Positions 1-64,000 of a DNA stretch of 64,000 bases are shown one piece after another; position 1 is the first letter of the stretch; each line of letters starts with the position of its first letter. The DNA is from a virus. The stretch is from the IMG/VR virus record IMGVR_UViG_3300036781_000236, positions 23,999 through 87,998 of that record; one strand, written 5' to 3'. Below the pieces are notes generated by a model. The model made no database searches and was not told the origin of the DNA. It worked only from the letters and a program-made list of their open reading frames with translations. Position numbers and translations under genes: made by a program.

Positions 1-32
1 TCACGCCCGCGTGAGAGGCCAGCTATACGAAG

Positions 33-119
33 CGGAGGAAGTCGGGATCGAACCGACACAGCCCTTACAGGCCATCGCCCTTTTCGAGAGGGGTAAGCAC
101 GCCAGCCTTGCGTTCCTCC
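33..119 (-). tRNA. tRNA-Ser (CGA)
   Basis: Acceptor GGAGGAA/TTCCTCC, discriminator G, anticodon loop CT-CGA-AA, long variable arm, T-arm GTCGG-TTCGATC-CCGAC. Confidence 0.85.
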
Positions 120-123
120 AAGG

Positions 124-735
124 CGGCGGGAGTGGGATTCGAACCCACGCACCCCGAAGGGCCTAGCGCGCTAGCAACAGAAGTCTCTCTAAGAGACACA
201 CTCAAGCGTGTAATCATTGATCTTACGAACTACCAGAAGATTTCGTGTAATCTCAGCGTGGTGATTCGGACAAATAGCAAACATGTTACCTACCTCGTAT
301 TTACCGCCGTCTTTACCAGGAACAAGCCTATGGATATCAAAGGTTTTAGAATACTCGCACCCTTCAATCATGCAATATGTGAAGAGAAACCTTTCTGACA
401 AAAAATCTAAACGGCGTGTTGAATCATTTCTTGCTGGACGTTCTCTACCTCTTGTTGGTCTTTGTCGCTTAGCGACACAACTCTTACTACAAAACCGTGA
501 CTTTTTTGAAAAGGGCGAAAACTCCTTATCGCAATTCTCACATCTCTTCGTTGGGAGACGGCGTCGCAACCCATCGCATGCCTTTGAGCAATAGACATTT
601 CGGCTAATGACTAACTGACTAGGACGCCTATAAATAGGCGTACTACATACCGAGCACACAGTATTGGGTGTTCTCATCGTCTGCTGTGCCATAGTGTTTC
701 AGCCGTGCCCTCTTGAACCACTTGAGTACCCCGCC
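124..735 (-). tRNA. Split tRNA-Ser (probably GCT): 5' half about 704-735, 3' half about 124-177, interrupted by an HNH ORF
   Basis: 5' half GGCGGGG-TA-CTC-AAGTGGTTCAA-GAG-G-GCACG; 3' half TTGCTAG-CGCGC-variable arm-GTGGG-TTCGAAT-CCCAC-TCCCGCC-G; the two acceptor strands pair. Confidence 0.7.
189..692 (-). CDS. HNH endonuclease with Cys-rich zinc modules, inserted in a tRNA
   Basis: CSVC..YCSKAC and CENC..FCSKSC modules; DIHRLVP-GKDGG-Y..GN...ICPNHH HNH core; AT-richer than flanks. Confidence 0.8.
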   Translation of the reverse strand: MAQQTMRTPNTVCSVCSTPIYRRPSQLVISRNVYCSKACDGLRRRLPTKRCENCDKEFSPFSKKSRFCSKSCVAKRQRPTRGRERPARNDSTRRLDFLSERFLFTYCMIEGCEYSKTFDIHRLVPGKDGGKYEVGNMFAICPNHHAEITRNLLVVRKINDYTLECVS

Positions 736-830
736 GAGAACGGCTATGTGGTGCGGGTACTCATGAGCGGCACATAGTCGGGATGGTACCACGCTTGCGG
801 TGCCCCACCCCTATGTGTAGGGTAGCAACC

Positions 831-1682
831 ATGACACGAAAAACAGTCAACCGCGATAAGCTGGAGGCATGGCTTGACGAGCAAGGTATCGTCGCTGACG
901 TTACGTTGCTGTTCGAGAAGCCACCGAAGGCACCACGCTACGCAGAACGGAACGCCGAAGCCGCACGTCTCTACACCGAAGAACGCCTGACGCTCCAGGA
1001 GATCGGTGACCGCTTCGGTGTCACCCGAGAATCCGTGCGGCTGTGGTTGAAAGCAGCGAACGTACCGAAGGTTGCGGTGCGGTCCCGGACCACGGAGCGC
1101 CGTAACCTGCGGATCGCCGCGCTGGTGGAACGCCGCGACGAGATGCGCGCGATGTACTTCGAGTGCGGTAACACCCCAGCTTTCGCGAAGCGTCTCGGTG
1201 TCGGACCAGCTATCGCGAAAGGGGTGGTAGACGCGGTGATCGGACGGGATGAGTGGCGGTTAGCGAAAGTGTGCGGTGCTCATCGCGTCTCCGACGACCT
1301 CCTCAGTGGCTATCTCCGTGACGCGGCGGCGCAGGTAGGCCAGGATGTGCCTCTCACCTACAAGGCTTACGACGAGATCGCGGAAGCCCGTGGGTGGCCC
1401 ACACACCAGACGTTCGAGTTGAGGTGGGGAGGATGGCGCGACGCCTGTTCCGCGAACGGTGTGCGGTGCAACGACGTTCGACGTTCCTACACTCGTAAGT
1501 GGCCCGCGGAGAAGTGCTGGGAGTGCGTCCGCGGACTCGCCGTCGAAATCGGTCGTGTCCCCACAGTCACCGAGTACGAGCTGTGGAGCAAGGGACATCC
1601 AGACCGTGCGTCGGTTGCGATTGTGCGTCGCCGTATCGGAGGATGGAAGGACGTGATCCGTACCCTCAGCACCGAACTGTGA
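831..1682 (+). CDS. DNA-binding protein: sigma70-region-4-like HTH plus two homing-endonuclease-associated-repeat-like domains
   Basis: TLQEIGDRFGVTRESVRLW HTH; repeats PLTYKAYD...PTHQTFELRWGGW and PTVTEYE...ASVAIVRRRIGGW; leaderless promoter TTGCGG-17-TAGGGT before the ATG at 831. Confidence 0.7.
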   Translation: MTRKTVNRDKLEAWLDEQGIVADVTLLFEKPPKAPRYAERNAEAARLYTEERLTLQEIGDRFGVTRESVRLWLKAANVPKVAVRSRTTERRNLRIAALVERRDEMRAMYFECGNTPAFAKRLGVGPAIAKGVVDAVIGRDEWRLAKVCGAHRVSDDLLSGYLRDAAAQVGQDVPLTYKAYDEIAEARGWPTHQTFELRWGGWRDACSANGVRCNDVRRSYTRKWPAEKCWECVRGLAVEIGRVPTVTEYELWSKGHPDRASVAIVRRRIGGWKDVIRTLSTEL

Positions 1683-1724
1683 ACGTCACGCGGGCGTGAC
1701 AGTCCTGCTATACGATGCTGGTTC

Positions 1725-1807
1725 GCGCGAGTGGTGGAACGGCATACACGATGCGCTCAAAACGCATTGCCCTTCGGGGCTTGAGGGTTCGAATCCCTCC
1801 TCGCGCA
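1725..1807 (+). tRNA. tRNA-Leu (CAA)
   Basis: GCGCGAG/CTCGCGC acceptor, ATGCG-CTCAAAA-CGCAT anticodon arm, long variable arm, GAGGG-TTCGAAT-CCCTC. Confidence 0.92.
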
Positions 1808-1892
1808 CTTAGGTAGAATGGGGCCAGCGGGCGCGAACCCGCCGACCCCGATACGGGGCCACATCACAACCACGACGAAGGAGTAGCCCCGA

Positions 1893-2429
1893 ATGCAGAA
1901 CACTACCGGAGGACTCTGCGAGTGCGGGTGTGGACAGCCAGCTCCTCTTGCTAAGCGGACAGATAGGCGTCAGGGGACTGTCAAAGGAGAGCCACAACGC
2001 TACATACGTGGTCACAGTATGAAGTCTGGACCCGACGATGTACCTCGTGAGTGTGCTTGTGGGTGTGGAAAACTTACTACCCTGAGAAACGGTCATGCCA
2101 AGAAGTTCGTTCACGGGCATAACTCAGAAGTACGAAATATTACAGAGGCAGACTACACCGTAACCGAAACTGGATTCGGTACACCTTGTTGGATTTGGAA
2201 TCGAACCACTAGCGAGGGGCGCGGTAAAGTACAGATTGACAAGAAGAAGACATACCCATATCGTGTCTTGTACACAATGCTAGTCGGAGAAATACCGCAA
2301 GGCTATGTGCTACATCATCTATGTGAGAACCCGCTATGTGTCAACCCCGAACATCTCCAACCAATGACTCAATCAAAACATATTAAACTACATCGAATAC
2401 CTGGGCATAACCGAAGATCAGATTCCTAA
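1893..2429 (+). CDS. HNH endonuclease with CxCGCG repeats
   Basis: CECGCG/CACGCG repeats, TPCWIW, LHHLCENPLCVNPEHL; RBS AAGGAG. Confidence 0.85.
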   Translation: MQNTTGGLCECGCGQPAPLAKRTDRRQGTVKGEPQRYIRGHSMKSGPDDVPRECACGCGKLTTLRNGHAKKFVHGHNSEVRNITEADYTVTETGFGTPCWIWNRTTSEGRGKVQIDKKKTYPYRVLYTMLVGEIPQGYVLHHLCENPLCVNPEHLQPMTQSKHIKLHRIPGHNRRSDS

Positions 2430-3683
2430 ATCGTTCATTCCTAATAGTGATGCGCAACTAGCATCGCCGCTAGTATTACCGATTGGGCGACTATAACCCT
2501 GTACGTCTGGACTCCAAACTGCGGCGCGCATCTTCGCGCGCGTTCGGTTGTACGCCGACAGGAACGCGTCAACTGCGACCAGACCAGTCCCAGTGTTGGA
2601 GAAGAAATCAGCGAGCAACTCTCTCTCCACCTCGATTCCTTGCCGGGTGACCTTGGTGACGCCAGCGGGGAGCACGCAGTCCTCACCGTCACCGCACGCG
2701 AGGTACAGCTGACACGCCATCTGCTTCGCGGCCTGCAACCCCAACGGTGGCGGCGGGACACCCCACAAGTAGTCCACCGAGAACGTGCCTGGCTGGTCAT
2801 CGTTCAGATCGAGCGCCTGGCATGACGGCCAGAATCCTTGGATGTACGTGGAGTCCGGTGTCGCTCCAGGGAGGCTCATGCGGGTCAGGTACCGCCACTC
2901 ATCGAGCCGGTAGCAGTCGGGGTCAAGCACCTCACCGTTGATCGTCACCTTCAAGATTTGCCGTACGGGGTAGCCGGACAAGCGCACACGGCTAAGTCCG
3001 TTGCAGCCCATCTGCTGACCGTTCTCGTTCCACCATCCCCACCCTGCCCCGTAGCCGCCGCCCCACGCGTACCCGCCCGCGTAACCACCGGGCAGCCACA
3101 GCCACGGCCCTAGCCCGGACGCCCACGAGCACCCGCACGCCTGGTTCATCGGCCGGACGTGAGCGTGAGTCAACCCTGGGAACTGACGACCGGACATTTG
3201 GTACAGCAGCATCCCCGCCTCCACGGCGACCATGTCCCACACCGCCGCGTTATCCGCGTACGTCGCGGAGCAGCACGCGGCTGCTTCCTGCCCCGTGATC
3301 CAGTTCACCGTTGGCCCCTCGACAGGCATCGGCGGAATGGTGCTGACGGGGCCATACGGGGTGTACACGTAGCCTTGCAACTGGAACTCGTACACCGTCA
3401 CACCGTTCACTTCGGTGACGTTCACGAACCCAGCGGACCCACCGAGATAGAGGGACGCCCAGTTCCCGTAGGCGGCGCTAACGGCCGTCTCGACCTGCGC
3501 CTGCGTAGATCCTTCCGCCAACAAACCCACCTTGTCGGTGCCCCACCCTGTCGTAGAACCACCCTCGAAGTACGCGCACACGATCCACCCGACGGTGCCC
3601 TCTGTCTGTTCGCTGAAATACTGCTCCCACGTCGGGGTGGCTAGACACGACTCGTACGGTGGGTAGGGAGGCAGGACGCTCAT
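2418..3683 (-). CDS. Head-to-tail adaptor with N-terminal extension
   Basis: LYQMSGRQF...VRP..C.C, LDPDCYRLD, WPSCQ, ACQLYLAC, LPAGVTKVTRQG pattern of actinophage adaptors; follows tail tube gene. Confidence 0.7.
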   Translation of the reverse strand: MSVLPPYPPYESCLATPTWEQYFSEQTEGTVGWIVCAYFEGGSTTGWGTDKVGLLAEGSTQAQVETAVSAAYGNWASLYLGGSAGFVNVTEVNGVTVYEFQLQGYVYTPYGPVSTIPPMPVEGPTVNWITGQEAAACCSATYADNAAVWDMVAVEAGMLLYQMSGRQFPGLTHAHVRPMNQACGCSWASGLGPWLWLPGGYAGGYAWGGGYGAGWGWWNENGQQMGCNGLSRVRLSGYPVRQILKVTINGEVLDPDCYRLDEWRYLTRMSLPGATPDSTYIQGFWPSCQALDLNDDQPGTFSVDYLWGVPPPPLGLQAAKQMACQLYLACGDGEDCVLPAGVTKVTRQGIEVERELLADFFSNTGTGLVAVDAFLSAYNRTRAKMRAAVWSPDVQGYSRPIGNTSGDASCASLLGMNDLGI

Positions 3684-3698
3684 AGGGTCACATGGTAC

Positions 3699-3728
3699 GG
3701 GCGGGGCCAGCCAACGCTAGCCCCGCCC
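3699..3728. terminator. Hairpin after major tail gene
   Basis: GGGCGGGGC...GCCCCGCCC inverted repeat. Confidence 0.55.
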
Positions 3729-3739
3729 ACACGACCTTC

Positions 3740-4396
3740 TTAGGTCGTTGCCTGCGTCTGCCAACCGCACTCGGCGGTCGGGATGGTGGTGTCGTAGAAC
3801 CACCCTCCGGTCGCAGCGATGGCCTGCGGCTGATCACCGAAGATCCCCTCACCCCAGTTCGGGTTCGACCGCGTCCACGCCGTCAGCTTCGGCTGGTTGA
3901 AGTCCATCTGCAACGAGAAGTCGCTCATCTGCCAGTACGACGACGGCCAGATGTACCGGGTGTACGGGAAGTCCGTCACCTGATGGTCGTCCTGCCAGTT
4001 GTCCTGCCACGCCTCGATAGCGACGTTCGGCTGCGTCGGGGCGGCACAGTCAAGCTGGTTCGGCCAGTTCATGCCGATGGCGGCACCGTCCTGCATGATC
4101 GACGTTCCGCCCGTCAGGATCTCTTCCAGGCCCGGCTCCACCAGACCCTGGTCAAGCTCAAGCGTGAAATACTTGAGCTTGTCGTACCCGTGGTAGAACG
4201 CGATGATGCAGTCACACCCGCCGATCAGCGGCTTGTCCACTCCGGCCTCGATAGCAGGCTTAGCGGAAAGCATGATCGAGTTGTCCGACACGTACACGTT
4301 GTTCGGTCCCGGAGAAGGGTTCCCGAGACTATCAAGGCGCGTGATACGAACCGCACAGATTTTGATCTGAGCAAAGCACTCAGCAGCAGCAGCCAT
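3740..4396 (-). CDS. Major tail (tube) protein
   Basis: CAVRITRLDSLGNP...YVSD, VAIEAW, YIWP, TRSNPNWGEG pattern; strong RBS AAGGAGG; synteny. Confidence 0.75.
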   Translation of the reverse strand: MAAAAECFAQIKICAVRITRLDSLGNPSPGPNNVYVSDNSIMLSAKPAIEAGVDKPLIGGCDCIIAFYHGYDKLKYFTLELDQGLVEPGLEEILTGGTSIMQDGAAIGMNWPNQLDCAAPTQPNVAIEAWQDNWQDDHQVTDFPYTRYIWPSSYWQMSDFSLQMDFNQPKLTAWTRSNPNWGEGIFGDQPQAIAATGGWFYDTTIPTAECGWQTQATT

Positions 4397-4464
4397 TTCT
4401 ATTCCTCCTTCCGGGAGATGTATTGCGGGAAACCCCCCACTATTGTGGGAGGAAGTTTGTTAGG

Positions 4465-5430
4465 TCAGTCTGCCCCGTCGCATTTGATGTAACAACGGTC
4501 AACCAGAACCGCAGCGTGAATAGCCAGGTCGTAACTCACGACGTAATAGCGCTCGGCCCGGTAGGTGATGCTGTTCGGGACATTGTTCGTTGCTCCCATG
4601 CCGCGGTCGAGTGCTTCGCTCACGTTGTCCGGCTGCGTGAACAACTCCGAACGCCGGATATTGATCGCGCCGGTCGCGTAAATCCACTCCTGCGTACCTG
4701 ACGGCGCGGGGTGGTTCGCGGGATGGGACTCCTCCTGGTTCGCCAATGCGTACCCGAAGTCCGGGATCACGATGTTCCCGTTCAACGTGCGGATGTACCC
4801 AGCGCGGTTGTCGATACGGAACTGCCCCATGATCGTCGCCGCCGCCGGGGTCATGTGGATCACACCGAGCTTCCCCGACATGGCCGCGATGTAGTTCTCC
4901 AGGGTCGCCACACCGTTCACGACGCTGGTAGGTGTGTTGCCGAGCGGGAACGCGGTGTTCACACCATCCGCCAAGTGCGGGTTCGCGGGGATACGTGCCC
5001 CAGTCATAAACTCGTATGCGACAGCGGCACCATCCACCGCCGACAGGGCGACGTTGGCGCGGGCCTTGAACAACTCCTGCCCCTGGTCCCCGGCCCACGA
5101 CACACGAGCCGACGTACACGTCTCGGCAAGCCACACCGTCATCGCGCCGAACGTCGGGTTCTCCAACGTTTCGCCGAAGCCCTTCGTCGTCGCGACGCTC
5201 CCTGGTGCGCACGGGTCATACACGTCCCCCAAATCGGGCGGGTACGGGTACACCGCGACACCGTTGATCCAACGCTCCACACCGTCCGCGTCCACATCCG
5301 GTGTCACCAAGGTCACACCAGGTTCGCTCGCCGTCATCGCGGCCTGCAACAACCCGAACTGCTGCGGAACCGGAGCAGGTCCGTCAACGCGCCAGAGGGG
5401 GCCGAAACCGACGGTCTGGGTGCTGCTCAC
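4465..5430 (-). CDS. Major capsid pentamer-type protein
   Basis: P..FGLL start, GVIHMTP, IRTLNGN..IPDFGY, WIYATGAI, RAER.YVV motifs; downstream of hexamer gene; GTG start with RBS. Confidence 0.7.
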   Translation of the reverse strand: MSSTQTVGFGPLWRVDGPAPVPQQFGLLQAAMTASEPGVTLVTPDVDADGVERWINGVAVYPYPPDLGDVYDPCAPGSVATTKGFGETLENPTFGAMTVWLAETCTSARVSWAGDQGQELFKARANVALSAVDGAAVAYEFMTGARIPANPHLADGVNTAFPLGNTPTSVVNGVATLENYIAAMSGKLGVIHMTPAAATIMGQFRIDNRAGYIRTLNGNIVIPDFGYALANQEESHPANHPAPSGTQEWIYATGAINIRRSELFTQPDNVSEALDRGMGATNNVPNSITYRAERYYVVSYDLAIHAAVLVDRCYIKCDGAD

Positions 5431-5615
5431 GTGGTCACCCCCGGAAGGGGTGTTGCGGCAGCCGCCCCGAACCATCCGGCCGCCGCAACCCTGAATCCAA
5501 CAAAGGATGCTTTCTCAAACAGAAAGAAACAGAAGCGGTGTGTGTTATAGTTGGGCCGTAGCGTTGACGCGCTACGGCCCATGCAGGCCAGTCCACCATC
5601 GAGAGGAACGAACCT

Positions 5616-6311
5616 ATGAGTAACCCTACCGGAATCTGCAAGTGCGGATGCGGACAGAAGACGACCGTCTCGGAGTACACGTGGGCCAAGTACGGCTACG
5701 TGAAGGGAGAACCGCGCGACTACCTCAAGGGTCACAGCGGACGTGGCAAGCGCTTGAGCGACCCGTCGAAGGATCTTCCCGTGAACCACAACGGCCTGTG
5801 CCTCTGCGGCTGCGGGGAGAAAACACCTATCGCGACCTACACAAATCGTCCCCTCGGGATCTACGAAGGCATGCCCGTTCGTCACATACGAGGACACCAG
5901 AGCAAGCAAAGAAAGAACCTTGAACGCTACAAGGTCACGAACACGGGATTCGAGACTCCATGCTGGCTTTGGACTGGACCCATCGACGTTCAGGGATACG
6001 GAAAGCATGGAGGACGTTCCCAAGTTGCTCACAAGGCAGTTTACGAGAGCATCCGAGGAACCGTTCAGCGTGGTCTTTTCCTTCATCACAAATGCGAACA
6101 GAAGTCGTGTGTGAACCCAGACCACCTCGAACCACTTTCTCGCTCCGAACATATGAGAGAGCACGCCTTGATGCGTATTTCTGAGGACAAGATCGAAGCT
6201 ATACGCCGTGACGTTTCCGGGGATATTCCCAGAGGAACCGCACGTCGAGTCGCTGAGAAACACGATGTCAGCTACGCACTTGTTTGGCGCATCTGGAAAG
6301 GTCAGAGGTAG
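5616..6311 (+). CDS. HNH endonuclease with CxCGCG repeats and C-terminal HTH
   Basis: CKCGCG/CLCGCG, TPCWLW, LHHKCEQKSCVNPDHL; paralog of 1893-2429. Confidence 0.85.
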   Translation: MSNPTGICKCGCGQKTTVSEYTWAKYGYVKGEPRDYLKGHSGRGKRLSDPSKDLPVNHNGLCLCGCGEKTPIATYTNRPLGIYEGMPVRHIRGHQSKQRKNLERYKVTNTGFETPCWLWTGPIDVQGYGKHGGRSQVAHKAVYESIRGTVQRGLFLHHKCEQKSCVNPDHLEPLSRSEHMREHALMRISEDKIEAIRRDVSGDIPRGTARRVAEKHDVSYALVWRIWKGQR

Positions 6312-6324
6312 AGAATTTGGACGC

Positions 6325-6354
6325 GAGGGGAGTCCCAATGATGGGACTCCCCTC
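6325..6354. terminator. Bidirectional hairpin terminator
   Basis: Perfect 13-bp stem GAGGGGAGTCCCA-ATGA-TGGGACTCCCCTC between convergent HNH and capsid genes. Confidence 0.75.
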
Positions 6355-6396
6355 TTCGACCCAAGATTCACGAACGCGGACAGCTTCGGTTCCTTA

Positions 6397-8328
6397 TCAG
6401 GAAGCAGTCGCGTAGGTGTATGGGCAATTGTGATCAGCATAGGGAGCTGCGACGCGTCCGCTGTCACAAGTGCTTGACACAATAGCGAGAGACTGAATCC
6501 CCACGAAAGCAGAATTCTCAAAGCTCTCACCAAATAGCTGAAATACGTTGGTGCTGTTCAACACGGAGTCGCGGACGATTCCGAGTTCGAGGACTCCGCC
6601 GTCGAGGAACAGATGGCTGCCCTCGGGGAAGAGGTACATGACGACGTTGGACGGGAACGTGTTGAGGACGCCTGCGCCCTGGGTGGCGAACACCTGTCCG
6701 CGTCCTGCTGCGCTGTCGATGTAGTACGTCGGCTCGATGTTGAAGCTGCGGAACAGTGCGGTGACCTTCGCCTCCGTGGTGTCGAACCGCTCGAACTGGC
6801 TGCGGATAACGTCGGAGACGATCAGGTCGACTGCCCAGAACGGCAGCATGAGCCGGAGGATGGCGGTGGGGTCCATGCGGTTCGCGGACCGGACACCGTT
6901 CGCGGCTGCGAGCACCTGCGAGAAGATCGTCGCGGACGCCCCAAGCCCGAGCGAACCGGCGGTGACCTGGGTGCTGTTCGTGTCGATCTGGGTGAGGAGG
7001 TTCGCCTCAGCGAGCCGTGCGTGTGCCGCGAGCGTGGTTTCGGATGCCTGAGCGACCTGCTCCGGGAAGGAGCGGGCACCGAGGTTCCCGAACTGCAAGC
7101 AGTGGTAGATGATGTCCACGTCGGTCTGGACGACTGGAGGGCAGACGACGGTGAGGCACGACTTCTGCGCGGAGGAGCCACCGGCGGCGTCCTGCGCTTC
7201 CGTGATCAGGCCGACGGCGGACGAGAAGGCGCTGAGTCCGGCGGGCTGGACGAAGATGATGCCGCCGCGGTCAGCGTTGAACGACGGCAACGCTGCCTGG
7301 ACGGGCCGCATCGGCGTCGAGAGCATCTGGAGGTTGTAGTACGGCGTCACGGGGTTGCAGAGACCACCGGCTGCGACCAGCGACTGGTCGTAGGGGTTTT
7401 CGATCTGTGCGCGCTTCAGCTTCTCGAACTGCGTCTTGATGCGCTTCGGGTCGGTGACGGACGCAACAAGCGCCATGTCATCCGTCAGACTCTCGCCCGT
7501 GAGGTGGCGATCCTCGGGATAGGTGTGCCGCCAGTCGGCGCGGGCAACGACATCGTTCTCGCGCATTCCTTCCGGGATGTGACCGTAGGAACGAAGGCGA
7601 TCCTGCATGACCTTCGCGACCTCGGTCATCGAATCGAACGCCTCACCAAGAGGCTTGATGTTCGACACCGCTGCACCAGCGGTGAGCGTCACCTTCGCGG
7701 AGCGATGCTCGCGTGGGACGTTCCCGCCGACGGGACGCGGAAGCGGGACACGAACCTGGGCGGCAGCCGTGACAGTCTCGGCCTGCGTCTTGCCCTTCGC
7801 CTTCGCCTTACCGCGAACGTTCGGCATGACCTTCTCACCCGCGGGGATACCGTCGGTCTCGCCTTCGGTGTCCTCGTCGTCCTCAGTGTCCTTCATCGCG
7901 GCCTCCGCGGCGAGCGCGGCAAGTTCGGCGTCCACGTCGGCACCCTCAGCGCCCTCCGTGTCAGCGGTCTCGTCGGTCTCGACCTCGGTGGTGTCTTCCG
8001 CCTCGGCGGTGACACGCGACGCAAGCTCGGTGCGGATCGCGCCAAGCGACTCGACAGCGGCCTTCGCCTCGGCGAGCAGGTCGGCGGGGGTGTACTCGTC
8101 CGTGACGAACTCGGCGGCGTTGTCGCGTGCGGCCTGGACACCAGCGACGATGCTCGCCTCAAGTGCGGAAAGCTCGTCGGCGCTCAGCGCCGAAAGATCG
8201 GTGGGAACGTCCGGGAAAAGGTTGTCGTCGGCGTCGCTGCCGCCGCGCATGACAGGGATCACACGGCCGCGGTAGACGCGGGCGAGGCCCTGCTCGATCA
8301 GATGCTGCTGGTGCGGGTTCATAGCCAT
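6397..8328 (-). CDS. Major capsid hexamer-type protein with acidic N-terminal scaffold-like region
   Basis: SLVAAGGLCNP..PYY, LPSFNADRGG, CLQFGN..ARSFPE, FLDGGVLELGIVRDS.LN..N motifs of Rosebush-like capsids. Confidence 0.85.
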   Translation of the reverse strand: MAMNPHQQHLIEQGLARVYRGRVIPVMRGGSDADDNLFPDVPTDLSALSADELSALEASIVAGVQAARDNAAEFVTDEYTPADLLAEAKAAVESLGAIRTELASRVTAEAEDTTEVETDETADTEGAEGADVDAELAALAAEAAMKDTEDDEDTEGETDGIPAGEKVMPNVRGKAKAKGKTQAETVTAAAQVRVPLPRPVGGNVPREHRSAKVTLTAGAAVSNIKPLGEAFDSMTEVAKVMQDRLRSYGHIPEGMRENDVVARADWRHTYPEDRHLTGESLTDDMALVASVTDPKRIKTQFEKLKRAQIENPYDQSLVAAGGLCNPVTPYYNLQMLSTPMRPVQAALPSFNADRGGIIFVQPAGLSAFSSAVGLITEAQDAAGGSSAQKSCLTVVCPPVVQTDVDIIYHCLQFGNLGARSFPEQVAQASETTLAAHARLAEANLLTQIDTNSTQVTAGSLGLGASATIFSQVLAAANGVRSANRMDPTAILRLMLPFWAVDLIVSDVIRSQFERFDTTEAKVTALFRSFNIEPTYYIDSAAGRGQVFATQGAGVLNTFPSNVVMYLFPEGSHLFLDGGVLELGIVRDSVLNSTNVFQLFGESFENSAFVGIQSLAIVSSTCDSGRVAAPYADHNCPYTYATAS

Positions 8329-8451
8329 TCCTCCTGGCGCAAAGTTGAAGTTCTCGGTTTGCGCTAGGCGGCTATGACGCCGAGCTACCCAGGAACGACT
8401 ATGGCGTTCGGGTGGGTACGCAGAATCTTACCGTGGTGCGTGGTGGCGTCC

Positions 8452-8509
8452 CTCAACCAGCGGTCGAGTGTTGTCACGCGGGCGTGACGGCATGTATCCT
8501 GCTATGCGA
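8452..8509 (+). promoter_or_regulatory. Promoter with C, A and B motifs
   Basis: CTCAACC-agc-GGTCGAG, 5 bp, TCACGCGGGCGTGA; TTGTCA-18-TATCCT; ATG at 8504. Confidence 0.65.
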
Positions 8510-8869
8510 ATGTCGAGGAACATCGTTCATCCCGAGACGGCAGAGAGAAACCGCACGGTAGGTCTTCCTGGCGGTTACACCTTCAACTCCTACACGCCAG
8601 ACGACTACGAAGGCATCACGCTTTCGTTCGGATGCGTCAGGATCGGCGATCACGCGCACATCCTTGTTGAGTCAGGCCGCGTTCTAAGGATTGTCGCAGG
8701 TGATAGCTGCCCGACCGCCAGAACTGGCGGCGCGGGAAAGCTTGTGTTGCGATGGCATGAATGGCTTGTGCTACGCGAGGTTTTGGACGCCGATCCTCGC
8801 ATCCGCATAGCTGAGATTGAGAAGCCAACCACCAAGATGGCGGCACGACACGCAGGAGGGAAGCAATGA
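8504..8869 (+). CDS. Hypothetical protein
   Basis: ORF after promoter, ATGA-coupled to the next gene. Confidence 0.6.
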   Translation: MRMSRNIVHPETAERNRTVGLPGGYTFNSYTPDDYEGITLSFGCVRIGDHAHILVESGRVLRIVAGDSCPTARTGGAGKLVLRWHEWLVLREVLDADPRIRIAEIEKPTTKMAARHAGGKQ

Positions 8870-9564
8870 GCGCGTACATCGTGGCAGTTCTTACGCCTGT
8901 CCTCGCGCGCCCTCACCGCGTTGAGCCATTGATCGCTTCCCTGCGTGCCGCGGCCACGATCACTCCATGCCGCCTGGTGTTCATCGCGACAGAAGGAGAC
9001 GACGAGGAGATCGCAGCGATCCTGCCGCACACGGGCCAGCACGGCGATGTGTGGCTGCTCACCGTCTCGCCCGAGCAGGAAGGATGGGGCAGGAAGATCA
9101 ACTTCGGGATGCGGTTCACCACCGAGCCGTTCGTCTTCACCGGGGCCGACGACCTCGACTTCCACCCCGGCTGCTTCGAACGGATGCTCGCCGCGCACCT
9201 CGAAACCCGCGCGTGCGTGATCGGAACGAACGACGAAGCTAATCCGCGCGTCCAGTCGGGCCACCACTCCACCCACATGCTCGTGTGTCGCGAATACGGC
9301 GAGTGCGGCACCGTAGACGCCCCGGACTCGGGGAATATCATGTGCGAGGCGTACGACCACAGCTTCGTTGATGACGAGTTCGTCGCGACCGCACGCGCTC
9401 GGGGAACGTACGCTCACGCGAAGGACGCTGTGGTCGCGCACAGCCACCCGAACTGGGGGACGGCCCCTACGGACGGCACCTACCAGAAGGGGCAGCGGCG
9501 CTTCGCGGAAGACCAGCGGCTGTTCCAGTCCCGCCGGTACCTGTGGGAACAGCGGCTCGCGTGA
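8866..9564 (+). CDS. Glycosyltransferase (GT-A/GT2-like)
   Basis: VAVLTP..RP, KINFG, FTGADDL (DxD-like), HSFVDDEF, VAHSHP. Confidence 0.85.
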   Translation: MSAYIVAVLTPVLARPHRVEPLIASLRAAATITPCRLVFIATEGDDEEIAAILPHTGQHGDVWLLTVSPEQEGWGRKINFGMRFTTEPFVFTGADDLDFHPGCFERMLAAHLETRACVIGTNDEANPRVQSGHHSTHMLVCREYGECGTVDAPDSGNIMCEAYDHSFVDDEFVATARARGTYAHAKDAVVAHSHPNWGTAPTDGTYQKGQRRFAEDQRLFQSRRYLWEQRLA

Positions 9565-9684
9565 CGCGCCCCCAAGCCATCATCGTCGTCGTCTGCTCCG
9601 TGTTGGCGTGCCTGCTGGGTTTGCTCGGTGCGTTCGCTAAAGCGATGGAAGCCACCGAAAGCGCGTCCGACTAGATCACATTTC

Positions 9685-9752
9685 CCACCCTTGACTTCGT
9701 ATAGCAGGGTCGGTACGCTTTCCGGCGTCACGATCCAACCAATCTAGGAGGG
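9685..9752 (+). promoter_or_regulatory. Sigma70-type promoter with motif B in spacer and conserved leader
   Basis: TTGACT-tcgtatagcagggtcgg(17)-TACGCT; leader GTCACGATCCAACCAA..GGAGG. Confidence 0.8.
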
Positions 9753-9759
9753 TGAGCAA

Positions 9760-10510
9760 ATGAAGTCCACCACTACCGAGGATCTTTGCCGGGAGCGCAC
9801 ATCGCTTCGGATGCAGCGCGACGCTTTCAGCGCAGGCCACGAGCCGGCTTCTGTCATGAACCGCCTGCGAGAGATCGAACGGGAGCTTGCTCGTCGCCGA
9901 ACTGCGTAGCTTTGCGGATCGTCGCCTACTGGGCGGCGGTTCGGAGCGCTACCGCTCCCGAAGCAGGAGGGTGAGATACATGAAAGACGCAGTGAAGGAA
10001 ATGACCGTGCCGACGAAAGCGCACAATCTGTGCTTGCTGCCGGTGTTCGAGAACGGCATCAAGGTCGCAAACTGCACCCATCCTCGCGGTACAGAGCATT
10101 TCCACGAGGTTTGGACGAAGAACACCGAGCCCGCTAAGGAGGCGTCGTGAGCCACGGGGCGTTGGTGTTCGTCGCCTGGGCCATGACCCACGGCATGAGG
10201 TGCTGGAGCGAAGTTCACTTGTACGGTGGGCCGTTGGTGGGGACGTGGCGGGAATGGCTGTGCAAATGAGCGCGGACAAGCTCTCAGGATGGGTCGCTGT
10301 CGGCGGCACTCACCCGCTTCGTGGCTTGACGCTATACGGGCCATTCAATACAGCCGACGAAGCGTCGGAATGGGCTAATGAGGAGCTGGGCCAGGTCGGG
10401 GATTGGTGGATCGAGGAGCTTTGGGCGGCGGAGGAGAAGTCATGACTTCGGAGCCGAAGCTGGACGCTGCCGTTGAGGCTCACCGTGCGGTAGAGACGCT
10501 AAGGACTTAG
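9760..10510 (+). CDS. Chain of small ORFs (9760-9909, 9980-10150, 10147-10269, 10266-10445, 10442-10510)
   Basis: GGAGG RBSs and overlapping stop/start codons, bounded by promoter and terminator. Confidence 0.55.
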
Positions 10511-10558
10511 CGGCGGGTGGATCGTGACTGAACCCTCCCTGGTACGCCGCTAACGAAC

Positions 10559-10580
10559 GAGGCCCCCGCAAGGGGGCCTC
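10559..10580. terminator. Bidirectional terminator
   Basis: GAGGCCCCC-GCAA-GGGGGCCTC between convergent genes. Confidence 0.8.
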
Positions 10581-10583
10581 TGT

Positions 10584-11291
10584 TCATCCAGGCCCGAGCG
10601 TCCAATCCACATACAGGGCGCAGTCATCCATGGGGAAGCACACGGCGACACGGCCTGGGTCCACACCCAATCGGTGCTTCTTCCCGAGCAGCGACTGCAC
10701 CAGGTCGGGATGCTGCACGAGGGACGGGACCGACCCGAGCGGTGTCTCGCCGTGGTCGCGGAGGAACCTGCCGATGATCTCATCATCGGCGACGAACGAC
10801 TCGGGCCACAGCTGTTCGTCCACATAACGGAGCAGGGGGTGGATGAGCCGCACGGGCCAGCACGTAGCTACGGCGCTACACCAACGTGCGGTGGTGAGTT
10901 CCGCCCACGACACCCCTCGGGCGCACGCGCGCTCCATCGCCTGCTTATGCTCGTACGGGTTCCCGCTCACGTGGAACACGAGGACCCTGTCCGGCCTCGC
11001 CACTATCGCAGCGACCAGGGCTTCCGTGAAGCCCTGACATAGCTCACCGTCGTCCTGCACGACCATGCGGTGCGTCGGTGCGCCTGCGTTCGTGAATCCG
11101 CACCCGAACCCTGGTGTCGCCTCAAGCACGGCACGGTAGGTGCGCCACGGCGACCGGCGCGGATGATCGGGGGTCGGGTCGAACACCACGTCCGCGCCTG
11201 TAGCGGCGGCGAGTGCAGCGGCCATGTCAGCGCGTGCGGGCGACGCTTGTATCCCGATGCTAACCCTCAACCCAACGTTTAGGTCTATCAC
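10584..11291 (-). CDS. Glycosyltransferase of actinophage type
   Basis: IQASPAR, MVVQDDGELC.GF, ADDEIIGRF, VPSLVQHPD motifs; lies in structural operon. Confidence 0.7.
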   Translation of the reverse strand: MIDLNVGLRVSIGIQASPARADMAAALAAATGADVVFDPTPDHPRRSPWRTYRAVLEATPGFGCGFTNAGAPTHRMVVQDDGELCQGFTEALVAAIVARPDRVLVFHVSGNPYEHKQAMERACARGVSWAELTTARWCSAVATCWPVRLIHPLLRYVDEQLWPESFVADDEIIGRFLRDHGETPLGSVPSLVQHPDLVQSLLGKKHRLGVDPGRVAVCFPMDDCALYVDWTLGPG

Positions 11292-11309
11292 GCGCGCGTG
11301 ACGGGCCTG

Positions 11310-13001
11310 CTATAGCAAGCCGAGCGCGATGAGTTCCGCGATCTCCGCCAGGTCACGGTCGTCCAACGGCTGCTCGCCGAGTCTGCGTGCCACCCACCCT
11401 GCGGGGAAGCCGCTCCCGCCGACACCAGCCGCCACAGTAGGGATCGGCGCTGGGATCGCGGTGAGGAGTGCTGCCAACGCGCCTTCCCCACCGAGCAGCG
11501 CAACCAGACGCTGGTACTCCGTCACCGTGACACTCAACGCACCCGCACCGGCGAGCGAGGCGACAAACCGCTGATACGGGGTGATCGTTGCGTTCAACGC
11601 CCCCGTGCCCATTAGGGACGCAGCGAACCGCTGGTACAAGGTCATCGACGCGGCGAGCGACCCAGCACCTACCATCGCGGCCGTGAACCGCTTATACGGC
11701 GTCACCGCAGCCGACAGAGCACCCACGCCTGCCAGTTGCGGAGCGAGCCGCTGATATGGCGTTACTGTCGCAGACAAAGCACCCGCGCCTGCGAGGGATA
11801 CGAGTATTTGAACGAGCGGGTTGTAGTCCACCGATGCCCACACGTTCGTGACACCAACCGCTTGAAGGTTGATCACGGACTGCAAATAGCCGATCTGCAT
11901 TGATGTGAGCGTCGCGGCTGTCCACGCGCCACCGTCCGGGTCCAGGTACGTGACCAACGGGTAGTACGACGCCCCTGGCTGTGTCGGGTTCGTCGTCCAC
12001 GTCACCGTGTTCGGAGCCAACGACGCCGACATAGCCTTCGTGCCACCACTTGTCTTCTCGATCTGCACCTTCACCGCCGCCGTCGCATCCGCACCAACAA
12101 GGTCAGCGATCCTGCCGCCAACGCACAGCGTGTTGATCGTGTCGAGTGACCCGACCCCAGACGCCCCGACCGCGAACAGGTCGCTCGCGTTCAAAACCGC
12201 AGACGCGTTATACGAGGTCGCGTCGTCCGGCGGCACCTCATTCACCCTAGTCCAGTTATTCGCTGACCCAGCCGTACCTCCCACTTGCACAGGGAACGTG
12301 TTGCTATCACCTGGCGCTGCGGGATGAAGATGGATGATCTTTCCCGGCCCGCACCACGAGTTCTGCACTGACCCTGTAGCGTCATTCACGGCAAGATCGT
12401 CTGCGTACATCACTCCCTGAGTTACTGTAGAGTTAGGCAATCCAACCTGAAATCTCGCCGTAGAACCAGCAACATTGTTAACACCAGACCCAATCACGAT
12501 TCCAGCCGTACCTGGATCGTTACCTGACGTTCCACAATCTGTATATCTCGCCTCATATGTACACGGAGAAACAGTGGCATCTACCTTGAACTCAATACGA
12601 TACCAATGTCCTACCTGAACAATACCGTTAGCGGTATTACCAATGATAGTTCCACCTGTCTGCTGCAAGAAAAGAGCGCCGTTTCCGTTAGTTGCAATGC
12701 TTCCCTGTGCTCCACCTCCTATCGCAGCCCATTGTGCAAATATCTTACGGTTTCCTCCCTCTGAAATAAGAGTGTCGAACAATACATATGCTCTAGAGTA
12801 GAAAACCGCGGATTGGTTCGTCTTAGCAAACGCCCAGTTGATTGTCTGAGCAGCACCAGAAGGCGCGAACTTCCAAGACGCCAGTCCTGACCGAACTTTT
12901 GCGGCTGTCGTAGAGATCGTTACACCAGCAGAAACGGTGTCTGCTTCAACACCTGCGGTGGCGCTCTGAAGTTCTGCTCCGCTTTGCAGGAGACGGGCCA
13001 T
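11310..13001 (-). CDS. Virion structural/fibre-like protein with C-terminal 20-aa repeats
   Basis: Beta-rich lectin-like N-terminal part (GHWYRIEFK, YADDLAVND); 5-6 repeats like AGAGALSATVTPYQRLAPQL. Confidence 0.6.
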   Translation of the reverse strand: MARLLQSGAELQSATAGVEADTVSAGVTISTTAAKVRSGLASWKFAPSGAAQTINWAFAKTNQSAVFYSRAYVLFDTLISEGGNRKIFAQWAAIGGGAQGSIATNGNGALFLQQTGGTIIGNTANGIVQVGHWYRIEFKVDATVSPCTYEARYTDCGTSGNDPGTAGIVIGSGVNNVAGSTARFQVGLPNSTVTQGVMYADDLAVNDATGSVQNSWCGPGKIIHLHPAAPGDSNTFPVQVGGTAGSANNWTRVNEVPPDDATSYNASAVLNASDLFAVGASGVGSLDTINTLCVGGRIADLVGADATAAVKVQIEKTSGGTKAMSASLAPNTVTWTTNPTQPGASYYPLVTYLDPDGGAWTAATLTSMQIGYLQSVINLQAVGVTNVWASVDYNPLVQILVSLAGAGALSATVTPYQRLAPQLAGVGALSAAVTPYKRFTAAMVGAGSLAASMTLYQRFAASLMGTGALNATITPYQRFVASLAGAGALSVTVTEYQRLVALLGGEGALAALLTAIPAPIPTVAAGVGGSGFPAGWVARRLGEQPLDDRDLAEIAELIALGLL

Positions 13002-13014
13002 CGCCCCTCCTACT

Positions 13015-13554
13015 CTACGTCTCGGTGATCGACTCAGCCCCAGACACAATCTGGGGAGTGTCACCGGGGTTGATCGCTGTGCTAGTGATAGAGCACCAGT
13101 ACAGGATGTTTCCGCTCGATGCTGCGTCTAGGATCGCGAAGTAGGTGACGGTCTGCAACGACCCAGCGTTCGTGCCGAACGTGATCGCGACGCTGTTTGT
13201 CGTCGCCGACCCCGCGGTCGAGGTGCTGTAGTTCGACGTGTTCGCGGTGACCGCTACACGGGCGTACCCTGTGTAGGAAGCCTCACCGCTCGAAGCGCCC
13301 GTAGACGACGCCGACAGCGCCGATGTCCACAACGCCTGGTAGAGCGTCGCGGGTGGCGTGTATGTGGTGGCGTTGAAGATCGCGTTCAGCAGCTTGCTGA
13401 CCAAATATTGGCTCTTGCCCGTCACCCACCGCACGAGGTCGCGGAGACCTGTAGAGGTCGGCTTGAACACCACCGCGCCGCCCGTCACGCGGGCGTGATA
13501 GACCCGGCCGTCGCGGCCGTGCCACACCAACCCGTCCAGCGATACAGCGGTCAC
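13015..13554 (-). CDS. Small virion structural protein (actinophage gp80-like fibre family)
   Basis: YLVSKLLNAIF...YTPPATLYQAL, GYARVAV, FAILDAASSGN pattern. Confidence 0.7.
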   Translation of the reverse strand: MTAVSLDGLVWHGRDGRVYHARVTGGAVVFKPTSTGLRDLVRWVTGKSQYLVSKLLNAIFNATTYTPPATLYQALWTSALSASSTGASSGEASYTGYARVAVTANTSNYSTSTAGSATTNSVAITFGTNAGSLQTVTYFAILDAASSGNILYWCSITSTAINPGDTPQIVSGAESITET

Positions 13555-13829
13555 TGTGTGCTCCTGATGTCGTCCAGCACCTTCTGCACGGCGGTCATCT
13601 CGTCGGGGGTGACGCTAACCATCGGAGAGCCGTCAGCAGGCACCAGGAGTGCGTACCGTTCATGCTTCCGGTCAGACCACGACTCGTCACCATCGGTAGA
13701 GACGCGATAGGTGCCGTCGTCGTTCAAGTACAGCCGTTCCCCAAGCGCGTCATAACCCGTGGCAGGGTCGGTGACGACCGAGTAGTGCCACCCGTCCTGG
13801 TAACACACCGGACCCGTGTAGACGGTCAC
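13551..13829 (-). CDS. Hypothetical protein
   Basis: GTGA-coupled on both sides. Confidence 0.6.
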   Translation of the reverse strand: MTVYTGPVCYQDGWHYSVVTDPATGYDALGERLYLNDDGTYRVSTDGDESWSDRKHERYALLVPADGSPMVSVTPDEMTAVQKVLDDIRSTQ

Positions 13830-15931
13830 GTGGCGTCCTCGGTGACGTAGGACTTCGCGCCGGTTTCAGCGTCGTACTCCACCCGGACACGACGCGCAGA
13901 CGCAGCAACAGGCTCAGGGGTCGTGACATGCACATCGACCTGGGCGGCTGGGACATGAACGTCGATTTTCTGCTCAGGCACGTTCACGATGATAGGCGAA
14001 GGCTCCGCCGCCGCCTGCTCCGGCACATGCACCGTGACGTTCGCGACAGGAGCGGGCTGCACAGGCATGTGAACGTCGAAGCGTGGCTCCACCTTCGACC
14101 CCTCCACCGTCACCGCCAAATCGTGCTGTGGGACGTGAACGTGGATGTCGCCAAGTTGGGGCGCTGCGGGTGCAGGACGCGAGGCGAACTCGCGAAGCAC
14201 CCCGAGCGCCGTCAATGCCAATGCGTCCCCGGTGCCGTGCGTGCGCTCCGTATGCGCAGACGCGACGAGGGACGCGATCCCTTCCGTGGTTGCCTTGTGA
14301 GACGCCGCGAGTGCTTCGATACCGGCGCGCAACGCAGGTGACTCCGCTACGTGCGGCAGCGACGCGACGAGCGCCGACACGTCTGGGGAATCAGAGAGAA
14401 GGTTCTGTGTGTCCCCTTCGAGTTCGAGCGGCTGCGTGGCGAGTTCCAGAAGCGTCGCGAACTCAACCTCAGCGGCCGTCTCGTCGGCCTGCTGCTTCTC
14501 CTCCGCTTCCTCCGCGATCCACCGCTCCACATTCGGGAGCGTGAACACGCCTTCGTCGCCTCCTTCCACCCGCGCGGCCACATCGGAGTGGATAGGCTCC
14601 GCGAGTTCAAGGTGCCAGTACTGCAACGCTTGGTCGACGGGATCGAATCCTGTCTCCTGCCCTTCGAGGACACGGTCTTCCTCGTGCTCTGCCCAGTAGG
14701 CGTTCAAGGCTTCCTGGGCGTCCACGGCGATCTCTTCGATCATCACGCCAGCGTGAACATCATGGGCGGCCGCGACCATAGCTTCGTCGTCTGTGGTGAT
14801 TGCTTCCGCACCATTGTTCTTGCGTGCGTACAACTCCGCGAGGGTCGCGCCTTCCACGGCGTCCTCACCAGCCCATGCTGCTACTTCGTCGGCGGTCATC
14901 GGCAGGAACTCGATCTGCGACGCGCACCGTCCCGGCCGGGTGACGGCAGGATGCAGCGTCCCGAGTTCGTCGTTCGTCGTGACCAGCGCGAGTACCCGGA
15001 GGCCCTGCCCGATCATGCCGTCCACTACGTTCAGGAGCCGCGACAGTCCCTGCCCGTACTTCTCCTTCGCGGTAGCGGACAGCAGCTCCCCCGTGTCTTC
15101 CAGGATGAGGACACGCCACTTCCCGAGCGGGTTGCTTTCCGCGTACACGTCGCCGCTGACGGGTTCGAGCATGTCGTAGCTGTCCGCGAGCAGCACGTTG
15201 ATCATGTAGGAGGGGTCGTCCACGAAGAACGAGTCGGGGTCGGTGATGTAGTGGAACTCGGCCCACGGTGCCCACTGCGACGCAAGCGCCCGGAGCGCCC
15301 ACGACTTCCCTGTGCCGGGCTGTCCCTGCCAAAGCAGCAGCTGGCCGTCAACCGTCTCGGGTGCGTCCCACGCCATGAGCGACCCGAGCGAGTCACGGAC
15401 ATGGGAGGTGTAGTTCTGCTCGATGTCGCCCCACTGTGCGGACTCCACACGACGGAGGCGCGGGATAGGGCCGTGCTTGCTGTTCGCCCAGAACGTGATC
15501 GGGACGGTCGCGTTGTCCTGCGTCAGATACGACGCGGGATACGCCTGCCTGAATGCAGCGCATGCGGTGTCTACCTGCGTCTGACTGTCTCCTGCGACGC
15601 GCACATTGAACCAACCGTCCCCGATGCTGATAAGCGCGAGCGCACCGCTGTTTGTCGCTACAACCGCCGATCCCCTGTCTACGAACAGCACGTTCTTGGA
15701 CGGAAGCCCTGCGCTACTAGCTTCGATAGGCCACGAGTCGCCGCCCCAAACCGGCGACTCCCTCTGCAACGCGTGCTCCTTGAAGAACTTCTCCGCTGCT
15801 CCGCCGTACAACATGTCGTACGTCGGGAGCATCGCTGGGGCCGCAGCCGTGAGGCTACGGAACGCGGCACGGCGACGCTGCGAAAGCGTGCGCGGCTGCC
15901 GCTGCCCGACCTTCACACTGGCGCGACCCAC
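13826..15931 (-). CDS. AAA+ ATPase (DUF5925-like) with C-terminal VHVP-repeat tail
   Basis: Walker A GQPGTGKS, Walker B VLILED, LSRLLNVVDG, RPGRC Arg finger; tail IHVHVP/VTVHVP/IDVHVP...RRVRVEYD. Confidence 0.85.
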   Translation of the reverse strand: MGRASVKVGQRQPRTLSQRRRAAFRSLTAAAPAMLPTYDMLYGGAAEKFFKEHALQRESPVWGGDSWPIEASSAGLPSKNVLFVDRGSAVVATNSGALALISIGDGWFNVRVAGDSQTQVDTACAAFRQAYPASYLTQDNATVPITFWANSKHGPIPRLRRVESAQWGDIEQNYTSHVRDSLGSLMAWDAPETVDGQLLLWQGQPGTGKSWALRALASQWAPWAEFHYITDPDSFFVDDPSYMINVLLADSYDMLEPVSGDVYAESNPLGKWRVLILEDTGELLSATAKEKYGQGLSRLLNVVDGMIGQGLRVLALVTTNDELGTLHPAVTRPGRCASQIEFLPMTADEVAAWAGEDAVEGATLAELYARKNNGAEAITTDDEAMVAAAHDVHAGVMIEEIAVDAQEALNAYWAEHEEDRVLEGQETGFDPVDQALQYWHLELAEPIHSDVAARVEGGDEGVFTLPNVERWIAEEAEEKQQADETAAEVEFATLLELATQPLELEGDTQNLLSDSPDVSALVASLPHVAESPALRAGIEALAASHKATTEGIASLVASAHTERTHGTGDALALTALGVLREFASRPAPAAPQLGDIHVHVPQHDLAVTVEGSKVEPRFDVHMPVQPAPVANVTVHVPEQAAAEPSPIIVNVPEQKIDVHVPAAQVDVHVTTPEPVAASARRVRVEYDAETGAKSYVTEDAT

Positions 15932-15934
15932 CGT

Positions 15935-18106
15935 CTACGCCTCGATGGAATCAGCGAGTTCCGCGATCTCGGCCATCGCGGCCTGGCACTCCGCACCGCA
16001 CACGATCCCGGCGGCCGTCAAAGACATCACCTCGGGTGCTTCACCCGACGCGACCACGGATGCGCGGGTGCGGGGGATCGGGAACCCAGGCACGTTGACG
16101 GCGAGCGCGGCGACGAGTTCGAGGTTGCCGTTCACGTTCCGCCAGTCCCCCGACAGTTTCGCTGCCCGCAACACACGGATCGTTTCCTCCGACGTGCCGG
16201 GACGAACAGCCCCCGCGACCCAGATGCCGTGCTCGTCCTCACCGCACGCCACATCCGCCACCACAGTGCCTGTGTGGTCGTAATGGGCGGCCGCGGCGGC
16301 CTGACCCAACCCCGATGACGCATGGCCGGTGCCGAGGGTGATGTTCCCGACTGGGACACGCTCCCCGTCCGCACAGGCGATCTCACCGAGCATGTAGTAG
16401 GCGTAATCGGTCTTCGACCGTGGCGCGTACACGTGGTTGTCTGGGAACGCGATGTGCGGGACGTTCCACTCAGCAGCATGGCCGTACACCTGCCCGTCGT
16501 CGGTGACGGTGAGCGGCTGCGGCCCGTCGAACTCGGGGTTCGCGAACCACTCCACGGGCGGGCGAACGGGGATCTCGGTCTCGACCGCGGAAGCGACCAG
16601 AGCCGCAGCGTTCCGTACCGGGGTGACGCGGTAGCCGCCCTGCGACGTGACTGTCCACATCGCTTCGAGCTGCGTCGAAGCGACCAGCGACGACGCAAGC
16701 TGGATCGTGGCTTCAGCGAACGCCTGGAACGGGCACGCGGTCGCCATACCGATAGTGGCGTCAGCGACGACGATGATCGTGTCGTCGCCCTTCTCCCCAA
16801 ACGCGATGTCGATGAGGGAGGGTGCGTCGGTTTCGTCGTCGGGCTTCGGTGCCCACACGCCTTCCGCGTCGAACCAGTCGCTTTTCGGCCCCACATCGTA
16901 CTGATGCACCGCCAAGTCCACGCTGATGCCGCGCAACGTGCCATCTCCGACCATGCGGGCGATCATCTGCCCGAACTCGCCGTCATCGAACACACCCGAC
17001 GCCTGGATCAGATTCCCTTCGCGCCAGATGTTGTCGATCCGTCCCGCGACCTGAGCGCCATCGTGGCCGCCCTCCGCAGACGTTTCGACCAGGCCCATGA
17101 GGGTGAGCGGCAGGTCACGCCACGAGATGCTGTCAGGAGCGAACGCACGGTTGTCCGCCGTCATCGCGGCCTCCGGTGCAAGGGTGGCGGTCCACTGCAT
17201 CTGCGCAGATGCCTTATCCGAACCTGTCGGCACCTTCGTGATGTCAGGCAAGCGCGGCGACGGGTTCCGCTTCGGGATACGACTCGACGGCTTATGCGCG
17301 TCGATCAGCGGAATACCGTCGTCGCCCGCGAACGTGAGAGCGAATCGTGCGAGGGTGTCACGCAACGGTGTGTCCTGACCGTCACGGACAGTGACGTACT
17401 CCGCGATCTCCGCGATCAGGCCGTCCACCGCAGCGGCAGCGAGGTCTTCGCCGTCCATGTCCGTCGTCTCGAATCCGTCGCAGTCACAACCGAGGGCGGA
17501 GCATGCACCCATGTTGCCGTCGCCGCCATGCATGCCGTCAGGGTGGCCGCAGTCACCGTCAGCGCACACCGCCGTGTTCGCGACGGCTGCCAACTCCTCT
17601 GTGTCGGCCTCGGCATTCGCGTTGTCGTCCTTCCACGGCACGGTGATGGTGTCGTCCTCGTACTTCTTCGCGGCTGCCTTGTAGTAGCCCTCCACTGCCG
17701 TCTTGATCTTGGCCTTGTCGGCGTCCGGGATGTCAGCGCCGCCACGGGCACCCGAAAGCACACCCGCGACCGCGGTGACAGCCTTCCAGACGGCGTGCTT
17801 GCCGCCGTCCTTCGACACGAACGGGAACTTGTACGACGACTTGACCGCAGGGTCACCGTCGGAGTCCTTCCACATGAAGCAGTCCGCGTCGGCGGGAAGT
17901 TCGTAGTCCTTCGTGGCCGCGGGGCCGTCCCACGCCTCGTCGCGCGCGCCGAGCGGAAGACCGTCCGCTCCGCTCGCGTCAGCGGTGATCGCCGCGAGTT
18001 CCGCGACCTGCTCCTCAGTGAACGCAGGGATGCGCTTCTCGGCCGCCACACGTGCGGCGGCCCTACGTGCCCTACGACGAGCCTGTGCGGCTCCAGATCC
18101 AGCCAT
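15935..18106 (-). CDS. Capsid maturation protease (Rosebush-like) with N-terminal extensions
   Basis: TADNRAF, GHDGAQVAGRID, LRGISVD, VYGHAAEW, GEDEHGIWVAG, LSGDWR, ALAVNVPGFP. Confidence 0.85.
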   Translation of the reverse strand: MAGSGAAQARRRARRAAARVAAEKRIPAFTEEQVAELAAITADASGADGLPLGARDEAWDGPAATKDYELPADADCFMWKDSDGDPAVKSSYKFPFVSKDGGKHAVWKAVTAVAGVLSGARGGADIPDADKAKIKTAVEGYYKAAAKKYEDDTITVPWKDDNANAEADTEELAAVANTAVCADGDCGHPDGMHGGDGNMGACSALGCDCDGFETTDMDGEDLAAAAVDGLIAEIAEYVTVRDGQDTPLRDTLARFALTFAGDDGIPLIDAHKPSSRIPKRNPSPRLPDITKVPTGSDKASAQMQWTATLAPEAAMTADNRAFAPDSISWRDLPLTLMGLVETSAEGGHDGAQVAGRIDNIWREGNLIQASGVFDDGEFGQMIARMVGDGTLRGISVDLAVHQYDVGPKSDWFDAEGVWAPKPDDETDAPSLIDIAFGEKGDDTIIVVADATIGMATACPFQAFAEATIQLASSLVASTQLEAMWTVTSQGGYRVTPVRNAAALVASAVETEIPVRPPVEWFANPEFDGPQPLTVTDDGQVYGHAAEWNVPHIAFPDNHVYAPRSKTDYAYYMLGEIACADGERVPVGNITLGTGHASSGLGQAAAAAHYDHTGTVVADVACGEDEHGIWVAGAVRPGTSEETIRVLRAAKLSGDWRNVNGNLELVAALAVNVPGFPIPRTRASVVASGEAPEVMSLTAAGIVCGAECQAAMAEIAELADSIEA

Positions 18107-18184
18107 GACCGATTCCCCTTTTCCAGATGGACGGTGAAAGTTCCGTGGGCCGTAGGCTAGCGCGGCGGGGTGGTAGCTCCACAC

Positions 18185-18245
18185 CCACCCTTGACTTCGT
18201 ATAGCAGGCTAGGTATGGTTGGGGAGTCACGATCCACCAAGGAGG
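18185..18245 (+). promoter_or_regulatory. Sigma70-type promoter with motif B in spacer (near copy of 9685-9752)
   Basis: TTGACT-tcgtatagcaggctagg(17)-TATGGT; leader GTCACGATCCACCAAGGAGG. Confidence 0.8.
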
Positions 18246-18251
18246 CACACC

Positions 18252-18650
18252 ATGAGCAAAGAAACACTTCTGCTTCAGGAGTACGGGTTCGGCGGTAAGC
18301 GCGTTCCCGATCTCACCATCGAGGTTGAGTACCGCAAAGCGCCGTACTACGACCACGACACCACCTACGCGCCCGACCATCGCGGCAAGACGCTGACGGC
18401 GTACGACGTGTATGTGGACGGAACCCTCACAGGACGTATCCGTCAGACCATCGCGTCAACGGACAGGAACTACAACACGATCCGTGTTCCTGGACGCGGC
18501 AAAATCGCGTGGTCGTGGGATCGCAAGCACACAGCAGGACCGAACCGACAGGATCGCACCAGCAACTACCCTGGCCTCTACAGAACTTCCAAGCGCTCCG
18601 CGGTTGGCGACATGATGGGATACGGATGCGCCACGAAGGTTGCATCGTGA
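18252..18650 (+). CDS. Hypothetical protein
   Basis: Strong RBS, first gene of an inverted island. Confidence 0.7.
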   Translation: MSKETLLLQEYGFGGKRVPDLTIEVEYRKAPYYDHDTTYAPDHRGKTLTAYDVYVDGTLTGRIRQTIASTDRNYNTIRVPGRGKIAWSWDRKHTAGPNRQDRTSNYPGLYRTSKRSAVGDMMGYGCATKVAS

Positions 18651-18850
18651 GTGTCGTCGCGCGAGTCTACGACAGCGGCGGCATCACGGAGCACACCGAC
18701 ACCGTGCAGATCGCCACGCTCGTAGCGTCACTCAACCTCGCAGGCTTCGAGATGAAGCCTCACGGATCAGTTAGGGATCGCGTGCAGATGCGTAACGAAG
18801 CAGCCGGTGTCGACATCACCCTGTCCCTTCTCAAGAACGAGGATGCATGA
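18647..18850 (+). CDS. Hypothetical protein
   Basis: GTGA/ATGA coupling on both sides. Confidence 0.6.
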   Translation: MSVVARVYDSGGITEHTDTVQIATLVASLNLAGFEMKPHGSVRDRVQMRNEAAGVDITLSLLKNEDA

Positions 18851-19308
18851 GCTACGACTTCTCCGCACGTATCGACACGGGCGGCCCGTACCCGCACTAC
18901 ATCGAACCGTCCTTTGATGACACCCACCCTGGTCTAGCTACCAACGGGGTCGAGGGTTCCACCGTGGCCTTCTACCCGGAGGGAGGTTACACCCGCATCG
19001 GGAACTACACCTCGAATGTCTCCCCGATCTGGGCGCGCTGCCTCACGAAAGCCGCGCTCAGCATCCGGTACCCGAAGCACCTCCCAGACGGGGATATGTG
19101 GCTGTCCGACATCGACGGCGAACGCCTCGGTGACATCACGACGCTTCTCCACGCCGCCGTCGAGTACGGCATCGACCACCTCGAAGATCTGCGCGAACTG
19201 GAACCCGAGAACAGGTGGGGAAACGCGGAAGGCGCGATCACCTACCTGTGGGACATCCAGCGGTTCAGCGAGATGCACCCCAACGCGTTCCTGAGTCTGA
19301 ATCGCTAA
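18847..19308 (+). CDS. Conserved-looking phage protein
   Basis: GNYTSNVSPIW...PENRWGNAEGA..YL motif; followed by terminator. Confidence 0.7.
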   Translation: MSYDFSARIDTGGPYPHYIEPSFDDTHPGLATNGVEGSTVAFYPEGGYTRIGNYTSNVSPIWARCLTKAALSIRYPKHLPDGDMWLSDIDGERLGDITTLLHAAVEYGIDHLEDLRELEPENRWGNAEGAITYLWDIQRFSEMHPNAFLSLNR

Positions 19309-19373
19309 AAGCTTCTCGGCTGGTGCAGGGATCGTGACAGTTCTCCTGCCTCCAAGCCGCCGAGGATGAGCAG

Positions 19374-19393
19374 ACGGCCCCGCAAGGGGCCGT
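19374..19393. terminator. Bidirectional terminator
   Basis: ACGGCCCC-GCAA-GGGGCCGT. Confidence 0.8.
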
Positions 19394-19401
19394 TACGCTT
19401 T

Positions 19402-21066
19402 CTACTCCGCTTCCGCGTCGTCCCCGCTCATATAACCAAGCGTGCAACGACAGTTGATCACCGATCCCGCCTCACCGGATGGGTCACCTGGGAACATGAG
19501 CGAGTCGCCGTCCACGTCGAAAGGAGCGTCGAGGGGCTGCGTTTGTCCGTCAAGCCCGTCCACAAGTTCATGGCGCGGGTAGATAGCTCCCTCGGCGGTC
19601 ATCCACACCTTGCTTAGCTTCGAGTTCCCGCCGGTCGCGGCGTCAATGGCTTGTGTCGCGGCGAGGCTCCCGCCCCCTGTGGCCCCGGCGAGGGTGGTGC
19701 GGGCGATAGTGACAGCGCGGGTGTAAGACTGCTCGTTCATCCCTACCTGGATCGCCCTAGCGGTGTCCGGGATCGACAAGCCCTGGTCGTAGGACGCCTG
19801 CACGATCTTCGTGACGTTGTCCAACGTCGTCTGCGCGATGTTAGGGATCTGGCTCGCGGTGTTCGCGATCTCCTTCGCGACATACGGGTTGCTCACATCG
19901 AAGCTGACCCCTGCGCTTTCCAAACTGGCTTGTGTGACCGAACGAACCATCGCCTGCCGGACAGGCTCCGTCTTCGTGCGTAGCGAGAAGATCAGCGCAT
20001 CCACGTCCAGCATTTCGGCAGGGGCCGGGGCGCTCCACACGGGGTTACCGGCGGACGCCGCGTACAGATCAGCTTGGGCGTCGCGGAGGTTCGCCTTCGC
20101 CGCCTCAACATGCTCGGGGCTGCTTCCGTCGGATAGGGCGGTGCGGAGTTCGCCCTTAGCTTCCTCGACGGCCTTGTGGCGTGCCGCCAACTGCTCCGGG
20201 GTGAGCGTGGCGGGAGGCTGCTTCTTCGCGGCTGCGGCCGTCAACGGCAATCCCCCGGTGAGCGGCAGCGTGATCTCGACCTGGTCGCCCCGGACTACGT
20301 AGAGCGCATCGAACGTCAATGGAAGCCCGAACACCGTTGCGGTGTCGGGCGCGTCGGGTGTGCCAGTGGATGCGTGCGCTTCGAAGCCGTGGTCGCGGGC
20401 GTACTCGACCCCGTACTTCACCAGTGCCTGCGTCACCGCTACCCGCAGTTCGACCAGACCTGGTACGTCGGGAAGGAGGATGCCGATGGTGTCGCCGTCT
20501 GGTTTCCCGAACTCGCCGCTACCTGCCACCACACCCGTCAGGGGACCGCAGTTCGCAGCGACCAACCGCAATGCGTCACCAAGCATGTCGAGTGGCCCAT
20601 CGATCTCCCCGAGCGACGCCAATGTGACGTGCAGCATCCCCGCTGGGTCACCGCCAGGGACAGTGAGCGCAGCGGATTGCTCCGCAGTAGGTTTCAGACA
20701 AACCATCGTGCTCAACGGTGTCGGAGCCGCCGCCGTCAACGCCAATGACGCAACGAGCGACCGGACATCAGCGGGCGCGAGTCCTACGAGCGCCGCCATG
20801 TCCGCGTCCCGACGTGCCGAAGCGGTGAGGTGGTTCGTCACTGTCGCCGTGAAGTTCGCGGCTGCGTCACGGCCTGCTTTCCGCAGGATCGGTTCGAGCA
20901 CCTTCACCATCCGCGGCACCAGATCGTCGGCGCGCTTATACCCAGCCTGGATGACACGGTTGTGGTGCGCCGCCGATGGTGCGACAGGGACAGCCTTCTC
21001 TGGCTTCGGCTGCGTCGCTTCCACCGCTTCCGCGGTGGTCTCCTTGACGGAGCGGTACTCGGGCAT
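19402..21066 (-). CDS. MuF-like minor head protein with internal 2H-phosphoesterase domain
   Basis: C-terminal RAVTIARTT, KVW...RH..DGQ..PLDAPF...FPGDP..INCRC (MuF); internal HVTL and HAST 2H motifs. Confidence 0.85.
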   Translation of the reverse strand: MPEYRSVKETTAEAVEATQPKPEKAVPVAPSAAHHNRVIQAGYKRADDLVPRMVKVLEPILRKAGRDAAANFTATVTNHLTASARRDADMAALVGLAPADVRSLVASLALTAAAPTPLSTMVCLKPTAEQSAALTVPGGDPAGMLHVTLASLGEIDGPLDMLGDALRLVAANCGPLTGVVAGSGEFGKPDGDTIGILLPDVPGLVELRVAVTQALVKYGVEYARDHGFEAHASTGTPDAPDTATVFGLPLTFDALYVVRGDQVEITLPLTGGLPLTAAAAKKQPPATLTPEQLAARHKAVEEAKGELRTALSDGSSPEHVEAAKANLRDAQADLYAASAGNPVWSAPAPAEMLDVDALIFSLRTKTEPVRQAMVRSVTQASLESAGVSFDVSNPYVAKEIANTASQIPNIAQTTLDNVTKIVQASYDQGLSIPDTARAIQVGMNEQSYTRAVTIARTTLAGATGGGSLAATQAIDAATGGNSKLSKVWMTAEGAIYPRHELVDGLDGQTQPLDAPFDVDGDSLMFPGDPSGEAGSVINCRCTLGYMSGDDAEAE

Positions 21067-21271
21067 CTGGACGCCCAACCCTAAACCTCTACTTGACCCT
21101 CATCACGCGGGCGTGATTCGCCCATCACCGCAGCCTGCAACCGGCGAAGCTCGGATGCCTTCACCACTTCCTCGCCACCAGACTCGTCCCACGCCAATGC
21201 GCCGCCATGACCGCGCTGCTCTTTGACGACAGCCTCGGCGTTCGCGCAACGCGTCTCACGTGTCATGTCCA

Positions 21272-21439
21272 TCACTGCTTCCTCCGTGGCGGTGAACCAT
21301 CGATCTTGTCGAAAGCCCGCTCGGACGCCTTGCCTACCTCATCGACAGTGGTCTCTACCGCCTCGACAGCTTCCGCGACGATGGTCAACGGAGCCGTGAT
21401 GACTTCACCGACGATCCTCCCGAGAAGCTTCCCGATCAC
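21272..21439 (-). CDS. Small hypothetical protein coupled to portal
   Basis: GTGA overlap with the portal stop. Confidence 0.5.
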   Translation of the reverse strand: MIGKLLGRIVGEVITAPLTIVAEAVEAVETTVDEVGKASERAFDKIDGSPPRRKQ

Positions 21440-23385
21440 GCCGTCACCTTCCCGTTCGCAGCGGCAGCAACCCTGTTCGTCAACGACGCCGACACCGGGG
21501 CCGGGAGCGTCTCGAACAAAGTTCGTGACGCGTGCAACTCGACGTTCGACACGAACAACTCCACCATCGCCGTGTCCGTGACGTGACATGACCGCAACGC
21601 TTCCTCGATCATCCCTCGCGCACCCGCGACCAGCTGCGCAGGCTGCTGCTTCGTCAACGTCTTCACGCGATCCGCACCCAGGGTAGCCGCGACAAGGTTC
21701 GCGCGTACCCCGTCGATCAACGCCAACGCGTCCGGGTCCTTCTTCGCGAGGGACCGGAGCTTCGACCCGGCGAGTTCGCGGGCACGATACACCGCCAGTT
21801 CCGCCGCGATAGACACGGCCGCCGTCGCGGCCGATCCGATCACCTCGCCGCTGATCGGCTGCGGCGGCTTTCCCTTCGTCGTCTCCGACGCCGACCCGCC
21901 AGGGCCACGCACCGGAGCGGACGTTACGCCACCCGATCCGCCATCCGCACCACCTGTGTCCGGGGTTTCGAGCACGCCAGGCGCGATCTCCAGTTCCGAC
22001 CCTGGACGCAGTGACGGTGTCCCGTACACCGCCAAACCAGGGTCGCGGAGCTTGATCCCCAAGTACACGTTCCGTTCCTCAGGGGACGGCGCATCGGCGT
22101 CATCGAACCCCTTCGACTTCCGGTACGTGTCATCGCTGATCGTGCCCCGGTCGAACGCCTCATCAGCAGCAGCGCCCCGGTCAGGGTGGTTGATGATCGC
22201 GGACGCGTCGTAGTCGATGCAATAGGTCTGCCAATCAGCGACACCCATATCGCTAAGGTAGGGACGCAGGTAGGACTGCGTGAGGTCGGACACCAACTGT
22301 TGCGCCATCGGCTGCAAGTGCGCCTTCCACGTGCTCTCATCGACCTGCCATGCGTTCCAGTGCGTCAGGTCCCCCATCCCTGTCAGGATCTCCGCTGGAA
22401 GGTCGAGTCCGATAGCGATACGACGGATGCATTCCTCCCTCAATCCTGTCTCCGGATACAGCTGCACTGGGTCGACAAGCTCCATGTGGTACACAAGATC
22501 CTTGAGGGATTTATTTTCTGGGACAGGGACGCGCATGATCAGCGGAACAACAGCGGACGCTGACCCTTCGTTCTCGATGGAGGCAGTCATAGCGTCCGTC
22601 AGGTCCTGCAAGAAAATGTCGTTCAACGGGTCTTCGTCACCCAGCGGTTCTAGCGGGGTCTGTGACAGGGCGTCGTCTATCCACAGAATCCCGTTCCCTG
22701 CCTGCCGTGAACGGGCGCGCGCGCGGACGACGGCGGTGAGTAGCACGAGTTCTTCCACGAGCAGGAGGACACCGGCCATTGAGGAGTCCGCGAGTGCCGA
22801 CCACCTCGGCGACCGCTTCCACAGCCTGTACGCGACAGCGCTGTCGTCATCAACGGGGAAGAAATCCTCGTCCTTCACCTCGTGGTAGTTCTGGATCATG
22901 ATCGACGGTGCGCGGTACCGCATGATCACGCCGTCCATGACGCGCAACTCGTCGGTGGACAGAACCTCCCACTGCTCCAACCCGGTGAACGGGTCGTTGC
23001 TCACGAGGAGGTACGCCTCCCCGGTGAGAAACATGAGTTTGCCGTACTGCTGCTGCAACCCGTTCCGCTGCCCCTTACCTCCGCCGGGGTCCTGGATACG
23101 GGCGAGCGCGTCAACGACGTTCTGATTCGTGGTGGGCTTGATCTCCCCGTCAGGTTGGATCTGCGCAGGTAGCAGCGTCAGTAGGCTCATGGCGTGCCCG
23201 ACGTAGTTCGCGGCGTACTTGATCTCCCCCACCATGTCGTAGTACGACAGGGCGCGGGTCTGCCACGGCTGGATCAGGCGGCGCATGATCTGCGCGTCCC
23301 GCTGATGCACCCGTACCCCGGCGGCCGTCAACGATGCGGGATTACCGATCCGCATCCCTGGCTTCTTGCGGCTAAACCACCCCAC
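21436..23385 (-). CDS. Portal protein
   Basis: WQTRALSYYDMVGEIKYA, GEAYL, SRQAGNGIL, SAVVPLI, RRIAIGLDLPAEILTG, HWNAWQ motifs of Rosebush-like portals. Confidence 0.88.
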   Translation of the reverse strand: MGWFSRKKPGMRIGNPASLTAAGVRVHQRDAQIMRRLIQPWQTRALSYYDMVGEIKYAANYVGHAMSLLTLLPAQIQPDGEIKPTTNQNVVDALARIQDPGGGKGQRNGLQQQYGKLMFLTGEAYLLVSNDPFTGLEQWEVLSTDELRVMDGVIMRYRAPSIMIQNYHEVKDEDFFPVDDDSAVAYRLWKRSPRWSALADSSMAGVLLLVEELVLLTAVVRARARSRQAGNGILWIDDALSQTPLEPLGDEDPLNDIFLQDLTDAMTASIENEGSASAVVPLIMRVPVPENKSLKDLVYHMELVDPVQLYPETGLREECIRRIAIGLDLPAEILTGMGDLTHWNAWQVDESTWKAHLQPMAQQLVSDLTQSYLRPYLSDMGVADWQTYCIDYDASAIINHPDRGAAADEAFDRGTISDDTYRKSKGFDDADAPSPEERNVYLGIKLRDPGLAVYGTPSLRPGSELEIAPGVLETPDTGGADGGSGGVTSAPVRGPGGSASETTKGKPPQPISGEVIGSAATAAVSIAAELAVYRARELAGSKLRSLAKKDPDALALIDGVRANLVAATLGADRVKTLTKQQPAQLVAGARGMIEEALRSCHVTDTAMVELFVSNVELHASRTLFETLPAPVSASLTNRVAAAANGKVTA

Positions 23386-23397
23386 GTGCGGGGCCGG

Positions 23398-23568
23398 TTA
23401 CTGGCCGGTCGTCGGGGCAGGCTGGTTCGGCCTGTCCGGCGGATTCCACACCAGGCTAGCCATCGTGACTTCGCGGCGGTCGGAGCGAGGGGTGCGCGCA
23501 CCCGTGGCCTGGTTCGCCTCAGCGTTCTGCACCGCTGTCTTCACGCTTCCAGAGCATCCACAACCCAT
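23398..23568 (-). CDS. Small MGCGC-type protein upstream of portal
   Basis: AAGGAGG RBS; starts MGCGCSG (57 codons, absent from ORF track). Confidence 0.65.
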   Translation of the reverse strand: MGCGCSGSVKTAVQNAEANQATGARTPRSDRREVTMASLVWNPPDRPNQPAPTTGQ

Positions 23569-23647
23569 ACAGGGCCTCCTTCGGTGGTGATTCGGTTCGG
23601 GACTTGTAGGCTAGCGCGGCGAACGGTTAGCGCCCCCAGATACACGA

Positions 23648-23669
23648 CGGGCGCTCCGAAGAGCGCCCG
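23648..23669 (-). terminator. UUCG hairpin
   Basis: CGGGCGCTC-TTCG-GAGCGCCCG on the minus strand. Confidence 0.6.
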
Positions 23670-23732
23670 CACCCGAAGGTGACCTGCCAGCCCCGTAGAG
23701 GCCGCTAGGTTCCGTCCAACCCTACCACGCGG

Positions 23733-24023
23733 CTATTCGTCCCGGCCGAACGCCTGATCGCGAGCGCGACGCAGGTGACGGATCAGGTCGTTGATCGCCT
23801 GCCGGTCAAGATCAACGTAGAAACCGCCCAGGCTGATTTCCCTAACGTCCGTTCCAGTGGCATCAGACATGACACGAACACCGTCTGCGCCTGTCTGCGC
23901 GTCGACACACTTACTCACGACTTGCACATACTGGTCGCGGTTCCAACGAACCTCGACTATGGCCTTGCGCGGGTCGTTCTCGTCAAAAGCCAGTGGGCTT
24001 CCGTACACGGATTCTTTGGGCAT
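23733..24023 (-). CDS. Hypothetical phage protein
   Basis: RBS AGGAGG; LDRQAINDLIRHLRRARDQAFGRDE tail. Confidence 0.7.
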   Translation of the reverse strand: MPKESVYGSPLAFDENDPRKAIVEVRWNRDQYVQVVSKCVDAQTGADGVRVMSDATGTDVREISLGGFYVDLDRQAINDLIRHLRRARDQAFGRDE

Positions 24024-24089
24024 CTCGCCCTCCTTGCCCATCACGGGCGGTAGTGGAACCCGCAGACCGTATCACGCCCGCGTGATGGC

Positions 24090-24455
24090 TCAGGGGTCGA
24101 GCCAGCGGGCAGCAAGGCCAACGGTCATACTCAACGCGAACGGCGCGAGCACCGCCACCGTCCACGACGGCTCCAGACGCCACGCCACATACGCTACGAC
24201 CGACCACCACCAGCCCTGGCAGAACGCGCACTCAAGAAGCTCCGCGAGCACAGGACGCCTGTACGTGACTGTCGCGGTGACCTGCTCCGACGTTAGCCCG
24301 TTCACAGCGTTCTGCGAGCCTGTGCGAGACACGGTAGTGCCGAGCAGCCACGCCCGGGCGCGGACGACAGGAGGGAACGTGTCCCAACCAACGAGTCGCA
24401 CCACCCGGAGAGTGCCGAGCGCTAGCACCACCGACAGCCAAGGAGACGGAATCAC
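24090..24455 (-). CDS. DUF1360-like membrane protein
   Basis: RVVRLVGWDTF...ELLECAFCQGWW plus hydrophobic helices. Confidence 0.7.
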   Translation of the reverse strand: MIPSPWLSVVLALGTLRVVRLVGWDTFPPVVRARAWLLGTTVSRTGSQNAVNGLTSEQVTATVTYRRPVLAELLECAFCQGWWWSVVAYVAWRLEPSWTVAVLAPFALSMTVGLAARWLDP

Positions 24456-24847
24456 GTATTCACCACCGTGAGATTCGAAGCAACGCTTGTCACTTCGAAG
24501 GTACGGCAGCGAGCGCAATACCACCGCCGCTGGTAGGTAAGACACTTTCCCTGATAGCCGGGTTCGACGCGCCAGAGTTCTTTCTCCTCAATGAGCCGCC
24601 AGTCATGCGACTGAAACTCACCTGTGACAGTGACGTGTGAGCACCACGTATCAAGGTCGCGCATGTCTGCCGCACCCGCGGCCTTGTTCAACCCGTCGAC
24701 CATGGCCTTCGCCAACTCCTCTTTGTGCGGCAGCGATTCCTTCACCCGAGCGATCCATCCGATACCGACGTCGTCGTAGATCGTGACGGGACCGTGCGCC
24801 CTATATACGTAGGCGTACGGGGGATTGAACACGTCGCTGCCGCTCAT
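24452..24847 (-). CDS. Hypothetical protein
   Basis: Coupled ORF. Confidence 0.55.
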   Translation of the reverse strand: MSGSDVFNPPYAYVYRAHGPVTIYDDVGIGWIARVKESLPHKEELAKAMVDGLNKAAGAADMRDLDTWCSHVTVTGEFQSHDWRLIEEKELWRVEPGYQGKCLTYQRRWYCARCRTFEVTSVASNLTVVNT

Positions 24848-25443
24848 GGCTGCATCTTACGCAAGCCACGGAACGGTCTGCATGTCAGCGTGCCGTCAGC
24901 CAACCGCAACAACACGTTTCGCGGACACCCGTTGCCAAGCCACTTCGCGAGGACGGTGACGGGTTCGCCGCGAAGCAGGTACGTCTTACCGACCATGCCG
25001 CTCACGCTTCCTCGTCCTGTCGAGCAGGAGGCTCAGAGTGCGGCACATAGCCCAACACTTCCAAACACTGGCAGCCATCGACTGGACCCCACGACGGGCA
25101 GACCTCATGGAATCCTCTGTCGTGTTCGCACGGCATCACCAGCAATCGTCCTGGCTTGTCAAGCGCTCCCGTGATCCATCCGCCGCAAGCGTCACAGACA
25201 CAGTACGGGTCAGCGAAGCGCCGCTCATTGTAGACCGCAACGTAGGTGCGCGTGATCGTCACGAGAGGATGTTCTGCCACTGGGGGCACCAGTCCAACCG
25301 GCAACACCGCACCTTGAGGTACAGGTGCAGCCCGAGCGGCCCAGCCCACAGGTGCAGGCCGGGGCTTCCGTAGCGGGGACGTGAGACGCTGAAGAACGGT
25401 TCACTCATTCGTATAGCTAGCTTACCACGCGGGCGTCATGCAT

Positions 25444-25824
25444 CTACTCTGCCGTCCACGGCTCTCGTGGGTCTGTGATCTGCCAAAGATGAAAGACGTG
25501 GTCTTGCTGCGGTACGTTCACGTACACCTCACGTGGCGGTAGCAGCATCCCGAACGTCAACTCTGGGTCGAGGAGCCTGTATCGCGCGGTCTTGATTTCG
25601 TCCCATGACGGATGCCGTGTCGGGTGGGAGATGGAGAGATGCCACAGGTACTCGCCGTTCACACCAGCGGGTTCGCGTCCGAGCAGTATGGAGCATTCGC
25701 CCATCTCGAACAGACTGGCTTTCATCCCCATTCGCTTCATCACGTCAGGGAGAGCGCGCTGAGTGAACCCGGCTTCGACGTAGCCTGGTTCATGGCTGCC
25801 AGGGATCGGCTCCTTGTACGGCAT
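25444..25824 (-). CDS. Conserved phage protein
   Basis: WHLSISH..RHPSWDEIKTARY...YVN....VFHLW. Confidence 0.7.
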   Translation of the reverse strand: MPYKEPIPGSHEPGYVEAGFTQRALPDVMKRMGMKASLFEMGECSILLGREPAGVNGEYLWHLSISHPTRHPSWDEIKTARYRLLDPELTFGMLLPPREVYVNVPQQDHVFHLWQITDPREPWTAE

Positions 25825-26657
25825 TAGATCGGTGCGGGGTCGTAGATCATGCTGCTGTCCGCGTACGGGTCAGGACTGTAGAACCACGTCGTGAAATGAT
25901 CGCCGACGCGCTGCTCCCACTCCGCGAGCGCCGCCGGATCGTCGGGCGGCAGGCCATGCATCCGCCAGTGCGCCCCCACGGACTCGTCCATAGCGGTGAG
26001 CGCATAGGCTCGCGCACCTGTGGCGATCTTGCGGACGTACTGCTCCCGTGTGCGCCAGCTGTAGTGCCGCACCACAAGACCCGGGGCCGCGGGTGCGATC
26101 CCCGGCAGGTACGCGGAGTGGTTCCCCATGTGGATGATGAGTCCGTCGCACAACCGGACGCACACCTTCGGGAGCGGTGCCCGCTCCCGTTTTCGCCACC
26201 CGATGCGGCGGAACGGGTTCGGTTCGCTGCTCACCAGTTCGTCTGTGAACCTGTCCCGCTCGAACTCCAGCGGGTCGATAGCCGTAGGGATGTGGTTGAA
26301 CAACTCGGTGGTCACGACACGAATGTCGGGGGCCAGACCATCGAGGTAGACGCGGATCGGGCGGTTGTCGGTCGTCATCCACGCTTCGTCCAGATCGGAT
26401 GCGACAGCCCACGTGAACCCCATGTTCAGCGCCCGTGCCGCGAGGGCACTCATCTTGTCCGACTGCTGGTACGCGGGGTCGGGGTCGTCAATGAGCGTGA
26501 TCGCGTCCCCGAACGACGCCATGATCTCGCGTGTCCCGTCTGTGCTGAGATTGTCCGCGACGATCAGGTGGTCGACCTGGGTGAGCATGTGCTCGCACCA
26601 TGCCTGAGCTATGTCGGCTTCATCCCTCGCCATCGCTATCGCTACGCAAGCGCTCAC
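25824..26657 (-). CDS. Glycosyltransferase (GT2-like)
   Basis: MARDEADI, IVADNLSTDGT, WAVASDLDE, IHMGNH, RHYSWR. Confidence 0.85.
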   Translation of the reverse strand: MSACVAIAMARDEADIAQAWCEHMLTQVDHLIVADNLSTDGTREIMASFGDAITLIDDPDPAYQQSDKMSALAARALNMGFTWAVASDLDEAWMTTDNRPIRVYLDGLAPDIRVVTTELFNHIPTAIDPLEFERDRFTDELVSSEPNPFRRIGWRKRERAPLPKVCVRLCDGLIIHMGNHSAYLPGIAPAAPGLVVRHYSWRTREQYVRKIATGARAYALTAMDESVGAHWRMHGLPPDDPAALAEWEQRVGDHFTTWFYSPDPYADSSMIYDPAPI

Positions 26658-26838
26658 TTCGACATCTTGTACGTTAGGACAGATCCGATGATGGCACCGC
26701 ACCCTGCTAGTACAAGCATGAGAGACAGAGGCCACGCCCCTACCTGATGGTTCCCATCCACGATCATCGTCGGTAACGCCACAGGGAGCGCTGCCCAGTA
26801 TGTCCCCATCAGAAATCCCCACAGGACGAAGCATGTTC

Positions 26839-27315
26839 TCATGCTTCGTCCTCGCCGTCTTCGAGTTCGTAGAGCACACGGTCATGCTCACCCAACATCC
26901 ACTGCTCCTTGAACGCCGCCTGGTTGTAGGTCGGCATGTACCCGGTACCGCCCGTGGCGGCAAGGAACGCCGCCGCGTACGGCAGACGGTGCGTGCCCAC
27001 GGTCTTGCGCGGTGACCCGTCAGGACGGTACGGCTCGAACGTGTACCTCACTGCGCGGCTTCCGGTTGCACGGCCGCCGAGTGCCTTGACGGCTTTCCGC
27101 CACGCCGAGCGGCACTCGGAGCACTTGAGCGCTTCAACGTCGAACATCGAGCCGCCGGGGGCGGATGCCCTTTCGGGGTCGTTGCCGAAGAACGGATCGT
27201 CTGAGGTGTCGGGCGGCGAGCAGATCGTCCCGTTCAGAGCGATGTTCATTAGGGATTCCAGCACCTCGATGGCCGCGTCCGGATCGGGATCTTGCACAGG
27301 AGACACTGTAATCAT
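26839..27315 (-). CDS. Hypothetical protein
   Basis: Coupled ORF. Confidence 0.55.
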   Translation of the reverse strand: MITVSPVQDPDPDAAIEVLESLMNIALNGTICSPPDTSDDPFFGNDPERASAPGGSMFDVEALKCSECRSAWRKAVKALGGRATGSRAVRYTFEPYRPDGSPRKTVGTHRLPYAAAFLAATGGTGYMPTYNQAAFKEQWMLGEHDRVLYELEDGEDEA

Positions 27316-27911
27316 GCGTGGTTCCTGCGGAAGATGAGGCCGGTGTCGCGGAAGTAGTTCGTCGCGCGGCCGTTCAACGCTGCGAGTCGTCGCGCGTTTT
27401 CGGTGTTCTCCTCATCGAACCGGAACCCTGCGGCGGCGAACGCACCGATCCAGTAACTATCGGGCTGAAGGTTCACGTGATGCCACCCTGCCTGCCCCGG
27501 CACCGCATGCGTTACCGCGACAGTGTGAGCCTGACACATGGTGCGCATGACGTTCGGGAGGTACTGCTCCTCGATGTGCTCCAGGAACTCGCAGCACCAG
27601 ATCGTCCCGTACGTATCACAGCGGAATGGACCATGCGTGAAGTCGTGCTGGTAGATACGGATGCGGTCGAATGGCATCCCGTCGACCCCTTCGGAGTAGA
27701 GACCGAGACTTGAGAACGCATCGACGGCTACCCCGTCGCCGCACCCAACGTCGAGCAGGCGTGTGTTGCGGCGCTCTTTCGCGTCCTCCGCGATCCACGC
27801 CCAGAGTTCTGGGTAGATACAGTCCTTGTCGCCAGTTTCGACGTAACCGCCGAGGTGGCCGTCCACGACCATCACGTGCTCGTCGGAGACCGGGATACGC
27901 TCCACCGTCAC
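27312..27911 (-). CDS. Class I SAM-dependent methyltransferase, glycan-modifying type
   Basis: LLDVGCGDG, HDFT.G, CCEFLEHI, AVPGQAGWHHVN.Q...YW. Confidence 0.85.
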   Translation of the reverse strand: MTVERIPVSDEHVMVVDGHLGGYVETGDKDCIYPELWAWIAEDAKERRNTRLLDVGCGDGVAVDAFSSLGLYSEGVDGMPFDRIRIYQHDFTHGPFRCDTYGTIWCCEFLEHIEEQYLPNVMRTMCQAHTVAVTHAVPGQAGWHHVNLQPDSYWIGAFAAAGFRFDEENTENARRLAALNGRATNYFRDTGLIFRRNHA

Positions 27912-29403
27912 GCGGCACCAACCAACGGCTTACCGTAGCGTTCCCACACGGCCTGCGACCAAGGGTCAGTAGCGGTGCCGTCCTGCTGCTTCATCTGTCC
28001 GTCCTGGAAGACGTTGAGAGGTAGGACGCCCTTGATACCGGGGCGCTTCAGCACACGACCTGCTGTTACCAAGGACTCGACGCTCACGTCGGGGGTTGTA
28101 TCGAGGAGCACGCGTCGCACCCGAACCGTCCAGCCGCAGCCACTCCAAATCGACCCGACCTCAGGAAGCGCGTCAGCGTCCATCAGTGCCTCCGTCATGG
28201 CGGATTACGCTCACGTCCGACACAAGCGCCTCCATCTCCTCCGGTGATATACGCACAACCTGCGTAGCAGGAGTGACTCGCGGCGGTCCTTCTAGCGCTT
28301 TGAGCAGCAATGCTGCCTCCGCTGGTTTCACCATCGCGGAGAACTCCCCTGACTCCACCGCCCACCTGAGTTTCGCAACCACGTTCGCGAGTTCGCTGAT
28401 GGCGTTCGGCGAACCGGAGCGAGCGGCATCCTCACGGGTAGCCGCAGGCATCGCAAGAACTGCCGTCCCCGATGGCCTCGTAAGCCCCTCCGGTTCGCGC
28501 AACGCCACCTCGCGCTCAAGCTCATCGATCCGCGCTGCCGCCTGAACCATCAACGCACGGTCATCCATCAAGAAGACCTGGAGGTCGCGGTTCGCGCGCT
28601 CCCGCAGCAGCTCGCGCAACGTCGCTGGTGCCTCACCCCCGAACACTGGTGCTCCTCGGTTTGACGCGAACGTTGCTGCCGAAGTAGTCGCGGTCGCGGC
28701 GCATCCGTGCGGTGAGCGGTCCGCGTGGGTGCTCATCTAGATGTTCGATCCTGCTGCGATAGTCCGACACCGCCCACGTCTGACCGAACAGGGCTGCCCC
28801 GGCGATGTTGCTCTCATAGAGACGGCGAAGTTCGCTGCGTACGGAATGGCGGACGCTCATGCCGCCACCTCGCCGCAGAAGTCGTGGCCGTCCTGTGTCG
28901 GCAAGTAGTGCCACGACGCCGACCATGCCGTCCACTCACGCCACACCAACCCACGCGATGCGAGCACGCCGAGCGTACGTCCCACCGCTGAAGGCGTCAG
29001 CTTCCGGTAGCGCATTTGGTCTATGTCGTCGGCGCGTTCCGCTGCGTCACGAATAAGCCAGCCGAGTACCGCCAACGCTTCGATGGGGTGCCCTGTATCC
29101 TTCGCGCACAAAGCGCGCAGCACGCTCTCCTGTAGACGCGTGAGAGGCGGTATTGTCGCGTCAGCCACGGTAGTCCCCTCCGTCGCCGCCGTCGTTGCGG
29201 ATGCCGTTCACGTAGGCGATCTCGTGCTCGACTCCGATGAAGCCGCCGTCGCCTGGATCACGACGTAGCGAGATCGAGCTGCCGTCACCCGCGAACAGGA
29301 TCAGATCGCGCGGCCAGTTCTTAGCCAGGCGCTTCAGGCCACGTACGATGCGCTTCTCGTCCTCAGTGAGCACGTCGAAGTCCTCTGGCTCCACAAAATA
29401 CAT
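27908..29403 (-). CDS. Chain of small hypothetical ORFs (27908-28198, 28173-, 28857-29168, 29161-29403)
   Basis: Overlapping ORFs behind a leaderless promoter; 28857-29168 looks winged-HTH-like. Confidence 0.5.
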
Positions 29404-29476
29404 TGCCCGCATCGTATAGCAGGCTTCGGGTGGGGTCAACTCTCAACCAACACCCGAGACTTTCACGCGGGTGTGA
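29401..29476 (-). promoter_or_regulatory. Leaderless promoter with A, C and B motifs
   Basis: TCACACCCGCGTGA..GGTTGAGAG-TTGACC-17-TACGAT-7 nt-ATG. Confidence 0.8.
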
Positions 29477-30110
29477 CAGGCCACGCAACGGTGCAGATCA
29501 CGTCACGGTCGTACTCGTCGCGGTAGCTCATCTCACCGCTCGGCGCGAGCGGTAGCACCGTCCTGTCTTCCGTGAGGTCGACCGTCCAGATAGACGTGCC
29601 CCCCGGGACATGCAGCCGCTCAATCCCGAACACGGCGTTGACGGCTTCGGCGACTCCTGGGAACCCTGCGCCCTCACCGGGGTAGTAGTCGTGTCCGCAC
29701 AACAGCCTCCGGGTTTTCGGGAGCCAACCTGCGATGTCCGCCAACACCGCCTCGTAAGTGTGGGCACCGTCGATGAAACACATATCCACGTCCGGCACGT
29801 CCACGGCGACAGCGGGGCTGAGGCCACGTACAGCGTGGAGGTTCGCGAACCTGCCGCAGTGCCCCATGAAACTCCCGAACGACACGTCATGCTCGTCGTC
29901 CCATGTGTCGATGCACCACACTGGCCCCTTGCATCCGGTGAGAAGCGCGGTGGACGAGCGGCCGTGCAAGCAACCGATCTCGGCAACGCTCCCCATCGTT
30001 TCCGCGGTGGCGCGTAGCCACCTCAGTTCGATATCTGACATCCACCCTGGCACGTCGAGTCCGGCCACGTCGGTGCCGTAGGTTGGTTCGGGTCCCATGA
30101 TCGGAGTCAC
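29463..30110 (-). CDS. SAM-dependent methyltransferase (Methyltransf_24-like)
   Basis: GWMS..E, EIGCLHGRS, IDTW, FIDGAHTYE.V..D, GHDY. Confidence 0.88.
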   Translation of the reverse strand: MTPIMGPEPTYGTDVAGLDVPGWMSDIELRWLRATAETMGSVAEIGCLHGRSSTALLTGCKGPVWCIDTWDDEHDVSFGSFMGHCGRFANLHAVRGLSPAVAVDVPDVDMCFIDGAHTYEAVLADIAGWLPKTRRLLCGHDYYPGEGAGFPGVAEAVNAVFGIERLHVPGGTSIWTVDLTEDRTVLPLAPSGEMSYRDEYDRDVICTVAWPVTPA

Positions 30111-30844
30111 AGCAGCCTGCTCCTTGTCGGTGGTGGTTTCGCGGCGACCATCGCCGTCATCGGCTCGAAGTCACCTTCGAGCGCGCTGCCTGCCGCTTCG
30201 ATGTAGGCGGTCGCGAGTCGCGCCTGTTCGGGTGCGTGCTCGTGGAGGTTCTCTTCCTGGTCGCCGCGAGGATGCCACAAATGCACAGCCGCACCGGGGT
30301 AGCGGCGCACCGTCCCGTAGATGGCGTTCAGCGCGAGCGCCAACGCGACATCGTCGGGGCCGTGACCGACGAACCGTTCGTCCGCGCCACCGACCTGCCA
30401 GAACGCGGCAGCCGGGACGATCACCAACCCTGACCAGCAAATCTTCTCCCCGATCCACTCCACGTTCGTGTGGTCGAACGTCACCTTGTCGCGGCCGTCC
30501 ATGAAGGTGTCGGTGGCGTGCTCGCGTAGCTGGACGTACCGTTCCGGTAGCCGCCACACACCGTCTGCCACGGTCGCTTCGACAGCGTTCCGGAACGCGG
30601 CTGCGTCGTCGGGAACGGTGTCTGCGTCCACGATCACCAGTACGCTCCCCGATGCTTGCGATGCGGCGATGTTGATCGCCTGCCCGTGGTTGAACAGTCC
30701 GTCGTGCTGGTGGAGGTCGTCAGCGACGATCGCTTCCACCCCGAGTGCCGCGTGCGCGACGGCCTCGACGTAACTGAACAGGCGGTCCCGGTGTGGGTCA
30801 CCGGGCCGGTACGGGATCACGACCGACGCGTCCAAGGACGACAC
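30107..30844 (-). CDS. Glycosyltransferase (GT2/GT7-C-like)
   Basis: VVIPYR, FNHGQAIN, IVDAD, GGADERFVGHGPDD, HLWH. Confidence 0.85.
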   Translation of the reverse strand: MSSLDASVVIPYRPGDPHRDRLFSYVEAVAHAALGVEAIVADDLHQHDGLFNHGQAINIAASQASGSVLVIVDADTVPDDAAAFRNAVEATVADGVWRLPERYVQLREHATDTFMDGRDKVTFDHTNVEWIGEKICWSGLVIVPAAAFWQVGGADERFVGHGPDDVALALALNAIYGTVRRYPGAAVHLWHPRGDQEENLHEHAPEQARLATAYIEAAGSALEGDFEPMTAMVAAKPPPTRSRLL

Positions 30845-30845
30845 G

Positions 30846-31553
30846 TTAGACGGGGAGGCAGAGGAGGTTGCCCCACCCATCCGACACTTCTCCGTGCGAC
30901 AGGTTCGCGGCGTCCAACGCTGCCTCCACCGTCGCCTTGTACGTGTCACGGGCGTCACCGTCGAACATCGGGGCGTGCGTCGCCAACATCACCGGGACAC
31001 GCAGGGTGGCAAGGAACGGGGCGGCTTGCGGCAGAATCGCCTCCTCCCCACCCTCCACGTCGATCTTCACCAGGGAACACGCCCCAAGACCGAACCGCTC
31101 GAACAACCCTTCCAGGGTGAGCGCGGGCACCTCGACACGGTCGGTAGCGTGGAGCATGCTCGACATCGAATCCCCCAACGCACCCAACGGGTGACGGCCG
31201 ATCCACCCGGTGCCTGCCTCCGCACCGACCATGCCTTCCCACACTGTGATATCGGCGTCGTTCCAGTTGGCGTGCTCGCGCAGTTGGTGGCACGCGACGG
31301 GGTCTGGTTCGACGGCGTACACCTTCGCCCCGAGCTTGGCGGCGTACAGGCTGACGGGGCCGATCCACGCACCAACGTCCACGAGCACGTCCCCTGGTCG
31401 CAGCCGTTCGTTCAGGACACCGATGGTGTCTGTTTCCCAGGAGTGCTGGAACTGGTCCCAGAACGCGGCCTCGTGGGGTTGTCCGCTGTCGGCGTCAGGG
31501 TCACGGACAGTGAAGATGTGGCCGTCACGGGTAACGGTGCGCCGCTCGCTCAT
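30846..31553 (-). CDS. FkbM-family methyltransferase
   Basis: VDVGAWIG, AVEPDP, VKIDVEGGE. Confidence 0.9.
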   Translation of the reverse strand: MSERRTVTRDGHIFTVRDPDADSGQPHEAAFWDQFQHSWETDTIGVLNERLRPGDVLVDVGAWIGPVSLYAAKLGAKVYAVEPDPVACHQLREHANWNDADITVWEGMVGAEAGTGWIGRHPLGALGDSMSSMLHATDRVEVPALTLEGLFERFGLGACSLVKIDVEGGEEAILPQAAPFLATLRVPVMLATHAPMFDGDARDTYKATVEAALDAANLSHGEVSDGWGNLLCLPV

Positions 31554-32227
31554 GGCGTCACGGTACCGTCGAGGACTGCCCGCATCTTCTCACGGGAGCC
31601 GCGGGACGCGAGATAGAGACGGCCAAGCGCTTGGTTTGCTGCATGCGCTGGGTGCCCTTCGCGGCTCTCCCACACACGAGGATGCCACAGGTGATAGACG
31701 GGGCCAGGGATGCGTTGGTGTCCGCCGCCCATCACGTCGCAGGCAGCGAAGAACGCCCAGTCGTCCCAGCCCCACCCGGCGAGTCGTTCATCGAACCCGC
31801 CTACGTCGTCCCACAAGCTGCGTGGCACGGCGAGCGCGGACGAGTACGTGTTCTTCTCGGTGCGTTCAACCATGAACTCATCGATCTTCCAGCCGCCCTG
31901 CAACCGTGCCGTGCCCTGCTGCGACAGATCCCGGATCTCGCTATGGGCGAACGTCAGTTGTCCTGTCTCGCGGGCGCGTGCGACGGCATCGACGTACTGG
32001 AGGTGCTCCCCCAAGATCACGTCGCCGTCGATGATGAGCGCTACGTCCCAGTCACCTGCTTCCACGGCCGCGGTGTTGATCGCTTTGCCGCGGTTGAACA
32101 ACCCATCCGTGTCGTGCCCTTCGATGATGGGCCACCCGAGCCACGCCCACCACTCCCTCGTGAACTCCCATAGCCGGTCGCGGTGCCCACCATCGGGACG
32201 CCAGGGAACAAGGATCGGGACGGTCAA
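31550..32227 (-). CDS. Glycosyltransferase (GT2/GT7-C-like)
   Basis: VPWRPDGGHR, FNRGKAIN, IDGD, GGFDERLAGWGWDD, HLWH. Confidence 0.85.
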   Translation of the reverse strand: MTVPILVPWRPDGGHRDRLWEFTREWWAWLGWPIIEGHDTDGLFNRGKAINTAAVEAGDWDVALIIDGDVILGEHLQYVDAVARARETGQLTFAHSEIRDLSQQGTARLQGGWKIDEFMVERTEKNTYSSALAVPRSLWDDVGGFDERLAGWGWDDWAFFAACDVMGGGHQRIPGPVYHLWHPRVWESREGHPAHAANQALGRLYLASRGSREKMRAVLDGTVTP

Positions 32228-32886
32228 CGGTGCTCCGCGAGGTACGCGAGGGTGGCGGCGCGGTCGAAGCGACGGTCGCGATAGTCGCGATACAAAGTAT
32301 GGTTGCGCTCGTACAGGTCGTTCCCGCGCGTGACCCCCGGTGGGTTCGGGTGCCACAGGTGGCATACCGGCCCGTCGACCACACGGGGCGGACCGGCCAG
32401 ACCGTGCAGACACTCTAGGATGGCGCTGTCCTCAAGCCCGAAGCCGGTGAATCGCTCATCGAAGCCGCGGCTCTCTTCCCACAGGTCGCGGCGTACCCCA
32501 AGCAAGCTCACGCCCGTGAACGGGTTGACTGTCCATGCGTCCGCGTGTTCCAACTGGATCTCGCCGCTCAGGACACGCGGGGTGTCGTGCTCGGTGAGCA
32601 TGCGGAAGTCGGTCGCTCCTGCGTACCCGTAGAAGTACGCCTCCTCCGCAACTTTGCTAGCGACCTCGGGTGGGCACGCGATCTCGGCGTCCGTCCACAG
32701 CACCACGTCCCAGGACAAGTCATCGTCAGGCACGGCACGGTTCCGCGCGACTGACCAGTTGAAGTCACCGTCGCTGTCCCCGGTGTGCAACTCGTACCCC
32801 ATCTGCGTCCAGCGTGGGAGCGTGTACTCCCAGATCGAGGCGCGGTCCACGGTGGGACGAGCAGCGCAACACACCACGGCTTTCAC
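32224..32886 (-). CDS. Glycosyltransferase (GT2/GT7-C-like)
   Basis: FNWSVARN, WTDAE, GFDERFTGFGLED, HLWH. Confidence 0.8.
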   Translation of the reverse strand: MKAVVCCAARPTVDRASIWEYTLPRWTQMGYELHTGDSDGDFNWSVARNRAVPDDDLSWDVVLWTDAEIACPPEVASKVAEEAYFYGYAGATDFRMLTEHDTPRVLSGEIQLEHADAWTVNPFTGVSLLGVRRDLWEESRGFDERFTGFGLEDSAILECLHGLAGPPRVVDGPVCHLWHPNPPGVTRGNDLYERNHTLYRDYRDRRFDRAATLAYLAEHR

Positions 32887-32940
32887 AGCAGCGACGCTAT
32901 CACGCGGGCGTGATAGCACTGCTATACGAAGTTCGTCTAG

Positions 32941-33684
32941 CTAGTGTCCCCATCCCGAGTGGATGCCGATGTGCTGGCACCACACGTCACCGTTCAAGGC
33001 ATCCTCGATGCTGCCCCACAGGCCATACTCCACGTCAGGGTCGCTCTCCGCTAGCTGCTGCGTGAACACGTGCTCGCACCCAGGGTGGGAGGGGAGCACG
33101 TGCGTGGCGAAGAACTGGGTGGGCCACAGCGACGGGTTGAACGTCAGGTTCCGGCGGTGCGCGATCCATACCGCAACCCACGCGAGTCCGCCAGAGCCGT
33201 TCGTGTCATCAACGTTCGTCCACACCTCGTCGTACCGCTCCCGCGCGGTCGCGATGAACCCACCGGGCGGCTCGCCCTTCACGGCGTTCCGCACCAACGC
33301 CATCTGCGCGAGCGTCGGGTGCGTGTCGAGCACCGACGCGAGGTCGCGCAGGTCGACGTGACGGTTGAACGTGAAGTCCCCTTCCAGGAGGAACACGTAC
33401 GGCTCGACGGCCTGCGCGTTGTCTGCCCACACTCTGGATTGCGATCCGCAGCATCCCAATCCGGGCGGCTCAGTTGTGAGGACACGCGCGCTTTCACCGA
33501 AGTAGTTCAGCGCGAGGGACTCCGTCCACGCGAGCGCCTGCGCGTCCGTGGGATTGTCGTGGTGGACGAGTACCGAGGTGGGTGCTGGTGTCACGTTCGC
33601 TGCGAACGACGCCAGCGACGCTACGAGCGGCGCGGCGTCACCGTGAGTTAGCACAGCAAGCCGGTACGCGAAGTCGTCTACCAC
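32941..33684 (-). CDS. Glycosyltransferase (GT-A)
   Basis: LAVLTHG, FLLEGDF, LAQMAL.R, TFNPSL, CQHIG; paralog of 36669-37475. Confidence 0.75.
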   Translation of the reverse strand: MVDDFAYRLAVLTHGDAAPLVASLASFAANVTPAPTSVLVHHDNPTDAQALAWTESLALNYFGESARVLTTEPPGLGCCGSQSRVWADNAQAVEPYVFLLEGDFTFNRHVDLRDLASVLDTHPTLAQMALVRNAVKGEPPGGFIATARERYDEVWTNVDDTNGSGGLAWVAVWIAHRRNLTFNPSLWPTQFFATHVLPSHPGCEHVFTQQLAESDPDVEYGLWGSIEDALNGDVWCQHIGIHSGWGH

Positions 33685-34803
33685 GGCACGCACTCCCCTT
33701 CGTGTCCTTCGAGGAGAGAGCACTTGTACGCGATGGACGAACTCTTCCATACACGGTTCGGGCACTCGGGTCCCTCGACGCGGTGCCGTATCTCCTCGAA
33801 GAACGGCCACAGCGTCTCGCGGATGTCCTCATGCACGTCCGCGGGATCGGCAGTCTCGTCGTGCTGCATCGACGCTCGCTCGATACGCGCGAAGTCGTCC
33901 ATGAGCGCCAACGTTGCGCGTAGGCGTACGTCGAGGAGAAACGATCGGAACTCAGTATCCACGGTAACCCGTAGATCCCTGCTGGTGAACTACGTTGCCG
34001 CTATCGATAACACGCCACGGCCCACGGTGTTCCACTCCAGCGATGCGTAGCCCAACAGACTCGTATGATTTACCTACCGTGAACTCATACGAGTGATGTG
34101 CCAAAGTGGTCCAACCGAAAAAGGTGCGGATCTGGACAACGGGATACGCGCGAAACTTGGTGTCCACCGTGCTCATTTCGCAGCCTGCTTGAACGCGGTT
34201 ATTACCAGGCGGTTCATGCACGTCGGAAACGTCTTCCGCCCCTGTGTCTCCACCGTCACGGTCTTGTCGGACCACTGCACGAGCATCCACCGCGCAGGGA
34301 GCAACCGTGGCTTGGCGTGACTCACCGTTTCTCCCACCCTGGCAGTTCACGGTTGATCAAGTACAGCCGTGTCCCGCAGCTCTCGCAGTTCAGGGCGCGT
34401 GGCTCGTTCAGGTCACCGCAACCAGGGCACGCAGGCAGACGATCCGGTGCGGCCCTGTCGGTCGCGTCCTGCGCATCAACCCAGCTGCCACCCAAGCCCG
34501 TCATGTGCGCCACCAGAGGGACTCGCCGACCATCGTGGCGCGTTGCACGAGGCTGAACTCCTCCAACCGTTCCAGCCGGTACGCGATCCCCGGCACGCCA
34601 CCTTCCGCGAGCGTGTGCAGCCACACCATCGGTGATGTTTCCGTCACGTCACGCATGCTCAGCAACTCGCGGGCTTCGCTAATGATCTCCGCTGTCTCGT
34701 CGGACTCGAACGCCTGCACCGTCAACGAGTGCAGTTCCGCGGTGGTCATTGGGCCGCCGAGCATCCCAAGCAGCAACGCTGTTTGCGGGCCAAGGTTCAT
34801 CAC
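33678..34803 (-). CDS. Chain of small hypothetical ORFs
   Basis: Several short coupled ORFs, one with a zinc-ribbon CPGC..CESC. Confidence 0.45.
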
Positions 34804-35708
34804 GCTGGTGTGACCGGAATGCGCTGGATTCCTTCTTCGACCGAGACCAGCGGTGTCCAGCCGAGCAGATCATGCGCTTTGGTTGCGTCAAGAACGGAGT
34901 GTTGCACGTCCCCGATCCGTGCAGGCTCACGCACATGAGACGAGGTCACGAATGCGGCTTTCGTACACCAACGGTGCAGATCGTTCACCGATGAACCTAC
35001 CCCAGTGCCGACGTTGAACACACCCGGGTTGCCTGCGGCAGCGAGGAATGCCGCTACCGCGTCGGTGACGTACAGCATGTCACGGGTCTGTTCGCCGTCA
35101 CCGTAGATCGTGCAGCGCTCGCCGCGCATCGCGTGATCGAGGAAGATCGCGACGACACCGCCCTCCTGTGCCACTGACTGACGGGGGCCGTACACGTTCG
35201 CCAACCGGAGCACAGTGTTCGCGGTGTCATGCACCCGGTTCCACCCGAGCACATACCCTTCCGCGGCGTGCTTCGACATCCCATACGGCGACACAGGGCA
35301 TGGGGGAGTGTCCTCAGCCGCTGGCACGTCGCATTCTCCATACATCGCGCCCCCAGTTGAAGCGAACACCACTGGGCATCCCTCCAACGCAGCCGCGTGA
35401 AGGACACACACCGTCCCAACAACATTCACGCGCGCGTCGTATCCAGGGTTCCTGACCGATGCTTGCACGTCCGCTTGCGCTGCGAGGTGGAACACCACGT
35501 CGCAGCCGCTGACCGCGTCCCTGACGATCTCTTCGTCTGTGACGGAACCAAGGAAAAAGGACGCCGATGGTGAGACGTGGTCGTCGTTCCCAGTCGACAG
35601 ATCATCCAGCACGACCACAGTGTCCCCGCTCGTCACGAGTGCGTCTACGAGGTGGCTTCCGATGAAGCCTGCGCCTCCCGTGATGAGCGCCTTCAAATCT
35701 TTCCCCAC
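34800..35708 (-). CDS. NAD-dependent nucleotide-sugar epimerase (UDP-glucose 4-epimerase-like)
   Basis: GGAGFIGSH, HLAAQADV, YGMSK (YxxxK), RLANVYGPRQ, GDGEQTRD. Confidence 0.92.
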   Translation of the reverse strand: MGKDLKALITGGAGFIGSHLVDALVTSGDTVVVLDDLSTGNDDHVSPSASFFLGSVTDEEIVRDAVSGCDVVFHLAAQADVQASVRNPGYDARVNVVGTVCVLHAAALEGCPVVFASTGGAMYGECDVPAAEDTPPCPVSPYGMSKHAAEGYVLGWNRVHDTANTVLRLANVYGPRQSVAQEGGVVAIFLDHAMRGERCTIYGDGEQTRDMLYVTDAVAAFLAAAGNPGVFNVGTGVGSSVNDLHRWCTKAAFVTSSHVREPARIGDVQHSVLDATKAHDLLGWTPLVSVEEGIQRIPVTPA

Positions 35709-36348
35709 TGTCGCAGATACTCGATGTCTTGCCTACCGCGCTCGCGGTGTCCCCACCATCCTACGTACACGGCCATCACCGCGATCACCGCAGCACCGAT
35801 CAGGAATCCCCACATGCCCCACAGCGCGTATCCGAATACGCATGTCGCGAGTGGTACCCACGACAGCCAGATAACCAGACCGGGTATTTCGTCGTATCCT
35901 TCCATCATCGTTCCTTTCGTTGTGCTGACTTCGCAGCTGCGACCTGCGCCGGGTCGGCAGTATCGGACTGGAAGCACACGAAGTCGTCGCACCCACCGAA
36001 TGGCTCCTCGGCGTGAGGATGCTCAGGGTGGGCGCACTCACCCGTGTTCAGGTATGCGCCGTGCTCGTCACCGTTGAAGCGGTAGAACTGGCAGAAGTCG
36101 CACGCGTCTATGCAACCTGTCCCGCAGAACTCAGGCATCGGTGTCTTTCGCGATCAGCTGCTCGTACTCCAAGAACTGCGGCGACCCGATCACCAACGTC
36201 ACACGCTCATGGCTGTCCACGTCCTCGATGGTGACAGTCGGGTCCGAGGCGATACCGATGACGCGGTAGATGCCGTCGCCGTGGCGGAACACGTCACGCA
36301 GGCCGACACCACGAACACGGTGGTTGCTCATGTCAGTATCGAGTCCCA

Positions 36349-36669
36349 TTACGCCAACGCCTCGGCGAGGGTGAGTACGTCCATGTTCAACGTCAGCGCT
36401 ATGTGGTGTTCAAGGCGTGCGCCGCGACTCTTGTGCCACCCGTCGAGTAGCACGATCCCGTCGCAGTACGTCAGGATGCGTACGTCGTGGCGGATGAAGT
36501 CTTCCCACAGGGAAGTGCCTGCGAGGAGTCCACTCTCGGCGTCGATCTCCGCAGGAGACACAACCTCGTAGCCGTACTCGCGCAGCGCGGCGCTCGCCTC
36601 ATGGAAAGCCGGGTAGTTGAACTCGGGGTAGCCAGTCATCGGTCCGCTCACGTACACCTTGCTCGCCAT
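36349..36669 (-). CDS. DUF4406 / nucleoside-deoxyribosyltransferase-like protein
   Basis: VYVSGPMTG..FNYPAF, CDGIVLLDGW..SRGARLE. Confidence 0.8.
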   Translation of the reverse strand: MASKVYVSGPMTGYPEFNYPAFHEASAALREYGYEVVSPAEIDAESGLLAGTSLWEDFIRHDVRILTYCDGIVLLDGWHKSRGARLEHHIALTLNMDVLTLAEALA

Positions 36670-37475
36670 CAGTATCCGATCCCGTCACGCACGCCTACGT
36701 GCATGCAGTTCGGGGTCCCATCGCCCCACACCCCGAAGTCCCATCCCTGCTCGCGCAAAGCCCACCCGTAGATGCCTTCGCACTCCGCGGTCACCATGTG
36801 CGGGTCGGGCCACGGGTGCTGCTCCATCCAGTCGCGGCGCATCAGCGAAGGGTTCGTGGTCACGTACATACGGTGCCGCAAGAAATGCACGTCCTTCGCG
36901 TTCGTAGTGCACATTGTTCGCAGTTCGTAGTCGTCGCGGCGTAGCTCGTACAAGCCTCCGGCGGCACGCTCTGCGTGATTGACGGCCTGCCGCATCAAAG
37001 ACATTTGCGCCAACGCGGGAGTCTCGTCCAGCACCTCAGCGAGGTCGCGTAGGTCGACAGGCTCGGCGATCTCGAAGTCGTGTTCCAAATGGAAGACGTG
37101 CGACACCCCTGGCTTCGCTCCCTCCGCCCACGCTCGCGCCGTGGCATGGCAGAATCCGCGCTGCGTATCCGCACCGATAACCAGTGACGTATCCCACGCG
37201 TAGCCTGCGCCTCGGGTTGCCTCGGACCATGCGTTCGTGTGCATGTCGCGTAGCGGGCCGTCCACGATGAGAACTACCTCTTTGGGTGCGGGGGTGACGT
37301 GCTGGACAAACGCGGTGAGGCACCGCTCCAACGTCGCGCCCGCGCCGTGCGTCAACACCACAAGGCGGTACGTGAACGGCTCGTTGAGTGACTGCTCCAA
37401 CTGCTCACGTGCAGCGGCGAGTGCTTCGGGTGTGGACTTGTGGTGGATGTCCTCCCACCGATGATGCCCTGTCAC
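36669..37475 (-). CDS. Glycosyltransferase (GT-A)
   Basis: LVVLTHG, IVDG, FHLEHDF, LAQMSL.R, TTNPSL, CMHVG. Confidence 0.78.
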   Translation of the reverse strand: MTGHHRWEDIHHKSTPEALAAAREQLEQSLNEPFTYRLVVLTHGAGATLERCLTAFVQHVTPAPKEVVLIVDGPLRDMHTNAWSEATRGAGYAWDTSLVIGADTQRGFCHATARAWAEGAKPGVSHVFHLEHDFEIAEPVDLRDLAEVLDETPALAQMSLMRQAVNHAERAAGGLYELRRDDYELRTMCTTNAKDVHFLRHRMYVTTNPSLMRRDWMEQHPWPDPHMVTAECEGIYGWALREQGWDFGVWGDGTPNCMHVGVRDGIGY

Positions 37476-37853
37476 GCGCGTCTCTTCACATCGACACTGC
37501 ATAGGAAGACGCAGAGCAGCGCAGCACTCAATGCGCACCAACCCAGGACGGCCGCGGCCTCCCAATTATGGCGGAAGTGGTTAGAGGCGTTACCGACCGC
37601 CGCTAGTACCGAGGTCAGAACGAAGACAGACGCCACGATCCCTGACAGGATACGTGCCTCCGTCATCATTCCCCACCTCCCGCGCGAGTGATCGCCTGAC
37701 CGAGACGTTGCGCGTCCGGACCGCTTAGGCGAACCTCGTAGTCGCCGGGGAGACGCAATAGCACCGTTGTGTACGCGATGTCCGCGTAGGGCCACTCACT
37801 GATCGTGACGACGGTCTGCTTCGGAGTGCTGGACCCCCATTCGAGTTGGTCTG

Positions 37854-38069
37854 TCACGGCGCTCCGAACACCTGCTCGATAGCAGCGATGGTCTCGTCGT
37901 TCAGCGGCAGGAATCTGTCTGCTGCTTCGAGCACGTCCCCGTCGTGCAGGATCATCTCGCGTGGTGTCCACTCGCCGGTCGCGCCGTCCAGGTAGCAGAT
38001 CAGCACTCCTGGCGATCCCTCGGATCGAACCTCGGCGGTTTCTGCGTCTAGTGCAGTCGCTGTGATCAT
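37854..38069 (-). CDS. Hypothetical protein, leaderless
   Basis: ATG 7 nt after TACGAT. Confidence 0.6.
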   Translation of the reverse strand: MITATALDAETAEVRSEGSPGVLICYLDGATGEWTPREMILHDGDVLEAADRFLPLNDETIAAIEQVFGAP

Positions 38070-38142
38070 GCCGCCTATCGTATAGCAGGGAACCTGCCTG
38101 GGTCAACTCTCAACCCGTGGTCGAGGCATCACGCGGGCGTGA
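38067..38142 (-). promoter_or_regulatory. Leaderless promoter with A, C and B motifs
   Basis: TCACGCCCGCGTGA-tgc-CTCGACC-acg-GGTTGAG-ag-TTGACC-18-TACGAT-7 nt-ATG. Confidence 0.8.
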
Positions 38143-38738
38143 CGAGACGTGCCATCGAGGCCATGCAGTCGTCGCATGTGAGGACACCGTAGAAGCTGCA
38201 CGCGGTGGAACCCGCAGGGTTCACGTACCTGTCGCAGCCGTCGCACTTGAACGACGGCTGCTCGTCCGGACGAGCACCGATGTGGCTCATGTACACGAAC
38301 GACAGGTTGCGGCCTCGGTTCCACTGACGGAGCGTGTCGCGTACGTCGTCGGGCCACGAAGCCCATGACGTGACCGTCGAGCGGCTATACACCGTGTGCC
38401 CGTTCACAAGGCGCGTGTTGCGATAGAAGCTCACGCCAGCGGATCGTTGCGGGGGACGCTTCACGACTTCCCATCCAACGAGGCATGATGCTCGCAAGGT
38501 GCTTCTACGAAGCAGCAATCCTCGGTAAAACCGTTGGGGTAGACATCTCCTGCGTTCTCATCGAGTCCAGCGGCACGTGCTCTGCCGACCCATTCTTCAT
38601 GCGTAACCTTGCGTAGCCATACGTGCTCGCCGAAGTGGTTCACAATCTTGCTGTCAGGTCCCCACCTGAGAAACTTCAGTATCTCCTCCGGTCCTACTCC
38701 CTCATAACCGAGGCGATCAAGTTCATCCCTGGGAGTAG

Positions 38739-39395
38739 TCACAGCGGCTTGTTGCGTGGGATAACGGACAGGTCATACCTGGCGCAGATCGCATCGTAGG
38801 TCGCGGTGCGCACCGCCGCTGGTTGGAGGTTGCGTCCGTCGGGGTTGCGGGTAGCGCAGTAGACCGCATCGGGGACAGACACCAGCCGTGCCCCCCTGAT
38901 CGCCATAGCCACGAACAACGCGAAGTCCTCGTAGATCGGCCATTCGTCGCTGAACCCACCAACCTCAACGAACAGGGTGCGTGGGACGGCGGTGCCGATA
39001 CATGCGCAGTTGACTTGGGGCCAGCGGTCCCAATCCGGGATGCTCGGCACGGTGAGGCAGATCCCGTCGGGTTCAACCAAGCCCATCGCGGGCACGAAGA
39101 TGGGTTCGCCCCAGAACGGCCCGTTGTCTTGGTCGTCCCACCATGCTGCACGGATCGCGTCCACGTACCCGTCGCACAGGGCGTCGTCTGCGTCCAGGTG
39201 GATCAGCATGTCGCCCGTAGCTTGAGCGGCAAGTGCGTTGCGGGCTGCGGCGACACCCATGTCTGGGTAGTGCGCGATGAGCACCTCATCCGCGCCTTGG
39301 CCTTCCGTGCTCGGCACGGCATGGGCGTAGGCCATGTCCTCCCACCGCCGATCGCCACACGTAGCCACGACGATGCTGACGCTCGGCCCGTTCAC
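38739..39395 (-). CDS. Glycosyltransferase family 2
   Basis: VSIVVAT, AAARN, LIHLDADD, VGGF..W..YED. Confidence 0.85.
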   Translation of the reverse strand: MNGPSVSIVVATCGDRRWEDMAYAHAVPSTEGQGADEVLIAHYPDMGVAAARNALAAQATGDMLIHLDADDALCDGYVDAIRAAWWDDQDNGPFWGEPIFVPAMGLVEPDGICLTVPSIPDWDRWPQVNCACIGTAVPRTLFVEVGGFSDEWPIYEDFALFVAMAIRGARLVSVPDAVYCATRNPDGRNLQPAAVRTATYDAICARYDLSVIPRNKPL

Positions 39396-39560
39396 CCTGC
39401 TATGTCTATCACGCGGGCGTGAACGTTCACAACAGGTTCCACACGTGAGCGATCTCACCGATCACGATGACCGTCGACACGAGCTTCGCGGTATCGAACA
39501 CGAACCCTGCGACCTCGACCACCCGGCGGAATCGACGCCAATGAGCACGCAGTCGCGTGG

Positions 39561-42500
39561 TCACGGCTTCTCCGTCAACCGCGCCAGCAACTCACGAAGC
39601 CTGCGCTCGCTCTGCTTACCTTGATGGCCCTTGCTGAGAACGTGTCGTACCGTCTGGATGGCGTCATCCCGCGCATCGCGCAAAGGGGTCGTTTCGTCGC
39701 GGTACCAATCCATGTACCGACCGGCCTTCTCTTTCCAGCGGTCGCGTTCGGTGCAGGCGGCTGCTAGCTCAACCAACAACGCATCGAGCGCCCTGAACGC
39801 AGCGGCACGAGGCCCAACTCCAGCCTCATTGCGGTCTGTTCCTCCCGAGCCAGAACGAAGTTCCGACCGGATCGCGTCGATGTGTGCCTGCGTGTCTGTT
39901 GGGAATCCGCCGCTCACTGCTTCTCCTTCGGCAGCACCAACGCATCAACTTCGGGGTCAGAGTCGGGAGTCGGCTCCGCCTCCGGAGTACCGCCCAGAAC
40001 CTTGAACTCGCTCGGTGAGTACCAACCGAACACTTCCTCATCGTTCGCGAGCCATGCAAAAACCTTTGCCTTAGGGCGGCTCCCGATCATCGTCTTCTTG
40101 ACCGTCGCGTATTTCCCAGCGTGACTCGACATCAAGATCAACACAGACATGCCCGCTTCCGGAACATCACCCATCCCGCTCACTGCTGCTTCCCTCCACT
40201 ACGAGCGTCGCGCATGACGGAGTCGTCCGTAGCGCACGTCCACCTGAGGAAGCTGATCCTGTCCGGAGACCGGTCGTAGAGTTCGGTGACGCAGGCGGGG
40301 CATAGGACGCCTGGCGCGGCCTCGCCGTCGAGCGCCCGCGTGTATCCCGTGACCGCCGTCCAGATCGCGTCGGGGACATGGAAGACGAGCCGTACGCGGC
40401 CGCCGCACCGCCCACAAATCTCGGTCTCGTGGCCGCGTGCTGTCCAGTAGAGGCAGCGCAGCCGTGCGAGCCGCAGACGGTACGGCGGCCAGTCACGGCC
40501 ACGAAGCGCGGTGCGTGCGAGAACGAAGCGTGTGGGAAGCCAGAAGCGGTAGCTACCGTCAGGCAGGAGCCCGAATCCGAACGGAAAGCCCTGCGGCGCC
40601 TCAGCCATGGTGGTCTCCGTCCTCACCAGGAACGTCGCCGGCCCACTGGCGACATTTAGAGCAGTAGGCGCGGTAGTACTCGTGGTCATCGCAGGACTCC
40701 AGACCTCCAAGCGCCACCGGCTCGGTCGAATCCGGGAACCGAACGCAGTAGCACTCCGAGCCGTCAGGTGCTGCTCCGGCGCACATACCGCCAGCCGAAT
40801 GACGTTCGCGCGGATGGCCGCAGCTCGGGCAATCTCCCTTCAGATGCCTAGCCACGGTTGTCTCCCTGCTCGCCCTTCGGGGCTTCCGGAGGAACCGCCG
40901 CGAAGACGACGGGTTGTGACGCCTCAACGCGAACGGCCGCCCCGAGCCGTTCCAGCAGCCTCTTCCGCTTCTGAGCGCCTGAGCGCGACAGGTACAGCGC
41001 CCGCGTGGGCCACGTGAACTCCGGCTCGATCTCCTCCGGGTCTGGCCCTGGCGCGTACTCGTACCCGTAGAGAATCCGGTGCCAGTCCTCGGGAGGTTCT
41101 GGCTGGCTCTCGTAGACGAGCTTGTAGACGCGCACGTCGCTCATGCCTTGTCTCCCCATCCGAGGAGGAACCGCTCGATCTCATCGGTAAGAGAATGTGG
41201 AAACTCGCTGTTACCGTCGATGTCTAGTGCTTTGCGAAGTAGTTCGGCGGCTTCCGGTGGAACAGACACCGCAGCGAACGGGACGGCTGTCGCATTGAGC
41301 GCCGCTCCGCACTCGGCGGTTGCCCGTGAGAGACGTGCGGCCTCAGCGTCGGCGGGGCGACCTGTCCCGTTCGGGTACTCCGTGTTCAGGAAGTCGTTGG
41401 CGACCTCAGTCAAACATCGGGCTGCTTCAAGCGCTGCCCGGTCGGTGGCTTGTACAGGAGAAGACACCGCAGCGAGGGCGTCGAGCACGGCCATCACGTC
41501 CCGGTAGAACGCGACGCTCTCTGGCCCGCTGTTCCGGTCGAGGCACCGCTGCGAATGAGACCGCAACCGCTCGGTGGCTTCTGACGGAAGCAGCGAACCA
41601 GCAGAGCCAGAATCGGGAGTCGGCGCAAGCGCCTCCGGTGTGACGGCAGCGGCATCGGGAGATGGGTGACCGTGACGTTCACAGAGCAGTCCGTCGGGAA
41701 GCTGGCCTCCGCGCCCATGCTCGCCGCACGTTGGGAATCCGCAGATCGCGACCCATTGGTCATGGCCGCACTCGCTGATCGCGGGACGGCCGCACGAACA
41801 GATACCTCGGTCACTCATGGCTCGCCTCTTCTGCTGTTACACGGGCGTCCCCGACGCCTCCCAGAACTTCGTCTGTGTCCATCTCGACGTGCTCGGGCAG
41901 GTGCATGAAGTCGCCTGGCTGCGGCTCGGGTGGTGTTGATGGGACACCAGCAGCAGAGGAAGATGGCCCGGCTTTAGGTACCGGGCCGTGAGCGCCTGAC
42001 CCCAGGGGGTCTTCATCAGCGCAACCAACCTCAGCAACAGCAAGAGCAGCTTCGATCTCCTGTCCGCGCTTGATATGAACCTCTGACGGCTTGCGGTCGA
42101 ACGCGACGTGTGGAGCAAGAGCAGCAAGGGCGATCTTGCGAACCTCCGCGAGGCAATAGCTCGCGTCGTCGTCCGGATCGACCTGGAATCCAAAGATCTC
42201 GCTGAGTGCTTCGCGTAGCTGAGCGATGATGCCCTCGGCCGCGTACCACTGATCGCACACGTCCTGAAAGTCTTCGTACGTGACGCGGCTGTCGCGTTCC
42301 TCGGTGAGGGAAACGACCAGCGCCTCAGCCGCTTCCGCCCGCTCGATGAACGGAAGCTGCACGTACCCGTAGGCCGTCGAGCCGAGGTAGCCATCGAGGC
42401 TCTGCACCCAGTTCGTGAGACCGCGCTTCTCCATCTCGCCGCGCGTGCGTTCGTAGTCCGTGGTTGGCATCCAGTCGTCGCCCCGTAGCGTCGCGTTCTC

Positions 42501-43565
42501 CTCAAGCAACGCATCCACCGCCCGGAGCCCCTTCAGAACGTCATCGGGACGCGCCGCGCGACTCATCGCTGCCTTCGCTGTCTCGGCGTGTGTGGATACG
42601 TCACTCACCGAACAGCCCCCGAACCAACTTCGGGAGTCGCCTGACGGCTCCGAGTAGAGGCAGTGGCGGTGGTCGTGAGAATCTGGTCGATAGAGTCGCG
42701 AAGCTGCCGGGCTTCGGTGTGGCTCAGATAGACCTCAACGCGGGCGCTGCCGTATTCACGCTCGATCAGAACACGTACGTAGTTGCCTGAGGGAGAAGCG
42801 CCGCAGTAGCCACGCAGCCACTTCGAGACACGCGCACCGCTCACTGCTGCTCACCTCCGTTGCTTTCACTCGGACGCAGAGCGTCTCCAAGCTGTTCGTT
42901 TGGCTGTCCGGGTTCTTCTGTGAAGGGACGAAGCGCGTCGCGAAGCTCGCAGGCTGCTGCATCGAGGGCCTCGTCATGGTCGAAGCTGCCGCGCGCCTCG
43001 GTGAGGTCATCGAGGCTTCGCGCGGCTTTGACGGCGCGAACAAATGCCCGCAACTCCTCTGAGTGCATCTGCACCCACCAGCAGTCAGGTTCGGCCAGAC
43101 GCTCGATGCGTTCTAGGTCGATCCGAACAACAGAAGTCACGACGCACGCCCTGACTGAGGCGGGATCTTGTGGAAGGTCATCTTCTCGGCCGCGACCACC
43201 CAACGAAGATCGCCAGTGAGCGTGACTACATCGCTGTACGCGGGCTTGCCGTCTTCGCGGTCGCCCTCTTCCCCGATTGCGCCGGAGAAGGTCTTCGTCG
43301 TTCCGGCGGACTGGTACGGACAGGTGATCCGCCAAACACCGAACTCGTCGTACCGGATCGCGAGCACGGTCCCGTCTCCGAAGATCAGCCAGGTGTCCTG
43401 GTCGTCGCTGTCGGGGTTGAACTCCTCGCTGAGGCTTCCCTCGACCTCGATCAGATCGTCGGAGTATCCGTAGACGGTCACCGTGGACAGTCCGGGTGCC
43501 TCCACTACGGGCGTCGTGACGCCCTCCAAGCTGTTGCCCTGTTCGCTGTCTGTCTTCTCGTTCAC
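39561..43565 (-). CDS. Chain of about 10 translationally coupled small hypothetical genes
   Basis: GTGA/ATGA overlaps (e.g. 39914-40183, 40848-41144, 41141-41818, 41811-42608, 42605-42844, 43137-43565). Confidence 0.55.
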
Positions 43566-43693
43566 TGCTCACCCTCCAATGCTCGAAAATATTGGGAAGC
43601 CATCACGGATGGCTCGTAGTAGAACCCGCGCTCTTTATCCCACTTCGTTCCTGTCCAGTCCTCGTAACTGTCCAGCGAAGGCAAGGAACTCAT

Positions 43694-43811
43694 GGAGCAG
43701 GGACAGTGGAGGAATCGAACCTCACCGCGGCCATGCATCACAGGCGGTGTCGAAGCCGCCGCATCCCTGCCGGGAAGGCGCAACCATGCGCGTCTGATCC
43801 ATCCCTGCTCC
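43694..43811 (-). ncRNA. tRNA-like RNA 2 (118-nt core)
   Basis: 13-bp closing stem GGAGCAGGGATGG/CTGTCCCTGCTCC; T-arm GAGG-TTCGATT-CCTC; internal hairpins GCGCA-TGGT-TGCGC, TCCC-GGCA-GGGA, GGCGG-CTTCGACA-CCGCC. Confidence 0.55.
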
Positions 43812-43848
43812 ATCAACTCTCTCTTGGTGTAAGAACAGAAGGACTCAC

Positions 43849-43966
43849 GGAGCAGGCGGCGGCGGGATTCGAACCCGCGGGCTGGGGCACCCATAACCCC
43901 AGCAGAATCATCGACGGGTTGATCGAGTCTCCCGTTGTGGCCGCTTCGGGTACACCGCGCTGCTCC
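43849..43966 (-). ncRNA. tRNA-like RNA 1 (118-nt core)
   Basis: GGAGCAG-C-GCGGTG/CGCCGC-CTGCTCC stem, D-arm CCCG-AAGCGGCCACAA-CGGG, abnormal anticodon arm, 7-bp variable stem, T-arm GCGGG-TTCGAAT-CCCGC. Confidence 0.65.
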
Positions 43967-43986
43967 ATCAGTCCTCCACCCATCAC

Positions 43987-44205
43987 TTATGCCTGAGCCC
44001 GCATCTTCCGCGCCTCGCGCATGATCTTCCGTACAGCTGCGTTGTCGTAGGATTCGATGTCCCACTCCTCGCCGCCGTAGTCCTTGCAGAAGCGGTCGAT
44101 GAACTCCTCAGTGGAGAGCCGTTCGTCACCGAACCAGTCGAGGGTATTTAGGATCATCGGCTCCATTTCTGGGGTGATGTCCTCGGCTGTGGTGAGCACT
44201 CTCAT
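43987..44205 (-). CDS. Hypothetical protein, leaderless
   Basis: ATG 6 nt after TACGAT. Confidence 0.65.
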   Translation of the reverse strand: MRVLTTAEDITPEMEPMILNTLDWFGDERLSTEEFIDRFCKDYGGEEWDIESYDNAAVRKIMREARKMRAQA

Positions 44206-44282
44206 ACCCCCATCGTATAGCAGGGTAGCGGCATGTCAAGTCTCAACCTTAGGTCGAGGCCCGTCACGCGGGCGTGACGGGC
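44203..44282 (-). promoter_or_regulatory. Leaderless promoter with A, C and B motifs
   Basis: 24-bp near-palindrome GCCCGTCACGCGGGCGTGACGGGC, CTCAACC-tta-GGTCGAG, TTGACA-16-TACGAT. Confidence 0.8.
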
Positions 44283-44287
44283 GTGGC

Positions 44288-45007
44288 TTATCCGGTGGTG
44301 GGCTTGTTGCCCTTCTTGCGGTTCTTGATGTAGACCGCGTACCGCAACCACCAACTCGGCGGGATAACCTTCGGCACCGAGGGACGCACCTTCTTCGCGC
44401 TCTTCCCGTAGGGCTTCCAGTCCCCTTCACCCAGCCGCCACGCGACCCACGCGAACCACCCAGTGCGGGCACGCAGCTTGTCTTGCGGGGTCGGCACATA
44501 TTTCGGGACAGGCAGACGGAGGTACTGCGCGACACGGCCGTCCTGGGACAGCCGATACGTGTTCGGGGCACCCTGATGACCAAACGACCACAGCAACGGG
44601 TCGACGCCAGCTTCGAGCACCATCGCGGCGTGCTCGTCCCCGTCGGGTCCGAACGTCACGACATCACCGACCAGCAAATCGCTAGGACTGTCGAGGTGCT
44701 GCAAGTTGAGCCACAGCGTGTAGCTGTTCCCTCCCGTACCGAAACCGTTCCCCATCGGGTCAACGCACCCAGGCACCCACCAGCTAAGAAACTGGACGCC
44801 CTTCGAGCAGTCGCCAACCACCTTTGAGCCGGGCACGTACTTCCGTCCTGTGGTTGGCATCGCGCACGGACGCGCAGCGAGGTACGTCCAGTCGTGATTC
44901 GTGGTCTCGTCCGCCAGGGTGGCGCGCATCACTGCTTCCAGCTGCTTCCGGATATCGGGTGTCGCTGCCTTCGGGGCAGCCTTCTTCTTCGGGGCGGGCT
45001 TCGTCAC
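44288..45007 (-). CDS. Endolysin candidate, NlpC/P60-like peptidase
   Basis: GDCSKG (Cys), GNSYT, GDVVTFG..EHAAMV (His); adjacent to holin-like gene. Confidence 0.65.
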   Translation of the reverse strand: MTKPAPKKKAAPKAATPDIRKQLEAVMRATLADETTNHDWTYLAARPCAMPTTGRKYVPGSKVVGDCSKGVQFLSWWVPGCVDPMGNGFGTGGNSYTLWLNLQHLDSPSDLLVGDVVTFGPDGDEHAAMVLEAGVDPLLWSFGHQGAPNTYRLSQDGRVAQYLRLPVPKYVPTPQDKLRARTGWFAWVAWRLGEGDWKPYGKSAKKVRPSVPKVIPPSWWLRYAVYIKNRKKGNKPTTG

Positions 45008-45231
45008 TTGCCGATGAGCTTGTCGTGTCCTGCGATCTGCACCGTCGCGCGTGCCGTCACCTCACGGGACTCGTACCATGACACCGCCAGAGCGAGCGCG
45101 GTAGTAGTGACACCAACGAACGCGAGGATGGCGTCCTGCTGCGCCTGGCTGATGCTCACCCCGAACGACACCGCCAACGTGAGTCCGTCAGCGACGACAG
45201 CGAGAATCACGGCTTTCACAGTGCTCGACAT
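45004..45231 (-). CDS. Holin-like membrane protein
   Basis: Two hydrophobic helices, LAVSFGVSISQAQQDAI, C-terminal R..VT. Confidence 0.65.
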   Translation of the reverse strand: MSSTVKAVILAVVADGLTLAVSFGVSISQAQQDAILAFVGVTTTALALAVSWYESREVTARATVQIAGHDKLIGK

Positions 45232-45260
45232 TACGTGTCCATCTCCTTGATCACCTCCGG

Positions 45261-46037
45261 TTAGAGTGCTGCAAGATCGGCTTGCAAAGCCGCCAGGTCG
45301 AACCCTGCTGGTGTCGCGCCCTGCGCGTCCAGCCAGTCACGGGACAGTAGCGCGTACGCTTCGTCAACGTAGGTGTGCAGGAACGCGGTCGTCATCTTCA
45401 GCGTGCCGCCCCACGTCACGACCGTGAACGTGTCCGGGTCGTACCCCACGATAGGGATAGCGTGGCCGCCCCACGAACCCGGTTCCGCGTCCTTCACGGC
45501 CACGTCCCATTCGTGCTGGCCCTGCGCGGACAGCGGTAGCGCCGCACCGATGTACAGGCCGCCGAACACCGCCGTGGCTTGCTTCACGAGGTTCGTGTCA
45601 CGCAAGCTCACTTTCGCGTATCCGACGATCCTGTCGCCGCCGAAACCGACGTTGCGCCACTGGTTCAGCACGTCGAGTTCGACACGTCCGGTGTCGGTGG
45701 GGCCACCAGGCTGGCATGGCTCATTCGGCGGTGCGCCGGTCGCCCAGTACAAGCCGAGCACGTCACCGTCGGTGGGAGTGACGAGGGTGTTCGCGTTCGC
45801 GGTCCACGCCTGCACCATGTGACCGGCGGCGGCGGCGGTACAGTCACCGAGCTTCTCGTTGCCGTACATCGGCCACGATCCCACCTTAGCCGTCATGTCG
45901 AACACAGCTGGGGCCGGGGGCAACTCCGCGTGGGTGTAGCTGGTGAGCATCACCGTGCGCGGGTCTTCGCGGGGCGGGAGCGCACCGAGAGGCAAGTGAG
46001 CGAACGAGCCGTGCTCCGCAAGCACAGGGTGCGTCAC
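45261..46037 (-). CDS. Papain-like cysteine peptidase
   Basis: MYGNEKLGDCTAAAAGH, WGGHAIPIVGYD, VVTWG. Confidence 0.75.
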   Translation of the reverse strand: MTHPVLAEHGSFAHLPLGALPPREDPRTVMLTSYTHAELPPAPAVFDMTAKVGSWPMYGNEKLGDCTAAAAGHMVQAWTANANTLVTPTDGDVLGLYWATGAPPNEPCQPGGPTDTGRVELDVLNQWRNVGFGGDRIVGYAKVSLRDTNLVKQATAVFGGLYIGAALPLSAQGQHEWDVAVKDAEPGSWGGHAIPIVGYDPDTFTVVTWGGTLKMTTAFLHTYVDEAYALLSRDWLDAQGATPAGFDLAALQADLAAL

Positions 46038-46548
46038 GCGGCGATATCCTCGCACTCGCACTTCACAACCAGCCACTGGCCGCGTCTACCCACTACCGTA
46101 GCGACTCCTTCAAGGATCTCTCTTGTCCTGGTTAGAAGCGGGTCAGTCGTCGCTGGTGGAAGGGTGTCGTCGCTGGTCACGTCTTTGTCGTGAAGCATGG
46201 CGCTCATGCAGTCGCGAACTCCTTCGTCTTGCAATCGCACGGGCCGTTCGGGAACGCTGGCTCGTTATGAACCGAGCAGTCAGACGCATGCATCACACCA
46301 CTGACGCAGGCAGCGCACTGGCATCCCGATGCGATTTCCTTCGTGTCGCACTTGCAGTCCCCACCACACGGGCAAGCCTCGGCCTGCTCGCTGGTGGCGC
46401 GGTACCGGGCGATCACATCCGCGATGTCACGGAGCAGCACCTCGATACGCTCCAGCCCGTCATCGAGCGGCTGCATGTCTGGTGCGATCCGCACCGACGC
46501 AGTAGCGATTGGCTGACCCATCGCGCCGAATCGTAGCGTGCTATACGG

Positions 46549-46782
46549 TCATCGCCCAAGCTTGTGGCCATGGCTGTGATGCGAACGGCACGCCGGGAAC
46601 CCATGCTCCGTGTCCGTGTGCCCGATCCGCCAGCAGCCACGCTGATGGCAGGTGTGCTTCCGCCACAACATCCACACCCCCACCACGAGCGGCAGTTCAC
46701 CGAGGTCACCGAGCACCCCGCCGTAGAGGCTTGCGCCGTTCGCTGAGAGCGGGTGGAGGAACGCATGCCACGCTGACCCCAT
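46549..46782 (-). CDS. Small membrane protein with Cys/His tail
   Basis: Hydrophobic segment then CHQRGCWRIG...CRSHH. Confidence 0.55.
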   Translation of the reverse strand: MGSAWHAFLHPLSANGASLYGGVLGDLGELPLVVGVWMLWRKHTCHQRGCWRIGHTDTEHGFPACRSHHSHGHKLGR

Positions 46783-46812
46783 ACCCCTAGTGTGCGCAGC
46801 GAAGCGGACGGG

Positions 46813-47277
46813 CTAGTCGTCGTCCAAGGGTGGCAACAACATCTCCATCAGATCCGCAACTGGGCCTCGGCGGTAGTCCACCGCGTCCGTTCCCTTCGAA
46901 GAGTTACACGGCGTGCAAAGAGTCTGATAGTTGCTCATGTCATCACGTCCACCAACGTCAAGCGGCACAACGTGATCTATTGTCAGCCGTTCGGTAGACC
47001 CGCAGCGCAAGCACGCCTGCCCGTCACGGGCATATATAAGGTTTCGCACATCAGCCCTGATACCACGTCTAGGTGTCGGGGCAAGAACGGAATACGTCTC
47101 ATCTAACTTCGTGGCAGCAGAATGGAAAGAAAACAAAACGTCCTCAACCTCTTTCATTCTCTGTCCGTAGTCGAGGTGTTCGCTTTTGTCGGCGATGTCC
47201 ATGATCGTTCTTACGGCTACCTCTGCTACCGCCTTGTAGGCAACATCCGATTCTACGTACGCTGTAGGTCTCGTCAC
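46813..47277 (-). CDS. HNH endonuclease
   Basis: RDGQACLRCG..LTIDHVVP..GG...N.QTLC..CNSSKG. Confidence 0.85.
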   Translation of the reverse strand: MTRPTAYVESDVAYKAVAEVAVRTIMDIADKSEHLDYGQRMKEVEDVLFSFHSAATKLDETYSVLAPTPRRGIRADVRNLIYARDGQACLRCGSTERLTIDHVVPLDVGGRDDMSNYQTLCTPCNSSKGTDAVDYRRGPVADLMEMLLPPLDDD

Positions 47278-47534
47278 TTAGGCACGATTCCGCATCGCTT
47301 GCAGTACACACCCGAGCGGTGACGGTACTCGGCGTCACACACCACTGTCTTGCCGCCACGGGTTCGCTTCGCTGTAGACGGCGCATGGACAGGCGGCATC
47401 TCCGCGCTGTCGAGATCGAGTACCCGATCCGCTGCACCACGTAGCCACTCCGCAAGCGTCACACCATCGGCTTTCGCTGCGGCCTTGTACGCGGCCATGC
47501 GTTCGTCGTCGGTCTTGAGGAGGTAGGTAGCCAC
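47274..47534 (-). CDS. Ribbon-helix-helix-like DNA-binding protein
   Basis: YLLKTDDERMAAYKAAAKADGVTLAEWLR. Confidence 0.6.
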   Translation of the reverse strand: MATYLLKTDDERMAAYKAAAKADGVTLAEWLRGAADRVLDLDSAEMPPVHAPSTAKRTRGGKTVVCDAEYRHRSGVYCKRCGIVPK

Positions 47535-47671
47535 GCCCCAGAAGTATATACGTTCGACTACGGAAGGGTGGCGGCTGCCGTCCACGGACAAGGCTCCCCG
47601 GGACCCGTGCCGTGCAAACACAGGTCGACCAGTGGATGTCGTGGTGGGCAGCAGCCGCCACTACCCGTAGG

Positions 47672-48196
47672 CTACCGCGTCAAGCGGCGGAGCGTGGCGA
47701 TAGCGCGCTGCGCGCGAACCAGATCGCGGCCTCGCATGACACGGATACGTTCGACCAGTGCTTCACGGTTCCGTACCTCCGCTTCCCATCGCTCCGTCAT
47801 CGCGCCCAACGCCATCACCAAGGACTGGATGCGGCGGCGGGACTCACGGTTCGACGCGCCATGCCCGAGTGCTTGCAGCGACAGCAGCTGGGCGCGCTGC
47901 TCCTTGATACGTCGTTCCAGGCGGTGCGCGTAGTTCTCCCACGTCTCCCCTGTCCGCATCTGGTGCTCCGGCATGAAGTCGCTGCCGTGACCGCTGACGG
48001 GGTTCGAGGACAAATGCCATCCTTCGCAAACCCGGCACACGTAGAAGTGCGTCTCGGCGTCCTTCCCGTCAGGGTGTTCTAGCCGGTAGCCACGCACCCG
48101 CACCAACGCGGCGAGCGCAGCGGCCTCGGTGTCGTACCTCACCTTGCCGGTGTTGCACCCGCCCGTCTCTGTCCGCTTACCCATAGCCGCCATCAT
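47672..48196 (-). CDS. Hypothetical zinc-finger/coiled-coil protein
   Basis: C.TGKVRY...Y.C..C.GWHLSS. Confidence 0.6.
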   Translation of the reverse strand: MMAAMGKRTETGGCNTGKVRYDTEAAALAALVRVRGYRLEHPDGKDAETHFYVCRVCEGWHLSSNPVSGHGSDFMPEHQMRTGETWENYAHRLERRIKEQRAQLLSLQALGHGASNRESRRRIQSLVMALGAMTERWEAEVRNREALVERIRVMRGRDLVRAQRAIATLRRLTR

Positions 48197-48237
48197 ATAG
48201 CAGGCTTTGTCACGCGCGCGTGACGGACATCAGACGC

Positions 48238-48265
48238 AATGCGGGCACCCGAAGGTGCCCGCATT
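48238..48265 (-). terminator. UUCG hairpin terminator
   Basis: 12-bp stem AATGCGGGCACC/GGTGCCCGCATT. Confidence 0.75.
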
Positions 48266-48296
48266 CTCAGACCCGCCCCGTGGTCAGCGTCAGATG

Positions 48297-48527
48297 TTAC
48301 TCGACGCCCAACTCCACCAGTTGCGCCCGCGCCTTCGCGGCACGCGCCTCGGCCTTCTCGATGCTCACGCGGAGCGCCGTAACGCTCAATCCGCGCAACG
48401 GCTGCGGCGGCAAACCCTCCGCGACACGTGCGTCACGAAGCAGACCGTCGTACTCCTCCGAGTGCGCCGTCTGCAACGCCTTCACCGCCGCCGCGCGTGC
48501 CGTCAATGCGCTCTTCGTACCAGCCAT
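48297..48527 (-). CDS. Small hypothetical protein
   Basis: RBS GAGG, followed by terminator. Confidence 0.65.
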   Translation of the reverse strand: MAGTKSALTARAAAVKALQTAHSEEYDGLLRDARVAEGLPPQPLRGLSVTALRVSIEKAEARAAKARAQLVELGVE

Positions 48528-48575
48528 AGTTCTGTACCTCTTTCGGTTCGGGGATACAACTAGGCGGACTCTACT

Positions 48576-50036
48576 CTAAAATGGGCCGCCGCGCGGGCGC
48601 ATATCCGACAGGCCAGTGCGTGGGTCTATCCCACGGATCTGACGACGAGGGACAGATGACCTAGCGGGTTGCTGCTGCGGCTTCCAAATCTCCAGTTCCG
48701 TCAGCGCCCACACCAACGCATCCATGCGGTCTGGGGAATCCGCTTCACCAGCCCACGTCGTCATCTCGTCCTCTAGATCCTCGAACACACCGACATGGTG
48801 AACCGACGGTGATGGGTTACCGTCACCGTCTTTGCGGTCATACAGCGTCGAGATCGGCTCCGCGCGTGTGCGTTTCCCACGCGACGCCGACACGAGCTTC
48901 ACCGGCACAGACGGATCAACTGCCTTGATCACCATCGAGACCATGTCACCGCCGTTGTTCTTCTCCGCAACGATATGGTCGGCTTTCCAGTCATGGTAGG
49001 CATCAACCGCCGCTTGCGACCACTCAGCCGGTCCACCGCGAACAATCGTGCGGTCAGCGAGCACATACCCATGCCGATCGCTATGACCCCTGCCGCACAC
49101 GATGATCCCGGCGCTGTCCGACGTTTCCCCGCTCGTTGCGTTCGGGTCAATTGCCACCACAATCCTGGACAGCGGCGGCTCCGCGATAACACGGCCCAGG
49201 TCGATCATCGCCCGGGTCCACAACGCGCCCTCTACGTCCTCCAACAGTTCCGCTTCGATCTCCTGCCGCCCCGTACGTGTCCCTTCCAGCGGTGCGACGA
49301 CGGTGTCCCACCACGACACCGCGAGGTTCTGTCGGTTCTCATATGACGAGCCGCGAACCACGACCAGCGAGCGATCAGGCATGCCGAGAACGTCACGGGT
49401 GAGTTTGTTCGTCTTCGGTGTCGAGGTCAGTACGGCCCGCGGACGCACACCGAGTCGCAGCCCAAGCTTCAGGTTCGACCATGTCGTCTCCAGCACATCG
49501 CCCTTGCGGGCATCATCCCAAGACGACACCTCCTCACCCCACACGTAGTGATGCTGCGGGCCACGCAAACGGTCAGGTGTCTCCGACGAGAACCCCTTGA
49601 ACATTGTGCCGTTCGCTAACGTCAACTCCATCAGCGTCTTGTTCCACGCAGCCTCCCTCGACTGACCGAACAGCGCCGCCGTCGGGATCACCGACAAAAG
49701 GCCAGTTTCGCCTTCCACCATCGTTGAGATCACGTCACCGCGAGTAGGAGCAACCAACGCGATACGGCACTCCTGCTCCACAGCGCGTTCCTTCACCCAC
49801 TGAGCAGCAGAAAGCGTCTTTCCGAATCCGCGTCCGCAAAGAAGAAACCAGAACATCCAGTCGCCATCCGGTGCTTGCTGCTTCGGACGACCAACAAACC
49901 TCCACGACCGCAGAAGCATCCCCTTCAAATGATCCGGGGACATGCCGTGCTTCCGTGCCTCCTCCGCGATCAGCGCCTCCCGCTCATGAGGAGGCAGAGC
50001 AGCAAGACGCTCCAGAGGGGATTCGCTGCCCGTCAC
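48576..50036 (-). CDS. terL: Terminase large subunit
   Basis: GRGFGKT Walker A, RLRGPQ...WGEE, TSTP, GRQE..AE, VAIDP, AEKNNGG, KRTRAEP, SPDRMDALVWA. Confidence 0.93.
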   Translation of the reverse strand: MTGSESPLERLAALPPHEREALIAEEARKHGMSPDHLKGMLLRSWRFVGRPKQQAPDGDWMFWFLLCGRGFGKTLSAAQWVKERAVEQECRIALVAPTRGDVISTMVEGETGLLSVIPTAALFGQSREAAWNKTLMELTLANGTMFKGFSSETPDRLRGPQHHYVWGEEVSSWDDARKGDVLETTWSNLKLGLRLGVRPRAVLTSTPKTNKLTRDVLGMPDRSLVVVRGSSYENRQNLAVSWWDTVVAPLEGTRTGRQEIEAELLEDVEGALWTRAMIDLGRVIAEPPLSRIVVAIDPNATSGETSDSAGIIVCGRGHSDRHGYVLADRTIVRGGPAEWSQAAVDAYHDWKADHIVAEKNNGGDMVSMVIKAVDPSVPVKLVSASRGKRTRAEPISTLYDRKDGDGNPSPSVHHVGVFEDLEDEMTTWAGEADSPDRMDALVWALTELEIWKPQQQPARSSVPRRQIRGIDPRTGLSDMRPRGGPF

Positions 50037-50476
50037 GCAGCGTTCGTGCGGCGAGCGTCGAGTTCGCTCAAGCGAGCGTCGAACTGCGTCGCTACCTCAG
50101 CAGCCTCCTGATCCGTCATCTCCAATGGATCGTCGGCTTCCACTGGTGCGTACTGCGGGGCCTTCCCCCACCCGCGCTCCGCGAGAAACTGAGACGCCTT
50201 CAACCGAAGCACAGTGTCTTCTTTCGGGTTCGCCATGATGCTCGTCCAGAACCCGACGAGGAGATCAGCTCCTGTCTGTCCCTCTGTGGTCGAGGCGGCT
50301 TTGTCGAGGCGTTCACGGACGGCTTTCGCGAGTCCCTTGGGGCGTCCGCCTGGGTTCCCGGACACGCCTTTCTGGAAGGGGCGGAGGTTCTCGACGCGTC
50401 CTCTGCTTTTCTCCTTGTTCTGAGTGGGGGGTGCGGTGTCGTCTACGGTGCTCATGGTTGGTGTGTCAGGGTACAT
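50033..50476 (-). CDS. Terminase small subunit candidate (DUF5681-like)
   Basis: NLRPFQKGVSGNPGGRPKG, ERGWGKA; coupled to terL. Confidence 0.7.
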   Translation of the reverse strand: MYPDTPTMSTVDDTAPPTQNKEKSRGRVENLRPFQKGVSGNPGGRPKGLAKAVRERLDKAASTTEGQTGADLLVGFWTSIMANPKEDTVLRLKASQFLAERGWGKAPQYAPVEADDPLEMTDQEAAEVATQFDARLSELDARRTNAA

Positions 50477-50679
50477 GCGTGGGGCGGACGTTGCCGCTAT
50501 AGCAGGCTAACGTTCGTTCCGTTCGACCCAGTCGTATGCGGTGGTCGCGTAGGTGTGTTCGTCCACCTTCACATAGGTGACCGCTAACCAGCCCCACATG
50601 AGCCGGGTTGAGATCGAGGAGCGGTGGAAGGAGCCTCGTAGTTGGAAGGGACGTTCAATCACGAACCGTAGGTGCATTG

Positions 50680-51426
50680 TCACTCCTCGGTAAATACGGG
50701 TTGGTGGGAAGCGGCAGGATCAAGAGCACGATGACGCGGGTCTGGGCGCACGCTCACCCACCGCACCAACTGACCCAGTTCGTGCGGTCCCAGAGCAGGT
50801 ACTTGTTTCCGGCGTGGCGCTGGCTTCACCACCCGTGCACAATGGTCGTCCACCTCGATCAGCCCTAGATCGGCGGGGACCCACACCGTCGGGGCCGTCA
50901 GCTCCACCGTGGACTTCGCGAGATAGCCCCTCCCGCCGCACACCCGGCACTCAATGGTGCGGTAGCCGCCATAGGCTCCGTAGCCGTCCTTGGCGTCGTA
51001 CGGGTACCGCGACACATGACGTGACGCAGTCGTCGGGACAGGAACCATCTCCTTGCAGCGGCCGTGACGGCGGTTCGGGCACCACGACCGGCTGAACGCA
51101 TCGTCGTCCCAAACGGGTTCCACGAACGCCAATTCCGCGGCGGTCAGCAAGCCCTTCGGGACAGCCAACCAGAACTCGTTACACCACTCCACGTTCAACA
51201 AGCGCTTCCGTGGATTCAACAACTCCTGCCGCAGATCGCTACGAGACACCTTCACCTCGTAGCCCACCCGTGCATGCCCGCACGGTTTCGTAGACCCCCA
51301 CGCCGACATAGCCAAAAGGTCGATGTTGCGCCACTCCTCAAGGCACGTCCACGCACCAGGACCAGCCACAGGTCCGAGCGCCGGGTGACGGCGGTACAAC
51401 GCCGCCTTCACCTCAGCCGCAGTCAC
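50680..51426 (-). CDS. MmcB-like PD-(D/E)xK nuclease
   Basis: IDLLAM...GYEVKVSRSDLRQEL..P.K, FWLAVP. Confidence 0.7.
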   Translation of the reverse strand: MTAAEVKAALYRRHPALGPVAGPGAWTCLEEWRNIDLLAMSAWGSTKPCGHARVGYEVKVSRSDLRQELLNPRKRLLNVEWCNEFWLAVPKGLLTAAELAFVEPVWDDDAFSRSWCPNRRHGRCKEMVPVPTTASRHVSRYPYDAKDGYGAYGGYRTIECRVCGGRGYLAKSTVELTAPTVWVPADLGLIEVDDHCARVVKPAPRRKQVPALGPHELGQLVRWVSVRPDPRHRALDPAASHQPVFTEE

Positions 51427-51652
51427 CCGTCCGCCTTCTCCAACAACATCCGGATTGTCGGCGGATCGCAAGCAGCGATGAACTCCGCCAGCGACGACGG
51501 GAAATCCGGGTTCTCGAACACCTCCGCGACCTCAACCACCGATCCGACCGCGAACACGTGCTGCGGGTAGCCGCCACGCCACTCCCACGGCCGATCCACA
51601 TTCGTACCGCTAAGACGCGCCAGCGCGATCCGCAACCTGTCCATGTTCCCGC

Positions 51653-53911
51653 TCAACCCAACACATCCCACAAATCCATCTGGCCGCTCTCAACCACCGA
51701 CTCCTTCTCACGCTCCGCTGCATCCCGCGCGTACATCACCGCGAGCGCATCCTCACCATGCTCCGCCCAAAACGCGACCCGTGCTTCTGCGACAGCCATG
51801 TAGTCCTGCTCACGCTCAATCCCGATGAACCGTGCCCCCTCAAGAACCGCCGCGCAACCCGTCGACCCCGACCCCATGAACGGGTCCAACACCGTCCCCC
51901 CAGGTGGCGTGACAAGACGGATCAGGTACCGCATCAAGTCGATGGGCTTCACGGTCGGGTGATGATTCGCACGCGCCGTCGCGCCACGAAGCCGCGGATT
52001 ATCCGCCGCAACCTTCCGTCCGTCAGTCCAAACAGAGGCTGCGTCTGCCTCAAGACCAGCACTGCGCTCCGCGCGGCTGACTTTAGGGCAGTAGAAGAAC
52101 CGCGACGCCCCTCCCATGTCGTCGTACTCCGCACCCGTCGAAGTCATGCCCCACCCATCGCCCGGAGCGGCAGAGGCGCGCGGCGCGCCGATACGGCTGA
52201 CCGACTCCCCGGTCTGCGCGTCGAGGATCACGCCAGCCTCGGCGTCGAGGATCACGTTCGCGGGCCAGCGACCGCTATTAAGTTCCTCTGTGGTACATGC
52301 GCCATACTCTCCATACACCTGATTCGTGCGGATGCCGTCACCAATCGGAAGATCGCGAGTACCTCCATTAGTACCAATCCTGCACGCGTCGATGTTGAGC
52401 GCCCCAGTGCCGTGCGCGAGGACGTTCGCGGCGACAGTCCCTATCAGTGGCTTGCGTGCGACGACGATCGGCTCGAACGCCGGTTCAGGACTTGCGTCGG
52501 CTGCGGTGGTAGCAGTCTGGCCCGCAGAACTTGCCACCGCCAGGACGCCTGAACTCACGTCCGCAACCTGCGCAAGTGCTGACGCCACCGCGAGCGCGAT
52601 GGGCTCGATAGCAGTCGCGGGAGCAGAAGCACTCAGGATGTCGAGCCACTTCGTCCATTCGACGCTCGAAGGAGCGTCCACATTCTGTGCATAGCACGGT
52701 TGCCCAACGGTCAGGCACTCGCACACTGGCATGGTGGTCGGCGATGTGAGCGGCGCGAGTAGTGAGTTCAAGGTTCTCAAGGCGGTTGTCGTGCTTGATG
52801 CCGTTGAGGTGGTGGACATTCTCGTCTGTGTTGAGAGGTCGGCCAAGATGCTGCTCCATGACTTGACGATGTTCGAGCACGTTGCGGCCAGCGCCAGTGA
52901 GTTGTACGTACCCGTCCGCTCGGATTCGTCGGGTGACATGACCGTTGCGACACTCACGCGAGCAGAAACGCACCATGCCGCGTGCGGCCCGCGAAGACTT
53001 GACAAGGAAGGATTCACCGCACGCTTCGCAGGTGTGAGTGCTAGCCATAGAAGTGCCGCGAGACCATGGTGGATAGTGTTGACTTCATCCCAACATGGTA
53101 CCGGACTAAACGGCTTTTGAGCCCATACGACTGGCTCGTGCGCAGGTTTGAGCGCTGTTCCCCAGCCCTGCCACTCGCGGGCGGCGCTGGTGTACGGAGA
53201 CGTGATCGGAACAACGCGTGTCGCGCCTGTCCCTCCGTGCGTTTCGCCCGCGAATCCAAGGCGGGACTCCGATGTGTCGACCATCTCCGCCACGCCGATT
53301 ATCTCTCTTGCTTTGAAGTCCTGAGACTCGACGGTTCGTTCAGCGACTAGCCTCTCGATCTCGGCGGGAACCGCCGGAAGGTACGGTCGAAGAAGATCAA
53401 ATAGATCAGCCGTCGCGACGCTCGGCTGAGTCGGGTGGGTCGTGAGGTGATGCCCCATGTCCGTCCCAGTGATCTCGTTCACCCGTTGCGGAGTCATGTG
53501 CTCGCGTAGCCATGTCTGGAACGTGCGTGCTCGATCCAGCCGTTCCACCGACGCATCGAGCTTGTCGATCCCCTTTGATACATCAAGGCTTTTGGGAAAT
53601 CCTGAGCCGAACATCCAAGCGATCTGGTCGCGTATATCGAATCCAGCGTCCTCGATAGCGACGGCGATCCGATGAACTGTGCGGGTGCCACCAAACGCCA
53701 ACAGATGGCCGCCAGGCTTCAGCACACGGAGAGCAGCCTCCCACGTTTTCGGATCGAACGCGACCCCAGAACTGTCCCACGATTTTCCCATGAACCCGAG
53801 TTCGTACGGCGGGTCGCACACGACCGCGTCAACGGATTCCGGTTCGATCGCAGCCATCGCTTCGACGCAGTCGCCGAGGATCAGCCGGGGGGTGAAATCG
53901 GTGCCCGTCAC
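51653..53911 (-). CDS. N6/N4 DNA methyltransferase with about 200-aa insertion carrying a nested HNH gene
   Basis: DPPY, LKPGG, GSGFPKS, GRWPAN, HPTVKP, VLDPFMGSGST; KPAHEPVVWAQKP duplicated as EPAFEPIVVARKP. Confidence 0.9.
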   Translation of the reverse strand: MTGTDFTPRLILGDCVEAMAAIEPESVDAVVCDPPYELGFMGKSWDSSGVAFDPKTWEAALRVLKPGGHLLAFGGTRTVHRIAVAIEDAGFDIRDQIAWMFGSGFPKSLDVSKGIDKLDASVERLDRARTFQTWLREHMTPQRVNEITGTDMGHHLTTHPTQPSVATADLFDLLRPYLPAVPAEIERLVAERTVESQDFKAREIIGVAEMVDTSESRLGFAGETHGGTGATRVVPITSPYTSAAREWQGWGTALKPAHEPVVWAQKPFSPVPCWDEVNTIHHGLAALLWLALTPAKRAVNPSLSSLRGPHAAWCVSARVSVATVMSPDESERTGTYNSLALAATCSNIVKSWSSILADLSTQTRMSTTSTASSTTTALRTLNSLLAPLTSPTTMPVCECLTVGQPCYAQNVDAPSSVEWTKWLDILSASAPATAIEPIALAVASALAQVADVSSGVLAVASSAGQTATTAADASPEPAFEPIVVARKPLIGTVAANVLAHGTGALNIDACRIGTNGGTRDLPIGDGIRTNQVYGEYGACTTEELNSGRWPANVILDAEAGVILDAQTGESVSRIGAPRASAAPGDGWGMTSTGAEYDDMGGASRFFYCPKVSRAERSAGLEADAASVWTDGRKVAADNPRLRGATARANHHPTVKPIDLMRYLIRLVTPPGGTVLDPFMGSGSTGCAAVLEGARFIGIEREQDYMAVAEARVAFWAEHGEDALAVMYARDAAEREKESVVESGQMDLWDVLG
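52485..53048 (-). CDS. HNH endonuclease nested off-frame in the methyltransferase
   Basis: CEAC..FCSREC, EHRQVMEQHLGRPL...ENVHHLNGIKHDNRLENLEL, further FCS/FCG zinc modules. Confidence 0.88.
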   Translation of the reverse strand: MASTHTCEACGESFLVKSSRAARGMVRFCSRECRNGHVTRRIRADGYVQLTGAGRNVLEHRQVMEQHLGRPLNTDENVHHLNGIKHDNRLENLELTTRAAHIADHHASVRVPDRWATVLCTECGRSFERRMDEVARHPECFCSRDCYRAHRARGGVSTCAGCGREFRRPGGGKFCGPDCYHRSRRKS

Positions 53912-54111
53912 GCCCGCGTGAGAACAGTGCTATACGAACGCACGGTTCAGGCGCTCCGCCGCCTTACGACACACCCCACGACAATACTTCCGCCTATCCT
54001 CGAACGACCGCGGCGCGAACTCCGCATCACAGAACTCGCAGCGACGCACAGCGAGTCTCCGGCGGCGCGCCAGGTCGATCAGTTCCCGCACCCGTTGCCG
54101 CTGCCACGCGT

Positions 54112-54525
54112 TCACTGGCTGCCCCTAGCGTCGAACGCGGTGAACTCGATACCGCGACGGTTCTTCTCGACCCGCAACGCCAACGCCAGTTCCGGGTGCC
54201 CCGCGAGATATATCTCGCACTCGCAGAAGCAGTAGTTCGCGTCGCAGTAACGGTGATGAACCAAACCCATACCCCCCGGTGACCGAAGCACGCGCTTCTT
54301 CCGCGCAGAACGCTTTGTCACTGGTTCCTCGTTCGTCTCGTCGGGGAGACGATTTCCTTTCGCGCTATTACACGGTCCGCACATCGTCTGCAAGTTCTCG
54401 TGCCGGTTCGTGCCGCCACGCGACAACGGCACGATATGGTCAATCGTCAAATCATCGGACGTTCCGCACGCCACGCACCGGTGGTTGTCGCGGGCGTACA
54501 CCTTCTGGCGCTTCCCCTCACGCAC
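54112..54525 (-). CDS. HNH endonuclease
   Basis: RDNHRCVACG..LTIDHIVPLSRGG...NLQTMC..CNSAKG. Confidence 0.88.
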   Translation of the reverse strand: MREGKRQKVYARDNHRCVACGTSDDLTIDHIVPLSRGGTNRHENLQTMCGPCNSAKGNRLPDETNEEPVTKRSARKKRVLRSPGGMGLVHHRYCDANYCFCECEIYLAGHPELALALRVEKNRRGIEFTAFDARGSQ

Positions 54526-55093
54526 CGTCTAATCCCTCCAACGGCGGGTGCTCTGCCTTCGCGCGCGCCCGACGCGCAGCGCGCTTCTCAGCAGACGGAG
54601 ACAACCCCAACAGCAACCCCGGTGCCGCCTGCCAGTCAACCCACGCACGTCCCACCTGGCCGCTCCCAGGGAACAGATCGTCCAAGGTGTCGTCCGGGCG
54701 CGCACCAAGCCACTCGAACACCCACCGGCAGAACGCCACCGGCTTCTGACCGATCACGTAACTGTCGGGCTTCACCCGCCACTGATAGGAGTCCGGCTCA
54801 ACCTGGTTCCAGTCCCTCACCCCCTGCGGGACACGAGCCGACATGACGATCACGGGTTCCCACGACACCGTGACGGTGTGCTTCACCCACGCCAACACCC
54901 GAGCTTCGCGCGGGCACAACGGCAAGATCCACCGGAGCGACTCCGCGTTCGTGCACAGCGCCCACCCGTCATAGCCGTCATATCGGAGCTTCCAGATCAG
55001 CTCCTCGTGGTCAACCTCACCCGCATAATCGGGGTGGTCCGCATACAGGTGCGCGCGCCCAGGGTAGGGCGGATCGGCCACCGCGAGCCTCAC
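54518..55093 (-). CDS. Small N6/N4 DNA methyltransferase
   Basis: ADPPYPG, WEPVI, GQKP..F, DDLFPGSG. Confidence 0.75.
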   Translation of the reverse strand: MRLAVADPPYPGRAHLYADHPDYAGEVDHEELIWKLRYDGYDGWALCTNAESLRWILPLCPREARVLAWVKHTVTVSWEPVIVMSARVPQGVRDWNQVEPDSYQWRVKPDSYVIGQKPVAFCRWVFEWLGARPDDTLDDLFPGSGQVGRAWVDWQAAPGLLLGLSPSAEKRAARRARAKAEHPPLEGLDGA

Positions 55094-55655
55094 GACTGCG
55101 CGAACGGTGTCGCGGCGAACGGCGAAACGATCCACGTGCCCGTCTCGCACACCCGGCCGCCAGGCTGCACGTCAAGTACCCCGCAGATCGACTCCCCCTC
55201 GTCCGTGAGCACCACGAGCGCGACACCGACCGCGCCTGGGTCGGCGCACGCGCACACCACTGCCAAGTCCGCGCCGTCCCACTTATACAACCTGTACCTG
55301 TACGCGGGATTGTCGCGCGGCCATAGATCGTCTGTCGTCAAACGCGTCAGGTCGGTCACGCGGGCTTCTCCTGCTGCACCGTCAACCGTGCATCCGCGAA
55401 CGCGAACGCCCTCGTCAGAGCGTCATGCGTCGCGTTCAAACCCGCCATCGCCGCCACGATCTCCGGGGCCAACTCAGGATCGAGGGCAACGAGCGCCTGC
55501 AACGAGTCCAGGGTGTGACGGGTGTAGGTCAGCGACCCGAGGAGACGTTCGGAGCAGCGCGCGTACAGCAGCAGCTGCTCCATCCTCAACCGGATCAGAT
55601 CCTCCGCTTCGGTCATACCCCCATCGTATAGCAGGGAACGTGGGAGCGCAAGTGT

Positions 55656-56009
55656 CTAGGCGGCGACCATACCCCGACGACGAGCCAACCGCGCCTCACA
55701 CAACTTGCGGGCCTGCTCTGTCGCGTGATGATGCCCGCACCGCGGGTGATCCCTAACGGCCTGTCGCACGACCGCACGACGCAAACTCTCCCACATCGGG
55801 TGGTGAGCCGAACACGACGTGCCGATGTTCGACAGATCGTACGGGTCGCCGCCCTCGGACAACGCAACGATGTGGTGAGCGTGGAGGGGTGCGTTAGAGC
55901 AAGCGCCGCCAAGCAGCCGCGCCACGGTACAACGGTCGTCGTCTCTAGCCAGTGCTTGGGCGCGAAGCGCCCGCCACCTGGCCGTGCTGTAGAACGATTC
56001 GCTGTGCAT
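55656..56009 (-). CDS. HNH endonuclease (packaging-type)
   Basis: FYSTARWRALR..ALARD..RC, HAHHIV...GG..Y...N....C..HH. Confidence 0.8.
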   Translation of the reverse strand: MHSESFYSTARWRALRAQALARDDDRCTVARLLGGACSNAPLHAHHIVALSEGGDPYDLSNIGTSCSAHHPMWESLRRAVVRQAVRDHPRCGHHHATEQARKLCEARLARRRGMVAA

Positions 56010-56108
56010 AAGGCATCTAGCTATACGATGCCCATAGCATCGGATAGCAAACCTCGACCTGAGGTAGACGGTCATCACGTGGGCGTGAAACCCGGAGGAG
56101 AGTTCCGG

Positions 56109-56756
56109 TTACCCGTTCAGTTGCTGCGCGGCGAGCATCAACGCAGCCAGAACACTCTCGGACGTACCCGACGTGCCGCGCTCGCGTGCAACGATGCCCA
56201 ACCAAATCTCTGCTTGCGCGAAGTCCGCCTCGCTATACACCAGCACGAGTTCCTTCAAGCCAGGATCGCGGTGCTCGCGCTTACCGCTCTTCGCATCGAT
56301 CACCGCAGGACCGGTCTCATCGAGCTTCTGCAAGCGTTTCAAAGCAGCGTCAAGATCCGAGTCCGCGAAGCCTGTACCGCTAAGACCGTCGTCCATCTCC
56401 GCGAGCAACGCCAGTTGATCCGTTAGAAGCGCGTCATCGAACGCACCTGCGGCAGCGGTTCCGTTATCGGCCACGTTGTAGGCGAGTCGTTCGTTGTCGT
56501 CGCGGAACTCGTTCGGGATAGCCGCTACGTGCGTCCACCCGAGTTCCTGCGCCGCCAACACAAGATGGTGTCCGCCGATGATCGTGGTGCCGTCGACCAG
56601 TATGGGACGTACTTGCCCGAAGCGTTCCAAGGACGCACGGATAGCGGGCACGTCGCCTTTGCGTGCGTTACCCGAGAACGGGTCCAACGTGTCTATAGGA
56701 ACGAGGAACTCGCTCAATGCGGACGATCCCTCCCACACCTTCGTGACGGCGGTCAT
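56109..56756 (-). CDS. ParB/Srx N-terminal domain protein
   Basis: P...NARKGDV..I..SLERFGQ.RPI, IIGGHH..AA..LGW, ADN. Confidence 0.8.
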   Translation of the reverse strand: MTAVTKVWEGSSALSEFLVPIDTLDPFSGNARKGDVPAIRASLERFGQVRPILVDGTTIIGGHHLVLAAQELGWTHVAAIPNEFRDDNERLAYNVADNGTAAAGAFDDALLTDQLALLAEMDDGLSGTGFADSDLDAALKRLQKLDETGPAVIDAKSGKREHRDPGLKELVLVYSEADFAQAEIWLGIVARERGTSGTSESVLAALMLAAQQLNG

Positions 56757-56948
56757 GCCTGCAACTCTACGTCACCGACAGGTCGAACCTGCCGCGGATC
56801 GATCCTGTATTGCAACCCGTCCTGACCGACCATCACGAACTGCGCCCCGAACAAGATTGCGTCGGCGTCCAGCAACAAGGCTTCGCGGACGGTGGTGTGG
56901 AGGACACCGAACGGGCCGTAGTACAGCACAGGCTTCTTAGTCATGCGG

Positions 56949-57428
56949 TCAGGCTACTTGCTTGCGCGGATGCTCCCGCAGCAATGCGTCGAGCAGCCCG
57001 TGCTCGGTGGCGAACTGGACGGTACAGACCGGAAGCCGCTCGAACGCCACGACGGCGTGGCGGGACGTGTGACGCATATGGTCGCTCGCGCAAAGCGCTA
57101 CAGCGTTGCGGGGGTCCCACAGCAGCGCGTGCAAGCCGAGTCGTTTCAATCGCTGCTGAGGGACGGCGTGGTGCGCCTGCAAGGGTGCGCCGTCTTCGTC
57201 CCATGCTTCCTGCTCGGTGCAGCCGCACTGCGCGCACCGTTCACCCGAGATGGCCGCACGGAACGCTGAACCCTCGACCTTCACCTGAGCGTTATCACGC
57301 GCGCGTGACGCACGCCCCTTCGCCCCGATAGGGGCTAGCTCGGTGCGTTTCAACTGGCTATCGCCCTGCGCCAACGGGGTCTTCGCCTTCAACGGCGTGC
57401 GCCGCTGCAACGGCTTACCAGGCTTCAC
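56949..57428 (-). CDS. HNH-like nuclease
   Basis: PLQRRTPL start, CAQCG, QAHHAVP, N.VALC..DH. Confidence 0.65.
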   Translation of the reverse strand: MKPGKPLQRRTPLKAKTPLAQGDSQLKRTELAPIGAKGRASRARDNAQVKVEGSAFRAAISGERCAQCGCTEQEAWDEDGAPLQAHHAVPQQRLKRLGLHALLWDPRNAVALCASDHMRHTSRHAVVAFERLPVCTVQFATEHGLLDALLREHPRKQVA

Positions 57429-57869
57429 TGCCGCCTCCTAAACCATCTGCGTCGCGAGCGATCTATCGCGTAGCGGCGGGCAATATTCGCTACGCCGTCC
57501 AAGCCCTGCTGCTCCAGTAGTTCGACTGACACCCGCGTGAGCGGATGCCCAGACGCGACACGCTTGACCCTCTCAAAGTTCTGTAGCTCCTCCAACACTC
57601 GTGCGTTGTAGACACGTCGGCCCTCCGTACAGAGAACGAGATCGTTGGACTGAATCCATTCGACAGCCTCAATCAGCTTCGTCAGAGACGAAAGATCGAA
57701 CTCACGGCTCACGGCTTGCAGTCCTTCGCCCGCAGGTGCCACACACGGCGTCCCACGACGATGCCGCGGTTCAGGTCAGTGCGGAACCCGAGCGAGTCCG
57801 ACTTCCGTACGGCCTTGTCGCACACCACGCACCACAGTGCGTAGCCGTCTACATCCACACGCGGTTCGC

Positions 57870-58343
57870 TCACTCCGAGGGACCAGACGGGAGAGCCAAC
57901 TGCATCTTTGTCGGCATCGCCCCAGACACGTACGCCTCATCTATCTGGGGGCGCATCCACTCACCCACCGTCTCACCCGAAGGCAAAACGATATGGGCCA
58001 TGAACTCGTCTTCAAACAGGGTGATTTGGGCCTCGACGGCTTCCAACTTCGCTTTCACGACGAGCGCGAGCGCACGCCAGCGTTGGCGGCACGCCTGCTC
58101 CCACTCCTCCAACGCAGCGTCAGCGGTTCGGTACCCGCGCGAGTGCTGCGTGAATCGTCGGTCAGTCTTGTCGGGAAGCGGCAACTCGAACTTGATGTGA
58201 CGACCGTGCGCGCGAAACTGGATCGCTGCGCCCTTGTCGTTCCAGCCATACATGAAAGCGTCACACCCGTAGCGTTGCAAGATCCGTTCGATCTCCGCAC
58301 GGGACTTCTCGACAGAGACGGTGGTGTTCTGCGCGTAGCTCAC
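57870..58343 (-). CDS. Conserved phage protein
   Basis: YAQNTTVSVEKSRAEIE..L.RYG, RQRWRALALVVKAKLEAVE. Confidence 0.75.
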   Translation of the reverse strand: MSYAQNTTVSVEKSRAEIERILQRYGCDAFMYGWNDKGAAIQFRAHGRHIKFELPLPDKTDRRFTQHSRGYRTADAALEEWEQACRQRWRALALVVKAKLEAVEAQITLFEDEFMAHIVLPSGETVGEWMRPQIDEAYVSGAMPTKMQLALPSGPSE

Positions 58344-60327
58344 GCGAGTGTGATTTGTCCGGGATGGACGTACGGCAACGGCTCGCCGTCAAGCTCGAGC
58401 TTGACTAGCTCTGAGCGCGCGCCATCCCAACCGCACTCTCCGCACCCAACTTCACAGAAAGCGCCTGAGTCTCGCGCGACGTGGTCCCAGTCGACATCTT
58501 TCTCACCGTCTGTGGGTTCTAGGTTCTTATCGAGAGAACGAAAGCCCTGCACGAGCACGGCTTCCAAGAATCCGTCCGTTTCTTTGCACTTCGGGCAGCG
58601 GTAGGTCGACTTCGGTGTGTCCGTCATGGCTAGTACCAGTCCCCAGCACCAGTGATGTGCGCGTACTGATCACGACGATACGCCTGCGCGCTCTCAACTT
58701 TAGCGAGACGTTCCGGTGTCGGTAGATAGTGCAACTCGTCCTCCTTATACGCGCGGGGGTCGTCGTCGCTTTCGTGGTTCTCGAAGTACGAGAACCCTTT
58801 ACCCCACGTGGTGAGCCAGATCGTTTCGTGGTCTGTCGCCGGGTCGCTCTCGACACCGTGAACGTCGAACTCGCACCCAGCGCGTAGGAGCGCCCAGCAC
58901 TCACCGACCTGGAACTGTGCCGTGTAGCTGTCGAGGTCGTGCCAGTTCGTCTCCGGCACTGTCGCCTGCTCGCAGATAGCGATCAGTTCCTCCCGCGTGT
59001 AATCCGTGCGGACGGTCACAGCGACTCTCCGTTCACGACGAGACGGCCCCGAGTGTCGATACGGTCACCCACGACATGCGCGTGAGGGCACACGAACTCA
59101 CCGTACGCCACTACCCGGTACACGAAGTCGGCCCCACCTGCGCGTGTCTCAGGGTTGGTGACGCACCCGCAGATCAACGTCACTTCCACCTGTGTGTCGC
59201 GACGCGGCTTCATGCATCCTTCCATTCGGTAAGTGGCTTGAACTCTTCGCAAGAGTCAACGATAGGAATGTCCGGCCCACGGTTCATCCAGAGCGAACAC
59301 CCTGGCGTGTGACACTCTCCGCCCTTACCAGCGAGACAACCTGTGCAAAGCACAAGCGTCACTCGCACCAAGCCGAGCGTCTCTTCGAGAGGGACGCTCA
59401 TGCGCCCTCAATCCGCACGTACTGCCTTTTCGGGGTCCGGGTCTGCGCAGCCGCGACGATCACGGCGTACGCGGGATTCGCTCCCGCGATCTGCTTCGCG
59501 ACCGCCGCATTGACTTTGTAGGTGACTGTCTCCCCTACAAGCGCCTGGTAGCGCTCCGCAGGTAGCCCCGCGTCCAACAGCTTCACGAGTTCGGTGATGT
59601 CCCACGTGAGTTCCGTGTCCGCGCTCACCGAAGCTGTCACCGCCCCCAGGTGCAACGTTTTGGTGCCCTGCCGTGCGCTCTCCTCCACCAGCGCGGCTTC
59701 CAACACCGCGCGGGCGCCGTCGGCGTGACGCTTCCAGTCCCGCAGCGACGACAACGCACGCGCGACCTCCGCGGCATCATCGAGGTTGACGATCTGGCCC
59801 GTGCCGGGGAGTACGAGTTCGCGGGATTCGTTGACGGCTAGGTCGGTCACGCGGGCGTGATCTCAATCTTCGGCTCCGACTTCACCGACATCTTCCGTGG
59901 CTGCCACGCCACCTCGCTCACCGCGACGAACGTGCCGTTCACCGGATCGCTGTCTGTGTCAGCGGCCTGCATCGCGTACACCCGCAGAGCGTGGTCGCGG
60001 TCCCTGGCCTGCACATCGCCGCTAGGAACCCAGACCGCGCGCGTCTCGCCAGAATCCGGGTACACGATGTCGCTCATTTTGAACACATGGAACGTGGTGA
60101 GCGTCTTCTCAGAACCCATCGGGGTGTTCCTCCATCGTGTCGATGCTGCTGTAGCGGATCGCTCCGCCATCGTCGGTGTCGAGCCACACGTCTACCCCGG
60201 CGCTCATCGAGCCGACCAGTGAGCCGGATACCGCATCGCTGATCACGGCGAGCACGTCGTCCTTGGACTTGAATGTGTCCGCGAGTGTGAACGCGCGGCC
60301 GTTACGGGTAGTCACCCGAACTGTCAT
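58340..60327 (-). CDS. Chain of small hypothetical ORFs (58340-58627, 58630-59019, 59210-59401, 59398-59850, 59847-, 60109-60327)
   Basis: Overlapping start/stop codons. Confidence 0.55.
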
Positions 60328-60995
60328 GCTTCCTCTCCTTCGTTCAGGGCAGCCACCAACGGCTCCCACACATGCGACGGGATCAGATAGCCGTCTTCGT
60401 ACGGCTCCGCGAGTTCCGCGGCCTTATGGGCGCACCACGCGACGTGCTCGGCGGCGACCATGATCCTGTCGCGCCGCCCCAACGCGCCACCCCCACCGCC
60501 TGTGCTTTGCCGCGGGCCGTTGATCGCGGCACGCAAATCCTCACGAGTCCAGGCGTTGTCAACCGCCTTTTGCAACCACTCGTTCTGCTCATCCGGTGAC
60601 AACTTGCCAACTGGCTCATGTGTGAGCGCAGGCAGTTCGACGCGCCGCCGGGACTTCGCGATACGCGCCGACAAACTCATGTAGTTACGGAGCGTGTCCG
60701 CCGCGAGTCCTGTGACACGCGCGGCTACGTCGTAACGGTCAGGTGTCGCGCCCTCCGTAGCGGCGTAGGCGTCGTCACCGAACGAACCGACACCCCACAG
60801 CAGCCAGTCGCCCAACGCGAACGCTGACCAGCGGTGAACGTGGCCGAGGCCACGGCCGATGCTCTCCCACTGTTCGAACGACAGCTGGTGCCCTTCGAGG
60901 TCGAGTCCGACGAGGGACAGTGAGCCGTCGGGGAGGTTCGCGGCTTGCTCCAAACCAGCGAACACCGAGTTCTCACGGGTAGCGATCTCGCTCAC
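60324..60995 (-). CDS. LmbU-like DNA-binding protein
   Basis: LSFEQWESIG..L....WSAFALGDWL..G, Y..AA..TGLAADTLRNY, SRRRVEL...H..V..L...EQ.EWL. Confidence 0.7.
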   Translation of the reverse strand: MSEIATRENSVFAGLEQAANLPDGSLSLVGLDLEGHQLSFEQWESIGRGLGHVHRWSAFALGDWLLWGVGSFGDDAYAATEGATPDRYDVAARVTGLAADTLRNYMSLSARIAKSRRRVELPALTHEPVGKLSPDEQNEWLQKAVDNAWTREDLRAAINGPRQSTGGGGGALGRRDRIMVAAEHVAWCAHKAAELAEPYEDGYLIPSHVWEPLVAALNEGEEA

Positions 60996-61535
60996 AGCAG
61001 CGACTCCTGTCCTGGTTGCGCGCCGTCACGGCCGACGAACATCTTGCACTGACCGTTCCCCAACCCGTCCTCGTCACGGGGAATCAGGAGGTGGAGGATG
61101 CTGTCGGGGTTGTTGCACTCCTCGTAGTTATGGAGGGTGTGCGCCATCCAGACGGGGCACGGCGGGTCGACACCGATGTCTAGGTCGTAGTGGATGCAGT
61201 TGGTGCAGTAGTGCGCCTCGTACGCTGCGCCCTCGCTGCCGTTGGAGAAATAGCCCACTAGCTGCTCGTCTCTACGTGCTCGCCTGGAAGGAAGCCGCCT
61301 GGCGCGTTATACCGTGCCTGCACCTCGTCCCACGTCTCGGGGAACGCCGCACGGAGCTTCGCTGCGTTGGTGGAGTCGGCCTGCCTCATCGCTGCCATGA
61401 TGAGCGCGTAGAAGTCAGGCTCGTAGGTCTTGCTTAGTTCGTATTCGTAGCGGCTCACGTGACCGATGATATAGCAGGGAAGCGGGCTGGGCAACTCTCA
61501 ACCTGAGGTTGAGGCCCGTCACGCGGGCGTGACGC

Positions 61536-61919
61536 TCAGGCGGCGATGGTGGCGCGGCGTGGGCCGTGCCGTTTCCGCATCGCCTCGAACGTGAGACCGT
61601 AGTGCTCGCTCAGTGTGCGGATCGTTTCGTCCTGCCGCGACAAGCCGTTCGCTGCTGCCCCCGCGTCCACCGCCGCCAGCAACACGGCTGGGACCCGTAG
61701 CGCGAGCACGTCATCGTTGGGGTTCGGGTGGGCGCGTCTGCCTCGTGGCTCCCACGGTGTCCCGTAGTGCTCGGAGAGGACAGCGACGACGGTGTCGTTG
61801 AGGTTGCTCTCCCGTTCGAGCACGTCGGTGACGATGGCGGCGCGCAACCCTTCGGGGGCGAACGGCAGCCCTGTGGTGGCGGACTGCAACCGCACGAACA
61901 GCTGTCTCAACTCGGTCAT
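61536..61919 (-). CDS. Tandem RHH-like protein
   Basis: Internal duplication, both halves end LSEHYG; LRVPAVLLAAVD..A...GLSR. Confidence 0.55.
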   Translation of the reverse strand: MTELRQLFVRLQSATTGLPFAPEGLRAAIVTDVLERESNLNDTVVAVLSEHYGTPWEPRGRRAHPNPNDDVLALRVPAVLLAAVDAGAAANGLSRQDETIRTLSEHYGLTFEAMRKRHGPRRATIAA

Positions 61920-61962
61920 CGTGTGTCAGGGTAGCGCACAGTTACGCCCGTACCCCCTGAAC

Positions 61963-61992
61963 GACGTAGCGCCCCTTGCGAGGCGCTACGTC
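61963..61992 (-). terminator. Hairpin terminator
   Basis: 11-bp stem GACGTAGCGCC/GGCGCTACGTC. Confidence 0.65.
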
Positions 61993-62044
61993 TCTAGCGG
62001 CGGTTCACGGAGGGCTTGTCACGGTCCACCCCGCCGCTAAGACA

Positions 62045-62557
62045 TCAGTCGTTCCAAGAAAACCACTTGTCAGTTCGAACATAGGTAGCGTCTTCGCGCT
62101 TCTCTACGTTGCCGCGCTCGACCATTTTCACGAGCGCCTTCTCCACACGTCCAACGGTCTTCCCAGCCTTCTCCGCGATTTGTGCGGAGGTTGATCCGTC
62201 TGGCTTGATATACGCGTAGACGCTTTGCTCAAGAGATGTTGTGTAAACGTCCATCTCTTTGAGATGCTCACGAATCGCCTGCATTGATTCGGAGTAGGTT
62301 TGACCGTTGTCGGTTGAACTCCATCCACAGGAGCAGTGGGCTTCGGAGCAGCGGAAGGTGCCACCGCCACGAATGGGCGAACCGCCAAGAGTGCGAGTTC
62401 TAGTGCGGGTAGTGTGACGCTCGGACTGTTTCCAGATCGCGATATTGAGTTCATGTACCCGCTGATAGGCAGCGTAGTGATCGACAACGGTTTCGACAAC
62501 CTCGCCAGTCGCGTCTACTACTTCGTAGTGGCTTCCTCTGTTGATGTACTTGAACAT
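62045..62557 (-). CDS. Hypothetical protein with C-terminal winged HTH, own promoter and terminator
   Basis: TSAQIAEKAGKTVGRVEKALVKMVERG; promoter TTGACA-18-TAGTGT with motif B in spacer. Confidence 0.7.
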   Translation of the reverse strand: MFKYINRGSHYEVVDATGEVVETVVDHYAAYQRVHELNIAIWKQSERHTTRTRTRTLGGSPIRGGGTFRCSEAHCSCGWSSTDNGQTYSESMQAIREHLKEMDVYTTSLEQSVYAYIKPDGSTSAQIAEKAGKTVGRVEKALVKMVERGNVEKREDATYVRTDKWFSWND

Positions 62558-62620
62558 TTCGTACCTCCGTGTTGGTGTGACCGTGACAACCACAACACTA
62601 CACCCTGCTATACGAAGTTG

Positions 62621-63073
62621 TCAAGTCATGTCCAGGGCGGCGACCGCACGGATCTCAGCGTCGCGTGCCTCACGGAAGAACCGAAGCATCTGCCCCCGTA
62701 CGACTTCGGGGCGGTCGGCGCACCGGATCGAGTGCCACCCCCCCACATGCGCGACGGCTTCCCGCACCAGCGGATGCACTACCGGGGCGTCCGCTTGGCG
62801 GGGGCCGCGTGCCCACTGGATGCGCGCCTCGACCTGCCGTGCCGCGTCGCGTTCCGTCGGCAGCCCCAACGCGGTTTCGGCGCAGGCGGCGCGGATCTCA
62901 CCCACCGATGGTGCCCACTCCCGCGACGTTCGCAGCAACGCTTTCACTGCCGCCGCCAGGGTGGATTCGGGTATGTCCGCGAGTTCGCGTTCGTACTGGC
63001 CTAGGTCGAACGGCTGCCGCGGATACGCACGGGCGAGATATGCGACGGTGTCGGTACGCGACGGGGCGCTCAC
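62621..63073 (-). CDS. Helicase loader/inhibitor-like (G39P-like) protein
   Basis: LARAYP...LADIP....AAV......WAPSVGEIR; near DnaB. Confidence 0.55.
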   Translation of the reverse strand: MSAPSRTDTVAYLARAYPRQPFDLGQYERELADIPESTLAAAVKALLRTSREWAPSVGEIRAACAETALGLPTERDAARQVEARIQWARGPRQADAPVVHPLVREAVAHVGGWHSIRCADRPEVVRGQMLRFFREARDAEIRAVAALDMT

Positions 63074-63356
63074 GCCGCAGCGGGCGGGTCGAGCTTCCGG
63101 GTAGCACAGTCACGCGCAGCCTGCCTTGTCGGCAACACCTGCGACCCGCAGTGATACCCACCGCACGCACACAGATACGCGACCAACTTTCCCTTCGGGT
63201 CAACGGTGGGTTTCCCCAACCGCCGCAGCACCGTCCGTGCGTCCTTCCGTGTCTCATAGGTGCGTTTCCCTGGTGTGGGGCACCCGGCGGCTGCTTCGGA
63301 CAGCCAGAACTCCACACGCCAGCTACGGTCGCTCTCACTCCACTTCTTCGCCACCG

Positions 63357-63878
63357 CTACGCGCTTTCGCGGAACGCGCTGGTTTCGGCGGTGGGTAGGA
63401 ACTCACGGAGCGCCCACCGCTCGAACGCACGGTTACACAGACAGAACTTGTCGCGCTTCTCACGGATCAGTTCGACAGCCTCGCGACGCGAGTAGCCGAG
63501 GTCGACCAGCACCTCAACGGTTACGAGCGACGAGCGGTTCAACCCACCCGAGCAGTGAACGAGAACGGGGCCTTCGCCGAGGCAGCGTGCCGCGGCTAGG
63601 GCAGCTGCGTAGATCGCGCCTTGCATCGAAGGCAAGTCGAACTCGTCATCATCCACTAGCGGCACATGGACTGTCACACCCTGGTAGCCCTCCATCGGTT
63701 TCTTCGCTAGGAACTCCTCACACGACACCACGAGGGAGTACCCGATGTAGGACTCTGGGCGGACTCCTTGCCACAGACCAGGGAAGATTTCGCTGACGGC
63801 GGGGATCGCGACGATTCCGGTGTAGTCAGGCTTCGCCACGACACCATTACGTATATCAGGGTGGGTGGGTGGGGTCAA
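63357..63878 (-). CDS. Dual-specificity/Tyr phosphatase
   Basis: VLVHCSGGLNRS (CX5R), PLVDD, IREKR. Confidence 0.85.
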   Translation of the reverse strand: MTPPTHPDIRNGVVAKPDYTGIVAIPAVSEIFPGLWQGVRPESYIGYSLVVSCEEFLAKKPMEGYQGVTVHVPLVDDDEFDLPSMQGAIYAAALAAARCLGEGPVLVHCSGGLNRSSLVTVEVLVDLGYSRREAVELIREKRDKFCLCNRAFERWALREFLPTAETSAFRESA

Positions 63879-64000
63879 GGATCGTACCGCCGCGAAGCCG
63901 CGTTCGGCTCCCGCGCAAGGTCACCGAACGTAGTGTACCTGTCCACGAACGCGACGTTCACGGTCCCGGTGGGGCCGTTGCGGTGCTTCAACACGATCAG
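63875..64000 (-). CDS. DnaB-like helicase, C-terminal fragment (runs off window)
   Basis: LIVLKHRNGPTGTVNVAF...TTFGDL. Confidence 0.8.
   Translation of the reverse strand: MIVLKHRNGPTGTVNVAFVDRYTTFGDLAREPNAASRRYDP

Follow-up and report, generated by a model that had tools for sequence, protein, structure and literature searches.

The window analysed here is a 64,000-nt stretch of an uncultured phage (positions 23,999 to 87,998 of IMG/VR record IMGVR_UViG_3300036781_000236), in which the minus strand carries 133 of the 148 ORF calls, with ORFs and gene starts taken from our own crude gene caller. The proteins of this phage show only low similarity (≤44%) to those of cultured phages. Short sequence boxes are scattered across the genome at intervals of roughly 3.5 kb (Table 1). 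Box A is a 14-bp palindrome, TCACGC-SS-GCGTGA, for which a sequence-only reading had counted about 20 copies; we find 19 in the window at no more than one mismatch (16 exact and three with one mismatch), where 0.18 would be expected; 100 shuffled sequences gave at most one. The whole 87,998-bp phage record holds 25 (20 exact, five with one mismatch), and a backwards-read control gave no match over the same record. The half-sites are invariant, and the central 2 bp vary between GG, CC and GC in this phage. According to our gene calls, six of the 25 copies are gene-internal and 19 are intergenic or at gene ends, compared with 19% of genome positions. The hexamer TANNNT occurs at 3 of 50 A flanks (0.13 expected).

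Box B has the core CTGCTATACGA, with 13 matches in the window at up to one mismatch (0.42 expected); the genome holds 16, and 11 of them adjoin an A (within 45 nt). The A-to-B gap is 5 nt in five cases, 6 nt in one, 11 nt in one and 40 nt in three, and one further B lies upstream of its A; looser copies with two mismatches add one 5-nt and one 41-nt gap. When B is allowed two mismatches, seven gaps fall between 3 and 6 nt, against 0.04 expected by random relocation (maximum two in 20,000 trials). The six A-B positions listed earlier (19, 1704, 11306, 25409, 32918 and 53926) are all right; the 4-bp gap given there is 5 nt here, with B beginning one base earlier in that reading. The box comes in two variants. 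B1, whose last base is T (TACGAT), precedes start codons or a tRNA. In B2 the last base is A, this one T-to-A difference being shared by all its copies; B2 carries no −10 signature (no ANNNT), yet its copies are exact 11-mers. Because B2 lies beside A or within the spacer of another type of promoter (class III), occurs in either orientation relative to genes and lacks a −10 signature, it behaves like an operator, as a candidate site. B1 and B2 differ in function, so far as function can be read from sequence.

Box C had been described before A as CTCRACC-N3-GGTYGAG or degenerate forms. It does sit beside A at nine sites, and is truly palindromic in only 4–6 of them. Exact CTCRACC-N3-GGTYGAG occurs four times in the genome, each 3–5 nt from an A, and in none of 30 Markov simulations; at up to two mismatches there are eight copies, six adjoining an A. 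The sites at 21081, 57273 and 29442 are more degenerate. What is conserved is the arm farther from A (minus-strand GGTTGAG), present at all nine sites, always downstream of A and 15 nt from it in seven, and the pattern A-N15-GGTYKAG has six matches, all on the minus strand, against 0.00 expected. This arm abuts a TTGACC-like −35 and would be a directional element lying between A and the −35. The A-B and A-C spacings, described earlier as fixed, are indeed so far beyond chance, and the joint C-A-B arrangement reported at 11266–11317 has a second example at 8452–8509. Composites had also been placed inside ORFs, which holds for 57273, within an HNH endonuclease gene, whereas 21081 lies at a gene junction and not deep in an ORF.

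Table 1. Boxes, putative promoters and candidate binder genes in the window (class assignments are predictions; B1, B2 and C as in the text).
Feature	Position	Strand	Elements
Class I cassette	61456..61532	−	A 61519-61532; C 61497-61513; −35 TTGCCC 61489-61494; B1 61467-61477 (−10 TATCAT); GTG 61456-61458
Class I cassette	44203..44277	−	A 44264-44277; C 44242-44258; −35 TTGACA 44234-44239; B1 44213-44223 (−10 TACGAT); ATG 44203-44205; consensus matches 10/12
Class I cassette	38067..38142	−	A 38129-38142, final TGA is stop of upstream gene; C 38109-38125; −35 TTGACC 38101-38106; B1 38078-38088; ATG 38067-38069
Class I cassette	29401..29476	−	A (1 mismatch) 29463-29476; distal C arm only; −35 TTGACC 29434-29439; B1 29412-29422; ATG 29401-29403
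Degenerate class I	56040..56109	−	hairpin D 56089-56109; A (1 mismatch) 56075-56088; C (2 mismatches) 56053-56069; B-like 56040-56050 without TANNNT
Class II	48182..48223	−	A 48210-48223; 6-nt gap; B1 48193-48203 (−10 TATGAT); ATG 48182-48184; strong GC hairpin just upstream
Class II	1686..1725	+	A 1686-1699; 5-nt gap; B1 1705-1715 (−10 TACGAT 1711-1716); tRNA-Leu from 1725
Class III	9691..9719	+	TTGACT; reversed B2 9697-9707 filling 17-nt spacer; TACGCT; SD-led ATG downstream
Class III	18191..18219	+	TTGACT; reversed B2 18197-18207; TATGGT; leads to ATG at 18252
Class III	62595..62624	−	TTGACA; reversed B2 62605-62615; TAGTGT; SD-led ATG of winged-helix gene 62045-62557
Class IV	window 1	−	A abuts TAGCGT just left of window, 7 nt before tRNA-Arg array
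A + B2	1..30		A 1-14; B2 20-30 (+)
A + B2	32884..32929		A 32900-32913; B2 32919-32929 (+)
Class IV	within 32884..32929	−	TAGCGT 32894-32899; 7 nt; GTG 32884-32886
Class IV-like	39393..39422	−	A 39409-39422; TAGACA; 7 nt; GTG 39393-39395
A + B2-type box	53908..53937		A 53908-53921; B2-type 53927-53937 (+); between two minus-strand genes, without −10 signature
A + B2	25409..25438	−	A (2 mismatches) 25425-25438; 5-nt gap; B2 25409-25419
C-A-B	11266..11317		degenerate C 11266-11282; A 11288-11301; B-like 11307-11317 (+)
C-A-B	8452..8509		C 8452-8468; A 8474-8487; 11-nt gap; B-like 8499-8509 (+); divergent region, minus gene and plus gene cluster
A + distal C arm, no B	21081..21116	−	A 21103-21116
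A + distal C arm	57273..57308	−	A 57295-57308
A + TANNNT	24066..24085	−	A 24072-24085 abuts TACGGT
A alone	13485-13498		gene-internal, by motif scan and gene calls
A alone (1 mismatch)	14743-14756		inside 701-aa gene
A alone	59847-59860		its own GTGA is the overlapping start/stop junction of two genes
B1 promoter, no nearby A	55614..55651	−	TTGCGC; 17 nt; TACGAT; 6 nt; ATG 55614-55616
B-like promoter (2 mismatches)	63837..63878	−	TTGACC upstream; GTG 63837-63839, 8 nt after hexamer
Candidate binder	61536..61919	−	127 aa; two strand-helix-helix repeats, ribbon-helix-helix-like; gene ends 3 nt before an A
Candidate binder	62045..62557	−	170 aa; weak winged-helix C-terminus; class III promoter

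Read on the minus strand, four sites (class I) have the layout of full host sigma-A-type promoters, in the order A, C, a TTGACC-like −35 and B as the −10, with the start codon 6–7 nt after the −10. An independent consensus scan (TTGACx, 16–18 nt, TAxxAT) calls all four, which make up half of its eight promoter calls in 40 kb. The spacer sequences between −35 and B are mutually unlike and the boxes themselves are kept. Among the nine B copies carrying TANNNT, six are followed after 6–7 nt by an in-frame start, and one more is followed after 8 nt by tRNA-Leu; the background for this start-codon geometry is 23 of 458 genomic TANNNT (Fisher p = 6e-7). Mycobacterial sigma-A promoters have ANNNT at −6 to −13, with TANNNT preferred and no conserved −35, and 24% of mycobacterial transcripts are leaderless (PMC6448022). 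The predicted geometry of B1 matches these promoters (PMC6448022).

There is in our judgement about an even chance that the boxes are promoter-operator cassettes of a probably lytic phage with a high-GC (actinobacterial-type) host. Host sigma-A-type promoters of four types would mark the starts of transcription units genome-wide, and two phage-specific boxes, A and B, would be overlaid on them. Class I would pair a −35 with B1 as the −10; in class II, A would replace the −35 upstream of B1; class III would have both −35 and −10, with a reversed B2 in the spacer; and in class IV the GTGA end of A together with TAGCGT would form an extended −10. The analysis shows the motifs, their statistics, their placement with respect to gene starts and a partial conservation in relatives; transcript starts, all protein binding and the sign of regulation we infer. 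A search of RNA runs found none that contains this phage. Relative to the inferred start point, A is centred at −65.5 to −67.5, −32.5 or −20.5 to −22.5, giving registers of about −66, −32 and −21, and a single dimeric phage regulator would have A as its operator. At about −66, A is by itself unable to block polymerase; a protein bound at −32 or −21 would exclude RNA polymerase, and for this reason the regulator is presumably mainly a repressor or a temporal switch. B (nnGCTATACGA) would be the asymmetric site of a second factor and, where a T follows the box, would also act as the −10 of leaderless genes. A regulatory grammar had been proposed before, and it fits the gene-boundary bias, the fixed spacings and the putative binders, although the promoter elements on the B and C sides had been missed. 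Three A-B2 units (window 20, 32919 and 53927) face against their flanking genes, which counts against the promoter-operator reading, as do the six gene-internal A copies and the position of A at about −66.

Small putative DNA binders are encoded by the phage, namely an HTH_3 protein, a likely ribbon-helix-helix protein (61536–61919) and a weak winged-helix protein (62045–62557). The second had been named as a candidate and has gained support: its ten best Atlas family matches all fall in the RHH clan (scores 0.89–0.91), and its repeat pattern is present across seven aligned homologues. Its two best PDB matches are a CopG-family regulator and the Mnt repressor (E 0.15 and 0.18), and its AF2 model is poor. 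The winged-helix protein matches phrog_1687 (MarR-like, 4e-4), with TrmB and MarR_2 below Pfam cut-offs. The genome's only HTH_3 gene is reached from the class IV promoter at window 1 through the tRNA array, which hints at autoregulation. As for the other binders suggested by the sequence-only reading, 831–1682, although it has an HTH, seems to be related to homing endonucleases, 60324–60995 has Atlas leads that are unconfirmed, 56109–56756 encodes a ParB-like nuclease-domain protein, and searches with 47274–47534 gave nothing.

The boxes are partly conserved in relatives, over a thin comparative base of 5.8, 1.2 and 1.9 kb of sequence plus the substitutions listed in one variant table. Both A and the A-N5-B unit persist in a related metagenome phage, the centre of A being TG (in relatives L038 and L040), and all 11 units aligned from three phages keep A-N5-GCTATAC. 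A followed by TAGCGT recurs in the relatives, and the A-N5-B1 unit seen at 1686..1725 also precedes a tRNA-like start in L040. Among the substitutions listed for a relative's contig, none falls within 44210–44279. No C could be made out in the 5.8 kb examined from a relative, which speaks against the promoter-operator reading.

In another reading, A alone is an operator, with B and C kept as parts of one promoter cassette copied round the genome and the B2 copies as disabled or decaying −10s that bind nothing. This would fit the behaviour of B1 as a plain −10, the C arm abutting the −35, and the near-identity of the four class III copies over some 50 nt, which is what duplicated units should show. 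Part of the B2 conservation could be inheritance in a duplicated promoter unit, especially for the class III copies. We nevertheless regard this reading as unlikely, given that all B2 copies share the same single difference and are otherwise exact, that the A-N5-B spacing is constant whichever way the unit faces genes and in relatives, and that the middle bases CGA of the hexamer are conserved, where sigma A has no base preference (PMC6448022). A use mainly as recombination modules, with repeats kept for modular gene shuffling, has a described precedent in T4-type promoter-early stem-loop cassettes (PMC2839356), and Cluster O repeats behave likewise (PMC4351075). The B ends of two cassettes (44210, 56041) are precisely where homologous contig pieces from soil-metagenome relatives start, several HNH genes being skipped, and a 1.7-kb segment (window 1–1715) is flanked by direct A-B units. 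However, only two boundaries coincide, at a loose 80% threshold, the fixed start-codon registers and invariant half-sites are left unexplained, and recombination may be a side effect and not the function, all of which makes this use appear rather improbable.

We hold it very improbable that A and C are RNA hairpins at operon ends with a part in termination, processing or stabilisation. The two boxes are inverted repeats, the upstream stop codon often falls within A or ahead of it, and a longer hairpin directly precedes A at three sites, but the consensus fold is weak (−7.8 kcal/mol) with an unfavourable covariation term, the C stem is broken at several pairs in two of nine sequences, and the A pairs are invariant and so uninformative. 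Furthermore, the proximal C arm is degenerate in five of nine sites, there is no Rfam family match at the boxes, and a scan for terminators gave fewer hits than it did on shuffled sequence. Little credence can likewise be given to boxes that organise or package DNA, as had been suggested, or that are sites of a host regulator. Dispersal at intervals of roughly 3.5 kb and an encoded ParB-like protein would suit the former, but the boxes are concentrated where genes meet and keep a fixed register with promoter elements, and annotation in relatives makes the ParB-like protein a nuclease-domain type, with no HTH detected; our analysis brought nothing in support of a packaging or organising role. 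Against a host regulator, A is not enriched in the 301 actinobacterial genomes searched (at most one copy each), a set from which the true host may be absent.

No integrase or resolvase was found in this phage. The stoperators of Cluster A mycobacteriophages, short intergenic operators in many dispersed copies of which some overlap promoters, resemble the boxes here. Stoperators, however, are asymmetric, point in the direction of transcription and are targets of the immunity repressor in temperate phages, whereas A is symmetric. The 17-bp palindromic repeat of Cluster O mycobacteriophages (the Corndog group) resembles A in its invariant arms and variable centre, its tens of dispersed copies, its short-intergenic bias and its absence from host genomes, and binding by a dimeric regulator has been proposed for it (PMC4351075). 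Cluster O phages also have sigma-A-like leaderless promoters, as predicted here, and share with this phage a ParB-like protein and a displaced terminase gene by methyltransferase and glycosyltransferase genes (PMC4351075). Their repeat has 7-bp arms and a 3-bp centre (PMC4351075), compared with 6 and 2 bp in A, and a search of the window for the 17-bp motif gave no match. Its authors located most copies away from promoters and had doubts about a transcriptional role (PMC4351075), whereas A stands in fixed register with promoter elements.

The combination of B and A recalls the Cluster K SAS/ESAS elements, an asymmetric 13-bp box with an upstream inverted repeat that recurs before many genes, with stop codons of upstream genes sometimes inside the box, as here (PMC3203893). 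SAS lies 3–7 bp before start codons and holds the ribosome-binding core (PMC3203893), unlike B1, which is at the predicted −10 position before putative leaderless starts, and B2, which occurs in both orientations. In plasmid RK2, two palindromic operators of the global regulators KorB and KorA are combined at mobile-element promoters, act cooperatively and include one at core promoter elements (PMC11790492); B is asymmetric, in contrast, and KorB is a ParB-family CTPase clamp (PMC11790492), whereas the ParB-like protein here looks like a nuclease-domain type. The T4-type cassettes are small intergenic repeats with a host-type promoter and an inverted repeat, bordering variable genes, but their stem-loops are effective terminators (PMC2839356), whereas A and C fold weakly and the sequence of A is invariant, as a protein site would be. 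Such putative promoter-operator cassettes in an uncultured soil phage would be of interest, though precedents exist.

The palindrome A (TCACGC-SS-GCGTGA, 14 bp), the asymmetric box B (nnGCTATACGA) and the two-armed element C (CTCRACC-N3-GGTYGAG) were proposed, in the sequence-only reading, to recur at fixed spacings, and this is borne out, with counts and gaps far above expectation. A is found at 19 sites in the window vs 0.18 expected and at 25 in the genome, with 0 in the reversed control. B (CTGCTATACGA, ≤1 mismatch) occurs 13 times in the window (0.42 expected) and 16 times in the genome, where 11/16 sites have an A within 45 nt. Spacings from A to B are sharply grouped at 5 nt (five cases), 6 nt, 11 nt and 40 nt (three cases), to which looser B copies add one further gap of 5 and one of 41. 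Seven A-B gaps of 3–6 nt are observed, compared with 0.04 expected under random relocation. Exact C has four copies, each 3–5 nt from an A, and none in 30 simulated genomes. Among the nine C positions named in the sequence-only reading, the A-distal arm (GGTTGAG, minus strand) is kept in all nine and lies 15 nt from A in seven, and roughly half have a degenerate A-near arm. Matches to A-N15-GGTYKAG number 6 vs 0.00 expected, every one of them on the minus strand; with three variants added, the C arm lies downstream of A, along transcription, in 9/9. The recurrence of A, B and C is real and statistically solid.

The description that suits these arrangements best is one family of promoter-operator cassettes, the functional claims resting on sequence geometry; the family would comprise host-type promoters in four layouts, a palindromic operator occupying three registers, and another box that serves two purposes. 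At four minus-strand sites (class I) the elements stand in one order: A, 2–4 nt, C, a TTGACC-like hexamer, 16–18 nt, B, 6–7 nt, and ATG or GTG. Indeed, an independent consensus scan called precisely these four sites as sigma-70-type promoters (4/8 calls in 40 kb), the −10 hexamer consisting of the final five bases of B and the base that follows. A TTGACA-like −35 hexamer 16–18 nt upstream is present at 4/4 class I sites and at the class III sites, the latter having a reversed B between −35 and −10, and is absent from class II sites (A plus B) and class IV sites (A abutting TAGCGT). An alternative −35 within the C arm was rejected, since it aligned with no −10. In mycobacteria, excerpts of a promoter-mapping study report ANNNT at −6 to −13 in 79% of mapped promoters, TANNNT as the preferred sigma-A −10, no conserved −35 consensus and 24% leaderless transcripts (PMC6448022). 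The predicted cassette geometry fits such sigma-A promoters, TANNNT lying about 6–8 nt before the start as gauged from start codons, not from mapped transcript starts. No paralogy links the products of the genes that directly follow the class I cassettes, which argues that the cassette was not copied along with its gene. A box common to the class III leaders, GTCACGrTC, is similar to one A half-site and lies about 8–18 nt past the predicted start. A strong GC-rich hairpin upstream of one class II cassette is likely a terminator lacking a T run.

B exists in two forms. In the first (B1), comprising nine B-like copies, the next base completes TANNNT (TACGAT, TATGAT, TATCAT or TACGGT); six of the nine have the in-frame start codon of a called gene 6–7 nt downstream, and in a seventh the tRNA-Leu 5′ end follows after 8 nt. 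Such geometry is found at just 23 of 458 genomic TANNNT sequences (Fisher p = 6e-7 for B copies). In the remaining well-conserved copies (B2) the next base is A (TACGAA) and no ANNNT lies inside, so that B2 is unlikely to be a −10 element. B2 either adjoins A at a 5-nt gap, in either orientation relative to the flanking genes, or is reversed and fills the spacer of another promoter type, highly uniform and present in four copies (one of them at 18191–18252), laid out as TTGACT, reversed box, 6 nt, a TAGTCT-like hexamer, a leader with GGAGG, and ATG. Because the B core is conserved beyond what a −10 needs, including the middle of the hexamer, at two positions and in both orientations, we read B as a putative protein site that an extra T makes double as a −10. 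A possible likeness of B2 to part of a well-known recombinase target was dropped, there being no recombinase gene and single half-sites only.

Measured from its centre to the start codon or tRNA end, A occupies three registers: −65.5 to −67.5 in class I, −32.5 in class II (A-N5/6-B1, no −35) and −20.5 to −22.5 in class IV. Class IV sites have TAGCGT abutting the GTGA end of A, giving a TGn-plus-hexamer extended −10, and 7 nt further lies a GTG start (32884–32886) or the tRNA-Arg array; TANNNT is found at 3 of 50 A flanks vs 0.13 expected. A sites are intergenic or ≤15 nt from a gene end in 19 of 25 cases, compared with 19% of positions. In several, the preceding gene takes its TGA stop from A; one provides an overlapping GTGA start/stop, and three directly follow a longer hairpin. 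Thus, A stands at the junctions between successive transcription units. A putative protein bound to A at −32 or −21 would exclude polymerase, which favours A as an operator for a repressor or temporal switch. Besides A, B and C, a fourth element recurs: a minus-strand hairpin (ACCGGA, 6–10 nt, TCCGG) just past gene ends and directly upstream of A, which may be a terminator. Among 301 actinobacterial genomes, 21 have one copy of A and none has more, so that A is not a host-wide motif among the genomes sampled, although the true host may lie outside the 301.

Coordinates of cassette elements, candidate binders and other features (window positions unless marked otherwise)
Feature	Position	Detail
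Class I promoter, predicted		TTGACA-16-TACGAT (cassette 44203-44277)
Class I promoter, predicted		TTGACC-18-TACGAT
Class I promoter, predicted		TTGACC-17-TACGAT
Class I promoter, predicted		TTGCCC-17-TATCAT
B2 adjoining A	20, 32919, 53927, 25419, 11307; genome 5439	
ACCGGA/TCCGG hairpins	56089-56109; genome 14184-14204, 9072-9096	
GTCACGrTC boxes	9720-9745, 18220-18240, 62570-62594	
GC-rich hairpin	48228-48262	between gene 48297-48527 and class II cassette 48182-48223
HTH_3 protein	genome 22800-23084	just outside window
Tandem-repeat protein	61536-61919	AlphaFold single-sequence model poor, pLDDT 52
Neighbour upstream of tandem-repeat protein	62045-62557	weak winged-helix signal
ParB-like protein	56109-56756	
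Candidate binder	831-1682	HTH plus homing-endonuclease repeat
Candidate binder	47274-47591	family searches without match
Candidate binder	60324-60995	Atlas leads only (ParB-HTH, DUF3102, DUF6192 clusters), unconfirmed; AlphaFold single-sequence model poor, pLDDT 43.5
Large terminase	48576-50036	
Capsid maturation protease fusion	15935-18184	
Terminase displaced from portal and capsid genes	29463-39395 / 48576-50036	about 25 kb
Segment between direct A-B units	1-1715	1.7 kb
Segment across which relatives' contigs join	52273-55095	HNH genes and HNH-interrupted methyltransferase
phrog_3424 proteins	47672-48184, 63070-63354	
Hairpin after A plus TAGCGT	L038 3598-3660	
Identical record ends	63875-64000; genome 25-150	last 126 bases of record; 24-base offset

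The record totals 87,998 bp, of which the window is bases 23,999–87,998, and the identity of its ends indicates that the contig wraps round (circular or terminally redundant), although labelled linear. Our own codon-usage ORF caller gave 148 genes, 133 on the minus strand; the caller is crude and gene starts are provisional. Judged by family searches, which found the large terminase, the capsid protease fusion, a glycosyl-/methyltransferase run, several HNH endonucleases, a ParB-like protein and seven tRNAs, this is a tailed phage of a high-GC host. Its top protein identities to cultured phages are ≤44%; a DNA-level search against cultured phages gave negligible matches and no close relative, and the cassettes used as DNA queries gave none. 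The record, rated 92% complete, has no match to Phage_integrase, Resolvase, sigma region 2 or WhiB, and on these absences the phage is probably lytic and dependent on host RNA polymerase; HTH_17 also has no match in the genome. A glycosyltransferase, methyltransferase and sugar-epimerase block, with some paralogues, lies between the terminase and the portal and capsid genes. The segment at the start of the window, amid minus-strand genes, carries tRNA-Ser, an AT-rich HNH-like ORF and a plus-strand HTH/HNH-repeat gene, and resembles an insertion with cassettes at its borders. Two proteins, one of them encoded first after the class II cassette, have in common a small cysteine-rich domain (phrog_3424), which may be a zinc ribbon.

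Which proteins might read these sites is suggested by gene position and family signals. The sole HTH_3 domain in the genome (Pfam 1.4e-6) belongs to a 94-aa protein encoded downstream of a tRNA array that would be driven by the predicted class IV promoter at window 1; its place behind an A-bearing promoter suggests autoregulation and makes it the first candidate for A. The tandem-repeat gene ends 3 nt before an A, and its product has two strand-helix-helix repeats conserved in six metagenome homologues. Its nearest clusters in the Atlas, a source of protein-family leads, are all ribbon-helix-helix families (scores 0.89–0.91, leads only), and its two best PDB profile matches are weak (CopG-family regulator, E 0.15; Mnt repressor, E 0.18); a tandem repeat in one chain would suit the asymmetric site B. 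Its upstream neighbour has a predicted class III promoter in front. The ParB-like protein (PHROG ParB-like, 7e-28) resembles ParB-like nuclease-domain proteins annotated in other actinophages, with no Pfam match at 0.01, no HTH signal and no PDB sequence match, and the CTP-binding box, judged by eye against what we take to be its motif, looks absent.

One metagenome scan and one genome scan gave 35 loci, of which L038, L040 and probably L029 alone represent true relatives; L061, located in a MAG with a single site, was rejected. L038, 5.8 kb of a 73.6-kb contig, encodes proteins 52–74% identical to four of this phage's and has four A sites, all with a TG/CA centre in place of SS; half-sites that are kept while the middle drifts are expected of a dimer reading two half-sites. 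It also carries A plus TAGCGT twice, one A-N5-B1 unit and a class III-like reversed B followed by TAGAGT. At one of its sites, A plus TAGCGT is followed after 7 nt by a perfect GC hairpin with a T-rich tail and then an SD-led gene, and the hairpin could be a 5′ attenuator or stabiliser. The order in L040, which comes from the same metagenome as L038, is TAGCGT, A, a gap, a B1-like box with TACCGT, 7 nt and a tRNA-Leu-like start, mirroring window 1686–1725. The core GCTAT and the gap are kept in 11/11 aligned A-B units from three sources. Furthermore, contigs in two soil runs come from diverged relatives; no RNA run is listed as containing this phage. One piece, covering 44210–44938, has at least 35 substitutions between 44291 and 44483 and, among the substitutions listed, none in 44210–44279, the whole cassette, which is suggestive of conservation. 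This piece starts at 44210 and another at 56041, in each case at the B end of a cassette, which hints that cassettes might mark mosaic borders. Contigs of relatives from these runs join across the HNH-rich segment, so that those relatives seem to be without its insertions. IMG/VR gave 0 matches to the A+B pattern, 24 contigs with one site each for A with G/C flanks (chance level), single sites only, among the matches listed, for TG-centre A, and none or one 35% match in protein-seeded scans. The comparative base for functional claims is thin.

The inverted repeats A and C might instead act as RNA. Their consensus fold is weak (−7.8 kcal/mol) with an unfavourable covariation term; the A pairs are invariant, the C stem is broken in some sequences, and single-mismatch A variants break the symmetry rather than keep pairing. 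No Rfam family matched at the cassettes, and terminator-like sites are rarer than in shuffled sequence, the A and C folds not being followed by T runs. Together, these observations argue that A and C are read as DNA rather than as RNA. Among DNA sites, the stoperators of Cluster A phages are asymmetric 13–14-bp sites oriented with transcription, in temperate phages with an integrase and an immunity repressor. In contrast, A is a perfect palindrome and B2 occurs in both orientations relative to genes, and Phage_integrase and Resolvase have no match in this record, rated 92% complete. In Cluster K, according to excerpts of its description, an asymmetric box and an upstream inverted repeat precede many genes, the box being at the ribosome-binding position (PMC3203893); this box (SAS/ESAS) lies 3–7 bp before the start and has a Shine-Dalgarno core, whereas A and B have no such core and the B1-to-start stretch is only 6–7 nt, with no SD. 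Repeated promoter-plus-stem-loop cassettes in T4-type phages are reported to drive modular shuffling (PMC2839356). Such cassettes join a strong host-type promoter to a stem-loop that terminates transcription; here the consensus scan calls host-type promoters, and the folds of A and C are weak and without T runs after them.

The closest printed description found for A is the 17-bp palindrome of Cluster O mycobacteriophages, which in the excerpted account has >30 dispersed copies, invariant arms and a variable centre, is absent from the hosts, and belongs to phages with leaderless sigma-A-like promoters, a ParB-like protein and a displaced terminase gene beside sugar- and methyl-transferase genes (PMC4351075). 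Here A likewise has 25 dispersed copies with a varying centre, mostly (19/25) intergenic or at gene ends, and the displaced terminase and sugar/methyl-transferase layout is similar, whereas the Cluster O motif itself (7-bp arms, 3-bp centre) gives 0 matches at ≤2 mismatches in this window. Its authors, in the same excerpts, suggest a dimeric binder and doubt that the repeat acts in transcription, since the majority of copies lie away from promoters (PMC4351075). Plasmid RK2 is described, in excerpts, as having two palindromic operators for cooperating global repressors (PMC11790492). One of these repressors, KorB, is a ParB-family CTPase with an HTH that binds its palindrome; relatives of the ParB-like protein here are annotated as ParB-like nuclease-domain proteins. 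Word searches of open-access text found no description of the A/B/C set and no box switching between operator and −10 by one base.

The furthest-reaching reading of the cassettes, which we offer tentatively and consider rather unlikely to hold, is that a lytic actinophage would use a combinatorial code of operators to run all of its gene program from host sigma-A promoters. A dimeric regulator would act on A at three helical registers, and a second factor, possibly the tandem ribbon-helix-helix protein, would act on the asymmetric site B, where a single T/A switch would make or unmake a working −10; the constant spacings, 5 bp from A to B and 15 bp from A to the C arm, would result from contacts between the bound proteins, likened to KorA-KorB cooperation on RK2. 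The chief limitation is that this phage is uncultured. Dispersed repeats of actinobacteriophages, such as the Cluster O palindromes and Cluster K start-associated sequences, have been catalogued for years with no function assigned. In this phage they line up exactly with identifiable promoter elements and with the starts of leaderless genes, and this register yields concrete, cheap predictions as to the promoter-making base of B, the repressing registers of A and the small proteins to test for binding. If true, the operator code would provide a worked example of how a phage with no sigma factor or RNA polymerase of its own times its genes on the host polymerase, and its cassettes would offer compact, portable promoter-operator parts for high-GC bacteria.

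What the first reader, a model, noticed from the sequence alone, without database searches (positions are those of the whole stretch)
178..703. tRNA-Ser split in the anticodon arm by a bare HNH ORF
Seen: the 5' half (704-735) and 3' half (124-177) have complementary acceptor strands. The ~525-nt insert between them is almost entirely an AT-rich HNH ORF, with only ~11 nt on each side. That leaves no room for a group I/II ribozyme core outside the ORF. The insert ends can pair imperfectly (GAAACACT with AGTGTGTC; GGCTGAA with TTCTGTT), and a hairpin GTCTCT-TAG-AGAGAC covers the stop codon. The rejoined anticodon stem has one A-C mismatch. Inference: either a protein-spliced (cut and ligate) intron, a two-piece tRNA, or a tRNA killed by homing.
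Basis: partly seen in the sequence, partly recalled or inferred. Interest (0 to 1): 0.75.

Follow-up and report, generated by a model that had tools for sequence, protein, structure and literature searches.

The report
Nuclease gene splitting phage serine tRNA
A selfish DNA-cutting-enzyme gene of a family that normally sits right beside serine tRNA genes has landed cleanly inside one such gene of a soil phage, most likely killing that tRNA rather than forming a new kind of intron.

Summary
On the minus strand, window 704-735 and 124-177 are the two halves of one tRNA-Ser(GCU). A 526-nt insert (178-703) separates them between tRNA positions 31 and 32. It holds a 167-aa HNH ORF with 11 nt on each side and has 43.5% GC against 62.6% for the genome.

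I found no group I core, tRNA-like shell or bulge-helix-bulge motif. The end pairing is no better than chance. The phage encodes no RtcB, RNA ligase or tRNA-splicing endonuclease.

The ORF belongs to a zinc-ribbon HNH family with 118 homologues. Of 58 unique related loci, 41 lie directly beside a tRNA-Ser gene in phage tRNA arrays. Several of these loci keep orphan tRNA-Ser pieces, and the pieces break in the D-to-anticodon region. In two of them the nuclease brought a replacement tRNA-Ser.

The window is the only case of a bare nuclease gene in a clean split. My best reading (0.6) is a recent homing accident that left a dead tRNA and protects the site from further cutting. RNA-level rescue is not excluded (about 0.17), and no RNA data exist.

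This scan has already reported related designs on other DNA, namely tRNA-shaped HNH introns and HNH-plus-replacement-tRNA cassettes. This case matches neither design.

The parts
704..735 (-). 5' half of tRNA-Ser(GCU): acceptor 5' strand, D arm, position 26 and the 5' strand of the anticodon stem (tRNA positions 1-31)
   Evidence: ARAGORN -i cloverleaf; sequence read
178..703 (-). 526-nt AT-rich insert (43.5% GC), same orientation as the tRNA
189..692 (-). 167-aa zinc-ribbon + HNH endonuclease ORF. It keeps all 20 invariant family residues, including the C/H positions and the CPNHHAE motif
   Evidence: Pfam HNH 14.3 bits, below cut-off; phrog_1271 E 3.8e-14
183..197 (-). 6-bp hairpin with a 3-nt loop over the TAG stop, followed by a T-rich run (weak terminator-like site)
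   Evidence: not more frequent than in shuffles
122..177 (-). 3' half of tRNA-Ser(GCU). It comprises the anticodon loop (UUGCUAG), the 3' strand of the anticodon stem, the long variable arm, the T arm, the acceptor 3' strand, discriminator G and two further bases (CC, 123-122). The finding's own 3' half is 124-177.
32..119 (-). intact tRNA-Ser(CGA), 2 nt downstream of the split tRNA. It continues the minus-strand tRNA array (Arg, Asp, Glu, Gln, Pro lie upstream of the window start)
831..1682 (+). divergent ORF with an HTH domain and a 'homing endonuclease associated repeat'. Native GC (62%)
1725..1808 (+). tRNA-Leu(CAA)
1893..2429 (+). second AT-rich HNH endonuclease gene (HNH_3 family, 48% GC) just after tRNA-Leu

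Best explanation
A free-standing HNH homing-endonuclease gene was recently copied into the phage's own tRNA-Ser(GCU) gene, at or next to the place where the enzyme cuts such genes (the 5' side of the anticodon loop).

Shown: the gene belongs to a family that lives beside tRNA-Ser genes in phage tRNA arrays. The insert is foreign in composition, intact and full length. It carries no ribozyme, no tRNA-like shell and no replacement tRNA.

Inferred: the enzyme recognises tRNA-Ser gene DNA and breaks it in the D-to-anticodon region. Repair of such a break in this GC-rich phage captured only the nuclease gene. The tRNA-Ser(GCU) gene is therefore a pseudogene in two pieces. The phage tolerates this because phage tRNAs are dispensable. 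The split target can no longer be cut, so the element is safe there. The nuclease is transcribed with the tRNA array, in which it is the first gene.
For: 1. Family context. There are 118 homologues, none above 57% identity. Of 58 unique loci, 29 have a tRNA-Ser gene starting -4 to +41 nt after the HNH homology. Another 12 have a tRNA-Ser ending within 86 nt upstream. All 41 are on the same strand as the HNH. In many loci the ORF's stop codon lies inside the first 24 nt of the tRNA.

2. Signs of insertion into tRNA-Ser genes elsewhere.
- L038 and L046 each have a 5' orphan, then the HNH, then a full tRNA-Ser, then a 3' orphan, and the orphans' acceptor strands match each other.
- L026, L191 and L007 have partial 5' copies of 24, 18 and about 20 nt before the HNH.
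- L052 and L047 have a 3' orphan starting at about position 32/33 directly after the HNH stop.
- The 5' orphans end at positions 17-26 and the 3' orphans begin at 28-33. These limits bracket the window's 31/32 junction.

3. Foreign and recent. GC is 43.5% and GC3 is 39%, against 70% GC3 for native genes. All 20 invariant family residues are kept.

4. No splicing apparatus.
- No group I or II match and no tRNA match inside the insert at E<=10.
- Fold z-score is -1.12.
- End pairing is at chance level.
- A bulge-helix-bulge motif is at chance level.
- The 88-kb record has no RtcB, RNA ligase or tRNA-splicing endonuclease.

5. The same array holds a second, different HNH gene preceded by a good tRNA 5' half. 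I can find no T arm for it, which fits an older case that has decayed.

6. Precedent. T4 SegB is a free-standing endonuclease in a tRNA cluster and recognises a tRNA-gene motif (abstract of PMC2330249).
Against: - The insertion is exact to the nucleotide, with nothing lost or duplicated. That is what an intron looks like, and it is not the usual outcome of illegitimate break repair. The orphan-bearing relatives all lost or duplicated bases.
- Both halves are still perfect apart from one A/C mismatch. Recent arrival explains this equally well.
- In the rest of the family a working tRNA-Ser nearly always stays next to the nuclease. That suggests loss of the tRNA is selected against, so this copy is 1 of about 59.
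- No insert-free allele of this phage was found, so the ancestral state is inferred.
- The cleavage site is inferred from orphan boundaries and was not measured.
- No RNA data exist.
Confidence: 0.6

Rival explanations
1. The interruption is repaired at the RNA level without a ribozyme. Either host nucleases remove the ORF segment and a host ligase such as RtcB rejoins the halves, or the two halves stay paired and work as a two-piece tRNA. SerRS does not read the anticodon (recalled, from no call).
For: The insertion is exact, so rejoining gives a normal 5-bp stem and 7-nt loop. In the minimum-energy fold of the 614-nt precursor the acceptor stem and T arm still form. RtcB is present in 10 of the 14 control genomes, including Corynebacterium. 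Published 'enigmatic' introns in Lak phage tRNAs show that phage tRNAs can carry non-ribozyme inserts (passages of PMC6784885).
Against: No structure marks the two junctions. The bulge-helix-bulge score is 7/10, and 65% of random site pairs reach it. End pairing is at chance level. There is no tRNA-like shell. The phage has no ligase or splicing endonuclease. A terminator-like hairpin lies between the ORF and the 3' half. None of the 61 related loci scanned shows the same design.
Confidence: 0.17
2. A self-splicing intron (group I, group II or an unknown ribozyme) whose catalytic core overlaps the coding sequence.
For: The last base of the insert is G, as in group I introns. A relative of the nuclease (L191) sits next to a tRNA-Ser(UGA) that carries a likely group I intron of about 230 nt.
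Against: No RF00028 match, and no match to any other intron family, at E<=10 on 701 nt or on 3000 nt. The same model finds the L191 intron at E 1e-6. Only 22 nt are non-coding. The ORF is collinear with free-standing relatives of 160-180 aa, so it holds no extra RNA domain. The 5' exon ends in G or C, not U. The fold is no more stable than shuffles.
Confidence: 0.03
3. The halves come from two different tRNA genes fused by rearrangement, or the join is an assembly chimera.
For: The GC content changes abruptly at both junctions. The record is a metagenome assembly.
Against: The acceptor strands pair 7 of 7 and the anticodon stem 4 of 5. The joined halves align end to end with tRNA-Ser. A second assembly of the source run is identical over 3 kb and runs on both sides in an 87,878-nt contig at even depth.
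Confidence: 0.04

Closest known systems
T4 SegB and other free-standing homing endonucleases in phage tRNA clusters (intronless homing).
   Same: A selfish nuclease gene sits in a phage tRNA array on the same strand as the tRNAs. The target lies in tRNA-gene DNA, and flanking tRNA genes are co-inherited (abstract of PMC2330249; passages of PMC3984707).
   Different: SegB is a GIY-YIG enzyme and lies between genes. Here an HNH gene of a tRNA-Ser-linked family lies inside the tRNA gene and splits it cleanly, with no tRNA carried along.
HNH-plus-replacement-tRNA cassettes inside older tRNA genes
   Same: This same HNH family shows that design in L038 and L046: orphan halves flank the nuclease and a full tRNA-Ser.
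   Different: The window's insert has no replacement tRNA, so nothing rescues the lost function.
Group I introns with homing endonuclease genes in bacterial tRNA anticodon loops (the tRNA-fMet intron endonuclease; reference title seen)
   Same: A homing endonuclease gene lies inside a tRNA anticodon arm, inserted exactly.
   Different: There is no ribozyme core. The position is 31/32 rather than inside the loop. The 5' exon does not end in U.
'Enigmatic' introns of Lak megaphage tRNAs and the tRNA-shaped HNH introns noted by this scan
   Same: A non-ribozyme insert in a phage tRNA.
   Different: Those inserts fold like a tRNA at their ends (passages of PMC6784885). This one has 11 nt on each side of the ORF and no tRNA-like match.
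[quoted passage not shown]
   Same: A free-standing endonuclease gene moved by illegitimate recombination into its own target site. [quoted passage not shown]
   Different: In those models the gene lands inside an existing intron. Here it landed in the bare gene.

Membership tests
Free-standing HNH homing endonuclease | Intact HNH (beta-beta-alpha-metal) nuclease motif | tested here: met
   All 20 invariant columns of a 41-sequence family alignment are kept. phrog_1271 'HNH endonuclease' matches at E 3.8e-14. A family profile hits the McrA and pyocin HNH domains at E 1.9e-4 and 4.8e-4. Pfam HNH scores only 14.3 bits, below its cut-off of 21.4.
Free-standing HNH homing endonuclease | Lies between genes, not in an intron or intein | tested here: not met
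   The family meets this in 58 of 58 unique related loci. The window copy lies inside a tRNA gene.
Free-standing HNH homing endonuclease | Sporadic, horizontally acquired | tested here: met
   GC 43.5% and GC3 39%, against genome GC 62.6% and native GC3 70%. Relatives occur in phages of 30-60% GC.
Free-standing HNH homing endonuclease | Cuts the allele that lacks it and is copied into the break | not testable with these tools
   Only indirect evidence: orphan tRNA-Ser fragments around family members.
Group I intron in a tRNA | Conserved catalytic core (P3-P9), detectable with RF00028 | tested here: not met
   No hit at E<=10. As a positive control, the L191 intron is found at 35 bits, E 1e-6.
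Group I intron in a tRNA | 5' exon ends in U (U-G pair in P1) and the intron ends in G | tested here: not met
   The exon ends in G, or in C with the 1-nt shift. The insert does end in G.
Archaeal-type protein-spliced (bulge-helix-bulge) intron | Two 3-nt bulges, 4 bp apart, holding the splice sites | tested here: not met
   The best arrangement gives 7 of 10 pairs, and 65% of 2000 random site pairs score as high.
Archaeal-type protein-spliced (bulge-helix-bulge) intron | Splicing endonuclease and ligase available | tested here: inconclusive
   The phage has neither. The host is unknown. The terminase is closest to those of phages of bacteria.
tRNA-shaped HNH intron (Lak-type, and earlier notes of this scan) | Insert ends fold into a tRNA-like acceptor and T-arm shell | tested here: not met
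   No tRNA-clan match inside 178-703 at E<=10. Only 11 nt flank the ORF on each side.
HNH + replacement tRNA cassette | A complete tRNA of the same identity travels with the nuclease between the orphan halves | tested here: not met
   There is no tRNA between 178 and 703. Relatives L038 and L046 do meet this.

The most novel reading that the evidence does not exclude
This is a ribozyme-free, ORF-only intervening sequence in a bacterial-virus tRNA that is dealt with at the RNA level. Host enzymes would cut out the nuclease mRNA. The exons would then either be resealed (for example by RtcB) or serve as a two-piece tRNA-Ser. The exact insertion would then be an adaptation and not an accident.
Probability: 0.12. 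Interest if true: 0.85.

Novelty: new variant of a known kind. Interest (0 to 1): 0.45.

Why it matters
Free-standing homing endonucleases are thought to become mobile introns by falling into their own target sites. This locus shows that step without any intron: a nuclease gene sitting bare in its likely target. That is possible only because a phage tRNA is expendable.

The wider result may matter more. A large zinc-ribbon HNH family is tied to tRNA-Ser genes, and I found it described in none of the papers searched. Its members often overlap the tRNA's first bases, sometimes carry a spare tRNA-Ser, and in one case sit beside a group I intron in tRNA-Ser. Together these loci offer a natural series for studying how such elements erode and rebuild phage tRNA arrays.

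If the tRNA turned out to be functional, it would point to a new way of splicing in bacteria.

Tried and rejected
Group I or II intron: no Rfam match.

tRNA-shaped shell: none found.

Bulge-helix-bulge motif: at chance level.

Unusual stability of the precursor: z-score -1.12, and 4 of 20 shuffles fold as well.

Phage-encoded RtcB, RNA ligase or tRNA-splicing endonuclease: none found. There is one weak 2H-phosphoesterase match, below cut-off, inside a 558-aa head protein.

Insert-free allele or close relatives of the phage:
- No match in the phage collection by megablast or blastn.
- No exact match to the 5' half in viral contigs.
- No relatives found through the neighbouring 421-aa protein.
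- The best terminase relatives are only 58-59% identical. Their records hold 4 tRNA matches scattered over three sites, or none, and no comparable array; I did not type those four, so I cannot say whether one is a tRNA-Ser.

RNA evidence: no RNA holder listed. Laying four DNA runs gave no joint. Only tiny pieces of the region were found outside the source run.

ARAGORN's intron call in L047 (tRNA-Gln with an 854-nt intron) is spurious. It borrows the 5' half of an intact upstream tRNA-Ser, and the acceptor stem mismatches. ARAGORN's two other intron calls in this genome were not followed up. These are tRNA-Asp with a 550-nt intron and tRNA-Arg with a 134-nt intron. The tRNA-Asp drawing shows acceptor mismatches.

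A search for more group I introns next to family members in 20 further loci found none.

Rows dropped. For the count I left out by hand the loci that repeat a contig or arrangement already counted: L009, L011, L015, L016, L019, L029, L032, L044, L058, L069, L072, L074, L077 and L081. I also left out L195, which is the same stretch as L065. Partial matches were left out too: L020-L025, L078, L080, L083, L085-L105, L196 and L197. One search scanned 61 loci, some duplicates included.

Papers. I read only the abstract and outline of PMC2330249. I read passages of PMC3984707, PMC6784885 and PMC7589089. For everything else I saw search listings only. I found no paper describing an HNH family tied to tRNA-Ser in searches, going by titles and abstract openings only. 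The following are recalled and come from no call: the T5 F-Tfl nucleases, the name I-Ssp6803I, SerRS not reading the anticodon, and RNase III removal of rRNA intervening sequences.

Full report
WHAT IS THERE

The window is bases 23999-87998 of an 87,998-bp virus record assembled from a soil metagenome, with 62.6% GC. Its large terminase is of the T4 type. It is closest, at under 60% identity, to terminases of phages of Actinobacteria and other bacteria. The host is therefore most likely a bacterium.

A tRNA array lies at the left end of the window and just before it. On the minus strand it runs Ser(GCU), Ser(CGA), Arg, Asp, Glu, Gln, Pro. A tRNA-Leu(CAA) lies on the plus strand.

ARAGORN with intron search reconstructs the first gene of this array as tRNA-Ser(gct) at window 122-735. 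It is interrupted after its 32nd base by 526 nt. In tRNA numbering the break is between positions 31 and 32, the junction of the anticodon stem's 5' strand and the loop. The junction is ambiguous by one G.

The cloverleaf is complete. It has a 7-bp acceptor stem, the 3-bp D stem of class II tRNAs, a long variable arm, a TTCGAAT T-loop and discriminator G. The anticodon stem has one A/C mismatch.

When a script joined the halves, they aligned with a tRNA-Ser HMM over positions 7-85 at 23.6 bits. The intact neighbour scores 25.5 bits. The 3' half alone scores 14.8 bits and the 5' half alone gives no hit.

The insert consists of a 167-aa ORF (189-692, minus strand) with 11 nt on each side. Its GC is 43.5% and its GC3 is 39%, against 70% GC3 for native genes. 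A second, independent assembly of the source run is identical over window 1-3000.

IS IT AN INTRON?

I tested each known way of removing an insert from a tRNA.

- Ribozyme. Rfam has no group I or group II match at E<=10, on 3000 nt or on 701 nt. The same library detects a group I intron in a related locus at E 1e-6. Only 22 nt are non-coding. The ORF is collinear with its free-standing relatives. The 5' exon ends in G or C, not U.
- tRNA-shaped shell. Published Lak-phage introns (passages of PMC6784885) and earlier notes of this scan describe inserts with tRNA-like ends. Nothing inside this insert matches a tRNA-like model.
- Bulge-helix-bulge. The best arrangement pairs 7 of 10 positions, and 65% of 2000 random site pairs do as well.
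- Pairing of the insert ends. The duplex is -19.2 kcal/mol against a shuffle mean of -20.7, and 65% of 500 shuffles are as good.
- Fold stability. The whole precursor is no more stable than shuffles, with z-score -1.12.
- Phage enzymes. The record has no RtcB, no RNA ligase and no tRNA-splicing endonuclease. It has one sub-threshold 2H-phosphoesterase match inside a head protein.
- Stop-codon hairpin. It is real and looks like a weak terminator. Such sites are no commoner here than in shuffles.

Nothing in the sequence marks the junctions for an RNA-processing machine.

WHAT THE ORF IS

The protein has N-terminal CxxC zinc-ribbon modules and a C-terminal HNH motif (CPNHHAE).

- Pfam sees the HNH motif only weakly, at 14.3 bits, below cut-off.
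- PHROGs calls it an HNH endonuclease at E 3.8e-14.
- A family profile reaches the HNH domains of McrA and pyocins.

It has 118 homologues in the large protein collection, none above 57% identical. The window copy keeps all 20 invariant residues.

WHERE THE FAMILY LIVES

I fetched the DNA around relatives from viral, metagenome and genome collections.

- In 61 loci with near-full-length matches, ARAGORN with intron search found no tRNA split by the HNH gene. The one exception was a spurious call in L047.
- Of 58 unique loci, 29 have a tRNA-Ser gene (anticodon gct, tga, cga or gga) starting -4 to +41 nt after the end of the HNH homology, on the same strand.
- Another 12 have a tRNA-Ser ending within 86 nt upstream.
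- Five have another tRNA directly downstream. Twelve have neither by ARAGORN's calls. In some of those, a class II tRNA or tRNA-Ser-like piece is nevertheless adjacent.
- tRNA-Ser makes up 31% of all tRNAs in these loci (88 of 280). That figure is itself inflated by the association.

In many loci the ORF runs into the tRNA, and its stop codon lies within the first 24 tRNA bases. The present survey shows that this is the rule.

TRACES OF INSERTION INTO tRNA-Ser GENES

Several loci keep orphan pieces.

- L038: a 5' piece, about 70 nt, the HNH gene, a complete tRNA-Ser(CGA), then a 3' piece that starts at about position 33. The acceptor strands of the two pieces pair 7 of 7.
- L046: the same design, with a 17-nt 5' piece and a 3' piece from about position 28. 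The acceptor strands again match.
- L026, L191 and L007: partial copies of the first 24, 18 and about 20 bases of the downstream tRNA-Ser, lying before the HNH gene.
- L052 and L047: a 3' piece starting at about position 32/33 directly after the HNH stop, with a complete tRNA-Ser upstream.

The 5' pieces end between positions 17 and 26. The 3' pieces begin between 28 and 33. The simplest reading is that the enzyme breaks tRNA-Ser genes in the D-to-anticodon region and that repair copies the nuclease gene in. Usually a whole or recombinant tRNA-Ser is copied with it. This is inference, since the cut site was not measured.

It fits two precedents. T4 SegB recognises a tRNA-gene motif and drives inheritance of the surrounding tRNA genes (abstract of PMC2330249). 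Earlier notes of this scan also describe 'nuclease plus replacement tRNA' cassettes.

L191 adds another variant. There the HNH gene sits beside a tRNA-Ser(UGA) whose anticodon loop holds a probable ORF-less group I intron of about 230 nt. RF00028 scores 35 bits at E 1e-6, below the gathering score of 50. This is the layout called collaborative homing in the review PMC3984707 (passages).

READING OF THE WINDOW

Among about 59 family loci, the window is the only one where the nuclease gene alone lies in a cleanly split tRNA-Ser. It has no replacement tRNA, and no bases were lost or duplicated.

I read it as a recent homing accident. The unameliorated composition shows recent arrival. The junction lies inside the range bracketed by the orphan pieces. 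The element gains immunity because its target is split. A phage tRNA is expendable.

In the same array, before the window start, a second and unrelated HNH gene (140 aa, phrog_4234) follows a well-formed tRNA 5' half. I can find only a doubtful acceptor remnant for it and no T arm. That looks like an older case that has decayed. It argues that such splits are not maintained.

WHAT SPEAKS AGAINST THIS READING

The exactness of the insertion is the strongest point for an intron-like design, because illegitimate repair usually leaves scars, as the relatives show. The family otherwise keeps a working tRNA-Ser at its side. No insert-free allele and no RNA data could be found.

I therefore put 0.6 on a dead, split gene. 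I put about 0.17 on RNA-level rescue, either cut and ligated by host enzymes or working as a two-piece tRNA. A hidden ribozyme gets 0.03, and an artefact or a fusion of two tRNA genes gets 0.04.

COMPARISON AND NOVELTY

Free-standing homing endonucleases in phage tRNA arrays are known. In the papers I could search (titles and abstract openings only), I did not find two things:

- a family tied to tRNA-Ser genes in this way;
- a nuclease gene lying bare in a tRNA gene.

The scan has met the two related designs before on other DNA, and this case matches neither. I class it as a new variant of a known kind, of moderate interest. It would be of high interest if RNA work showed that the tRNA is functional.

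Noticed in passing
genome 23280-23753, i.e. 245-720 nt before the window start (L001:605-1078): A second HNH gene of a different family (140 aa, phrog_4234) lies between tRNA-Glu and tRNA-Gln. A well-formed tRNA 5' half (acceptor strand, D arm, 5' strand of the anticodon stem) comes directly before it. The last 60 nt of the ORF are 70% GC and end in a near-complement of that acceptor strand, but I see no T arm. It is probably an older, decayed split tRNA.
   Followed up: partly
L191:261-1111 (contig of an Anaerolineae MAG): A family member sits just upstream of a tRNA-Ser(UGA) whose anticodon loop holds a probable ORF-less group I intron of about 230 nt (RF00028 35 bits, E 1e-6, below gathering). 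An 18-nt copy of the tRNA's 5' end lies before the HNH start. The layout resembles collaborative homing.
   Followed up: partly
L038:374-1113 and L046:1431-2128: These are cassettes of an HNH gene plus a complete tRNA-Ser inserted into a resident tRNA-Ser. The two orphan halves of the resident gene have matching acceptor strands.
   Followed up: yes
L014, L016, L017, L075, L076 (about 90 nt before the HNH start): A conserved tRNA-Ser(GCU)-like gene with an encoded CCA end lies directly upstream of the HNH gene. It has an aberrant T-loop and ARAGORN does not call it.
   Followed up: no
window 626-643 (minus strand, inside the ORF): A perfect 8-bp inverted repeat with a 2-nt spacer lies over the codons of the conserved TPIYRR motif. 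It is more than expected by chance for a 526-nt stretch by my rough estimate, and its meaning is unknown.
   Followed up: no
window 831-1682 (+) and 1893-2429 (+): Two further homing-endonuclease-type genes flank tRNA-Leu(CAA). One has native GC and carries an HTH domain and a homing-endonuclease repeat. The other is an AT-rich HNH_3 gene. The tRNA array thus holds four such genes within 3.3 kb.
   Followed up: partly
window 20353-20646 (minus strand, inside the 558-aa ORF 19402-21078): A weak 2H-phosphoesterase / 2'-5' RNA ligase-like match (17.6 bits, below cut-off) lies inside a head-region protein. An earlier first-reader note also pointed it out.
   Followed up: no
L017:422-804: A full tmRNA gene (125 bits) lies in the tRNA array of an AT-rich phage contig that carries a family member.
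   Followed up: no

Follow-up and report, generated by a model that had tools for sequence, protein, structure and literature searches.

The analysed window, 64,000 nucleotides of an uncultured 88-kb phage record with actinobacterial hosts (IMG/VR record IMGVR_UViG_3300036781_000236), carries head genes for a portal, a MuF-like protein with an N-terminal 2H phosphoesterase (MuF-2H), a protease polyprotein, an AAA+ ATPase and the major capsid protein (Table 1). A first-pass annotation had listed 16 similar short peptides in these five proteins and proposed that they are protease sites from which enzymes are released as injected cargo. All 16 were present in the translations, 12 of them matching the strict form of the motif, [LMV][TV]A[AS][AG]. 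Codon usage at the sites was variable, so this is a protein motif and not a DNA repeat.

Table 1. Head genes, motif sites and predicted fragments (window positions; arrow, predicted bond)
Feature	Residues	Position	Strand	Basis or remark
Portal protein	649 aa	21436..23385	(-)	phrog_776, E 3.5e-98
Portal site SLTA↓AG	19-24	23314-23334	(-)	
MuF-like head protein with N-terminal 2H phosphoesterase	558 aa	19402..21078	(-)	phrog_2468, E 5.8e-38
MuF-2H site HLTASA	84	20812-20832	(-)	
MuF-2H site SLVASL	108	20740-20760	(-)	absent from first-pass list
MuF-2H site ALTAAA	114	20722-20742	(-)	
MuF-2H site PLTAAA	279	20227-20247	(-)	
Predicted 2H enzyme fragment	117-281	20236-20730	(-)	
Predicted MuF domain fragment	282-558	19405-20235	(-)	
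Head protease polyprotein	749 aa	15935..18184	(-)	phrog_859/18402
N-dom	325-498	about 16691-17212	(-)	assemblin/gp21 fold, His374 + Ser421
C-dom	535-698	about 16091-16582	(-)	part common to all relatives
Protease site SLVAS	500	16670-16690	(-)	
Protease site ALVASA	529	16583-16603	(-)	
Protease site SVVASG	710	16040-16060	(-)	
Protease site SLTAAG	722	16004-16024	(-)	
Protease C-terminal helix	731-748		(-)	
AAA+ ATPase protein (GTG start)	701 aa	13826..15931	(-)	Pfam DUF5925 35.3 bits, AAA 31.7 bits
ATPase leader site SLTAAA	27	15836-15856	(-)	
Folded DUF5925+AAA module	45-383	about 14783-15799	(-)	AlphaFold2
ATPase site AMVAAA	385	14762-14782	(-)	
ATPase helical domain	393-500		(-)	
ATPase site ALVAS	521	14354-14374	(-)	
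ATPase site SLVASA	555	14252-14272	(-)	
ATPase disordered VHVP repeats	587-679		(-)	
Major capsid (hexamer) protein	643 aa	6397..8328	(-)	NCBIfam MCP_Sipho, E 1.8e-83; phrog_777
Capsid delta domain	1-319	7372-8328	(-)	
Capsid site TVTAAA	186	7756-7776	(-)	
Capsid site TLTAGA	215	7669-7689	(-)	
Capsid site ALVASV	287	7453-7473	(-)	
Capsid site SLVAAG	317	7363-7383	(-)	
Predicted mature capsid protein, begins AGGLCNP	from 320	6400-7371	(-)	
Probable capsid pentamer protein	336 aa	4465..5475	(-)	phrog_779; homologs so annotated in Antonia, Halo3
Pentamer weak candidate site AMTA↓SE	47	5320-5340	(-)	

The first-pass annotation had suggested comparing motif frequency between head and non-head proteins. 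The head set (the five proteins introduced above; 3,300 aa) held 12 strict motifs, as against none in the other 115 proteins (20,737 aa) of our crude gene call, which covered all 87,998 bp of the genome and gave 120 genes (82% coding; Fisher p = 4e-11). Independent, identically distributed residues would give 0.62 and 2.4, respectively. When the ATPase was not counted in advance as a head protein, the tally was 9 in 2,599 aa versus 3 in 21,438 aa, every one of the latter belonging to the ATPase. Among exact 4-mers, LVAS (6 versus 1 elsewhere) and LTAA (5 versus 2) were the most frequent in the head set. Chance in alanine-rich, high-GC proteins, a caveat of the annotation itself, could draw on the somewhat higher alanine content of head proteins (14.8% versus 11.9%). 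However, composition-matched shuffles yielded only 0.6-0.8 sites, with 12 reached in 0 of 2000 whole-protein and 0 of 3000 local shuffles (windows of 10, 15, 20, 30 and 50 aa; means 0.65-0.78), and the reversed pattern was not enriched in head proteins (4 versus 15, p 0.26). Together with the conservation of sites in relatives despite diverged surroundings, these controls refute a chance origin, to which we attach next to no probability.

Given that the pattern was defined post hoc from these same proteins, its recurrence in relatives serves as an independent test. Across 79 IMG/VR loci, 168 head-protein homologs (105,978 aa) carried 2.43 sites per 1000 aa versus 0.19 in 770 other ORFs (180,449 aa), while the reversed motif gave 0.94 versus 0.53 in the same loci. 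Distant relatives, among them cultured phages of Mycobacterium, Gordonia, Arthrobacter and Streptomyces, had the motif at corresponding positions, even where protein identity was as low as 25-40%. It occurs in phages Atuin, Antonia, Halo3 and Salete, with 8 occurrences in 2,433 aa of Halo3 head proteins versus 3 in 8,301 aa elsewhere. Flanking positions were also biased, P4 being Ala or Ser in 52% of sites versus 24% of chance hits and P2' being Gly or Ala in 63% versus 27%. Judged by sequence, hundreds of relatives mark head proteins with the same apparent Leu-(Thr/Val)-Ala-(Ala/Ser)-(Gly/Ala) signal.

Conservation was highest in the capsid protein at the end of the delta domain, where site 317 kept its strict 4-residue core in 103 of 120 homologs and A319, G321 and G322 were invariant in 51 sequences. 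Sites 186 and 215 kept the core in 88/117 and 81/118 homologs, while site 287 was not conserved (31/120). The delta domain is acidic and otherwise unalignable among relatives, leaving the motif sites as conserved islands. In the portal, the strict pattern recovered the N-terminal site in 14 of 26 homologs and a loose pattern in 17 of them, and phages Antonia, Halo3 and Salete have it as well. Among protease homologs, a strict site precedes C-dom in 41 of 61, and a site, there doubled, is kept downstream of it. The weak candidate site of the pentamer protein was not conserved (no five-residue site in 15 homologs), and this protein probably stands outside the system.

According to sequence comparison and AlphaFold2 models, motif sites sit in linkers rather than folded domains. 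All four protease sites fall in segments with pLDDT<50 (residues 499-534 and 699-728), as does the linker holding ATPase site 385; ATPase sites 27 and 555 were placed inside helices predicted with middling confidence. No site occurs within the folded ATPase module, and the corresponding core of 120 homologs had a single site in 39,524 aa, compared with 61 in 6,925 aa of N-terminal parts and 93 in 22,138 aa of C-terminal parts. Across 148 homologs, 209 sites lay outside conserved domains and 11 inside, a count that is partly circular because domain limits were drawn around the phage's own sites.

The motif was also said to bracket two enzyme domains, and both cases held up. The 2H segment between sites 114 and 279 equals a stand-alone gene of Gordonia phage Halo3, which aligns to residues 125-277. 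Both of its H-x-T/S motifs are intact (HVTL at 150, HAST at 235), although Pfam 2_5_RNA_ligase2 scored the protein at 17.8 bits, under the cut-off of 27. The ATPase module, which the homologous protein in locus L008 lacks, lies between sites 27 and 385. Its DUF5925 and AAA scores both exceed the Pfam cut-off, with Walker A at 203, Walker B at 274 and RPGR at 332. The record's own gene call starts this protein at Met34, downstream of the first site; however, both L002 and L004 retain the leader, and L004 has no Met at that position.

The modelled fold identifies N-dom as a protease domain of the assemblin/gp21 type; proteases known to be related to it cleave behind Ala. Its top three matches among 48,161 chains were the VZV protease (Z 10.5, rmsd 2.5, 110 aa), T4 gp21 (Z 10.1-10.2, 124 aa) and the HCMV protease (Z 8.5-9.3), the next fold being unrelated at Z 6.0; pseudorabies pUL26N matched at Z 10.2. 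In 42 sequences, Ser421 was invariant and His374 conserved in at least 90%. Both align in register with His65 and Ser114 of HK97 gp4, which we take to be its catalytic residues, in an hhalign match over gp4 residues 20-165 that was itself weak (E 0.0025, probability 4.8%). Pfam families S78, S77 and S21 had no match in the protease gene or the genome, and C-dom yielded no assignable fold.

Herpesvirus assemblin (MEROPS S21, pUL26 R/M sites) shares with the phage enzyme its N-dom fold and a layout of protease, site and a tail that probably contacts capsid protein and is removed near the C-terminus. In the part of PMC4498786 drawn on here, the pseudorabies enzyme cuts at YLQA-T and VQA-S, which resemble the phage motif in having a hydrophobic P3, any P2, Ala at P1 and Ser, Ala or Thr at P1'. 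The phage enzyme differs in lacking the Pfam S21 match, in having two tandem domains with scaffold function placed in the capsid delta domain, and in a motif that extends to the portal, MuF and enzyme modules. T4 gp21, phiKZ gp175 and SPN3US gp245 are similar in that one protease serves many head proteins through a short shared motif, and they also remove N-terminal propeptides (of portal, capsid, internal and ejection proteins) and their own C-terminal piece. T4 and phiKZ head proteases cut after Glu, whereas the predicted P1 here differs from the codes of all three phages in being Ala. Those phages are large myoviruses with separate scaffold cores, in contrast to the HK97-type delta-domain system of this actinobacterial phage; our literature search found no published cleavage motif for such systems in actinobacterial phages. 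HK97 gp4 (MEROPS S78)/gp5 likewise has a delta domain on the capsid protein, no separate scaffold gene and the protease gene upstream. HK97 cuts after Lys103, however, rather than after Ala as predicted here, its delta domain is three times shorter, and the phage protease escapes the S78 model and forms part of a polyprotein that has another conserved domain.

Taken together, enrichment, conservation at low identity, placement in disordered linkers and the protease fold support the first-pass claim computationally, and we put the probability at roughly 70% that [S/A]-L-[T/V]-A-[A/S]-[G/A] is what the phage's own capsid-maturation protease recognises and cuts. Since assemblin cuts (V/L)-x-Ala↓Ser, the likely bond is L-[TV]-A↓[AS]; this bond, and whether N-dom or C-dom of the 749-aa polyprotein cuts it, we infer. 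Under this model, portal, MuF-2H, protease, ATPase and capsid protein with its 319-aa scaffold-like delta domain would co-assemble into a procapsid, after which the protease would cleave behind Ala in the P3-P1-P1' pattern of assemblin. The delta domain would be cut into 3 to 4 fragments, the remaining capsid protein would start AGGLC and measure 34 kDa, and the portal would lose a basic 21-aa leader. The protease would yield N-dom, C-dom and a 25-aa C-terminal helix, much as in the release and maturation cleavages of assemblin. A 16.7-kDa 2H phosphoesterase would separate from the MuF domain, and a 38.7-kDa Bcs1/YjoB-like AAA+ module from its leader and tail. If so, the composition of the mature head could be predicted from sequence in this phage and its relatives.

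Two other readings deny the phage protease this role. Recognition by an actinobacterial host protease might explain why the motif persists without N-dom, the sole domain here with a recognised protease fold, in Halo3 (searched over bases 2879-59182 of 59,182) and three loci for which 9 kb or more of upstream sequence was available. This persistence also counts against the main reading. A-x-A-like endings, such as the motif has, resemble signal-peptidase sites. We nevertheless hold this to be very unlikely, as the motif is limited to head proteins travelling with the phage protease gene (0/115 other proteins), flanks the protease domains themselves and spans five host genera. Somewhat less improbable is an uncut docking or capsid-targeting peptide bound by scaffold, portal or a protease exosite. 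The N-terminal portal and ATPase sites are preceded by basic leaders, which would suit a targeting signal, and two ATPase sites lie within predicted helices, but the best-conserved site falls exactly at the junction of capsid delta domain and N-arm, the cut position in related HK97-type systems. The flanking of protease domains, as by assemblin R and M sites, also favours cutting, as does the presence of several sites per delta domain, comparable to SPN3US, for which the portion of PMC10052503 used here gives 14 sites in 9 proteins and repeated cutting of long propeptides.

Even with cutting by the phage's own protease, the bracketed enzymes may not be injected. The AAA+ ATPase, perhaps with C-dom, could instead help to assemble or mature the head, for instance as a remodeller of the Bcs1/YjoB type that partners the protease and clears the large delta domain, with fragments degraded or lost prior to DNA packaging; we see this as a serious contender at somewhat under even odds. 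All 19 ATPase homologs of at least 800 aa join the ATPase, N-dom and C-dom in one chain, resembling AAA+ proteases, and the ATPase gene begins 3 bases past the protease stop codon. The best folds for the whole module were chaperone-like YjoB (Z 14.2, 280 aa) and the protein translocase Bcs1 (Z 14.0, 306 aa), and no mention of DUF5925 was found in the literature searched. Conversely, no aromatic-hydrophobic-Gly pore loop was evident by eye between Walker A and B, and ADP-ribosyltransferase and ferritin occupy the equivalent position without an obvious assembly role.

The proposal that 2H and ATPase modules are freed as injected cargo is thus partly supported by the sequences: the bracketing stands, and relatives exchange 2H, DUF7701, AAA ATPase and ferritin modules around the sites, as the first-pass annotation had suggested checking, whereas the fusion and fold of the ATPase point to a possible role in assembly or remodelling. 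Some enzymes also appear not to be bracketed, since a 2,463-aa 2H-MuF-ADP-ribosyltransferase protein of one relative (L009) has two motif sites only. Iyer, Burroughs, Anand, de Souza and Aravind (2017) proposed that polyvalent MuF proteins, which join MuF to 2H phosphoesterase, ADP-ribosyltransferase and other domains with a C-terminal assemblin-like peptidase, are packaged, processed and injected. In the part of that paper drawn on here (PMC5512222), 2H domains of the type fused to MuF or portal domains are read as injected effectors, which speaks against a pure assembly role, and cleavage motif, AAA ATPase and ferritin modules do not appear. Relatives of our phage show exactly such MuF-effector fusions, while in the phage itself, unlike the polyvalent proteins described there, separate genes encode the parts of the polyprotein and retain the sites.

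The virus record is one contig of 87,998 bp (62.6% G+C; IMG/VR completeness estimated at 92%), and the window covers its final 64,000 bases, whose minus strand carries almost all genes. Five head proteins were considered: the portal, the MuF-like protein with its putative 2H phosphoesterase (MuF-2H), the protease, the AAA ATPase and the capsid protein. Fibre-like and glycosyltransferase genes stand between the ATPase and capsid genes. Judged by its match to a curated model (NCBIfam MCP_Sipho NF033847, 281.6 bits with a cut-off of 75), the last of the five is an HK97-fold major capsid protein with an N-terminal delta domain. It also matched phrog_777 (E 9e-65), and distant tblastn matches start at residues 315-317, with the N-terminal extension preceding the matched region. 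Homologs occur in 877 phage-collection records for the protease and 806 for the capsid, all below 60% identity and mostly carried by Mycobacterium, Gordonia, Microbacterium, Arthrobacter and Streptomyces phages.

Features discussed in the text, in window coordinates unless a homologous locus (L number) is named
Feature	Position	Strand	Detail
Portal	21436-23385	-	phrog_776
MuF-like protein with N-terminal putative 2H phosphoesterase	19402-21078	-	
749-aa 'capsid maturation protease'	15935-18184	-	
DUF5925 + AAA ATPase protein, 701 aa	13826-15931	-	
Leader upstream of ATPase Met34	15829-15931		
ATPase repeat tail	13826-14170		residues 587-701
Gp80-like head-fibre protein	13015-13554		Pfam PF23140
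584-aa protein	11310-13064		phrog_14065
Glycosyltransferase	10584-11291	-	
Match to Gordonia phages	9646-9760		intergenic
Glycosyltransferase	8866-9564	+	
Major capsid protein, N-terminal delta domain ~320 aa	6397-8328	-	NCBIfam MCP_Sipho, E 1.8e-83
HNH endonuclease	5616-6311	+	
Probable pentamer gene	4465-5475		
Protease-ferritin fusion	L018 3208-5271		E 4e-11
Protease-ferritin fusion	L043 9887-12055		E 1.5e-15
Halo3 gene 18, stand-alone 2H	L083 8607-9185		
MuF-2H gene with intein	L004 5669-8632		Pfam Intein_splicing
Portal with ~290-aa insertion	L004 2454-5498		

The first-pass annotation had quoted short peptides shared by the head proteins and read them as protease sites. All 16 were found in the translations, and 12 match the strict form [LMV][TV]A[AS][AG]. 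Our own crude calling gave 120 genes on 82% of the genome; among their products, the strict motif occurs 12 times in the five head proteins (3,300 aa) and 0 times in the other 115 (20,737 aa), which bears out the enrichment that the annotation had proposed to check. Composition-based expectations were 0.62 and 2.4 sites, respectively. LVAS and LTAA are the commonest exact tetrapeptides in the head set. A DNA-level repeat is ruled out as the source by the differing codons at the sites, and this variation implies selection on the peptide. Chance recurrence in Ala-rich proteins is excluded as well: no shuffle reached 12, either among 2000 of whole proteins or among 3000 local ones at each of five window sizes, and the reversed motif showed no enrichment (4 head versus 15 other). 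The shared head-protein motif is real in this genome. Its p-values are flattering because the pattern was picked after inspection of the same proteins, and the real test lies in other genomes.

Across 79 IMG/VR loci found via the protease, 168 head-protein homologs (105,978 aa) contain 257 five-residue sites, or 2.43 per 1000 aa, and 770 other ORFs (180,449 aa) contain 35, or 0.19 per 1000 aa; the counts include inherited sites and do not represent independent events. The reversed-motif control gave 0.94 per 1000 aa in head proteins versus 0.53 in others. Flanking residues also separated true sites from chance hits, with Ala or Ser at P4 in 52% versus 24% and Gly or Ala after the core in 63% versus 27%. 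Among cultured phages, Atuin, Antonia, Halo3 and Salete carry the motif in their head proteins. We set aside motif-like LTA[AS]L strings in a 584-aa fibre-like protein of L004, where repeats provide a different context.

Individual sites differ in their conservation. At the capsid junction between delta domain and N-arm, the four-residue core is present in 103 of 120 metagenomic homologs (35-79% identity), and the four cultured phages read [SA/L]-[LI]-[VI]-A-[AS]-G-G there. Over 51 sequences, A319, G321 and G322 do not vary. Two islands within the delta domain keep the core in 88/117 and 81/118 homologs, in surroundings that are acidic and unalignable. Capsid site 287 has it in just 31 of 120; this site and one in the pentamer protein were dropped as parts of a conserved code, neither being conserved. 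In the protease, 41 of 61 homologs have a site at most 30 residues before the C-terminal domain, the remainder mostly showing near variants such as LMAAA and VLASA, and a double site after this domain (..[LV][VA]ASG.. then [SA]LVAAG) recurs in nearly all. The portal N-terminus consists of a basic leader followed by a site (strict in 14 and loose in 17 of 26 homologs).

The motifs had also been described as lying at domain boundaries, and structure prediction agrees for the protease. In an AlphaFold2 model of its residues 301-749 (mean pLDDT 80.4), two domains (325-498, 535-698) are confidently predicted and residues 731-748 form a terminal helix; the sole two long segments of low confidence, 499-534 and 699-728, contain all four sites of this protein. 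In the model of the ATPase (mean pLDDT 74.9), residues 45-383 form a compact module, and the annotation's claim that this module is bracketed held, with no site inside it, one at 27 before it, and one at 385 after it in a linker of pLDDT below 50. Sites 27, 521 and 555 have pLDDT 56-70, two of the three within predicted helices. Among 120 ATPase homologs, sites number 1 in the core (39,524 aa), against 61 in the parts N-terminal to it (6,925 aa) and 93 in those C-terminal to it (22,138 aa). Over 148 head homologs, 11 sites fall in conserved-domain stretches and 209 outside, a partly circular comparison since the limits were set around this phage's own sites.

A candidate enzyme for these sites is the protease itself. 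In a fold search of 48,161 chains, its N-terminal domain (residues 319-501) matched the proteases of VZV (Z 10.5, rmsd 2.5, 110 aa), T4 (gp21, Z 10.1-10.2, 124 aa) and HCMV (Z 8.5) as the top three, the next fold scoring Z 6.0, and Foldseek returned the EBV protease (E 8.6e-3, probability 0.99). By its modelled fold, the domain is of the assemblin/gp21 type, a putative protease. In 42 sequences, conservation of His374 is 90% or higher and Ser421 never varies, and hhalign placed the two on His65 and Ser114 of HK97 gp4, in register although weakly (139 columns, E 0.0025, probability 4.8%). Neither the protein nor its domains matched Pfam S78 (PF04586), S77 (PF03420) or S21 (PF00716) at E up to 10, which places the gene outside all three families by sequence, with kinship at the level of fold. 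Nothing else in the genome matched these models, in a search where the S21 controls were also silent. The match to the NCBIfam prohead protease/MCP fusion model was weak (E 0.0077, far under cut-off). Searching the PDB by sequence and profile returned nothing for the protease, ATPase or capsid protein, and PADLOC gave no match.

The C-terminal domain is the better conserved of the two, at 52-57% identity where the N-terminal domain has 28-46%. It is present in 79/79 loci, and the N-terminal domain is missing in 10, of which 7 are cut off upstream and the other 3 extend 9 kb or more in that direction. The loci listed without the N-terminal domain are three metagenomic ones (L042, L057 and L071) and Gordonia phage Halo3 (L083), in which 56 of 59 kb were searched and only the C-terminal domain was found. 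Halo3 head proteins keep the motif, with 8 sites in 2,433 aa versus 3 in 8,301 aa elsewhere. Invariant positions in the C-terminal domain are His569, His577, His621, His634 and the Ser678 region. By hhalign, the two domains have no significant similarity to each other, and the C-terminal domain matched HK97 gp4 only locally, over 17-31 columns; its His...EDE-G...Ser spacing is like that of gp4, without significance.

We put the probability that the motif is a cleavage site, as a computational reading, at about 0.7. Removal of the delta domain is established in HK97. Cleavage motifs shared by many head-protein substrates are established in T4 and phiKZ/SPN3US (PMC10052503). Herpesvirus assemblins cut after Ala, with Val or Leu at P3 and Ser or Thr at P1', as in YLQA-T and VQA-S of pseudorabies virus (PMC4498786). 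Because assemblins cut after Ala, we place the cut here at L-[T/V]-A↓[A/S], a position that we regard as rather probable by analogy; alternatively, cleavage may occur 1-2 residues later, after small residues. In the literature searched we found no published cleavage motif for this actinophage family; mass-spectrometry tables for Rosebush may be informative on the capsid N-terminus. A structural survey states that, for these phages, the point at which the delta domain is severed from the mature capsid protein is not predictable (bioRxiv 10.1101/2022.09.09.507160). An N-terminal sequencing paper on Cluster J was rejected as precedent, as it concerns a different capsid family.

The annotation further held that the motifs bracket a 2H domain, and this was confirmed: the stretch at MuF residues 114-279 has its counterpart in Halo3 as a separate 192-aa 2H gene, which aligns to residues 125-277. 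Both H-x-T/S motifs are intact (HVTL at 150, HAST at 235). Pfam 2_5_RNA_ligase2 scored 17.8 bits here (cut-off 27) and 59.4 bits in the homolog from L004. The MuF part matched phrog_2468 'head morphogenesis' over residues 360-552 (E 5.8e-38); Pfam Phage_Mu_F did not match this phage's protein, and homologs in relatives score above or near its cut-off. This separate 2H gene of Halo3 (gene 18) starts M-T-A-A-G, the motif with Met for Leu, as if a longer gene had been split at what was once a cleavage site. L004, an 83-kb contig, is the closest syntenic relative; its MuF-2H gene contains an intein and its portal an insertion of ~290 aa.

The ATPase protein exceeded Pfam cut-offs for AAA (31.7 bits, cut-off 21.2) and DUF5925 (35.3 bits, cut-off 27), and it contains GQPGTGKS, VLILED and RPGR motifs. 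A literature search found no paper mentioning DUF5925. The model matched YjoB (Z 14.2 over 45-383) and Bcs1 (Z 14.0 over 6-379); proteasome, p97 and spastin structures matched the AAA part only, with Z tied within 1-2. On this modelled fold, the protein is a classical-clade AAA+ ATPase of Bcs1/YjoB-like type. The record's gene call starts it at Met34, giving 668 aa. The 33 preceding residues, a basic leader plus SLTAAA, are conserved in L002 and L004, the latter having no Met at that position, and translation probably begins at a GTG located 3 bases from the stop codon of the protease gene. Disorder is predicted for about six (D/N)VHVP(E/Q)Q-like repeats in the C-terminal tail, and a short beta hairpin comes after them. 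A 337-aa homolog in L008 has no ATPase module and retains this VHVP tail.

Module placement around the shared sites varies among homologs, as the annotation had anticipated for swapped domains, and involves 2H, DUF7701, AAA ATPase and ferritin. The 2H domain, present in 10 of 40 scanned proteins, occurs before MuF, between MuF and protease, or with DUF7701, and five loci encode MuF-2H-protease fusions (L014, L031, L035, L047 and L048). All 19 ATPase homologs of at least 800 aa are fused to both protease domains. A ferritin/Dps-like domain (Pfam PF00210) directly follows the conserved C-terminal SLVAAG site of the protease in 2 of 8 scanned proteins. Bracketing of each enzyme is no rule, since a 2,463-aa 2H-MuF-ADP-ribosyltransferase protein in L009 has two sites only.

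Packaging, processing and injection have been proposed for polyvalent MuF-effector proteins that end in an assemblin-like peptidase (PMC5512222), and the fusions in relatives fit this idea. In this phage, MuF-2H, protease and ATPase are three genes, not a single polyvalent polypeptide. The annotation's suggestion that the bracketed enzymes are injected cargo is plausible by analogy; the ATPase, given its YjoB/Bcs1-like model, could equally serve assembly. A general plug-in system, in which any domain between two sites of the MuF/protease set would be packaged, freed and delivered with the DNA, is a speculation that we consider unlikely as a whole. Its modules so far would be the 2H phosphoesterase, ADP-ribosyltransferase, ferritin/Dps and Bcs1/YjoB-like AAA+ ATPase, freed by the assemblin-fold protease. 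The AAA+ module would then be an ATP-driven protein remodeller injected from the capsid, and the C-terminal protease domain a second capsid protease or protease partner, of a so far unrecognised fold, sufficient alone in Gordonia phages without the N-terminal domain.

What is new is an assemblin-like motif with Ala at the predicted P1 for a large actinophage family, together with the AAA+ and ferritin modules and a tandem-domain protease. The two families, protease and capsid, occur in ~800-880 sequenced actinobacteriophages, including Mycobacterium phage Antonia (Bclasvirinae) and relatives; carriers include many Gordonia, Microbacterium, Arthrobacter and Streptomyces phages from teaching programmes that are considered for therapy. 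The conserved junction L-[T/V]-A↓[A/S]-G-G yields a precise, testable prediction of the delta cut. The motif also predicts mature forms of the portal, MuF and protease, useful for cryo-EM model building, mass-spectrometric annotation and gene calling, and it marks probable head-associated enzymes (2H phosphoesterase, AAA+ ATPase, ferritin and ADP-ribosyltransferase). Flagging these enzymes makes the proposed capsid delivery of anti-defence enzymes testable in laboratory hosts. If true, Ala-P1 specificity in an assemblin-fold phage protease would link the herpesvirus substrate rule to phage relatives.

Several further features of the head region were observed. The capsid hexamer gene and the probable pentamer gene are separated by an HNH endonuclease gene on the opposite strand. 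The head module also contains, between its fibre-like genes and the capsid gene, two glycosyltransferase genes (Pfam Glycos_transf_2; phrog_854 glucosyltransferase), whose products may glycosylate virion proteins. The Gp80-like head-fibre gene precedes that of the 584-aa protein, with a 50-base ORF overlap; the latter protein ends in ~7 tandem 19-residue repeats, G-x-G-A-L-x-A-x-V-T-P-Y-Q-R-F... At the DNA level, the head region matches isolated phages at one place only, with 84-95% identity to 10 Gordonia records, and in those phages the stretch is part of genes annotated as capsid maturation protease or RNA ligase. Its intergenic counterpart in the window looks like a promoter (TTGACT, 17 bases, TACGCT) with a ribosome-binding site, ahead of a small plus-strand ORF, and a similar AGGAGGGTGAG start region appears again at ~9961.
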